Positions 1 to 53,951 are shown, counted from the first letter of the stretch. The stretch: DNA of 53,951 nt from Folioceros fuciformis (GCA_049999805.1 JBNGIO010005069.1:1-53951), one strand, 5' to 3'. Made by a program: numbers and translations. Notes: a model not told the origin generated them from the letters alone.

Positions 1-477
1 GCTGCAGGCTACCTAGCTAGCGCCCCTTTGGCTTTGGCTAGGACCCAACAGCGTTCTGTCTGTCCCGCAAGTGATTCAGCACAGTGTAGTCCATTTTGTT
101 GATTGCACTCATGCATTTCGATGAGCGCGATGAGGCTCCCGCCACCACCACCTACTCTTGCGAGCAGGCCCCCTTCAATTTGTAGAACGCAACATTCTTG
201 CTCCCAGCGCCCATAATTCCAGGCTCTCTGGCTACTATCCACAGTTCGTGCCCTTCTGCGACTCGGAGACCCTCCACCGTCTCCGCAGTACTCAACCAGT
301 AGGGATGCCATACCCACTTCACTTTGCTGTGCGCGGGTCATCCATGTCCGACTCGACACCGTGTCTTTAGGACAAGAGATCATGGCCTCAGCTAGGAGCG
401 ATCCAAATCCAACATCAGAGGACGAACGTGCAAAGAAACCAGACGGTGGAGTGGAGCATCAGTGGTCAACGCAGTCC

Positions 478-985
478 AAGCCGATTCTTCCACCGCCAAG
501 CCTGCCCTACCCTGCGCGAGGAGCTGCTAAGCAACAATCATTTATCTTGTCGGGGCTTGTCAAGTTGCTCCATTAGAATCCCAGCGTCAAGGAGACGGTA
601 CTGGTGGTCCCGGGCTATCGCAGATCTGCCCAGGAAGTGGATTTCGTATATGACGTCTTGGACGGAAAACATCTCCACATTGGCATTTTCTTTCTGTTTG
701 TACAGTGATTAGGCTGAGCATTTGACAGTGAGGAGTAGCAAAAAAGCTGGAGAGCCACTGCCCTTGACATGTGCGGACCCACACCATACGAGCGAGAACA
801 CTCTAGGCATGGGATTCTCTGGACGTATCTTATTCTTCTCGTTTGTGTCCTTTTCGTATCATATCATACGACTCGTTCTCGATCTCTCAACTTTTTTGGA
901 CCTAGTGACACACTTCGCATGATCAGACTCACATCGGGCGTCCTGAGACCTCCTGACCTGTGTCATATGTGCAGGTGATAAACAA
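478..985 (+). pseudogene. Degraded fragment of a lineage-B (CYP722-like) cytochrome P450: remnants of the I-helix exon, the AEH exon and the start of the EXXR exon
   Basis: GGCTTGTCAAGTTGCTCCATTAGAATCCCAGCGTCAAGGAG (~554-594) matches 18929-18969 of the intact paralogue. TAGGCTGAGCATTTG..AAGCTGGAGAGCCACTG (~710-760) matches 19105-19155. GTGCAGGTGATAAAC (~969-983) matches 19292-19306. Stops and deletions are present. Confidence 0.8.
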
Positions 986-3900
986 TGCAATTCTAGCCTT
1001 TTCTCTTTGTTTCTCTCTGTCTGGCGCCGCTGGCGGCATTGGCTGGTAAGTAAGGGAGTGTGAGGGCCGAGGCCTGCACACTCAAGGCTATGTGTGCTGC
1101 ACAGCTGGCTTCAAGCATGCCAAGCGGAAGTCCTAACAGCTGGCCAAGCCTATTAATTCTCCTCAAGCTTTTGCTCACCATCTACATACGTAGCTGTGAC
1201 ACAACTATGCCACCTGCAGATACCACATTCCTAAAGCAGGGAACCGAACCGTGTGCTTGACAGCCGCAAAGGGCTGCTGTCCATACAGTACATCCTAGTC
1301 CACAATGCTTCCAAGAATCGGAGACTTCGTTCTCCGGGATTCAGATTTCGGGAAATAACTTTTACTCGGAGGCTTAAAGCCATTTTCTATATTTTTCATT
1401 TCTCAAGACATTTTGCATTGGATCCTTGAAAGCATACAGTCATTTTGGATATAAAAAATAAAGGGATTTGTTTTCCGCGTAGATCCATCAAAACGGAAGT
1501 AACCACTCACAGCCTTACCCCTCATATTATAAAGAGATAGAAAATGATTTTTCCAAGCTATGATTCTTTATACATCACCTTTTAGTGTCCTTTTGGAGGC
1601 TAAAAGTCACCTTTTCAGAAAACAAGTCCTTTTTCATTGAAGTGTGGAGGCTGAGCTATCGGGGACCTGTCACTCAAAAAGAAGAAGATTCCTATTAGCG
1701 CCCACCAAGAATGGATCTCATCATCTGGAGTTGGTACTTAATAACTTGTATCCTAACTTGTTACTTGGCTTCATATTGTTTCATGGTATGCTGAACTTGG
1801 TTTCGAACTTGATATTTTATCATATGATATATCTTATTTTGTACTTGGCTTGATATTGTGTCATGGTAGACCTAACTACATGCTCCGTGGGGCAGCTTCA
1901 TATTGTATTATGGTACACCTAACTACATACTCTAGAGGGCATCTTATAGTCCATTTGGCCTAAGTCATTACAGACAAATCCAATCCCTCTTGCTTGGATG
2001 TAAACATTGACAATAAAAATCATTCTTACACTCATCTTCATAGCATAGCCATCCAACAACATTGTGAAAGTGGTGTTTGGCCGTGGCACGTGCAAGTGTC
2101 ATTCAAGCCTTCCACTTTTATGCCATTTGTACAAACTTGGGACTGATGGAGATGGGAGTGATGACGCTAAGTTTAGGTGCGACCTGATTGTACTGCAATA
2201 CCTTTATCAACCAAACCCCATCCTCACTTTTGTGCTTCTGAGTTGATCAACGGGGTGCCACTACCTCCTCCTGCCTACCGCCGTGCCGAGGAAGGGCCTT
2301 CTGGGAGGATCCAACTCTGAGAGCACTTCATGTGACTGCCCTCTTGCCCCAAACCCTGTTAAATATGCGATGATACGTGGATGGACGATTTTGGTTGTTG
2401 GTCGTGGAGTTCATGCTGTGTGTATGTCGAAGTGGGCTACCGGGATGATTTGGACACGATTTCGTGCAACCATCTGCTACGGATGTATTCTTGCCAAGTC
2501 CGACTGCAGGAAGCCAGGGTTGTGTTCAGCGTAGTGGTCGGACCACAGGAAGCNNNNNNNNNNGTCGGACCACAGGAAGCCAGGGTTGTGTTCAGCGTAG
2601 TGGTCGGACCGTATGCGTTCTTGCCATACAATCTGCACATGTCCACCATGTACACCGAACTTAGGACCTAGGACATTGTATCTTGATATGCGCAGGTGCA
2701 TTGTGAAGCCATACGGGCATGTACGTGTTTACAGCAGCCCTAGTGTAACAGCTTGAGCAAGGGAAGCAAACGTGGAAGTCGGGAGCAGATGCATGCTGGG
2801 TGCTGGCCAGTGTTGCTGGGCTGTAACTTCTAGTTGCTTGGTGGACATGGGCTCTCCAGAATTCCAAAGAATCCCTAGAATGCTCTCTGGAGTAACCTGA
2901 TCCCCAGCTCACGTCTTATTACCACGCATGCAAAGTTTCCAAACTAGAAATAATTCTTGCTACAGCTCGCACAAATCTTGCTAGCACCCGTACAAAGCTT
3001 TCAAAATCTAGGGCTGCCAAGGCTGTTTACTTTAGTTTGTCTCCCATCCTTATGCTATCCTTGAAAGCCATCGCGTCCTTGCATTCCAATTTGGGGAAAG
3101 GTGGCCTGCTCAACCGAACTTGGAAACTTAAATAACCCATATGACTAGCAGATTGTGGGTCACCGTGCTAGCTGTATAAACAACTCTCTGAGTTCCAATG
3201 CAGCATTTAATCACCGAAAACCAAGAGATTTGACCTCAGGGTGGACACGCGATGAGAACATCAAACTGATGTGTGTCGGAAAGGCATTGGATCCGCTCAA
3301 GGCATACGCCGCTCTCTCTCTACCACTCCTTTTCGTTAGCCTCCCCTTAAATAAACCCCATTAGAATTTGTTGGCGAATCGAAAGAGAGCATGCGCTGAC
3401 GACATGCAAGGAGTGGAGAACATCAAATCCTTTTTTAAAGAAGATGCATTCACGATATCACGTCGCAGCACTGCCGTACTCGACTTACAGCGGCATCGCT
3501 TACTCTTCCCGACGGGAGAGCTTTTGGCTCACATGATTATCACTAACCTTATCACTGCATTTCCTACAATCTGCCCCGCTGGAGAAGAGATGGTTGTGCA
3601 TCGAGACCTCGTGCGACCGGTGCGAACAACATGTGAGTGGCGAACCCTCAGGTGACGTTCTGTCTGTTCACGACATAATTCCTTGGCTTTGTCCCAAACG
3701 TCCTAAGTTCTCTGTTATGCGGCTAAGGTCTTCATGTTGACCAAACCACCCCAACCCCCCCCAGGTCAGCACATTCACTCGCTTTGAAAGGATGTGCGCA
3801 TCGGACATGTCCTGGCAGGCAACTGGCCACTGAGCAAGAGATTGTGCTGTTTGCCTATCCGTTTCTAACCACTATGTGCAAGTCGACCGTAAATGTCTAC

Positions 3901-5160
3901 TTTCCTTCCTACACAGGTTACCAGGCATCAATGTTTTCTTGGCGGAGGTCGACGTTGCTCATTGAGAACTCGTTTGGGCGGGCGTCCACCGACCAATTAG
4001 GCCAACTCGAATTTTTGTGATCTCAGCTGTTGCGGGGCTGACGTTGTTCGATAGAGCCATCGTTGTCTTCGATGGCTTTTCTTTTCCTAGGTTGGCAGTA
4101 TGATGTTGTCTGAGGTAGAGTCAGCGTGCTCAGTACTGAAAGATATGTGTTTGCCAATGCCGTTCCTCCGGTCTGTCCTACTGTAAGACCTAGTTGGTGA
4201 AGACTAAGCAGCGGCATCGACCGCTTGCCGCCTGTACGCCTGTTGGTGCCTTAAACCCTTTGTGGCTACCTAGGTAAGTGATGCAAATTCTAGGTTTGTT
4301 GTTCGATGGTGTGGTCAGGTCGCAATTTAAGCGTGGCTTGTCTGCAGATGCCTAAGTCTCCTTTTTCCGGGCTTGAAAGTGTTCTTTGCCAGTAGTGCGC
4401 GCTTCTTCTCCAGATAATCCGCTCCTGAAAAATTAGCAAATTGAACGGCACACCGTGAGAACTTGTTCTTCCACTATCCCGTTCAGTGCAGAAGGTGGAG
4501 AATGAGCGAACCCTAATCCTCGCTTCCCGCCGTGTGAGTGAGGAACTGAGGTGCTGTCCCCGCCATTCTGCGGTTGAGACGCTCTTGCCTAACGCTTTCT
4601 AGGGAAGTTCTTGACGGTGGGTGCCGACCACGCAATGCAAACCGCCGGTTGGTGAACGTTGGAAGAACTTCATGACTTGGGACGCTCCCATATTGCTTGT
4701 CGCTGCCTCCACATTTCCCTGTCTTCCATTAGGAAAGATCGGGAGTCGCCTTGACTGGCTAACTAGATGGCCAATCTCAAAACAAGCAAGATGATGAGAA
4801 TTGCTTATCAACAACGGGAGATATTCAAGATAAAACGATAAACGGGACAAAAGAGTAGGAATGATGTCACAAAGAAGATTTTGTTTTTCTTTTAAAAAAG
4901 CATATCGCAGTAAGAAAGAGTACCAAAGTTGACAACGAGATATCCGTTAGAAGAGAAAAGGTCTGATGGTTGCGGGGAATAGGCATCCAGAGCTTGATCT
5001 TTGTAGGTTCTGAAGTGTGTGCGCATCGAGCTGGCAGCGTTACTAAATCTGATGGTATCAGCCTGTCTGAGTAGTTGAAACTCTTCGACATCGCAAGCAT
5101 GTTTTTATGCTTACTAAAGTAGACCGCTCGTGTTGAGATGAACAGGGGGCAGAGGAGGGG

Positions 5161-7395
5161 ATGGATTGGATTTGGGGAGCGGATGTGTGGTTGGCTCTGT
5201 CCTTCGGTGTTGCATTCTTGTCCCTGGCCTGCATTTTCCTGTACTCGCAATCACTGAGCTCAGCGGCAAGCAGGAAGGGGTCGGCATTGCGTGGCAGATT
5301 CTGGCAGCTGCCTCTTGTGGGCGAGAGCATTGAATTTCTGACCGCGCTCACTCCAGAAGCTTTCTTGCTTCCTCGCATTACGCGGTATGGGATCGTTGCG
5401 AATGAGGTACCTGCGTTAAGTATGAATTTGTAGCTTGCTGAGCCTGCCATGTTCACGCACCTGATTCGGAAGCTGAAAGTGCGCAGGTACGGGCCTGTTT
5501 TCCGAACACACCTGCTTGGGAATCCTACCATTTGTGTCACCGACTCAGACGTAGTCAAATTTGTTACTCAGTCCTCCAAGCAATTCAAATCAGGCCATGG
5601 CAATCAGTCGGCTTCTCGCATCCTTGGGAAGCACGGCATTTCCCATGAGGAGGGGGAGACGCACGCCCTGTATCGTAGGCTGGTGCTGGCTCTTCTAACT
5701 CCCGAGGCTCTCAAAACATTCACCTCCAGGGTTGATGAAACCGCGCAATGGTGCCTGCAATCGCTGGTACCGTTTGAGTGGGATCCGTCTTCGTCTGTGG
5801 TGATCAATGTTTTCAACGAGGCCACAAGGGTAAGTGGTAAACTCAAGAACTGCAGTGCATTGATGGAAGGATTGTGCGGATTTGCCACCATTCCTTTCTT
5901 ACAGGGCGTACGAAGCTGATACGGGTTCTCTTTGGCCTGCGAAGTTCACCTTTGAGGTAGCGTTGCAAGTCACCTGTGACACTCGAACAGATAGAGCTGC
6001 CGCAGAAAGGCTCCATGCATGTTTTTCATTGCTGGCGAAAGGTGTGACCACTATGTTTCCTCTCAACATGCCAGGGACAGCATACAGACGGGCTTTGGAA
6101 GTACATAGCATCCCCAACTTGAACTTCTTTCTCTGTTAGGCTTCAAGCCGTGCGGCATATGGTGTCATTTTCTAATTTTTGCTTTGGATTCTTAGGGACG
6201 ACAACAAGTGGTCAGCTTGTTGAACGACATGATTGAAAAACGACGGGCAGAGGCGCCATCAGCACACGACGAAGACTTGATTGATAGTTTTCTTAAACTG
6301 AAGAACTTGGAGGACCACCAGATAACAGACAACGTCATATTTGTTCTGTTGGCCGGGTACGACGCCGTGGCAATAACGATATGTTGGGTGTTGAACTATC
6401 TTTGTTTGCATCCAGATGTCTTCCAGGCAGTCAAGGTAAGCAAAGTTTTCCATTACGCGTTTATGTGTACTCGCAGTTCCCAGCTCCACTTCCTCTCTGG
6501 ATCATCTGCAGGCCGAGAACGACGCGGTTGCAGGAAGACGCACATGTAAAGATGATGCTATCACGTGGGATGACCTACAGCAGCTGCTCCTGACCCGGCG
6601 TGTAAGTCTAAATGCACTTACGTACGTGGCCCTCTATTTGGGGCGTTGATGAGTGACAAGGTTAGTGCTTTCACAGGTGCTTGACGAGAGCTTGAGACTC
6701 AGTAATGTTGCACCATTTGCCGTGAGGGAGGTAACTGAGGATGTGGAGTACAAGGGTAAGTCATCCAGCTCCAAGGTCTCATGTCATGTGTCTGTTATGG
6801 GCTTACATACATGTATGACAGTCGATATGATGGTGAAGAGTCGATGTTGCAGGGTTGTTTTTCCCAAAAGGTTGGACAGTAATCCCCTGGTTCCGCTCTG
6901 CCCACCTCGACTCCAAAATTTTCCCGGATCCTTACAGATTTGATCCGGACCGGTTCAAGGTAAGATCAACCCCTTGAGCACTAGGCAAACTCTCGGAGAC
7001 CAGTTTGGTTCTTGAACTTGAAAGAGCATCATGTGGGTGGGGTTCCTGGATGCAGACGACGCCCAAGACCAACACGTACACACCTTTTGGAAATGGTTAC
7101 AGAGCATGCCCAGGGCGGGAGCTGGCCAAGCTGGACATTCTGGTATTTCTGCATCGCTTCATACAGTCGTATGAGTAAGTGGCTCGCCAAAGAAAAAGAA
7201 ACTCTTGGTGGCTGGGTTTGTTGGATGCAAGCCAACTCCACTTCTTAGGCTGACCACGCTTTGCCACGTTGTTTGGCTGATGCCTGTAGATTTGAGCCAA
7301 CGGTAGATCTCGAGGTACGGCCCAGAAAGATAGATTGGCTATTACCAAAACCTGCGGGAGGATTACCTCTCCGAATTCGAAGACGGCTGTCGTAA
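5161..7395 (+). CDS. Cytochrome P450, CYP85 clan (lineage A, CYP707/CYP88-like), 9 exons, apparently intact
   Basis: Exons 5161-5384, 5487-5829, 5945-6100, 6196-6435, 6512-6601, 6677-6755, 6853-6959, 7056-7174 and 7290-7395, all GT-AG and in frame. Motifs: N-terminal TM helix, LPLVGE, YGPVFRTHLLG, I-helix AGYDAV, ESLR, FDPDRF and heme FGNGYRACPG. Confidence 0.93.
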
Positions 7396-7535
7396 ATCAG
7401 CAAATTCCTAGTGACACAGGAGACATTACTGCTGCTGTGATCATACGTGCCAAGTTGCATGGCTCCATCGATTATGGGAGGGATGCCCTTGAAAAGCGCA
7501 TCCCTCGAGGTAGGGGTGTGATGAGATCACTGTAC

Positions 7536-9442
7536 ACTGAATCGGGTTGGGTCGAACTTGTACGGATCGGGATACCATTGCGAGTTGTGGTGAAACATTC
7601 TTGGCCAGACGAAGACTTGCCATCCCTTGGGTATCAACATCCCTGGATAAACGTAGCTACTATTATTCCGGCTGGTAAGGCAGCGGAAGGCATGCAGTGC
7701 TAGAACTCCAATTTCATAAACATGATGCAGTATGCCAAAATTGTCTGCCAATAACTAGTTACCTGCAGTTCGCACTCACCATTCAGCATAACGTCCTCAT
7801 GCGTTTCTTTAGAGCCGAAGGATGTAGGATTGTGTACTCTGAAGGTTTCGTTCACGAACTGCATTTCACACAGAACTTGGCGCTCCTGCTCTCAACAACA
7901 AATTATGACACAATTCAACGCCTCGATCGAAGTCTTACCCGCATGGTCACAGGCATGAGATGCAAATCGTCCCAAGTTAGGGGTTCGCTGGCAGAAACTT
8001 CGGCGCTTGCAATTGCATCCTGCTCCTCCTGCATACATCCGATAGTGTGCAATTAGCGATGATTGTCAGGTTGGACTGGTTGAGGAGCAGGATGATAAAT
8101 AAATCCGACAGCAGCTACCTACCAGGATTTCCTGGTACAGAGAAGGATAGAGACAGAAATTCCGGATGACGAGACTAACGGTTCCTGCCACAGTATCATG
8201 GGATGCGGGCCAGATACCGAGCATGTTATCTGCTATTTGACTTTTGCTCAGTTTCTGCGAATTCTTCTCCCAGGTGAGGAAGGCCTGAAGCAGGTCATCG
8301 CGCTCTACTGATCCCTTTTCCGCCTGCCTCTCGTCAATCACCTTTTCCAGCATTGCGATGATCTTGTCCCGTGCCTGCAGCTATACAGGTGACATAAATG
8401 GTTCATTGTTACTCAGCCATTGAGCAGGAATTCGATTGACGTACGACGTCGTGAGGTTTTCAAGAAGGAGACCCCTACAATCAAAGCTTTGCTGTACGTT
8501 ATCCCCGGAAGCCTGAGTGGGACGGCCATGAGCCCTGCTTCGAATTGGTGAAACAAAGCAAGCACGTCGCGCTTCTCTGCGGCTGTTAAAGTGTCGCAGG
8601 AGATTTTTAGGCCAACGCGGAAAGCGAAGTGCAGGGGCGGGGAGGATAACAGTCAAGCTGTGGCTCGGGGGTGAAAGCTCTGGAGATTGATGAAACGAAA
8701 TGGAATCCGAGACCAGGAGCTGCAGACAAGATGAGGATTTGGACAGGAGCTGACCGACCGTCTTTAGTTCCTCTAGGCACGAGATCACCTCAGCCGGCCC
8801 CCATTCCTCAAACAAGCCCCTGACAACGCTGCCCACCTGCGCAGGGAAATGTTTGAGAGCCTCTGGAAAGAGGGGAGCGTGGATGATTTTGCGAATCCTG
8901 GAGTGTTCTTCTCCCTCCACGTGGAAGATGGAATGCTCGCCAAAGAGCACTCGCTCCGGCGTGGGGAAAGCATTGGTGAACAATCTTGGAGACTGCAACA
9001 CGAACTTGACGGCCTCCACGGTGGTGACGCACACCGTGGGTCGACCCAGCAGGTGCGTCCTGAAAATCGGACCGTACCTGGAAGCCCAACAGCGCTCAAA
9101 TATACCACAGGGTACGGTCAGCCCCAGAATGCTGGCACCGTGAGGATAGCAGACACATACATTGCGAAGTTATTGTGCACTGGTGGTTGGGCCTGGGGCC
9201 TGGGTCCTCACTCACCGCTTTATCCGAGGCACGAGGAAGTCATCTGGATCGCCTGCGCGCAAGAATTCAATGGTGTCCCCTGCCAGCGGCAGCAGCCAGA
9301 AGCTGCCAGGAACTTGCGACGCGGCGCCGTTTCGGGCCGCATGTCGTTGCAGGGATCGGGAGAAGGCGAAGGTCCAGGCGAAGAGGAGCAGAGGGAGGCC
9401 CAATATGAGTGCCAACCACACTTCCTTTGCCTCTTTCAGCAT
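7536..9442 (-). pseudogene. Cytochrome P450, CYP85 clan (lineage A paralogue), 3'-truncated probable pseudogene
   Basis: Exons 9442-9216, 9077-8759, 8628-~8479, 8374-8123, 8028-7939, 7858-7780 and 7642-7536. Motifs: YGPIFRTHLLG, ASHDT, ETFR, FDPTRF. The exon-3 acceptor reads CAC rather than CAG. No FxxGxRxCxG exon is found before the convergent neighbour's stop at 7395. Confidence 0.82.
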
Positions 9443-9653
9443 GTTGGGCCTGCTCAAGGCAGTGGGACTCCCCACCGTCACCCTTCTGGAGAGCAGAGCC
9501 GGAGAGACAAACAATCCAACTTTGAAAATTCTTGTAGTCCAGGAAGTCCTCAAAAATGGCTCCTCTTCAATCCTTCTCAGTCACCACATGCGCCGGCAGC
9601 GCAGGATATGGGAAGAATGGCGGGCCCAATTTAGTTGAAACACTGCTGGATGG

Positions 9654-9910
9654 TGTCGGAGTCCGAGATGGGCAGAATTGTTGCACATCGAATTCACGAC
9701 NNNNNNNNNNTGTCGGAGTCCGAGATGGGCAGAATTGTTGCACATCGAATTCACGACGTCGGAGTCCGAGATGGGCAGAATTGTTGCACATCGAATTCAC
9801 GATGTCGGAGTCCGAGCTGGGCAGATTGGTTGCACACCGAATTCACGATGACAAAGAGTGCTCAGGACAGAGAGCGCGGAAAAGTGAATTGTTGCACCGC
9901 GAATTCACGA
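9654..9910. repeat. 46-bp tandem repeat (GTCGGAGTCCGAGATGGGCAGAATTGTTGCACATCGAATTCACGA), about 5 copies, spanning an assembly gap
   Basis: Units start at 9654, 9711, 9757 and 9803, followed by a degenerate copy. There is an N-run at 9701-9710. Confidence 0.9.
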
Positions 9911-10339
9911 TGAGAAAGAATGCGAGGGAAAGTTGACGGCACCCAACCTGCTGGAGAATGGGAGACTATACAAGTAGATATGACACAACGTGGGAGACAA
10001 GCGTGGGGAAATTGAAATAACAATTGGCTAGCATAGTTGTGGGTCATTGTGCTCATTGTATAATTAACTCTCTAGGCAATGCAATAATCACCTTAAACTA
10101 ATATCGGGTTAAAGTCGACTCTCTGAGCAACGCAATAAGGAAGAAAAATAAATATCGGGTCAAAGTCGACTCTCTAGGCAATGCAATAATCACCTTAAAC
10201 TAATGAGTAAGGAAAACAAATAACGGGCCAAAGCTGGCATGGAGTCCATAGTACATACATTATAAATTTTTGGAAAGATAATAGGCTGGCCAAAGGTTGA
10301 CATTGCTTACTTTGAATAACTCTTTTAAACGTGTCTCCC

Positions 10340-10690
10340 AAAAATAATCTTAAGTAGAATATTTCTTTGACCGAATCTCCCCACAAATAATCTCAAATAG
10401 GATACTCCTTTGAGTTTACACTACTTACTTTGCAGAACTCCTCTGAATAGGTCTCCCAGAAATAATTTGAAGCATGATACTCCTTTGAGTAGGTCTCCCC
10501 ACAAATAATATTAAGTAAGATACTCCTTTAAGCGGGTCTGCCCACAAATAATCTGAAGTAGAATACTTCTTTGAGAAGGTCTCCCCATAAATAATCTTAA
10601 GTGGGATACTCTTTTGAGTGGTCTCTCCACAAATAATCTTAAGTAGTATGTGTTGACGCACAAATAATCTTAAGTAGTATGTGTTGACGG
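10340..10690. repeat. Degenerate ~40-bp tandem repeat (TCTCCCCACAAATAATCTTAAGTAGNATACTCC)
   Basis: The AAATAATCTTAAGTAG core recurs about 9 times. Confidence 0.8.
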
Positions 10691-10720
10691 AATGACATTG
10701 CATTACTGCCTTACCTGACG

Positions 10721-11260
10721 GATAGAGGTATCACTAACTCTACGAATTCACATGATTATTTCTATACTTTCTTCAATCTACTCTGCTTGATGGATAGAGG
10801 TATCACTAACTATGGATTCACATCATTACCAGTACATTTCCTACAATCTGCTCTGCTAGAGGTATCACTAACTCTACGAATTCACATGATTATTCCTATA
10901 CTTTCTTCAATCTGCTCTGCTAGAGGTATCACTAACTCTACGAATTCACATGATTATTCCTATACTTTCTTCAATCTACTCTGTTTGATGGATAGAGGTA
11001 TCACTAACTCTATGGATTCAAAATCATTACCAGTACATTTCCTACAATCTGCTCTGCTGGAGGTATCACTAACTCTACGAATTCACATGATTATTCCTAT
11101 ACTTTCTTCAATCTGCTCTGCTAGAGGTATCACTAACTCTACGAATTCACATGATTATTCCTATACTTTCTTCAATCTACTCTGCTTGATGGATAGAGGT
11201 ATCACTAACTCTATGGATTCACATCATTACTAGTACATTTCCTACAATTGCTCTGCTAGA
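10721..11260. repeat. Higher-order tandem repeat: 8 monomers of 62-72 bp forming a ~200-bp super-unit
   Basis: AGAGGTATCACTAACT starts at 10724, 10796, 10858, 10922, 10994, 11059, 11123 and 11195 (spacings 72, 62, 64, 72, 65, 64, 72). Confidence 0.92.
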
Positions 11261-11449
11261 GAAGAGGATGTTGTTCATCGACATGTGCGAATGACAAGTG
11301 AGTAGCTAATCCTCAGAGAAAGTTGTTCATCGATTTGTGCTAATGACAATAAGTGACAAATTGCTCATTGACTTGCACAAATGACAAGTGAGTGGCAAAT
11401 TCTCAGAGAACATTGTTCATCGACCTATATGGATGACAAGTGAGTGGCG

Positions 11450-11565
11450 AATCATGCTTCAAATTATTTATGGGAGTATCATGCTTCAAATTATTTTGGG
11501 GAGTATCATGCTTCAAATTATTTCTAGGAGTATCGTGCTTCAAATTATTTTTGGGAGTATAATCT
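11450..11565. repeat. ~28-bp tandem repeat (GGAGTATCATGCTTCAAATTATTT), inverted relative to the 10340-10690 array
   Basis: Four copies. 11473-11496 is the exact reverse complement of 10460-10483. Confidence 0.85.
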
Positions 11566-12063
11566 TCTGGATGGCCTAGTCCCTACCTCAGCGTAGCTTC
11601 TCGGACTCCTCTTAGAGTTCGGCTATGGCATCCACTGATTTTGCTCAAAGCACTAAAACCTACTCTCCCAACTCTGTTATGCGTTGGTAGAGGGCCATGT
11701 TTTCCCCCTCTCTGGCTACGACATAGGAGGAGAGTTAGAAATGCCATGCGGAAGCATCTTGCATCAAGCAGATGCTTGTCTAAGAAGAATAAACAATCAA
11801 CTAAAGTTGAGGTTCATAGGTGGGCTTTTAAAGGGTTATGAAGGGTTGTGTCTAACCAAAGTGGTACAAAACCAACGGGGTCTGCTTTTTCTTCTAACTA
11901 GAAGAACCACATAAGTTCTTCTATCATTGTGGCCAGTATGCCATGGGCTGCATACAGCCCCTTCTGCCATGGCCCCATTGTAGAATCAACTGGAAGTCAG
12001 CAGCCATGCTTGTGAGAAGGACGTCTGGATCGCCCTTCGTATTACTTTGGGATCGATGATTCA

Positions 12064-12508
12064 AAATGGTCGATAGTGCAAGTAAAATGACGAGCCATAG
12101 AATTGTCTATATGCTCTTAACCATTGTGCAAAATACAAGGAACTTCTTTCGCATTCATCATTTCAAACACTTCCATAGCAAGAAGGGATAAGAGGCTGCA
12201 ATAAATACCGCTGCTCGCTTGCATTAAGATTTGCAACGCATTGTGTGTTTTTTTTCGCTATTAGTTGACCCACAATGGTATATTACCTTTCGCTTTATCA
12301 TTCTGGCTTTAGGATACCAGTTTTGTGGTTGTGTTAAGTTCGTTGCTTCATGTAGGAAAATGATTTTTCTCTTTTCATCAGTATCTGCACTTTGGTCTTT
12401 ATAATATTGTATAAAGATGGAGTATAAATATTCATTGCGTGAAAATTGGACAGGCAAATCAAGTTCTTTTGGCTCTCGACATGAGTCGATAGAATAACAC
12501 TCTTCCAA
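12064..12508 (-). pseudogene. SUV3: Fragment of a SUV3-type mitochondrial RNA helicase (N-terminal helicase region)
   Basis: Translation NLTQPQNWYPKARMIKRKVIYHCGSTNS[frameshift]THNALQILMQASSGIYCSLLSLLAMEVFEMMNAKEVPCILHNG*EH...HFTCT matches the SUV3 signature (WxPxARxxKRKIIYHxGPTNSGKT...GxYCSPLRLLAxEV...C.L.TGQE). A frameshift in an A-run and a TAA stop are present. Confidence 0.8.
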
Positions 12509-15500
12509 TGTACTCTTCCAATGTACTCTTCCAATGTACCCAAGTATTTATTTCACGCCAACCATGATCTTCGAATGAACCACTTGCAAAATACTTCCCA
12601 CATACAAAATGCAGTTATATTGAAGTATCCAACTTTCCCTACAAGCACAAACTTTCCAACCATCCCTACAAGAACATAAACAAGGAATGATCATAAATAG
12701 GTCAATGCTTTAAACACATAACAAAATGAGAAGTACGGACAGACACCTTAACATCACGTACAATGCACAAACACGTTTATAGTTTTATAGCCAAACCTAT
12801 AACAGAAGAAGTTGTCTAGGTAACTTTGGAGGGCGCTCATTTTTGTAAGAAGATAATTTTTTTGTGTTTTCTTGCCTTCAACTTTGCATATGCCTCCTTC
12901 GGAGTATATTCTGAAAATTCCATACTTTAAATTTCACACCTAGACGAGTGTATATCTTACACAAAAAGGTTTCCTCAATGGAGTTGTAAGTGTTTCCTTG
13001 ATCAAGTTGAAAGAGTTTACTTAATTAAGGAAACATCTACAAATCTTGATGTATTAGCTCTACTTCCAAACGTTTAAGTTTGCAAAGGTTACGTAGAATC
13101 ACGATAAGAAAGACTCTTCTTTCTTACAAGAATAGATGTAAACTCATACATAGTTAGAAAAATAAAATGACAAATCGATCTATCGCTGAAGGTCAAGGTG
13201 TGGAAGGAGGAAGGGTCAACAAACAAGAGCTTTGCGAACGTAGAATGCAGGTCTTGGTAGTACTATGTTGGATATTGCGAGATTTGCTAGTATTTATACG
13301 CTTGTAGGCACTCCCAAACCTAAACCCTAAAATATATTACTAGCAGTAACTACTTAATTTTTATATTTATTAAGATTTTTTTCTTTGTTTACTAAATATA
13401 TATTTAAATAAGATGAAATAAAAAAAATCTCATACTTTTTTTTTTTTTTTGTATGATGATTTGTGTCATTCACACCCACTAAAAAATGGGGGGGGGGCTT
13501 AGTAATATTTCTTAGCAACATTTTTTAGTAGTTTTGTAACCTCTCTTTTGTGTTTTATTTATTGCTTTATAACACTTCGAGTTTAAACACCAAACCAATG
13601 GAAAGTGTTTGTTGTGCTACAAGAGATCTTGCCTCTCAGCGTCTGAACCTCTCTTCCTAAGACTGTTCAACCCTAGTATAGATTATACATATATAAATAT
13701 ACACTCATGAATTCACCCCTAGTATAGATTATACATATATAAATTTACACTCGTGAATTCACACGCTCGTATGAGGTGGCCAACCTCTACGTTGATATAC
13801 ATATATTTTCTTGCAATAGTGAACACTAATGCGTCAGCAACTAGGAAACACTTCCGGCTGAAAATTACGAGGTCTTGTGAGATATGTAGATCAAATTGTT
13901 TGATAAAAAATATATAATATCTTTCTTTGTGAATGGATGTCTAATTCAGCTTTTCATTCACATGTAATGAGAATAGGGCATTGTGCTTAGTATGCTGGCG
14001 CACAATATCATGCTCATGCAATGGTAGACCGGTGCAATATGGCATAGAGTGCACCGGTAGACCAATAACACAACAATTGATTGGAAAGAAAGGTAGATAC
14101 GCAAGTGTGACGATTTGAGTGAAACCGCTTGAATAGGAAAAAAAAAAAATCAAACACTTAGGACTAAACATGAAATAGGACAAAATGCAAACAATGTGAT
14201 ACCCGCCAGATTACTACGTTCAATGATGGATTTGTATTTATGAACACCCACAAATCCGCATATAATGACACAATACATGATGTTTGCGTTGGTACGCGAC
14301 ACATTTTTTCTGCATGTTAATGCATCGCTGAAAATAAAGGCACATAAATGTGGATACATGACATGAATTTCAAACGTTTAAATCTAGCAAAGCCCGAAAT
14401 GGTGGAATCTGACCGTTTTGATTAGACCTTGTTCATTGATTAAGGTTTTTAGAAGGACGAACCTGAGAAGGTACTTCCTGTAATCCCAATCCTCGTTCGC
14501 AGGTTTTGGTGTAGGTGGAGGGATCACCCTAGCCGGAGGTGGACTAGGGGCCCCCTTCCCTTCTCACAGCCGTGGGTCGTGGGGTGCTGGAGGGACTGAT
14601 GCCCATGCTTCTCATTGTAGTCCAATTGGGTAATCAGTCAGACCAACTCGACTTGCTCCACCTACTCCCAAGTCATAGGAGTTAGGTGAGGTAGTGGTTC
14701 GGCTACCAACAGGTCATTTGGGTCTAGGCTAGTCCACGGAGGTGCGCTTTGAATTTGCACTCCCTTTGGAGCTATTACTGCCACTTGTGAAGTGTTTCTT
14801 TGTTTGGATGGTGGTGCCTTTGGTTGTTGTGGTGACGAGGGCTTGCACTTCCATGCAGGGGGTGGGCTCGCTAGGATGCTAGGGGTGGAGGCCTGTTCTG
14901 TAGGCAGTGTGGGCTCCCTCATAGCTCTACCGACCACTTCCTCTTCCGTTGTCTTTGTTTTCGGTAAGGCAACAAGTCACGTAGGTAGCTAGATTGGTTG
15001 CTTGACCACAAAGACCACCTTCTTGTGGGCCAGTTGGGTGGGTGCTTGGTCGGGGTAGGCTGGCTTTGGAGATTGAAGCCACCGACTGTGAGCTATTCCA
15101 CCTTGGTCGAGGCACTGAAGTGCCCCCAAATGTGGTAAAGGAACAAAAACAACCTAGACAGAGAGGGCTTCTCTTGTCGGAGCCTTCAGGCATTTGCTTG
15201 GATTCGGTTTGCCACCACCTTTTCCCACTTGACTAGGGGGCCCTGCGCAAGTTCGTATCTAAGGAGGAGGACCTTGTTAGCCTCATGGTCTGTCTTTGAG
15301 ACGTAAATTTGCTAGTTGACGATTAGTCTAGCCACCTCCCAATCCATAGGTCACAAATGTTGCGGATTAGCCATCTATTTGTGGCCTTGAAGGCTCCGTC
15401 TAACAATAGGGCTTGGGTCACCTCTTTTACCAACTCCCTGCTCCAATGCGAGTTGAGGTAAAGTCCTCCCTTCTCGGTGGCGGGGTGCCTATAGACTTCC

Positions 15501-16294
15501 CTCATCATCTAAACGGTCCACAAAAGGGGGTTGGATTGGATTCGCTCTGAGTCCTTCCTCCCTTTGACACAATGCCAACGGTTCCCAGCAAACTCTTGGA
15601 TTGCCAACATAGTTTGAATGTTCCAAGAGAGCTGGAAGAATCTCAACTCCTGCTGCTCAACTAGGTCTCTAGCTGCCTTCAACCACAACCCAAAATCGGG
15701 GTAGGCACGAGTCTAGATGTGGTCTTCGTTGCTCCTCCATGGATTGCTTGCCTCTAGAAGCTGATCGAGCACCATCTACATAACAGAGTAAGCAAGCAAG
15801 AGGGGTAGGAAGAGTAGCATTGTGAACTCCAAAAGAATGTTGGGAGAGTAGAAGAGAATGAAGAGATAGGTCACAATCATAAAGAAAGCGTCCTTGCTTG
15901 AAAAGTTGGAAGTCAAGAGCTTGCGAAGGCGAAGGCGGAGGTGGTGGGAGATGCATGGCACTCACAACCTCCGGAGTGGAGGGGTTGGGATGAGAAGGGC
16001 CGCATAATTAGCAACGTATCCTAAAGTGAAGTCCTTACACTACTCAGCTATCCAATCCTCCAAATGTCTGGTGGTGGTTTTCCTCGCTACTGTTGATATT
16101 GTTAGTACTGGCTGTAGCCCGATCATGAGCCACCTCAGCATGTCCACCAATTAGCGTACATGAGTCAGCCTCTCTTGCATGTACTCAGTGCAATGCACTG
16201 GAGTACGGAATCAGGGGAAAAATTAAAGAAAAAATACTAAAATACTTACTCAGCAGGGAATGGAGTTTTACTCCGTTTAGTTTGCTGCAATCTA

Positions 16295-16488
16295 TGTGAG
16301 GGCTTGAAGGGAAAAAGAAAAAGAGGTCCTTTACCTCCTCCATGCAAGTAGAGATCCTTTAGCTCCTACATGTAAGTAGCCACCTAAGGTGTGAGGACTT
16401 GAAGGGAAAAAGAAAAAAGGGGTTCTTTACCTCCTACATGGAAGGAGAGATCCTTTAGCTCCTACATGTAAGGAGCCACCTAAGGTGA
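16295..16488. repeat. ~95-bp direct duplication
   Basis: TGTGAGG.CTTGAAGGGAAAAAGAAA...AGATCCTTTAGCTCCTACATGTAAG.AGCCACCTAAGGTG occurs at 16295 and 16390. Confidence 0.85.
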
Positions 16489-17790
16489 TACGCGTAAGAG
16501 ATTTCATTATTAAAGGAGGTTCTTGTTTTCTTTGAAGCACAAGGGCATTGATGGGAAGCCAAATTTCATATAACAGAAAAGCACATAAGAAAAAGTGAAA
16601 GAACAATGGTTGGAGAGAAAAAAAAAAAAAAGGGAAGAAAGAAAGAATTGGGGACAAAAGCTAAGCCGTTATGAACATAGGAATAAGTGGGAATAAGTAT
16701 GAGTTGACTTGAGTCTAGATTAGCTATATTGAAGAGCAATAGAGGAACACACGAAGGTTAACAAAGTGGAGTTGATAGGCACTTCAGGCACGAGAGATGG
16801 GAGCAAACTTTGTAAGCCTGACCTTGGAAATTGTAGAGATTTATGTACATGTAGAATTGAACTTGAGGAGTAGCATAGAATTGAACTTGAGGAGTAGCAT
16901 GGTGGGCCAATTGGTATAGACCCTCAAGCTCTTTGCAACTTCATCGCCGATCGGATAAGGCACAAGATCAAAGCTGATTGAGCTTAAGAGCTGAGTGAAG
17001 GGGTGGAGAGCCGAAATTGGAAATCGTCTTGACAAGAATGTTCATGAGATGAATGAAGAAGTTGTGGTTGTACTACTCTCCATCCACTTTACCATAGATG
17101 AGGATGAGGCACATTCGGTGATCCGTCGATTCCATGATTCGTTGAAGAAAACAAAGAAGTGGGTGCTCCTAGCGTTGTTTCTAATGCATGTGTGTGGACG
17201 CCGCGCATATTCGATTTTGTCTACACTTGGGCACAATGCTTGCGGCATGGTCACCATGTAAGACACTCACCACGGCCACTTGCCTCACCACGGCCGCGAG
17301 AGCTTTTGTCGGCAATTCTCTTTGGGAATGCGGGATCCGGAGTCAAGCTCCTAAAACTGCGGGAGAAGTAATGACCATGACTCCGGACATGGTGGTCCAG
17401 GGGGGGAAGAAAGCTGCACTATTTGCTTGCAACGTAGTGTTCACATTCCACAGCTGAAGAGCAATATTGCGTGAAGTGGGAGGGCGTGCAGGTGCGCATT
17501 TTGCATCCTTGAAATTCAATTTCGTTGTTGTTGAATGCTCCAGCACAGAACGAGCGATCTGAACATCAGCATTTGTTCCAATCTATGGTCACAGTGAAGG
17601 ACATCAGCGCGGTATACCCAGTAATCTGGATAAGAGAGCGATTCTGTAGTCGTAGCGGTAGAATAGATCCTTGGATAGAGTCTGTCAACATCGTACAAGC
17701 TCACCTGGACGCGCTGGCCCCCCGAGTCTCTGGTCCCTGCACCAGACTACCCTCTGTAGCTGTGTCTGTTGAAAGAATCGGAGGGTAGCA

Positions 17791-20050
<2,260 letters not shown>

Positions 20051-21547
20051 TCTGCCAATGCAGCAATGAAAGGCTCAAAATGGACTGCTTTTCTGGGTGG
20101 ATGAAATTTTCCATTTCTTTGGTTTTAATATATATTAATGGTTTTTTGGATATTACATCAAGACGTTTTACACCTTTTTTAAATATTTTGTTTGGGCGCT
20201 TTTACACAGAGACAACCCTGGTTGCAGGACTGCGTTGGGAGGACGCGGCCTGCCCTAACTGCGTTCTCGAAAGAATATGGCACACCTAGCTTTCTTGGTG
20301 CTGACAGGTGCAGGACTACTAGCTGCAAGGAGACGAGACTGATACGCTGAGGAGTGTGACTTTGATCGGTGCCTTGCGAGCCACGTTCGCAAGCTGGTGA
20401 ACTGTAGGGAAAATAGCTTTTTGGTCACACATCTTGAGAGCCTCCTACCGTTTTTGTAGCAATGACTCTGAGGCGGCTGTCTGACCTTCTCCGGGTGTGA
20501 GAACGCAGGCGAAGTAACAGGAATACTGGGTGGTTGGTTCTTCTTGACTGGACTGACAGCCAAACCTTAGGGCTTGCAGGAGGACATGGGTGAATTTTCT
20601 GATTCTTTGCCCCTCTCCTGTCGGTTAGACCACTGTCTGACCTTGACAAGAGATGTAGGAACATCTGCTCGGAACTGGAGTGTCTTTCTCCATGTAACTG
20701 TCTTCGTCCAATAGCTCCAGTGGAAACTCTGCAGGGACCCTTTCGTGTCTCCCAAAGCGGTGTCAAACAGGAGGCCTTTCACATTCCTGCACGGTAGTCT
20801 AAACGTCAGTCGTTGGACCTATGACAATCCTGGCAGAACCAGTCAGTGTGATTTTGGGGGGATTTCTTCCCCTATTACCCCGATCCTTGGCGCCCCCACC
20901 CCTAGAACCTTTGCTAGCACGTGAGGGTTATCGGGCGCAGATCCTCGCCCTTTGACGACATCCCCGGTGCGCACTTTGTCTGCCGACTGCGGGAGTCGAG
21001 GTGTGTTGTCAACTCACGGAAGTAGCAAAAAGAAAATCGATTCCCGAAAATCGCCACATTTGTGAAAATATTATGCGGGCCCCTTGCTCAGAGCAGACGG
21101 TGACTCTTTGCGACCAGTCAGTCCTTGAGCGCCACAGGACCGCTGGAAATAGTATTGTCTTGTTCGGCCCAGAAAGAACGATAGAGGTGCCTTCAATCGC
21201 ATTCAACTCAGCCAAAATCAGGATTCAATTCTCTTAAACCTATGTCCACATCTTCACGAGTGATGCTGTAGAAGTCATCCATTCTTTCTCAAATTTCCGC
21301 AGAAATTGCTGAACGCAGGATTCTCTAGCATGGTTTGATCCATAACCTCGAGCCGTGCCCCTCCTGCAGCTCCCTCTAAATCTAGAGAAACTGTAGCAAC
21401 TGGTGAACTTACAAGAGCCATACCAAAAACTCAGACATGCTCGGTAACTAGCAAGCAGCTGGGGCATGGCACCTTTGGATCAGACACTGCCAGTAGATTC
21501 GCATATGTTGCCCACCTTAAATGCTTTTTTCTTTGACAATATGGTGA

Positions 21548-21680
21548 GCATAGGGCGGTGGTGATGGTGCGTAGGGCGGTGGTGATGGTGCGTACGGCGG
21601 CGATGGTGAGCGTAGGGTAGTGGTGATGGAGAGTAGGGCGGTTATGATGAATGTGGAGTGTAGGGTGGTGGTATGGCATA
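21548..21680. repeat. Degenerate 21-bp minisatellite (GTAGGGCGGTGGTGATGGTGC)
   Basis: About six imperfect units are visible. Confidence 0.75.
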
Positions 21681-21967
21681 GGTGTGTGCGCAACTTTGCT
21701 ATGCCATTACGCGGCTATGGGCCTAGGGTTTCTAAGAGGTGCTCTTTGGAGGAAGAGTTTGGACGATGCAAAGTGATGTAGGACAAGGCTATGTTCATTA
21801 GGGCTTGGGTGCGTGAGGAAGGTGGTGGAGTAGGCTCACCGTACATATATAATAGGGTTCAAGCATTTAGCACTGGTATATATGGTGGTATACGAGTGGT
21901 ATAGAATTGCTTGTAGGAATGCTATACTGGATGAAAATGGTATATCGACATGGTGGAGCAAGCAAGT

Positions 21968-22385
21968 AAGGTTTAGGGTTTAGTGACACGGCAGAGCAAC
22001 AAGGGTTTACAGTTTACAAGCATGGCAGCAGTAGAATGGATTTAGGGCATGGCAGGGGAGAATGGATGTAGGGTTTAGAGGCATTGCATAGAAAAATAGG
22101 TTTAGGATTTAGCGACATGATGGAGCAAAATAGGTTTAGGGTTTAGCCGCATGGCAGAGTGGAGTGGGTTTAGGGTGTAGTGACATGGTGGAGAAAAATG
22201 GATTAGGGTTTAGGGTTTAGTTACGGTTTAGCTGAATCATGACATAGCTGAATAGGTTTAGGGTTTAGTTACATGATGGAGAAAAGTGGGTTTAGCGTTT
22301 CATAAACATTGTGGAGCAAAATGGGTCTAGGGTTGAGCAGCTTAGAGTGGAGCATATGGAGGGCATTATAGGGTTATGGGTTACA
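21968..22385 (+). repeat. Degenerate interstitial telomere-like (TTTAGGG) array in ~36-40-bp units
   Basis: Repeated GGTTTAGGGTTTAG blocks at about 21970, 22070, 22133, 22167, 22204 and 22255, separated by ..CATGG.. spacers. Confidence 0.75.
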
Positions 22386-22446
22386 ATGAGGAGTACAATT
22401 GTTTGGTTTTGATCAATTTGCAAGACTTTCTACATGCCTCTATCAC

Positions 22447-24120
22447 ATGGCGCATAACACCTAACCTTTACCTATCAAGGACACCCCTTGCCTAGTGTGT
22501 TCTCAACTTTGCTCCGGGGTCAAGGGGGTGAAGTGTCATATTGGTCACAAGCATAAGGACTTCGATAGAACCACTTGGGTGGCACAAGTGCGACTTGTTT
22601 CTTCCTCCGAACCAACTACCAATCCTCTTCTAACAAAGCCTCTGGGGCCATCCCCAGAGGCTTGGTTGTGGCTTCAAGGGCAATCTGATCACTTGCTGGC
22701 TCTTTTCCGTGCTCGTTTTCCATGTCCTCGCCTCTTGCGACATCTCCCTAAGCGCCTACATGATGATATTCACCTTTCTTATCATCTTCCCTTAGATCGC
22801 CTTGCTTATCGTCTTCCCTTAGATCGCCTTGCTTATCATCTTCCCTTAGATCGCCTTGCTTATCGTCTTCCCTTAGATAGCCTTGCTTGGGACCCGAGGG
22901 ATGAGGGTGCTTGGATTTTGTTCCTTTTCTTGCCTAGATGGTGCCTTCGGCGCTCTAGGGGTGGTCCGTCATGTCATAGGGAGGTGGCCTCTCAACTTCG
23001 TCGTTTTCGATCCGGAGATTGGCAAGCTCTTCAGGAGGAGAATCTACTCGCAGCAAAATCTCGATTGGAGTCAGCTAAGGTTGACAAGGTATGCCATGAC
23101 CCATTTAAAGCGCATCTCAAGCGGTGTCTCATGTTGGGCAGGGATGGTGAATATGCTCGGGCTACTAGAGCATTGCGCATAGAGCCGGCTGCCTCTGCAA
23201 TTGAGGACACCATTGCTGCACTTCGTGCCCTTTATCCAAGCCCACAGCTAGGCAAGGTTTCCGCCTGTTGTGAAGCGCTTCTCGCGGTGAAACCCGCATG
23301 GCTTTTCAACACAATGGTGGCCTATCTTGAAGATGGCCATCTTACACACCCCATGGATTTACTGGACTGCGGGCATGTTCAATGGAGATGATCCTGCTTC
23401 CTGCAACTCGCTTCAAATTCTTTGTGAGATTTGGCAATCTACTCTCTACAGTGCCTCTGGCCTAAGAACATGGCTCATAAATTCAAGAAGTTCATGGGAA
23501 GCGGGCTGAGTTCATGCTCCCTCCCACTTCTGCTCCGTCTCACCTCTCCTTTTTGTAGAATCAGGAGGGATTAGCCTAGCGATAGAAATGCTAGATGCGG
23601 GGCATAGGCTCATCATCAGGACGAATCCTGGAATCACCACTATCCTTTTTTATGCACCTGATAGTCTGCTGAAGGGAAAGCTAATCCAATCGGGAAGGCT
23701 GCATGATGCCAAATCACAGGCGGTAGTTACTGCAAGGAATCCATAACGGTGAGGTGTGCTTGCTTACTTAAGTAAAGCAATAGGAGGTTCTTAAATAGTC
23801 TAGGCATGGTAACCGTTCTAACTGAAAATGTGAACTACCATAACTATCCTAGTAAACATGTAGTAAATTATGTTTACTAGAGTCCCGATAAAAGCGGGTT
23901 GGGTTGTGTTCGCTGGATGGTGGATGGGGGAGGTCGTGTTGGCTGGATGTTGGACCCTGGTGTTTAGGCTTCCTGTTCGTTGGCTATTGGGTTGTGATCT
24001 TCCCCTTGCCTAGGCCAATGCCTACGCCTGCCATTCCACCTCTAGACGATGCTCTTATGTGTAACCTGTTGTATGCAGAGGGTTCGATTGCAAAAAAGAA
24101 AAGAAGAGAAAAAAGAAGAG
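22447..24120 (+). mobile_element. Remnant of a CRE/R2-type (RLE-class) non-LTR retrotransposon, with the RT core missing
   Basis: C2H2 finger CLVC-x12-H-x4-H at 22489-22554. It is followed by LFLPRWCL..RFRSGDWQAL and GEYARATRAL..EPAA..EDTIAALRALYP, which resemble the pre-RT region of CRE-clade elements. A 27-bp coding repeat occurs four times (22776-22885). A G/T-rich segment ends in an A-rich tail at 24092-24119. The 3' boundary is tentative. Confidence 0.6.
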
Positions 24121-25775
24121 TAGATTATACAAGAGGTAGGTAAAGTCTGTTAATGCACAGGCTCGAAGAGGAGCTGGTTCCAGTGGTGCTGCATCTTAGC
24201 TGAGGGGGAGGTCTAGCCGTCGTTGTCTGCATAGAGGTAATGTGCGATCATGGCATTGTGCCAGAAGACGAGTTTGCAGGGTGTGGGCACGGCCGATGGT
24301 GTGAAGACATGCTGCACCAGTTGTTTCATGTTTGATTCCACCACAGCTCGAATGTCGTGGTCCGCTTCCTCCTCGCTCTTCTCCGGGTACTCTCTCATAT
24401 GAACGATCATACTGTTGACTTCCGGTATCCCCCTCTGTGGCAGACTCAAGATTGGTCCTGGATGCTGTACATGTGTGATGTGTGCAGACATGCGAAACGC
24501 CACCTTGAATACATGTTAGCATACCTGGTAAGATCTAAGGTCGTTCAAGAGGCGCCCTACAATTGAGGTCTTTGTATAGAGGTCGTGGTACTCCGAGATA
24601 ATGACCTCTTCGCTTACCTTCACGCCGGGTATCAAGAAGCTAGGTCCCAAACTGCAAACCTCAGCGTCGATGCAGATTGCGGGGACTGGGATAAATTCGG
24701 TCCAGGTGGGAATGGTGTCTTTGTTAGAGATTCAATCCTCTGCTACTCACTCTCGTATATTAGGATATATTAGGATATTGCACTCTCGAGTCTAGGGCTT
24801 ACCTTCTCGATAGTTGCCCAGCCTATAGACTATATATGTAGCACACTGTGCACCATATTGCCTTGTACTTTCGAGTCCATCTAAGCCAGTGGTGCTATTG
24901 CGTGTAGGGTTATTAAAGCCCAATGTGCTTAGACTAATGTGATTAGTCTAATTAGACTAATGTGATTAGTTTAATTAGACTAATGTAATTAGTCTAAGAT
25001 TAGTGTCTAATTAAATATCATTAGTTTAGATCTTTAGGAAGCTTCCTGCATAGCTTCCTGTGAGCTTCTTGTGAAGCTTCCTTGGGAGCTTTTCTAGAGG
25101 GTATAAATACCCTCTTGAGCTCCCTTTGCAATAGAGCTATGAGAGACACTGTGAGACCTCTCTTTCTCCTCTCCTCCTCTCTTCCTCTCCTCTCCTCTCC
25201 TCTTCCCCTTCATCATGTGGCTCCCTTTCCGATCCTTCAACTGGTATCAGAGCGCAGGTTGTGCAGCTAGGACTGTGGAGCAGAGGGTGATGGCAGGTGC
25301 CGTGGACGAGGTGCACCGAGGCATGAGGAAGGCTCTAGAGTGAAGGCAGAATCGCGGTGGCCGTTTGAGGCCACCTTCTGCCCGGAGTGCAGGAGGCTCC
25401 AGCCGTGCCTTGCTCAGGTTGTGGCAGCGATAGCGGCATCGCGAGGCGCCATGGGTGCCAGGCCGCGGGCGCAGGCGATGTGGGTGCACCGGAGCGCCGC
25501 AGCAAGTGCAGGCGGAAGGCACCAAACCGCGGGGGCGCCGCCACGGGCACGACGGGCTCGGACGCCGTGGGCGCCGCCGGCACGTCGGGAGCGACCGAAT
25601 TCCGGCCGCAGACAGTCGAGTTAATCTTGCAACGCCAAGAGGGCTAGAATCGGACTTGGGCCCATCGTGTCAGCCTAAATTGTGGACAATCGTGAGGGTA
25701 ACTTTCAGAATCTATATTACATTTTCGATCATTTTCTAACTAGCCTTTTTACTTGATTTGTATCGATTTTGAAAT

Positions 25776-28700
25776 ATGGCGTCCTTAGAAAACGTCATGT
25801 TCAACATAGAGAAGTTAGATGGTACTAACTTCCCGTTCTGGAAAGAACAAGTCTACAATGTTCTAGTGCAGAAGAAGCAGATCAAGCCGATAAAGTTGCT
25901 AGGAGTGAAACCCATTAGCATGACTCAGGATGAGTGGCAGGATCTAGATGAGCTTGTTAGGTCTACGATCATGCTAACATTGTCGAAGTCGGTCTACTTC
26001 AATGTGAAAGACAAGACCACAAGTTACGAGCTATGGCAGAAGTTGTGTGACCTGTATGAGAAGCAAAGTGCAGCTTCTCAAGTGTACTGGTTGAAACAGC
26101 TGGTGGACTTGAAGATGAAGGAAGGGACGAGGACGTTCGATCATCTGAATGAGTTCAATACCATTTTCAGCCAGCTCTTAGCTCAAGGTATCTCGTTCCC
26201 AGATTCCGTGAGAGCTATGTTTCTGTTGGATACATTACCAGAGAGCTGGGACACCTTTCGTACCGCTCTGAGTAATTCTGCTCTTGCCAGTGGTCTTACC
26301 GTTGTAAATGTAGAAGGTAGCCTATTAACAGAGGAGGTGAATAGGAAGAACATGGAACCTTCGAAAGGTTCCAATGACCTCATGGTGAGAGGAAGGTCCA
26401 CTTCAAAGGGGAAGTACAAGGAGCGAAGTCTTTCCCGTAGTAAGTCTCGTACTCGTAACAATGTTGAATGTTATCATTGTCACAAGAAGGGTCATATCAA
26501 CAGGGACTGCGAGAAGTTCAAGAAGGACAAAGAAAAGGAAAAGAAGCAGAGCGACAACAAGGCGAGGTCAAGTACCAAGCCTAACGAGGTGAATTCTGTT
26601 AACGATGGAGATGTTCTTATCTCTTCTTCCTTCGATTCTGCACAACTGACAGCCGTGGATAGTCATTTATTCTCTAATTGGATAATTGACTCTGGAGCAT
26701 CTTTCCATGTTACTCTGCATAGGGAGTGGTTTAGCACTTATGATGCTACTAGAAAAGGATGTGTTCGGCTTGGAAATAACTACGCATGCGAGATTGCAGG
26801 CGTTGGTGATGTGCAGCTGAAGTTCCACAACGGATCTTCATTCACATTGAAGGATGTTAGGCATGTTCCGAAGTTGACAAAAAACATGATTAGCGCAGGG
26901 CAGTTGGATGACGCTGGCTACCACTGTTGGTTTGGAGATAATTCTTGGAAGGTCTCCAAAGGTTCTCTTGTGTTAGCTCGCGGATCGAAGTATGGCACTT
27001 TGTACTCACTTCAGGTAACCACTGTCAAGGATCATGTGATTTGTGTAACGGAACAGCCAAGTGTTTCCTTATGGCATAGTCGGTTAGGACATATGTCTCA
27101 AAAAGGAATGAAGATCTTATCTCGTTTTGGTTACGACCCTGCTTTTGACTTGTCCGATTTCTCTGTGTGTGAGCACTGTTTATATGAGAAATAGACGAAG
27201 TTACCACATGGAGCAAGAGGTAAACACAAACGTAAACCTCTTGAGTTGGTTCACAGTGACATTTGTGAACCTATGCCCACTATATCATTAGGCGGTGCAT
27301 CTTATTTTGTCTCTTTCATTGATGACTTCTCACGCAAGGTGTGGATTTATCCTTTGAGGAAAAAAGATGATGTTCTGACAGTGTTTCAGAAATTCATCAC
27401 CCTTGTGGAGAATCAGTCTAGCCTCCGACTGAAGTGTTTAAGGACAGACAATGGGGGAGAGTATGTCTCCAAGGCTTTCCAGTCATTCTGTGATTCTAAG
27501 GGAATCAAGAGAGAATTGACTGCGCCGTATACTCCTCTCCAGAATGGTGTGGCTGAACGGATGAACAGGACCATCCAGGAGAGGATGCGTACTTTGTTGT
27601 CAAACTCTGGATTGCCTAACGGATTTTGGGCAAAAGCAGTAGTTACGGCAGTGCATCTTATTAAGAGATCTCCTAATAGGGCTGTGAAAGAACAGGTTCC
27701 AGAGGAGATGTGGTCTGGCAAGAAGCCATCATACAAGCATCTACGAGTGTTTCGCTGCGAGGCATACTACCATGTTCCGAAAGAGTTTCGGGATAAGTTG
27801 GCACCCAAGTCCAAGAAATGTATTTTTTTTGGCTATGGTGAATCTGGTGAGATGGGATATCATCTATGGGATCCAGAAGCCAAGAGGATGGTTCGGAGCA
27901 ATGATGTGTTCTTCAATGAGACCAAGATGCACAAGAAGCCTACTCCAACTGTGGAGGTGCGACGGGTGGTGTTTCAAGAAGATGGATTTGACTGTCCCGT
28001 GCAGGTTGAACGTCGTGATGTGCAGGAACAAGTTCCTCCACTTGTACAAGAGGAGAGAGGGCAACTAGCTCCGGTCGAGGTGCCAGCGCTTCGTGTTGAA
28101 ATAGTACCACAGGCCTAGAAGGACTCCATAGTTCCTTACTTATGGTGCACAGGATGCTACATATATAGCCTTCAGGCGGGGCAACCCTCGATAAGGTAAG
28201 CCTTAGTCTCGAGGGTGCAATATTCTGATAACACTTAGATGATAGATAACTATGAGTTCAATATGGGATAATCTACACTATCCTAAGTGTTGTATGCTCT
28301 TAATAACAATTCAGTTAGAGCTTGATTTCTAACACTTCGTAGGTCGGGAAGGATCTCACGTCCTCCTGACAGGTATGTTGCATCTCTTGATTATGTCATG
28401 CTGACGGATTGTGGGGAGCCCTCTTGTTATCAAGAGGCCATGTCAGTGACTGACAAGGACAAGTGGGAAAAGGCGATGCAGTCGCAAATGGATTCGCTCC
28501 ATAAGAACCAACCTTGGGAGTTGGTTCGGTTGCCTAGGGGTAAGAAGGCGTTGCCATGCAAATGGGTGTATAAGATGAAGGAAATACCCCATTATGGCAA
28601 ACCCAAGTACAAGGCACGATTGGTTGCTAAGGGTTTTAAGCAACAGCAAGGTATTGACTTTGATGAGATTTTCTCACCGGTTGTCAAAATGATCACCTTG

Positions 28701-29477
28701 CGATGTGTTCTTGGTCTGGTTGCGAGGCTCGACAGGGAACTTGTCCAAATGGATGTGAAGTCGGCATTTTTGCATGGTGATCTTCAGGAAGAGGTATACA
28801 TGCAGCAACCAGAGGGTTTCATTGAGAAGGGCAAAGAGAATCTGGTGTGCAAGTTACAGAAGAGCCTTTATGGTTTGAAGCAGGCACCCAGGGAGTGGTA
28901 TTTCAAGTTCCACTCATTTATGCTTTGTCAAGGCTACAAGCGTAGCGATGAGGATCATTGCCTCTATACGAAGCAAGCTAAGGATGGAAGCTTGCTCATT
29001 CTGGTCCTCTATGTGGATGATATGCTAATTGCTGGGACTAACAGTGATGAGATTTCAGCGTTGAAGTCAAAGTTGAATGGTCGCTCTGACATGACAGACT
29101 TAGGAGAGGCAAGCCATATTCTTGGCATGCGTATTTGTCGAGACAGACAGAAGTGTTTGTTGTACTTGTCTCAGACTAAATACATTAACAAAGTGCTTCA
29201 ACGTTTCAATATGGAGAAGGGGAAGGTCTTAAGTACTCCGTTGCCTCCATATGTGAAACTTTCGAGCAAGGATTGCCCAAGTTCTGCGGAGGATAAAGCT
29301 GAAATGGAGAAGGTTCCATACTCTTGAGCTGTAGGGAGTTTGATGTATGCAATGATTGCTACACGTCCTGACATTGTTGTCAAAATTCACACCAGTCAGA
29401 ACCCTGCAGATGTTCTTACCAAGGGGCTCTCTACGGAGCAATTCGCACAAGCTTGCACACTCATGGGCATGAGGTAG
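25776..29477 (+). pseudogene. Copia gag-pol of element B (gag, CCHC knuckle, protease, integrase, RT, RNase H largely deleted)
   Basis: Motifs CYHCHKKGHINRDC, WIIDSGAS, WHSRLGH, VHSD, LRTDNGGEY, QNGVAER, KARLVAKG and LYVDDML. Stops at 27192 and 29325. RNase H is deleted near 29375, leaving KIHTSQNPADVLTK. Confidence 0.92.
28094..28334 (-). mobile_element. Solo LTR (family related to element A) inserted antisense in element B
   Basis: TG...CA ends and a perfect 5-bp TSD CTTCG (28089-28093 and 28335-28339). The reverse complement starts TGTTAGA and contains ATATTGCAC.CTCGAG.CTA.GGCTTACCTT.TCGA...GGCTATATATGTAGCA, shared with the element A LTRs. Removing it restores VPALRRSGRISRPPDRY. Confidence 0.88.
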
Positions 29478-29948
29478 ACCACTCTCCTATGAAGGTAAAT
29501 TGGCCTTTAAGTGGGAGGTTGTAGGGTTATTTAAGCCCAATGTGCTTAGACTAATGTAATTAGTCTAAGATTAGTGTCTAATTAAATACCATTAGTTTAG
29601 ATTAGCTTAAGCTAATCTTTAGGAAGCTTCTTACATAGCTTCCTGTGAGCTTCTTGTGAAGCTTCCTTGGGAGCTTTTCTAGAGGGTATAAATACCCTCT
29701 TGAGCTCCCTTTGCAATAGAGCTATGAGAGACACTGTGAGACCTATCTTTCTCCTCTCCTCTTCTCCTTCATCATGTGGCTCCCTTTCCGATCCTTCATT
29801 GCACGTGTCACCCATAGCCTCTGCTTGTGTCTGCTAACTGTGTTGATCCTGTGCGTTGCCTAGGCAGCGTTGTGTCTGAGCTGTTTCCTTCATGGTATCA
29901 GAGTAGGAACACTAATCGTGAGACTTCATAAGAGAGGATGGAGTTGTG

Positions 29949-32900
29949 ATGGCGATGGGCTCAGTAACCACCGCGGCCTTGAGGACGCGGGTGTTTGATG
30001 GAACGGAGTTCCATGTATGGAAAAGGTCCATGAAGGTTCTACTGAAAGGTAGAGGACGAGTATGGCATTGCCGAGGGCAAAGAGCCGAAACCCGAAGATG
30101 AGGGGAGAGCGTAGAGAGAATGGATGCGGAGAGACCACAAGGGTACAGCTCTCCTATATATGAATCTCTCTATGGCAGTCCAGTTGAAGGTCGGAGAACC
30201 AGACAAGGGCACGGAGCACATTTGGAATCTTCTCGATGAGAAATATGGTCAGAAGGGAGCAGGTGAAGTATTTCACCTGTTTTGTCATATGACAACATTG
30301 AAGTATTCAGACGGAGACGATTTGCGAAAGTACATCGGCACCTTTCACGGACTGTTTACAACGCTAGCATCAGCTAACGAGCGCTCCGCTATCCAAGAGG
30401 ACATACAGAAGATGTTTCTATATCGTTCTATGCACGAAGCTTGGTCAGGGTTCATAGATTTCCTAATAGCCCAAGACACTCTCACATGGGAGGAGGCCAC
30501 CTCTAAGATGTTGGCGAAGGAGACTCGCCAATCGGACGCAATGGCGGGATCTTCAACTAGTTCGGAGCATTCGATGTTCATCAAGGGGAAGGGACGGAAC
30601 AACCGAAACAAGGACAAGCAGGGGGAGTCCTCACAAGGACAGAAGGACAAGAGAATAGTGAAGAGGGGACAATGCCGGAAATGCTTCAAGTATGGTCATT
30701 ATGAGAAGGATTGCAAGGATCGAAAGACCGCACATCTCACGGAGGGTGAGAGTAAAGGTGAGGTTACGGAGGAAATGCTCACAGAAGAAGTATCGCACGT
30801 GTGCTATAGTACACAAGCGAAACGATACCTGACGATAGATTCTGCATGTACATCCTTTATGGTAAAGGATAAAGAGCTCCTTCAAGACTACAGGAGGGAG
30901 AAGACAGTGGTGCGCCTAGGGAACGGCAGCGAGATAGGCGTCGAGGGTGTGGGGGAGTACAGGCTCAGATTGCTCAACGGCAAGGTCAAGGCAATGGAAG
31001 GAGCGTTGTTTGTACCACATCTACATAGAAATCTCATGTCCGTCGCATCATTGACCGATGCAGGTCTGCAGGTCCTTTTTTACGAAGAAGGAAGTTTTGT
31101 TTCTGAAGAATGGACAAATGCACGGCGATGTGGTGGCAAAAGGCCACCGCACAAGGAACTTGTACCAGATGGAGGTTCCCAACGACCAAGAAGTTCTGAC
31201 AGTGTCGGAGAAATGTGGAAATGCCTTACTATGGCATAGACGGTTTGGGCATACCAACTTGAAGTTTCTCCTGGAGATGGAGCGGAAGAAGCTTGTGACA
31301 GGAATGGAGCTCTAGAAGGCAGAACTTGGTTTGTGTGACGCTTGCATGAAAGGCAAGCATCCCCAAAGATCTTATGTTTCAATCACGAAGAGAGCAAAAG
31401 AAGTCTTAGAACTTGTCCACTCTGATCTTTGCGGACCAATGCAAGTGGAAGCAAGGATGATACAGGCGAAATACTATATTTCGTTTATCGATGACTACAG
31501 TAGGAGAACAGCGGTGTATTTCCTGCGGAAGAAGAGTGATGCCCTCCAAGCATTTCAAATGTTCAGGGCGACCGTGGAGAAACAAACCGGAAAGAAGTTG
31601 AAGAAACTTCGAACTAATGGGGGAGGAGAGTATTTGAGCAAACTCTTCAAGGATGAATGCACAGCGGCCAGAATTGAGAGGCAGTTGACGACAAGGTACA
31701 CGCCACAACAGGCAGGGATCGCCGAGCGGAAGAATCGTACCATCTGCAATGGCAATAGGAGTATGCTAGCGGAAAGCAGGATGCCAAAATATTTTTGGGC
31801 AGATGCAGTGGCAACGGCGGTACACGTACAAAATATGTCAATTACCATGGCGCTAGGCGGCTCCATGACACCCCAAGAAGCTTAGTTTGGTGAGAAACCT
31901 AATGTCTCACACTTGCGAGTGTTTGGCTGTCTAGCATATGTGCATGTTCCTAAGCAACTACAGAAGAAGTTGGACGGCAGAAGCATCAAGTGCAGCTTCA
32001 TTGGTTATGCGAGTGAGCGAAAGGCCTACAGATTGTGGGATCCCGTCAGCAAGCAGGTGTATGAAAGTTCTGATGTCGTGTGCGCTGAGAACAACTTCGG
32101 AAGTCATGCGGAGAGCACGGCTGTTTACACGGATCTCGACTCTGAGTTTATCCATGACACCTTCCTTGTTCTAGATCCACCAACGATAGCAGAAGAGGAT
32201 CACCACATACCGAAGGGTGATGGTGAGGACATTCCAGCAGATGAGGTCATACCACCTATTGTTCCCACAGGAATTCTCGGAGGAGGAAATCCAGAAGGAG
32301 CACAACAGCAGCAGCAAGTTGAGGAGTTAGTTCCAGCATTGAAGGACGCAGAGGGCGAACCAACAGCAGTTATTCCGAGACGGTCGACAAGGGTCCAACT
32401 GCCTTTGCGGAAGGTCCTTGAGAATGCCCAGCTCAACATGGTGAGCGGACCAGAATGGTGTTTTCTTCTCGAAGATGATATCCCGCTCACAATTGAGGAA
32501 GCATGAAACGGACCTAAAGGTGAGTTCTGGAATGAAGCTATTCGTACTGCGTATAATTCGATGCTTGAAAACAACGTTTGGATGTTGGTTGATTTGCCAC
32601 CTGGAAGAAAAGCCGTCGACTGCAAGTGGACTTTTATGAAGAAGTACAATGCTGACAGAGCTCTGGAAAGGCACAAGGCGAGATTAGTGGCTCGCGGTTT
32701 CACCCAAGTGAAAGGGCTGGACTACGAGGAGACCTTCTCCCCGGTAGTTCGCATGAACAGCTTGCGAACCTTATTTGCTGTGGCGGCAAAGCAGGACTGG
32801 CACATACATCATTTGGACGTTACGACTGCATTCCTTTACGGTGAGTTTGTCGAAGACTATATGCGGCAACCTCCAGGTTTCGAGGTTCTGGGCATGGAGG

Positions 32901-34024
32901 ATAAGGTGTGCAAACTTCTTCGGTCCATTTACGGTTAAAAGCAATCCGCCTTACGATGGTTTATGAGATGCGACAAAGCCCTAAAGCTTTTGGGGTTTAC
33001 ACCATCTTCCGTTGACTCGAACGTCTACATTAAGAAGGTTGGTGATGTTCACCTGGTACTCGTCTTGTATATGGACGATGCCCTCATTTTCGGGAACAAC
33101 TTGTCTGAAATCCAAGAGGTTAAGCGACAATTGGGAATGAGTTTCCGGATGCGTGATCTTGGAGAGGCAACTTTCTTTCTGTGTATGCATATCCATAGGG
33201 ATAGACAGAAGCGAATGATTCACATCAGCCAGCCTAGGTTTGCTTCTCTTATTCTGAAAAAGTTCGGTATGCACAACTGCAAGCCCATAAGTTCCCCCAT
33301 GGAACCCGGACTCCGCTTGTTTGAGACCGACTTTTCTGAGGACCCTATTCCGGAGGACGTCCCCTTCCGGGCCCTCATTGGCAGCCTAATGCACCTTATG
33401 GTTAGCACCCGTCCAAATCTGTGTTATGCGGTGATTACGCTCAGCCAATTCTCCGGATGCTACACCACAACCCATTGGCAACTTGCAAAGCGGATTCTAC
33501 GGTATCTTCAAGGCACCATCCCTTACGGCATCACCTATGATGGAAATGGCTTTGCAACAAATCTTCAGGTTTACACTGATGCCAGTTGGGGCACCAACAA
33601 GGATTCCCGATCTACCACATGATGTTGTTACATGCTATGCGGAGGAGCCGTCGGATGACTCAGCAAGAAACAATCAGTTGTCGCACGCTCCTCGGCCGAG
33701 GCCGAATACATTGCCCTATCCATTGGGGGAGCCGACATCGCATGGTTCAAACAACTTCTTGCAGATATTGGCATAGTCACGGGGAAACCTATCCAAGTTT
33801 TTGTTGATAGCATGAGCTCAATTGCTCTTGCTCATCGACCCGGTTTTCAACCTCGCACTAAGCACATTCCCATACACTTTCATTTTGTGCGTGATTTAGT
33901 CGACAAAGTCATGCTTCAAATCTCATACCTCCGCACCGAGGAGGTGGTGGCGGATATCTTCACCAAGGCGCTCAGTGGCGCAAAGTTCGCCCGTTTTCGT
34001 TCAAATCTTGGCATCGGTAAGTAG
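29949..34024 (+). pseudogene. Copia gag-pol of element A (degenerate)
   Basis: Motifs FDGTEFHVW, CRKCFKYGHYEKDC, IDSACT, WHRRFGH, LVHSDLCGP, RTNGGGEY, KARLVARG, LYMDDA and ADIFTKAL. Several stops and frameshifts are present. Confidence 0.92.
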
Positions 34025-37000
34025 CTTTAGCTTGAAGGGGGAGTGTTAGAGATTCAATCCTCTCATACTCACTCTCGTATATTAGGATATATTAGGATAT
34101 TGCACTCTCGAGTCTAGGGCTTACCTTCTCGATAGTTGCCCAGCCTATAGGCTATATATGTAGCACACTGTGCACCATATTGCCTTGTACTTTCGAGTCC
34201 ATCTAAGCCAGTGGTGCTATTGCGCGTGTCACCCATAGCCTCTGCTTGTGTCTGCTAACTGTGTTGATCCTATGTGTTGCCAGTCTGAGCTGTTTCCTTC
34301 ATTCCCACTTCCACTTGGCTCGGATGCCCACGCATTCGTGTAGCGTTGCTTCTGCTCGTGGGATGTTGGTATGCCAATTGCCCGGACAATAAGTGAGAAT
34401 TCAATAGGTTGTGAGAAATGCGAAGATCAAGTAAAGCCGTGAAGTAAAGTCACTCACGGATGCGACCACATGCCTGCTGAATTCGCGGCCCTGTTCCTTC
34501 GATGCTTTGTCCGTTATGTCGACGATGGTGTCGAAGATGCCCATGGAAACGATGCGCTGCGTGTGGTTGGTGTGGTCGATCATGGGCGGGTCCCAGCTGC
34601 AGAAGCACGTCGGAGGGGTTGAAGCAAGTAATTGCAGGCAGTGAGAGCTGGAAAGCTAGTTCGGTGCTGGTGGGTTGAGTGACGGGGTTGAGAATGGTTA
34701 CGACTGGGTGACCGGCTAGCAACAGCACCTTTTGGTAGCAGCCTGGAATCGGTCGAGCTCGTCCTGGGGAACTCCCGACACGTTGGTGTAATCGTCAAGT
34801 ACCGTGGCCAGGACCATGAGCTGGGCCCTGACCCTCCGCACCGCAGCCATCTCGGGCTCGAAGTCTGTTGCAGCCGCGCACGGGAAGCCTGGAATCACGT
34901 TGTGGCGAGCAAATGGGAGACGATTGAAGCGACATTCTGCTACCCATCTCCATACGGACGCATTAGAAGCAAAGTGAAGGCAAATTCAAGACTCAGTTCC
35001 TCGAAACTGGAAGGGACTTTAAGTGCCCTTACTCCTTCAATGCGTTCAGCTCCGCGTGGTACGGATTGCAACAAATTGAAGTCTGCTTTCGCAAGGGATA
35101 GGAATGTTGAATTGCAGACGCTATACATCCTGTACAAATTTGGAAAAGGGTGGATACAGTTACATCGGTACCCAACGGATTGCTCAGTCTCAACTGTCAG
35201 GCGTTGATCCGTAGGTGAGAGCCAATGTGAAACGGAAGCAACCCACCTGTTGAGGCTTTTGAAGATCCACACGTCATCAGGGCCGTAATGATCGATGTAA
35301 GCCCTGGTCTCAAACCGAGGCAAGCTGGCGTACCAGGGCCAGCTCAAAGCGTACTCCAGCTCTCCTCGGAGATCTCTGGATACGACCCACCTGTCCGATA
35401 CCTGCGGCTGTCGCAATTTCTCCGGCAGATGAAAGCGCGTGTACTCCTAGGCCTTGTCCAGCAAGTCCTCGTCTGGGAAACGCATTGTGGACGCGCGGTG
35501 CAGATTGAACATGGGGGTGACATCGGTGTCCAGGTCGCACCCGTGGTCGACCTAGCACGAGAAGTGGTCTCCCTTGCAGAAAGCCTTGAACACACATGCA
35601 TGCGTTGTACACAGACAGCAGCGCGATGAGCGGTAGCAAGCTCAAGGACCCAAAACGGGAAGACACATTGCGTGTAATGTACATGTACAGTCGGGTCAGG
35701 GAACCTGCAGAGACAGGATAGCCGTGCTGGCGCAGCAAGCGAAAGTCCATGCTGGTGTCGTCCAGGTCGGTTACAGTGCAATCGGTGGCCCAGCTCAGGC
35801 CCCGTTCTGTCCAACGCTGGAAGGCGAAGTCCAGGATGTCCTTGATCTCGGACTTGAAATAGCGCGCAATTCCCAGGCGCTGCAGTCTGTCGACGATCCA
35901 CAGCCGCTCGAAGATATCGAGCGGCGACAGGTTGGGGATAACACCCCCCGTTGTCTTCACCAGCAGGGTGAGGTAGTGCAGCGCCTTGCTGTCGCCGGTG
36001 TGCATGTACAAGCAGGCGGTCCCGGCGGGAGAGGTGAGCATGTGGCCCGCCGGCGACTGCAGCCGCCGAATCTTGTCCCAGTCTATGCCCTCCAGCGCGT
36101 CCATCCCTTCCAGCGACGCCAGGAGCGTCGTCGCCTGCGAATGCATCAAATCCACCGGAATCTGCTTCAGCTTGTGCTCGCGATCCCACAGAAGCTTGCT
36201 GATGGCGGCCTCGTTGTACGGGAGATCGAGCTGGAGCGCGGTCGCCCGCTCCAGCATCGCCGGGAACACCATCTCGAATCCCACGGTTCTGTGGATGTGG
36301 TCCTCGGAATCCAACTGGTGCACATGTTGCCAGATGAATGCGCATCCTTTCCGCACCGCATCGGGATGCACACTCCATGTTCGCAGCGCTACTACGCAAG
36401 CCAGAGTCACCACCAGGCGATCGTAGATGTTGAACAACGGCGCGTCACCCGCCCAGCAGCCTTCCGGCAGCTGCGAATGCCCCATCCACTCCAGTGCCTT
36501 GGGGAAGTGCGGCCCGTGGACGCCGGCCACCGCCGGCACCATGGCCACCCAGGCGGCATCGTAGGGGCTCCCGGAGATGGCCCCGTCACCGAGAGACCGA
36601 AGCATACTGTGGATGCTTCGGATCGACTCCTGCATCTCGGGATGCGGATGCAGATGTGCATCACGTCCATCATTCGGAGGTGCCACATGGCTAGCCCGCT
36701 GCGGCGCCTCCACCTCGTAACCGGCCACAGCTGCTTGTGAACCCGTGGCCTGAGCGTGCAGCGGCCCATGGCAATGCGCAGGGACGACTGCACTTGCCAT
36801 GCCCCAGCATCAGCATGTGCATGTGCCCCTTTGGAAGACTTGCATCCTCTGTTTGTCGTGATGGACTCGACCTTCACGATATGGATGCCCCGCCAATGAA
36901 TTTTCGCCACTCCGTTTTGGGCTTGCGGATACCACCAGTAGCTGGTCGGATTCGGAGAAACTGCTGCTGCTGGTGCTCTTGTGACGGTCGCTGCTGCTGC

Positions 37001-37319
37001 AGCCCTTGGTTCCAGCTTCTTAGGATGAGATGACCTCTCCACCTCGAATTTGCCCTGCAACGACGGTCCACTATACGTACATTGTTGAGAGGCCTGCGTC
37101 TCGGCATTGTCCGACTTTCATGAACAGTATTATAAGCTGAACGTAGACAACGTACCTTGGACCTTGGACAGCTTGCAAATGATACCCGATGGCCATTAAG
37201 GCCGGCACGTATGTCCGCACGGCCCTCACGGCCACGACATGTACTTCTGTATGTCCTTGCCCATCACCATGCTCTGGTGAGTCATGCATCACCATGCTAT
37301 AGTGAGTCATGCATAATCC

Positions 37320-37872
37320 GAACACGGGACATGAGAAAGCTGCTCGTCCCTACCCGCTTACACGTTACTAATAATACTTGTTTAAGGCTCCCACCAACAC
37401 GGGACATGAGAAAGCCCACCAACACGGGACATGAGANNNNNNNNNNCCCACCAACACGGGACATGAGAAAGCCCACCAACACGGGACATGAGAAAGCCCA
37501 CAAACACGGGACATGAGAAAGCCCACCAACACGGGACATGAGAAAGCCCACCAACACGGGACATGAGAAAGCCCACCAACACGGTACATGAGAAAGCTGC
37601 TCGTCCCTACCCGCTTACACGTTACCAATAATACTTGTTTAAGGCTCCGACCAACACGGGACATGAGAAAGCTGCACGTCCCTACCCGCTTACACGTTAC
37701 TAATAATACTTGTTTAAGGCTCCGACCAACACGGGACATGAGAAAGCTGCTCGTCCCTACCCGCTTACACGTTACTAATAATACTTGTTTAAGGCTCCCA
37801 CCAACACGGGACATGAGAAAGCTGCTCATCCCTACCCGCTTACACGTTACTAATAATACTTGTTTAAGGCTC
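37320..37872. repeat. Composite tandem array of 25-bp units (CCCACCAACACGGGACATGAGAAAG) and 75-bp units that contain the same core
   Basis: 25-bp period over about 37390-37590 (N gap at 37437-37446). 75-bp period with units at 37576, 37651, 37726 and 37801. Confidence 0.92.
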
Positions 37873-38010
37873 CAAGTGCACCACCCTGGCTCACAAGCTT
37901 ACTGTATGTCAACTCCCGTCATTTGCATACCGTGAGATGCGAGTTTAGAGTGGCATGTTCAATCTTTGCTTTCAAGCGTTCTTGTGATTAGGGATAGGGG
38001 AATGTGATTT

Positions 38011-40400
38011 ATGGATAATAATATGAACTTGAGTTTTTGTATTAATTTAGAAGAGTTACCAACTAACAAACCTTTTGTGATGCAGCTTCCTACATTAGGG
38101 TTATTTAACCATACTGACCTAAACTGGGTTTCTTCTCAATATGACCATTCTAGGGCACCAAGGCAGCAAAAACATGTGAAGGTGGCTCATATACTCTTTT
38201 CTAGAGTGGGAGACTTTATTGGGGGAATGAGTGCTATAAGTTCCCATCCTACGAACTTCTACAAGAAGGATTCTAAAGGGCCGAGAAGTTTACCTTGCCC
38301 TCCAGTACTGACAATGCATACAGCTGCATTATATGTTAGGTAAGAAGGTTTGAAGTATGCAAATTGTTTTATTACTTAGGGAGGCATTAACATTGTGAGG
38401 CTGGCTTGCAGGTATTGGTGTTCTTACGGCCCGGAAGACTTTCGTCAAAAGGAGGTGGGAGTGTCACGTGGTGCTAATACAACTAAGTGTAAGGTCCTCC
38501 GTGGAGAGAGTGTCAAGCATGGTTGCTAAGCAAATTTTAGGGTGAAGAAACTTCTCGTGTGGCCTACGGTTGCTGATATTGGTCTTTTTGAACATAGGCA
38601 TATTGACCTTTCAAGTGCTATATGTCATGGGCCTGGGTACGAAGGCTTACCCCTTGATGTCAAAGCAGCATGGCTTTCACATGAAAAGAAGGATTGGATC
38701 AGGCATTGCCTATATTGCAAAGTTCATGTCGATGAAATAATGCGTCGGTATCAAGATGCATTGTATGTTTGAATCAACAATCAGACAGAGGTATGTGAGC
38801 TAGTAAGAGATGATTATATGCAAAGATATGATGTTCTCAATATACTTACACAAGTTGAAGTTAGTGAATGGAAGCTAGCCCCGGATGATGCCACATTAGT
38901 GTCCCTGTGGTTGGAGCAAAATGAGTCTATAGTCTTCCACCAATCAAGCGAGAATCAACCTTTTGCTTTGGGTATTCAAACTCCTTTTATGTTAAATTGC
39001 ATTTTGCTTTATGGGAATGGTAATGTGCTAGCTATGGATGCAACTTTTGGGTTGAACAGGTATTGCTACCACTTATTCATCATGATGGGTTTTGACTATT
39101 ACTTGAACGGTGTTCCAGTAGCATGGGCTATTACAAAAGATGCTACTACTAAGTCACTTGTCACGTGGCTTTCAGCTTTACGGAAGAAGGTTAAAAAGAT
39201 CAACAAGGATTGGGCACCTAGTTCATTCCTTGTTGACGATTGTCAGGCATAGATTTCTGCTATTTGCTCAGTGTGGAATCATAATATGCCTATATTATAT
39301 GCTTGTGGCATGTGCGGAAAGCATGGAGACGGAATTTATTGAAGAAAGTGCACTCACAAAGTAATCGAATTTCAATATGGTCAGAGCTAGGGGATATTAT
39401 GTATGTCACAGGGGCAAGCACATCTTCATAGTATCTTTCCATAGGAAGAAGTATGCTACAAAATTTTTATGACAAGTGGGGAAGAAGTGAAGGAGACTTT
39501 GTGAGATATATGAAGGTCCAATGGGGAGAGACTATAAATATGAGGTTGTGTAATGCTAGAATGTTGCCTCATGCAGGGCAACATACAACTTCAGCTGTGG
39601 AAGGATTCCATAGATTTATAAAAGAACGTGCAGCATTTAGAAAGTCAAGTTTGCCTGGCCGTAGACTAGACTAGTTACTACACCAATTAGTGAATGTGGT
39701 TGCCCGACATTATTGGTACCAGCACTTCACGAAAGAAGGGGGATACACGCGTAATAAGAAGCTGGAGGGTTTGAAGAAAACCGCTATGAAGGGTTCAGAA
39801 ACTATTTCTATTAGCTCAATTATTTTATTGCATGCTAAAAATGTTGCTGCACATTGTTTGTCTTCATCGACCCCTAACTTGTGGTATTTGATTGAACATG
39901 TTTACTCTCCTTGGACTACATGCTCATGTCCAATGGGAAACAAAGGTTTCATATGTAAGCATGTGGTGAAAGTTCAACAACTCCTTGGCATATACAAGGA
40001 TGGTGCAGCAGCAACTAGGCAAAATGGAAGAACAAATGGAGCATATGTTGCTAAAAGTAGTGATACCAACAACTTGGCTATGGCTTTTTGGATGCAAGAT
40101 CAAGAAGCTCCACACACTGTATTGCCTAGTAACCCCTTGGTGGCACCAATATGTAAGAATGAATTGGAGATGGCAAAAGAAAAATGGTTGGATTTTATTA
40201 AAACGGCATGTGCTGAAGTATGTAATACCACATTTGAGCATTCAAATTTAGCTTTTGGGATAGCCTCCATTATGGAGCAAACTCAATAGAAGGTGAGTCA
40301 ATTAATGGCACAGGCAAACGAACAACCTCAACGGAAACAAGTGTTGGAAACTTTTGCTGAGAATGAGGGCACAAATAGACTAAAACGATATGTTGGTTTG
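38011..40400 (+). mobile_element. Degenerate Mutator-like (MULE) DDE transposase with SWIM zinc finger
   Basis: Motifs YWCSYGPED, ICHGPG, AMDATFGLNRY, GVPVAWAI, FLVDD, CLWHVRKAW, TTSAVEGFH and SWIM CSCPMGNKGFICKHV. Many in-frame stops and frameshifts. TIRs were not identified. Confidence 0.8.
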
Positions 40401-40588
40401 GAGGAAGTTGTGTATAAGAAGAAAAAGACGGTGAGGTGGAACATAGGCAGTTGATAAAGAGTGGATTGATGAGTTGAAATAGGCTTTTGGTTTTAGAACT
40501 TGACCAATCCACTTTTGTAGGGTGCTGAGAGAAGATAACAGATAGCACTCAGTTTTGATCGGGTTAATTACGCTGTTTGTCTTAGAGG

Positions 40589-40765
40589 TCAGAATCCTCT
40601 TCTGAATTCGGCAACTAGTGTCGAAGAGCCTTATGGATCAGAATCCTCTTCTGGTTTCAGAAGGTGAGAATTCGGCAACTGCTGTCGAAGAGCCTTATGG
40701 GTCAGAATCCTCTTCTGGTTTTAGAAGGTGAGAATTCGGCAACTGCTGTCGAAGAGCCTTATGGG
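40589..40765. repeat. Three-copy tandem repeat (49-64-bp units)
   Basis: TCAGAATCCTCTTCTG...GAATTCGGCAACT..TGTCGAAGAGCCTTATGG at 40589, 40638 and 40702. Confidence 0.85.
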
Positions 40766-43026
40766 ATGTTGACGAAGAGGTCCCAGTGTAGGTTTTGAGC
40801 ACAGTCTGCAGCTGCGACCGAGCCAACTGGAACTCGTCCCGCTGTGCCATGCTCTCCACTGCCGCTTGACGCCTCATGCACACGATAGAGAAATAAAAAC
40901 AGGGTGCTACGAAGGAGCATCATTGTCATCAAAAGGTTACACACAGGCTGCATACTTCGAGGAAAGTAATGAACGTCATGGTTTGAAAGAAAACCATCAC
41001 ACGCAGTCGGAGCGAGTGTAGTTCAGAAAGTATTTGGCAGTCATCCCAGTGCGCCTCCAAAACCCCATGCCCAGAATTTTGTACCCATCCTTGATTGCGT
41101 GCCAAAGTTCCTGTTCCAAGGCCCCTACAAAATGGTAGACACAAGTTCACTCTCATCAGTGACTGCATCGCATACACCAGTATCAGAGGCAACAAACAAT
41201 TACGCAGTTGCTTGCAAGACACATGCCAAGAGCCCAAGCTGCTGTGTTTCTACGACAAAATTGGTTGCCGCCCAGCGCCATCATGTTGTGTTCCAAGTTC
41301 TTCTCCAGCAGGCTCAGCTCCGCAGCCACTTGACAGCTCTGGCTTTTGGAGCCCACAAGTCGTGCGCCAGCAAAACCATCTTGAGCAGGACTTGGGCCGC
41401 AACCATTGCGAGTTTTGCCATCCTGATAGAAATCCCAGCACAACCCTGATGCCACCAAATAGATCCTGAGTTTACGCATCCTTGCAACCCGAAACTCAGT
41501 CTCAACCAGCACACCCACTCTCCTCTTGGACACGAAAACCGCCAGGAAGTCAGCCGACTGCATCTGCACCGGGCAGCAGATTAGGTGTCTTGTCATATCT
41601 GCACCGCTTTCTTTTTAGATCGGTTCCCCCACGATGAGAAGTGCACAACTTTGAAAAGCTTATTTGAAACCTGGACTTCAAACCGACGGGTTTGAAATCC
41701 TTCCATCCCGGGTATGGAAAGCCAGGTATGGAAATGCAGGTACAGAGAACGGTTGCAAAAATCTGAGTATGCAACGGGAACCACAAACTAATGTTGCTGC
41801 TATGTCGTGTATGTCGATATGAAGCCACGATACATCGGGTTGCGTGGTACATTGGGTTGCGCATCTGCACGGGTCTACTGACCGTATTTGCCTTAATGGC
41901 CATCACGTATCGATGGGAAAGCCCTTGGACATGGCCCCTAGCCCCAGCCTGGTACGGTGTGTGTGGCCAAAAGTCTGGCAGGGATGCAAGCCCAAAAGTT
42001 TGGCAGCACGTCCAAGAACATCATGAAACCTTTAGTTTTCCTTTTTGCACCACAAATTAAATCAAGATGTCAAGGTGCATGGCATGGTGCAAGACAGAGG
42101 AAGGACAACTAACTCTACTGTAGTGGAAGCATGTTCAACAACATCATGACACCTTTAATTTTCCTTTTTACACCTGGTGACAAATCAAATCAAAATGTCA
42201 TGTTGCATGGTGACAACAAAAGGCAATGACTCTGGCATACCAAAGGCCGGGTGTCGCAAAATTTTTCTGAACACTTCACAAATGACTCAAGCTTGTGGTA
42301 CCTACCACGAACACTTGCCGAACCTCACTGGGGCTGCAGGAGATGGTGAAAAAATTACGTTTGGGGTTCGGTCTCGGGCGTAGCCTGAGGCTTCTTGGTT
42401 TGGTAACATGGCCGGGGCTGACACTCTATTGGTTAGTGGCCGCTATGCGGCACTGACAGCTTTGGGGGAGGGCCTAGAGTGACCACAACGGTATATACCC
42501 CATGAGAAAATATTATAGAAAAAGCATCCCCCCTTTCTCATAGGTGACCTCCAAGAAAGGTGGCTCCCCTTTGTTCCTTACAATGGAAGCAAGTTCAAGG
42601 TTGTTCAAAATTCATGAAACCTTTTTTTTCCGCTTTCTGCTGCACCACTCGGCATAGTCGAAATGTTGAGGCGCAATATGGTGTACAACAGAGCAAGGAC
42701 AAAAGGTATGTTTCGGATGTCTCACGTAGGACATGAGCAAGCTTAGCTTCCTTTCTTATTCTATGCTAGTTGTACCCACCTCCAGGTGCTAGTTGTACCC
42801 ACCTCCAGCCAATAAAATCTCCCACGACAACCATATGTATTACATGATTGTACACCGCCGAACATGAATGCTGTAGCACTAGGCCTGCAAGGGAGACCCG
42901 GGACCAGGGACCAGGGACCAGACACATATGGAAGGCTCCAGCCTTGTGCATGTCACCTTTTGCTGAAGCCTAATAAATAATTACTGAATCGCTACTTTTG
43001 GAGACCTAGCCGGAGCTATGTATGTA

Positions 43027-44846
43027 CAGTCAAACCCCTCTAATTGGGACCCCTATAAATGGTAACCCCCTTTAAATGGGACGTCCGGGCTTACTCCCTT
43101 GAATGTGCTACATGCTAAATGGGAAACCCCTCTAATTTGTAAATGGGAACCCGAACATTCAATGCAAGTACACCTCTATAGAAGGAAAAGGAAAAATACA
43201 TATTAAAAAACTGAGATCGAAGAGTAGCCAGGTTCTTCTGCTTAAAGGACCTTTACTTTAGGTACAGCCCTAAATAAAGGCGGCCCCGTGGGCACTATGT
43301 TCGTAACCTGTCGCTTCTTCAGACTTACCATAGAGCACTCCTATTGCAGTAAACAAAAAATTGAGGAAATCATCTTATTGAGATTAAATAATGAGTTATT
43401 GAGATTATGTCAAGTTAAAGGCTATCGAGATTATATCATAAAACATAGACAGTCATCGAGATTGGGCCTATATATGTAGTAGTTCTGTACACAATGCTTT
43501 GAGATCAAAAGCATTGTTCCTAGTACATAAGTTGTTTCATTGTACAAGTTGTCTTATGGTGTTGTAAGTTGTCTTGCTGTGAGATATTTTGTATGTGTTC
43601 CTTACCCATTCTCTTTGACGTGTAGGAACAATGCCGCCCAAGCCACCGCACAAGCATGCTACCCTAACAAAGCAACAAAAGAAAGAGGTTTGCGAATATT
43701 ATGTTCAACACTCTTGCACACTTAAGGAGTTGACTAGATGGACAACATAGAAGTTTTCAATAGCTGCTTGTAAAAGTGCATTGTCTAGGATTGTGAAAGA
43801 TAAAGACAAATGGTTGGACCCTGCCATTGGTCCAATAATTAATATGGTAAGAATGAGGGATAGACTAGTCGTATGCCCACAGGTTGACCATGGAGTATAC
43901 ATTTGGGCTCTTGCAATCCAAGCTCAAGGTGCCACAATCTCAAATGACTTGCTTCGTGAGTGCATCAAGTTGTATCCTGACTATTGTGACTATCAAGCAA
44001 TGGTTATGTTGGTAAAAGCTTGGACTTCGTTTGTGAGTCCTCATACCATACGCAATTGTTGGAGGCACAACACTTTGGATGCAAAATTGCGTGCACAAGA
44101 TGCTTGGTTCCGTGAGGCTTTGGATCTAAACAGCGCACCATATGATCCAGAGGATCCATTGTCGGATCCTCAAAATCTCCCTAATTCGTTGGAAATGTAG
44201 GTAGAAGAACTACAACAGTCCATGCGAAGCTTAGCATTATTAACATCTAAGGATATGATAGGAATTGTTGATGTTGGATATCCAACGATGACAGTTGAAG
44301 AGTATCTGAACTTTGAGGAGGATGAAATATTGAAGACTGCGTATATTCCTAGAGAGAACGAAATATGACAAGCATTAATCCCTCCGCCTGTCAATGAGAA
44401 GGGTGAGGAGAATGATACAGCGTCAATGGAGACCATAGTGCCAAGACCGTGTACGACAAAGGATGCTGTAGATAATCCTATGAGGATAGCGAAGATGTTT
44501 TTGGAAGGAATGCCACATAACTAACACTCTTGATGCTTTGAAGTTGCATTCTCAATTGGAAAAACATGTTGCTAGTCATTGGATGAAAGCAACTCAACAT
44601 CAATAGGATTGATGATTATTTTAACCCAGCAAACTAGAATTAGGTTGGCAGCTATGTAGTACGAGGGAGGATTTTGGATTTTTTGGAAGCTTTTAAGCTC
44701 TTTCTTTCGAATTTTTGATTTAAATGATTTTTTGATTTTTTTTTTAAATATTTTTATTTTCAAGAAAGATGAAAATGCCCGAGAACCCCTCTAAATGGGA
44801 CAATTTTTACTACTCCCAATTGTTCCCAATTAGTGGGGTCTGACTA
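43027..44846 (+). mobile_element. Internally deleted pogo/Tigger-like (Tc1-mariner superfamily) DNA transposon
   Basis: 23-bp TIRs (CAGTCAAACCCCTCTAATTGGGA, 20/23 match) flanked by TA. Subterminal CCCCT.TAAATGG repeats. N-terminal HTH-like LTKQQKKEVCEY..SALSRIVK from 43631, and the pogo-type C-terminal KAW..VS..TIRNCWRH. The catalytic DDD core is absent. Confidence 0.85.
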
Positions 44847-44948
44847 TATACCCTCCTTAGAGTGAGTGCACGATCACTTTATTCCAAGGTTTACGCCGAG
44901 CCCACACGTATTTTATGCAACTACACCTCGCTTGCCCTGTCAGGCTAG

Positions 44949-46724
44949 CTAGTACTCCCCAACAGCCTCGATGCGTACGGGGACACCAGTTTTGGGGGCG
45001 ATGCCAGACCCGAAACGTTGAGGCCACTGTCTGGCTTATCTACTGTCCACCTGTTTCATGACATCCAATGTCGGCACCCCAGGTCGTACATGTCGATACG
45101 GGCACGTGCGCTTTGTATGGACATACGAGCTCTTGCAGAAGAATTATGGGGACACACCTGAATTTGAGCATCACGTGATGCAACATCACTTTCATGTTCA
45201 TTAGTGCCAGCTCCTTCCCAAGTCACAACCTGCTTCCACCTCCCCATGCCGTCAGGGAGAGGGGCTTCGGTGGCCCCTGTTGTTAGCATCGGAAACTGGT
45301 GCGTTAGAAGGTAACTGCCAAGATGATGTTCGTTGTCTAATGATTCGGGACGTATCTGTAACGATTCTGGTGTTCAATTGAAGAATCATATTCTCACATC
45401 GAAGCGAGAGGGATTAAATATCTCCGGGTCTTCGAAGATATCTGGACTATGATGCAAGTTTTGAACACAAACAGCCTCAAACACAACGTTCCAGCCCTTA
45501 GGAATGTGGTATCCTGCAGGTGGCACAAGTAGAGTTTCAGGTAGTGGCAAAGCTTCGAAAAACTCTGCAGAGCGTTGGTCAAGCACCGTGACCCAATGCT
45601 TGGTAGGACTCCCCGCTTGGAGTAGAGAAGGAAAGTAAAAGGTTTCCAATCCCAGGAGCAGCTAGCATACATACCGTTGAATGTAAAATCCTCCTTCACC
45701 TGTCGATGCAACCAGAAACCAATAAACGACACTCGGAGTGTCTCGTTGATCACCAGCGCATATAGCATGCACACATGAGGCAAGACAAATGGATCTTAGG
45801 TTACGCCAGATCAAGATTGCAGTGAGTATTGGGCCACCACTAGGTTGGAGAATGTTCAGGGATCCGAGTCTCACTTCAAGGTGTAGGCCATCGGTTGGCC
45901 AAGATCCGCCCACACCAGTGCCTATCCAGCTTGTTTGTTTCGTTTGAGATCCACATGCTCAGCCTACCGTTAGAGCGACAGAAAAACCAAACAACAAGGT
46001 GGGGTCGCTTGGACGCAATCTGTTCCAAACCAATTTCGTTTCCTATGGGCGACGTCTGTGATACATCGCCGGGACTATGGCTCACCAGTAGCTTCTCCTT
46101 GGCGAGGAATCGGGGTCGACTGCCTTCGTCATTTCAGTCAGCAGGTCGCTAAGAACAATTTTTCCGCTCCTTCTCAGCGCGAATTCGGTGCCGAACATTT
46201 TGCCCAGTTCCTTTCTGGCCTGCACGCCCAGTCCACTTGCCTTGTTAGATACATTGTCGCACATCACGAGTCTTGGGAGAACACGGAAATGTGTGCTCCA
46301 AATTGGGCCGAGAATAAATTGGTACCTACATGGCCTCGTGAAAGGCGAATCCAGGAAGATTGATGGGCACCCTGACCAAGCTGCTACTCACTTTGTCCGT
46401 GAGCTCCAAGCTCCTGCCCCGCAGTGCACCAGGACCCCAGCTCAGCATTAACCTGACGATCACGTGGTACGCGAACTTCGCACTGCGGTGAGCAACTAGA
46501 AGTTAGCAATAATCACGAGCTCTGACTCCGCAAACGTTGTGGCCCATTCCTGGTGCACGCACCTTGGCCACGTGGTGTCTCATGACGGGGCCGTCGCCCT
46601 GTTTCCAGGACCTGAGGGCCTCCAGAGCCGATTTCTCAGACACCGGCAGATACTTCTTAGTGCTTTCGCCGATGAAACTCTGGTTGAGAATTTTGCGATA
46701 GAACTTGTGGGTGGGGCCGTGCAC
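44949..46724 (-). pseudogene. Lineage-B cytochrome P450 pseudogene, 5'-truncated
   Basis: Collinear with the neighbouring intact genes. The heme Cys codon is mutated to TGA (WGGGSRL*LG, 45223-45225). The I-helix segment is deleted near 46100, the last exon is frameshifted, and the N-terminal part is missing beyond 46724. Confidence 0.92.
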
Positions 46725-47429
46725 AGTGAATCATTCGGGCCTTCCTCTCAATCTAGCTCCCTCCTCGATGCATATGGAATTCGGGTTAAGAGTGTGGGCT
46801 ACAAAGATGGCCAGGCTCCTGGAAATGGAGGAGCTGCAATGGTTTTGTGCCTAGACTGGACGCAACAGTTACGTATCTGCTGTAGGTATGGCTGAATATT
46901 CGGAACTTTGGCCACAAATCCCTTCCTCGACCTTCCTTCGACGGATTTTGCTCTGCGAAACGGCACCACAGATCTTCTGGGAGCTCCTGCGCCTCACTAA
47001 CGTGCTGTTCTTAGCCAGCTTAGTGTCTTCACCATTAGTCTGAATAGATTGTGGTCCGGGGTCAAGTTTGGCTTGTTTGCTAAAGCTGTGGGGACAGCTT
47101 GGAGGTAATGGAGTCGGGGCCAAGGTGAGAACACATAAACCTGCTGTCCTGGGGTCAGGGCCAAGGTGAGAGCACATGAATCTGCGGGCTTCCATCTTCT
47201 GCTTGTTACTGGAGAGCTGCATTGCCCTGGGGTTGGTGCCAGGGGCTCTACTGCATCGGCCGTCGTGATGTGGGGCTCAGCTTCTGCTCCCTTCAAATTC
47301 GGGAGCGGGATGGGTTGGTGCCAGGGGATCTACTGCATTAGCCGTCATATGATGTGGGGCTAAGCTCTTCTGCTCCCTTCACATGTGGGAGCGGGAGTGG
47401 CCTCCATACATACCTTCACATTTGGGAAT

Positions 47430-47712
47430 GGGAGAATCCAATGCAAATTTCAAATTTCTGTAGCTGCGAGATGCCATACATAAGGATCCGAGTGCAAATT
47501 TCAGTAACTGAGAGGCCTGTATGGAGGATCCGATTGCAAATTTCAGTATCTGCGGGGAGGATCCGAGTGCAACATTTAGTAGCCGCAATTTCAGTAGCTG
47601 CGAGGAGGATCCAAGTGTAATTTTTAGTAGCTCCGAGGCCCTTTAGTCCGCAATTGCAGTAGCTGCGAAGAGGATCCAAGTGTAATTTTTAGTAGCTCCG
47701 AGGCTCTTTAGT
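47430..47712. repeat. Degenerate ~35-65-bp tandem repeat (GGATCCGAGTGCAAATTTCAGTAGCTGCG) in the DNA that replaces the 5' end of the P450 pseudogene
   Basis: GATCC..TGCAAATTTCAGTA cores recur about six times. Confidence 0.75.
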
Positions 47713-48518
47713 TTAGGATTGTGGCATCCAGTAGTGCATATCAATAAGGCAAGGGAATCACGTTATGTTGGCATAGGTGCATAGGATGTGTACATTGGGG
47801 CAATAATGGATCTAGAGGGCATACAATGTTCCACACTCCCAGAACAAGATGGCACACAAGTCTACACACCAAGTGTAGACTCACACAACCTTGGTAGGCA
47901 AGATCTTTATAAGGCGCTTTTCTTCCTTGCCCCTTCCCTAGTTGACTTCATGGTGGTCGTTCTGCAGAAAAATTAATTTTAGGTACCTTTCATATTAACT
48001 ACTTTAGGGTACTCTTCATTCATTTATTTAGATACGTTATAATAAATTACTTCCACCAGTGTATAATGACATGCTGGCTGGAGGACTGAGCATTAGTATC
48101 ACATTGAGAGGCTGCTTCTTGTGGGCTACTGGAGGATGTTGAGAAACTGCTTTTTGTGCCTCTTTGAATGCTGATAGCCCATGGCTGTAAAGAATACTGG
48201 CTCACACTCTTGACAGGGAAAGTTTGCCTTCAGATCATAGGCTAGGTTTTTCTTCAACACCGCAGGTGTGTGACGTTCAATCACCTCTAGCGGGAACTTC
48301 ATTTGTTGTTTTAGTGAACCTCAAGCGGGACTCAATACAATTGCTAAGTACGCTCAGTATTAAACGCTCATAATTGTTAAATTGTTTTCTTACTCTAAAC
48401 ATAAAATACGCTCCCGACCGTCTGTGGGATGGATGTTCGATGAACATCAAATGTAAACCGCTTCACATGGTATCCACATCAAGGCCGTGTGCTATCCTGC
48501 ATTAGATTTGTCGGCACA

Positions 48519-50768
48519 CTAATAGTCTTCAACCGCCTCGATCCTTATGGGGACGCCGTTGTTGGGGCATGGCAGACCCGAAATGTCGAGGCCGGTGTCT
48601 GGCTTATCCACTGTCCACCTGTTTCACCATCAGATCGGCACCTATCGGTGAGCCAAGATTCTGAAGCAATATTTGGGGATGCGGATTGTGAAATTACTGC
48701 ACCAATATGTGAAAGGATGAGGACGGACTTGAACTTGAGCATCAGGTGATGCAACATCACTTTCATGTCCATCAGTGCTAGCTCCTTCCCAAGGCACAAT
48801 CTACTTCCACCTCCAAACGCTAGCAGGGTGTAAGGCTTCGGGGGCACCTGTTGGTAAGTAGCCACGGAACGCAGAGTGTCCACAAGATCACTACCAAAGA
48901 TGTCGTTCGACGTCTCTGAGTCGGAGCTGGCTGTGAAAAAATTAATGCCGAATTCAAGCATCAGGCGACTTACATCGAAGCGAGAGGGATTGAACTTCTC
49001 CGGCTCTTGGAAGACTTCTGGACTATGGTGCAAGTCATGGGTGACATGCACAAGGCTCCAGCCTTTAGGAATGTGGTATCCTGCAGGTGGAACATTCATG
49101 TGTGTCAGGCACTTAGAAAGCTTCAGAAAAATTGCGGCAATCAAGCACTAGTTTGTGACCCTGTTAGGAATCCCTGCTGGGAGTAGGGAATGAATCTGAA
49201 CGGGTTGGTGAGGCCATCCACAGCATTCATACCATTGAATGTGAAGTCCACCTTCACCTGTCGATTCCACCAGAAAGCGATAGAAGAAACTCGGAGGGCC
49301 TCGTTGATCACCTGAGGCACACGAGACAGAGACGGGAGGGTCTTAGGAGGCCAGATTTACGTGAGTAGCTGTGTAGCACGTGGGTGAAGATTGTTGAGGC
49401 ATCCGAGACTCACCTTCGATGTGTAGGCCATAGGTTGGCCCAGATCCGCCCATGTCAGGGCCTCTCCAGCATGTTTGTCTCTTCTCAATGCCAAGTGCTC
49501 CGCCTGAAGTTCAAACAGACAAAACGGAACCTTGAGGTGAGATTAGCTTCGATCCAAGATATCCCAAAGGAATGTCGTTTCCTATGGCTGAGCTATGTGA
49601 CAGCCCGAGGCCAGGCTCACCAGCAACTTCTGCTTGACGCTGGGATTCTCATGCAGCAACTTGACGAGCCAAGTGAGTGTGTTGGTGGTGGTCTCAAAGC
49701 CAGCAACCATCAGGGTGATAAGATTGTCCTTCAGCTGCTCGTCCTCCAGGGCAGGCTGGTCGCTGGAAGAATCGGGGTCAACAGCGTTCATCATCTCGCT
49801 AAGCAGGTCATTGCGAACAATTTTTTCGGTCCTTCTCAGCGAGATTTCGACGTCGAAAATTTTGCCCAGCTCTTTTCTTGCCTGCAAGCCCAGACCGCTC
49901 GCGCTGTTAGATTTATTGCACTCATGGCAAGGAGAAGTCGAACACTGCGCTACAATTACGCCTGGGATGGATTGTCACCTGCATCGCTTTGTGAAAGGAG
50001 AATCCAGGAAGATTGATGGGCACAGTGAGCAAGTTGTTTCTAACTATTTCGATGAGCTCACGACCCCTGTCACGCACAGGACCAGGACCCCAGCTCAGCA
50101 CCAGTCCCACGATCACATGGTAAGCAAACTGCGCACCGTCAGCAACTCCTCATTACAATGACAAGCTCACAAACATTGCACGTTGCGCACCCACGGGAAC
50201 AATGCGCCAATTCTGGTGCACTCACCTTGGCCATGTCGTGCCTGACAACCGGGACGTCGCCCCGCTTCCAGGAACTGAGCGTTTCCAGAGCTGCTAGCTC
50301 CACCACCGGAAGATACTTCTTGATTCTTTCGCCCATAAAGGCATCGTTCAGCATTCTGCGATAGAGCTTGTGCTTGGGGCCGTGCACATTGATCATGGAC
50401 TCCTCGCCTACTAGCTTCCTCCCGGGGAGCATCTGGTGCGCGTTCACCAGCTTGTCCTCCCCAGCGACTAAGAGTTTGGCCGCCTCGGCGCCCTTGAAAA
50501 ACACATACGGACTGCCCAACAGGTGCGATTTGAAGACGTCGCCATGCTGGCGGAAGCGCTTTGTTGTGAATGTATCCAGATCCCCGGTCTTGAAGTAGCC
50601 CATCAGCTCCATCGTCTCTCCCAGCAGCGGGAAGCCCATAGCCCCCGGCAGCTGCTTCGACCCCCTGGGCGCCCATATACCCCTCCGCTCCCAATACCTC
50701 CACACTGACCAGCTCACAGCAAGCACCGCAAGAGCCACCCCCGTCTCCACAGCCAGCGTCACGTCCAT
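48519..50768 (-). CDS. Cytochrome P450, CYP85 clan (lineage B, CYP722-like), 8 exons, 482 aa, intact
   Basis: Exons 50768-50226, 50128-49979, 49881-49621, 49503-49414, 49311-49233, 49080-48974, 48847-48729 and 48618-48519 (1449 nt). Motifs AGFETTT, EALR, PEKFNPSRF and heme FGGGSRLCLG. Confidence 0.95.
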
Positions 50769-51527
50769 GGCAGCCCCGCGATTCTTCCTTGGGACGGGAT
50801 GGAATCTTCAGGATGCCATCCTGTAGCGATCTCTCCAGCTTTACACAGATGACTTCACAGGGTGAAGTGTGTAGTCCATCGAAACTAGACGCTGCAGCTT
50901 TTTCCTCCGAAGACCTTTTCTGCGTACGTACGACGCCTCTGAAACACGTGATAGTACTGTAGATGAGACTGCCAGAGGGATCCAGAAGGCTCATTGTGGC
51001 TGCTGCAACTTTGCTAAAACTGGAATGAATTGATTGGCAGACTCAGCCAAAGTCCCTGACCTCATGGTTCGCCTTTTGTGTTAAAATACAGTATTGACGC
51101 GTTACGTTTGTCTGTCGATACCTCGTCCGACCCGCACATATCCTTCAATTGGTGGATAAGATTGTCAAAAGGTTTGATTACAGCAAGTCCTTACGTATCA
51201 CGTCAGTGGTGAGAGCTGCTACATGGATTTAATGCAAAGGATTTAACGTACGGGATACATCCGATACATATGTATACTGTACACAAGCAGACATATATGT
51301 AGGTTGATTGCTCAGAATGACACCTACTGTAGTACTGATCCGTCCGAAGGGGGGGGCATAGTGGAGTTTAGATGTGGACCCCCCCCCAGAGTTTCAACTG
51401 TTATTAGGATACGGGAGAAGATGAGCGCTCCTCCCGCCATCTGTCGTCCCCATCGCGGGGGTTGGGAAGGCGCCCACACGTCTGGAACCCCAGGTTCTCT
51501 TTTCATAGCTAGGTTGGCAGACTTGGC

Positions 51528-53856
51528 CTAATACTCTGCTTGAACAGCCTCGATCCTTATGGGCACACCGTTCTTAGGGAATGGCAGCCCCGAGACTTGA
51601 AGGCCAGTGTCTGGCTCATGTACTGTCCACCTGTTTCAACGCCATGTCGGCACCCAGTTGGTTAGCCAAGAAGCATGTAAGTGGGGACGTGGATTGGAGC
51701 ACATGACTTTTGAGCGATTGCAGAAGCTAGAACTACAGCGACGCACCGGAATGTGAGCATCATGTGATGCAACATCACTTTCATGTTCATTAGTGCCAGC
51801 TCCTTCCCAAGGCACAATCGGCTTCCACCTCCCCACACCAACCAGGTGAAAGCCTTCGGTGAAACCTGTTAGTACCATCGGAACGCAAGATGTCACAGCA
51901 GAGCTTCCAACATGTTGTTCGTTGTCTATGATTAGGAGATGTGTGTGACAATTGTAGAGGTGAATCAAAGAAACAAACTCTTACAGCGAAGCGAGAGGGA
52001 TTGAACTTCTCTGGGTCTTGGAAGATTTCGGGACTATGGTGCAAGGTCTGAGTGTCAAGCACAATGTTCCAGCCTTTCGGAATGTGGTATCCTGCAAGTA
52101 GCACATGAATATCAGGTAGTGACAGTCAAAGCGTCGAATTCGGGAATATCAGTGTGAGAGAGGAAATCAAGCACTACTTCTGTGACCCATGTAAGGACTC
52201 CCCACTTGGAGCAAGAGAAGGAATCTGAACGGTTGCCAATGCCAGGTGCAGCATACTATGTCATACCATTGAACGTAAAGTCCTCCTTCACCTGTCGATG
52301 CAGCCAGAAAGCGATAGACGACACTCGCATTGCCTCGTTGATCACCTACATGCACACATGAGACAAGACAGGTGGATGTTAGCTCACTCCAGATTCCAGT
52401 GAGTACACGTGGGCCACAACTAGGTTGAAAAATGTTAAGAGATCCGAGTTTCACTTTCAAGGTGTAGGCCATAGGTTCGCCGAGGTCTGCCCATATCAGT
52501 GCTTCTCCGGCTTGTTTGTTTCTTCTCACAGCCACATGCTCAACCTGCAGTCACAAACATGAAAACCAAACGACAAGGTGGGGCTCGCTTGGATCCAAGC
52601 TGTTCCGAACCAATTTCGTTTCCTATGGACGACGTCCTAAAGTTTGATAATCCCCGGGACCATGGCTCACCAGTAGCTTCTCCTTGACGCTGGGATTCTC
52701 ATGCAGCAGCTTGGCAAGCCAGCTGAATGTGATGGTGGTGGTATCATACCCAGCGATAATCACGGTGAGCACAGTGTCCCCTAGCTGCTCGTCGTTCAGG
52801 GCTGGCTTGTTGCTGGGAGAATCGGGGTCGACTGCCTTCATCATTTCGTTCAGCAGGTCGACGCGAACAACTTTTCCGCTCCTTCTCAGCGCGATTTCAG
52901 TGTCGAACATTTTGAGCAGCTCCTTTCTTGCCTGCACGCCCAGTCCACTTGCCTTGTTAGAGCTATTGCGGCCCATCGCAAGCCTTGGGCGAAGTTGGAC
53001 ACCTGTGCTCCAATTAATTTGGGCTTGGAATGAATTCGAACCTGCATGGCCTTGTGAAAGGCGAATCCAGGTAGATTTACAGGCACCGAGATCAAGCTGG
53101 ACGTCACTATTTTGCTGAGCTCCAAGCTCCTGTCACGCACTGGACCAGGACCCCAGCTCAGCACCAATCCGACGATCACGTTATAAGCGAACTGCGCACC
53201 GTGAGCAATTAACTACCAGTTAGCAAACATCATAAGATCTGCACAAGCATTGCAACTAGTTGCACACAAACGGTAAGAGTAGCCTTTGCCGTTCCTGGTG
53301 CACGCACCTTGGCCATCTCATGTTTCATGACGAGGACGTCGCCCTGCTTCCAGGAACTGAGGGTCTCGAGAGCCAACCGCTCCGACACCGGCAGATACTT
53401 CCTAATGCTTTCGCCCATGAAGCTTTCGTTGAGAATTTTGCGATAGAGCTTGTGTCTGGGGCCGTGCACATTGAGGAGCGACTCCTCGCCAAACAGTTGC
53501 CTCGCAGGAAGGAACTGGTGCGACTTTACCAGCTTGTGCTCATTTGTGATCATGAACTTGGCCGCCTCGATGCCTCTAAGAAACACATACGGGTTCCCCA
53601 ACGCGTGCGACTTGAACACATCGCCAAACTTGCGAAAGCGCTTGGCCGTGAATGTCACAGGATCCCCAATCTTGAAGTAGCGCAGCAGCTCCATCGTCTC
53701 CCCCAGCAGGGGCAAGCCCATGGTCCCCGGCACCTGCTTCGAGCCCTTGGGCGCCCACATACCCCTCCGCTCCCAGTACCTCCACATTGGCCAGGCCACA
53801 GCCAGCACCGCAATCGCAAGCGCCACTCCAGTCTCCACACCCCATGTCACTTCCAT
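51528..53856 (-). CDS. Cytochrome P450, CYP85 clan (lineage B, CYP722-like), 8 exons, 485 aa, intact
   Basis: Exons 53856-53308, 53191-53042, 52931-52671, 52544-52455, 52345-52267, 52091-51985, 51865-51747 and 51630-51528 (1458 nt). Motifs AGYDTTT, EAMR, PEKFNPSRF and heme WGGGSRLCLG. Confidence 0.95.
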
Positions 53857-53951
53857 GGCTTCCCTCCGGATCCGATGCTTTCAACAACGTCAATTTCAGG
53901 AACGCAATGCAAGTGCAATCCCTCCCACTTCACGCCATGCTCAGATTCATG

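Follow-up and report, generated by a model that had tools for sequence, protein, structure and literature searches.

In the momilactone clusters of rice and the moss Calohypnum plumiforme, a scaffold synthase lies beside tailoring P450s. The P450s of the momilactone and rice clusters belong to CYP71-clan, CYP99, CYP76 and further families; dehydrogenases are present as well in the momilactone clusters. The rice chromosome 7 cluster pairs one terpene synthase (TPS) with locally duplicated P450s (tandem CYP71Z) and falls outside the formal definition of a plant cluster, which asks for three enzyme classes, or three or more non-homologous enzyme genes, close together (PMC9945934). In the Ginkgo biloba ginkgolide cluster, one diterpene synthase (GbLPS) is flanked by P450s of two families (CYP7005C1/C2/C3, and CYP867K1 and CYP867E38), one of them a CYP7005-clade (CYP85 clan) tandem array, with interspersed pseudogenes and Copia-type elements (PMC9436924). 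These Ginkgo P450s, clustered with levopimaradiene synthase, are the only characterised members of the CYP7005 clade, and the CYP7005 A and C subfamilies share about 40% identity (PMC9436924 for the latter). CYP7005C1 and CYP7005C3 lie in the levopimaradiene synthase cluster and oxidise its product (passages of PMC9436924 and PMC13623857).

Here we describe a 54-kb window (the whole stretch of DNA analysed) that likewise holds one three-domain diterpene synthase and seven P450 loci of two lineages, A and B. We read it as an eroding cluster from a land plant, probably one outside the seed plants, for making a specialised labdane-related diterpenoid of what looks like the defence type, and place the probability of this reading at about 0.55.

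Gene content of the window

Self-BLAST and tBLASTn delimited the seven P450 loci. Four (A1, A3, A4 and B1) are intact, with complete ORFs interrupted by GT-AG introns only, and three (psiA2, psiB2 and psiA5) are broken, which bears out the tally of a preliminary description of this DNA; all the elements that it listed are present by Pfam and BLAST. A Pfam scan matched PF00067 in 13 of 25 ORFs, and 100 further ORFs of at least 70 aa yielded no additional Pfam family, sub-threshold matches aside. Across the 125 ORFs scanned over the whole window we found no other enzyme family, in line with the earlier statement that, transposable elements and a helicase fragment apart, only TPS and P450 genes are present. 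A possible eighth P450 remnant at 3772-3864 (independent E 0.6 / E 0.002) is too weak to be counted.

Copia and MULE elements, repeats and the helicase fragment make up the remaining content. The Suv3-type helicase fragment (12227-12547, minus strand; Pfam DEXQc_Suv3, E 5.4e-8) covers the first 29 profile positions only and does not belong to the cluster; it sits within an AT-rich, repeat-rich block with a GC content of 0.35-0.39 over 10-14 kb and tandem arrays close to the fragment. A MULE/SWIM transposase (38773-40289, plus strand; Pfam MULE, ZSWIM RNaseH-like and SWIM domains) sits in another repeat-rich block at about 38-44.6 kb, over which summed DNA contig depth is 45-1330 compared with about 11-12 over genes. 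Three runs of 10 N each punctuate the window (2554-2563, 9701-9710 and 37437-37446).

The physical clustering of a diterpene synthase with CYP85-clan P450s of two families is supported. Where the formal definition asks for three enzyme classes, the 125 ORFs provide two superfamilies only, TPS and P450, because both P450 lineages, though different families, are homologous members of one superfamily and one clan. There is also no class I partner synthase within the 54 kb. A class II cyclase alone yields no olefin, the usual P450 substrate, and we count this against the proposed cluster.

A disrupted diterpene synthase gene

The TPS lies on the minus strand in two parts (36800 to 34225, then 24721 to 24213). 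The 5' part (34225-36800, ATG at 36800) comprises the gamma and beta domains and the start of the alpha domain; the 3' part (24213-24721) comprises the end of the alpha domain and closes at the natural TAG stop (24213-24215). The synthase matches Pfam Terpene_synth (E 2.7e-23), shares 50% identity with a Marchantia diterpene synthase-like protein, and finds its best solved-structure match in Arabidopsis ent-CPS (AtCPS, PDB 3pya; E 1.7e-93, residues 56-366). By tBLASTn, the 3' part matches residues 719-880 of the Marchantia protein (E 0.001 for the window, 2e-4 for the sub-region), and its hits to Terpene_synth_C (E 1.5e-4) and PF19086 (E 1.1e-4) are both under the curated Pfam cut-offs.

Exon 1 (36800-35703, 366 aa) is open, and the class II DxDD motif is intact as DLDD (35768-35757), aligned to DIDD in AtCPS and DVDD in the Marchantia protein. 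This motif and the greatest likeness to ent-CPS fit the labdane-related chemistry proposed earlier. The canonical class I metal-binding motifs, DDxxD and (N/D)Dxx(S/T)xxxE, reside in the alpha domain. A bifunctional class II/I enzyme combines DxDD with both of them; after splicing, the window TPS reads the non-canonical DDYTN (34796-34782) and NDLRSYQRG. Of the earlier label 'bifunctional-type', the three-domain architecture therefore stands but the class I motifs do not.

Alignment to AtCPS also gives LAS for LHS and PNL for PNV. Every hormone CPS retains LHS and PNV, and AtCPS H263A is an ent-labda-13-en-8-ol diphosphate (ent-LPP) synthase (both from PMC11795633); the window TPS as read thus lacks both base dyad motifs of a hormone-type ent-CPS. 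The two proteins share DxDD and the Asn of the PNV motif, and differ in that the His of LHS is Ala in the window TPS, whose gene is moreover disrupted and has a 5' half formed by a single exon. An intact DxDD, an LHS changed to LAS and two non-canonical class I motifs together indicate that this was originally a specialised class II cyclase (CPS-type, a gamma-beta-alpha TPS), not demonstrably bifunctional, although its reading frame is no longer intact. Since LAS and the class I motifs were read from a pseudogene, they may be products of post-mortem decay.

Two in-frame TAG stops (35552-35554 and 35447-35449) fall inside ungapped homology to the Marchantia protein, the only stops over roughly 800 codons, and the first intron also seems to have lost its acceptor site. 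In addition, LTR pairs and Pfam domains reveal a 9.5-kb insertion of nested Copia LTR retrotransposons in an alpha-domain exon (24722-34224, plus strand). The outer LTRs (24722-24902 and 34044-34224) are 98.3% identical and the inner pair (24975-25184 and 29546-29770) 91%; gag, integrase and RVT_2 domains occur twice each. A GTGTC target-site repeat flanks the insert (24715-24719 and 34226-34230), and removing the insert restores an open frame reading ...EAMGDTIPTWTEF... across the junction. At both TAG stops, covered in runs X1 and X2, the DNA contigs list no differing letter. The continuous contigs span 34242-36105 (X1; 12 differing letters, all near the contig end) and 34242-36017 (X2; 0 differing letters), the two runs coming from one sample that is possibly the assembly's source; they are not independent of the assembly.

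We conclude that the TPS is a pseudogene in this assembly, and the locus as assembled is therefore unable to make its own scaffold. The proposed scaffold synthase is present, but two TAG stops and the Copia insertion have left it dead.

Two lineages of CYP85-clan P450s

P450s share a heme-binding motif (FxxGxRxCxG), ExxR, a PERF-type motif and an I-helix acid-alcohol pair. All four intact genes carry these in an open frame, with two deviations, a Trp in A4 and an Ala in B1. Lineage A includes A1 (17791-20050, plus strand; 8 exons, 486 aa), a CYP7005-clade gene with its heme motif present, an open frame and all 7 introns GT-AG at positions projected from A3. A3 (48519-50768, minus strand; 8 exons, 482 aa) displays AGFETTT, ExxR, PSRF and FGGGSRLCLG. 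A4 (51528-53856, minus strand; 8 exons, 485 aa) is likewise open, with the heme motif WGGGSRLCLG, in which W replaces the first F of the consensus. The pseudogene psiA2 (44943-46760, minus strand), traced by tBLASTn and HMM, has lost its first ~127 codons and about 127 bp of exon 3 (I-helix), and carries frameshifts and a stop at the heme cysteine codon (WGGGSRL*LG). Only the I-helix exon 3 and exon 4 remain of psiA5 (423-778, plus strand). There, three co-linear tBLASTn segments match A3 residues 248-276, 300-318 and 319-338 (joint E 1.6e-6), with a 110-bp gap that coincides with the exon 3/4 boundary, and a purpose-built P450 HMM gives nothing below E 1 in this region.

Members of lineage A are 72-75% identical in amino-acid sequence. 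Among A1, A3 and A4, dN/dS is 0.24-0.36 at a dS of 0.42-0.56; these genes are under purifying selection. A3 and A4 are also transcribed and correctly spliced, as RNA contigs of run X3 match both exactly. One 1703-nt contig spans A3 with 0 mismatches and all 7 of its 7 introns GT-AG; for A4, contigs give 6 of 7 listed joints, the seventh being recovered from a contig's loose end. Run X3 derives from a second sample and was compared with the window to the right of its first 34 kb, a part that includes A3 and A4. No X3 contig fell on the TPS, which is not evidence of silence. The survival of conserved, expressed P450s beside a dead TPS is also compatible with P450s that were always independent of it, a point that we count against the cluster.

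Lineage B consists of a CYP780-like pair. B1 (5161-7395, plus strand; 9 exons, 487 aa, hand-built model) is stop-free with all 8 introns GT-AG (75-115 bp). It carries ExxR, a PERF-like motif, the heme motif FGNGYRACPG and the I-helix AGYDAVA, in which an Ala replaces the Thr. Its neighbour psiB2 (7533-9442, minus strand) is truncated at the 3' end: exons 1-7 are open and the heme-binding and C-terminal exons are missing, HMM coverage is limited to positions 5-403 of 487, and tBLASTn with B1 and with database P450s ends at about 7533, only 140 bp from the B1 stop codon. Lineages A and B are 27-28% identical in amino-acid sequence, and B has nine exons to the eight of A, the sole difference being one additional intron near the B 5' end. 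The lineages thus differ in both sequence and intron structure, as previously described.

We placed the P450s in a careful tree of 39 rows (35 chosen database proteins and the 4 window models). Here lineage A groups with Ginkgo CYP7005C2/C3 and three transcriptome proteins in the CYP7005 clade (an 8-row clade, support 100/99), which a quick tree of 69 rows also returns. As a yardstick for family membership we used monophyly together with an identity to a named member of about 40% or more. Identity to Ginkgo CYP7005C3 is 39.6% for A1, 37.0% for A3 and 37.7% for A4, in a comparison in which CYP7005C represented the family. Substrate class need not persist at a distance of 37-40% identity to CYP7005C, and we count this too against the proposed cluster. 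B1, which shares 35.8% identity with Selaginella CYP780A8, is sister to the group of CYP780A8 and the CYP780B1 cluster (support 98/96), on a long branch of 1.28. The best solved structures for lineage A are CYP120A1, taxadiene 5-alpha-hydroxylase (CYP725A4) and CYP90B1; B1 exon 2 hits a CYP152-type fatty-acid peroxygenase first, then CYP90B1, CYP120A1 and taxadiene 5-alpha-hydroxylase.

The nearest named sequences to the window P450s are CYP7005C, CYP780, CYP716, CYP815, CYP90A and proteins source-named 'ABA 8'-hydroxylase'. These names, both trees and the lineage-A structure matches agree on the CYP85 clan assigned at the outset. A non-seed-plant origin, guessed earlier, is plausible given introns of 75-175 bp and closest relatives among lycophyte, liverwort and Ginkgo sequences and transcriptome contigs.

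Origin of the locus and comparison with known clusters

In the eroding cluster that we propose, a three-domain class II diterpene cyclase would have protonated GGPP at DxDD. Its product was probably other than plain ent-CPP because the base motif is LAS, not the hormone-type LHS. The adjoining CYP85-clan P450s, with lineage A as a CYP7005-clade tandem array and lineage B as a CYP780-like pair, would then have oxidised the diterpene skeleton; that they acted on this product, and what it was, we infer from proximity, family and motifs. At present the cyclase and three P450 loci are dead, A1, A3 and A4 are conserved, and A3 and A4 are transcribed. Since the P450s outlive the TPS, they must draw their substrate from another source, whether a paralogous synthase or a different pathway. 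Only one relative of the TPS was found elsewhere, 47% identical and located on a single AT-rich plant contig; neither of its flanks carries a P450 within 10 kb, and it is far too distant for a synteny test.

Alternatively, two CYP85-clan tandem arrays, grown by the local duplication common for P450 arrays, may lie beside a dead synthase by chance and act on unrelated substrates. The persistence of conserved, expressed P450s without a live TPS would fit such a history, as would the lack, over 54 kb, of a class I partner and of any third enzyme class. Because many nearest relatives bear the source names 'ABA 8'-hydroxylase', CYP90A or CYP716, the substrates may be of other classes; CYP780, to which the nearest relatives of lineage B belong, is unmentioned in the literature searched. 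We nevertheless consider chance rather unlikely, since three founders of separate origin (the TPS and lineages A and B) meet within 54 kb, and lineage A belongs to the sole clade whose characterised members, those of Ginkgo, cluster with a diterpene synthase and use its product.

The assembled haplotype or accession could instead carry a knocked-out TPS while intact alleles segregate, so that the cluster would still work in the population as a whole. Few lesions have accumulated and they look young, with exon 1 open, and the outer LTRs are 98.3% identical compared with a dS of 0.42-0.56 between P450 paralogues. A rice diterpenoid cluster also shows presence/absence variation (review PMC9945934). 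However, X1 and X2 represent a single sample, and the acceptor that looks lost hints at decay beyond one event; we regard a null allele as unlikely. Misassembly of the lesions or of the gene juxtaposition, which the three 10-N runs and the short-read contigs fragmented over the repeat block might suggest, is highly improbable in view of the continuous (if not independent) X1 and X2 contigs, the exact RNA matches to A3 and A4 and the target-site repeat at the LTR junctions.

Returning to the eroding cluster, we slightly favour the view that this is a real TPS-P450 cluster and a further example of a known cluster type. It differs from the momilactone and rice clusters, whose synthases are intact and whose products are known, in its broken synthase and exclusively CYP85-clan P450s. 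The Ginkgo cluster resembles it in layout, yet GbLPS is an active bifunctional class II/I enzyme, whereas the window TPS, a pseudogene, has non-canonical class I motifs and scores best against ent-CPS. The second P450 family is CYP867 in Ginkgo and CYP780-like here, lineage A is only 37-40% identical to CYP7005C, and the window locus is far more compact. A more speculative reading, which we hold to be improbable, is that a labdane-type synthase with a CYP7005-clade tandem array forms an old genomic module common to this probably non-seed plant and the ginkgolide cluster, inherited from a vascular- or land-plant ancestor or put together more than once from these two families, and that this locus is a decaying copy. 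If so, the expressed P450s of the locus could show what chemistry was ancestral in the clade from which the C-C cleaving ginkgolide enzymes later arose.

Gene content of the window

We surveyed the window's open reading frames (ORFs) from a six-frame list with two Pfam scans, one of 25 ORFs and one of 100 further ORFs. The first matched p450 in 13 of its 25 ORFs, MULE/SWIM in two and Terpene_synth in one. The second returned Copia domains (gag, integrase and RVT_2), a single Suv3 helicase fragment and four sub-threshold matches, of which one was to Terpene_synth_C and three were biologically meaningless. Across these 125 ORFs, every recognisable gene besides the transposable elements and the helicase fragment is a diterpene synthase or a P450, as the preliminary description had it. 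Spliceosomal introns together with Copia and MULE elements mark the window (GC 0.35-0.56) as nuclear plant DNA. Rfam (gathering thresholds) and tRNA scans of the window gave no match, and neither did Pfam for a 308-aa open frame at 22465-23391 (+), which has a Cys/His-rich start and a 27-bp tandem repeat at 22773-22888.

The rest of the window includes repeats. An AT-rich block at 10000-14000 (GC 0.35-0.39) carries several tandem arrays that repeat every 43, 64/201 and 27 bp, and within it lies the Suv3-type fragment, which spans the first 29 profile positions only. The stretch at 38000-44655 is a high-copy repeat block around a MULE transposase, with a summed DNA contig depth of 45-1330 versus ~11-12 over the synthase and P450 genes. 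RNA contigs at 40.7-41.5 kb show several mismatches, and it seems that copies of this repeat at other sites are transcribed. The window also has three stretches of exactly 10 N, perhaps masked bases or collapsed repeats: in ORF translations the same peptide is repeated on either side of those at 2554-2563 and 9701-9710, and the one at 37437-37446 falls within a 25-bp tandem array.

Self-BLAST and tBLASTn over the whole window resolved seven P450 loci. Lineage A, of the CYP7005 clade, comprises the intact genes A1 (17791-20050, +), A3 (50768-48519, -) and A4 (53856-51528, -), the broken psiA2 (44943-46760, -) and the remnant psiA5 (423-778, +), which retains parts of exons 3 and 4 only. Lineage B, CYP780-like, comprises the intact B1 (5161-7395, +) and the broken psiB2 (9442-7533, -), placed tail to tail. 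A single 1703-nt contig from X3, a run from a second sample, covers A3 with zero mismatches and skips seven GT-AG introns (97-152 bp), giving a 482-aa ORF with every P450 signature. For A4, six RNA joints were listed in X3 and a seventh came from a contig's loose end (ORF of 485 aa); for A1, projection from A3 gives an open frame of 486 aa with seven introns, each GT-AG. The hand-built B1 model has nine exons, eight GT-AG introns of 75-115 bp and 487 aa. Seven of its eight introns match the seven of lineage A, and the extra one lies near the 5' end.

The broken loci differ in what they have lost. psiA2 has lost about 127 codons at its start and, in exon 3, the I-helix part; it also has frameshifts, and a stop in place of the heme cysteine codon. 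In psiB2, exons 1-7 are open and the K-helix exon is present, and the heme-binding and C-terminal exon is absent; a P450 HMM trained on the four intact window genes together with database P450s matches it over positions 5-403 of 487 only. From the end of its exon 7 to the B1 stop codon is 140 bp. The string FGNSQSIFLG, considered as a decayed psiB2 heme motif, was rejected as the antisense of the last B1 exon. Gene models, tBLASTn and HMM coverage thus agree with the earlier count of four intact P450s and three pseudogenes. The two lineages also differ in sequence and intron structure, as had been proposed: proteins A1, A3 and A4 are 72-75% identical among themselves and 27-28% identical to B1, which has the one extra intron. 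A weak heme-signature-like stretch (..HRTCPGRQLA..) at 3772-3864 (+), to which several database P450s align with their heme regions (best E 0.002; independent E 0.6 with our own HMM), may be an eighth, strongly decayed P450 remnant, or chance.

Lineage-A copies share 72-81% DNA identity, introns counted in. Among A1, A3 and A4, dN/dS is 0.24-0.36 at dS 0.42-0.56 (Nei-Gojobori), and these genes have therefore been under purifying selection since their duplication. In the heme signature, A4 (51747-51865) and psiA2 (about 45151-45222) both have Trp (WGGGSRLCLG) where A1 and A3 have the first Phe; the Trp-bearing A4 is expressed all the same. In exon 4 of B1 (6196-6435), the I-helix reads AGYDAVA, with Ala in the usual place of the conserved Thr, which is kept in psiB2 (ASHDTVA) and in Selaginella CYP780A8 (GGHDTTA).

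Reads were examined over 34000-53951 only, a span that covers A3, A4, psiA2 and the 5' part of the synthase gene. No run was recorded as RNA; we took X3 as such from its spliced contigs, and it derives from a sample and study other than those of the DNA runs. A3 and A4 are transcribed and spliced. No X3 contig lay over the synthase at 34666-36663 or over psiA2 at 45322-47985, an absence that does not show silence. Nothing was obtained from a further run, X6.

A disrupted diterpene synthase

The synthase gene (TPS) lies on the minus strand in two parts, 36800->34225 and 24721->24213. In a search of proteins of 875 aa or more, residues 109-653 of a Marchantia 'diterpene synthase-like protein' (881 aa) aligned to 36692-34734, with ~50% identity in the N-terminal part; residues 719-880 aligned to 24731-24156 (E 0.001), alongside the Terpene_synth_C match. 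The best solved structure was Arabidopsis ent-CPS (E 1.7e-93), followed by abietadiene synthase and rice syn-CPS, and a protein atlas returned ent-CPS-like clusters from Streptophyta. The class II DxDD motif is intact as DLDD. According to the accessible text of PMC11795633, LHS and PNV motifs are conserved in all hormone-pathway CPSs, and the H263A variant of AtCPS yields ent-labda-13-en-8-ol diphosphate; aligned to AtCPS, the window gene reads LAS and PNL. Taken at face value, these motifs would indicate a specialised class II cyclase that made something other than plain ent-CPP. Such readings come from a pseudogene and may partly reflect decay after its death. At the class I positions the gene reads DDYTN and, after splicing, NDLRSYQRG. 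The original label 'bifunctional-type' is therefore apt for the three-domain architecture only.

Several lesions interrupt the coding sequence. Two in-frame TAG codons (35552-35554 and 35447-35449) fall within the ungapped alignment to the Marchantia protein, and no acceptor site for the first intron was found in any homologous frame. Both premature stops are TAG, like the natural stop at 24213-24215; rescue by organellar U-to-C editing was rejected, since spliceosomal GT-AG introns and a Copia insertion place the gene in the nucleus. That insertion is a nested Copia pair of 9.5 kb between 34225 and 24721; its 3' LTR is preceded by a polypurine tract, and a GTGTC repeat is found near both ends. 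Once the insert and one repeat copy are removed, the frame reads ...EAMGDTIPTWTEF... and matches a conserved alpha-domain region, so the element sits in an exon rather than an intron. The inner LTRs (24975-25184 / 29546-29770) are 91% identical and thus less alike than the outer pair, contrary to the order expected from a simple nested insertion; inverted at 28100-28230, within the inner element, is a further LTR-like piece of 130 bp.

Lesions are few overall, and the 366 codons of exon 1 remain uninterrupted. Identity between the outer LTRs is 98.3% (3/181 positions differ). Set against a P450 paralogue dS of ~0.5, we infer that the synthase probably died long after the P450 arrays had formed.

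The 5' half of TPS is a single 1.1-kb exon (35703-36800, -), corresponding to residues ~109-440 of the Marchantia protein. A metagenome scan with the TPS query found three loci that represent one AT-rich plant contig, whose 47% identical relative has many introns; there the same region (9894-11805) is split into at least five exons. This suggests partial intron loss in the window gene, with introns kept in the 3' half. No P450 lay within 10 kb of that relative, whose divergence is too great for a synteny test.

Family placement of the P450s

Against solved structures, A3 exon 1 best matched CYP120A1, taxadiene 5-alpha-hydroxylase and CYP90B1 (11 matches, E 0.01 or better). B1 exon 2 gave weaker matches, with a fatty-acid peroxygenase first, then CYP90B1, CYP120A1 and taxadiene hydroxylase (15 matches). 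Exhaustive HMMER with A3 exon 1 recovered 851 proteins at E 0.001 or better; the single one below 1e-30 was an unnamed 313-aa fragment with 48% identity. We looked up names for 30 of 150 representatives among the matches listed. Among those 30, the best named relative of lineage A was Ginkgo CYP7005C3 (full-length identity 39.6% for A1, 37.0% for A3 and 37.7% for A4), and that of B1 was Selaginella CYP780A8 (35.8%). Word-indexed protein searches gave no match for exon 1 of either A4 or psiB2, and a metagenome scan with the lineage-A exon 1 alignment produced 158 pattern matches and zero relatives.

A careful maximum-likelihood tree of 39 rows (35 hand-selected database proteins and the four window models) united A1, A3 and A4 and a pair of unnamed transcriptome proteins (support 100/99). 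Sister to these is a group of Ginkgo CYP7005C2/C3 and one unnamed protein, and the whole clade of eight rows is likewise supported at 100/99. B1 stood on a long branch as sister to CYP780A8 and the CYP780B1 cluster (98/96). The groupings recurred in a quick tree of 69 rows. Lineage A is a candidate member of CYP7005, in a strongly supported clade with the Ginkgo sequences at an identity just under 40%. The accessible texts of bioRxiv 10.1101/2021.03.23.436569 and PMC9436924 place CYP7005 in clan 85 and report the family from ferns and Ginkgo. In those of PMC9436924 and PMC13623857, CYP7005C1 and C3 are clustered with levopimaradiene synthase and oxidise its product, and the latter adds abietane-type diterpenes to the substrates of CYP7005C3. 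We found no mention of CYP780 in the papers searched.

A proposed eroding cluster and its known counterparts

We favour a true, now eroding, diterpenoid cluster, at a probability of roughly 55%. TPS, lineage A and lineage B have separate origins, and all three founders lie within 54 kb; among P450 clades, only that of lineage A has characterised members that cluster with a diterpene synthase and act on its product. The cluster first proposed keeps this co-location of a synthase and two P450 lineages; its scaffold gene is dead and its genes represent only two enzyme superfamilies. For that last reason the window falls outside the formal plant cluster definition quoted in the accessible text of PMC9945934, as does the rice chromosome 7 locus discussed there.

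Chance adjacency of the P450 arrays is the chief competitor, a distinctly weaker one given the separate founders. The surviving P450s are evidently independent of the window TPS, which counts against a cluster, and a class II cyclase depends on a class I partner, of which there is none within the window. The functional link between P450s and TPS is putative. A null allele of a cluster that otherwise works seems unlikely. DNA contigs over TPS (34242-36105 in run X1, 34242-36017 in X2) list no differing letter at either stop; both runs come from one sample, maybe the assembly source, so that they exclude a consensus error and are compatible with a private allele. An assembly artefact is, given the same contigs, highly improbable.

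On the cluster reading, the locus would exemplify cluster decay, in which the scaffold gene is the first to die and some tailoring genes are still under selection. Because the scaffold gene is dead, the value for pathway discovery is limited and below what had initially been hoped; the scaffold enzyme should be sought elsewhere in the genome or in a relative. The window also adds three intact relatives, two of them expressed, to a clade in which all the characterised enzymes carry out unusual diterpene oxidations.

Terpenoid gene clusters beyond seed plants have rarely been published: the accessible text of PMC9945934 names one bryophyte diterpenoid cluster, and a monoterpene cluster in Marchantia is announced in a 2026 preprint listing. 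Among known systems, the Ginkgo ginkgolide cluster comes closest, with its synthase likewise next to CYP7005-clade P450s; this linkage and the example of cluster decay make the window of interest. Both loci combine one diterpene synthase, a tandem CYP7005-clade array and a second P450 family, interspersed with Copia elements and pseudogenes. They differ in scale and in the second family, which is CYP867 in Ginkgo and CYP780-like here. The synthase of Ginkgo is active and bifunctional, whereas that of the window is dead and class II-like.
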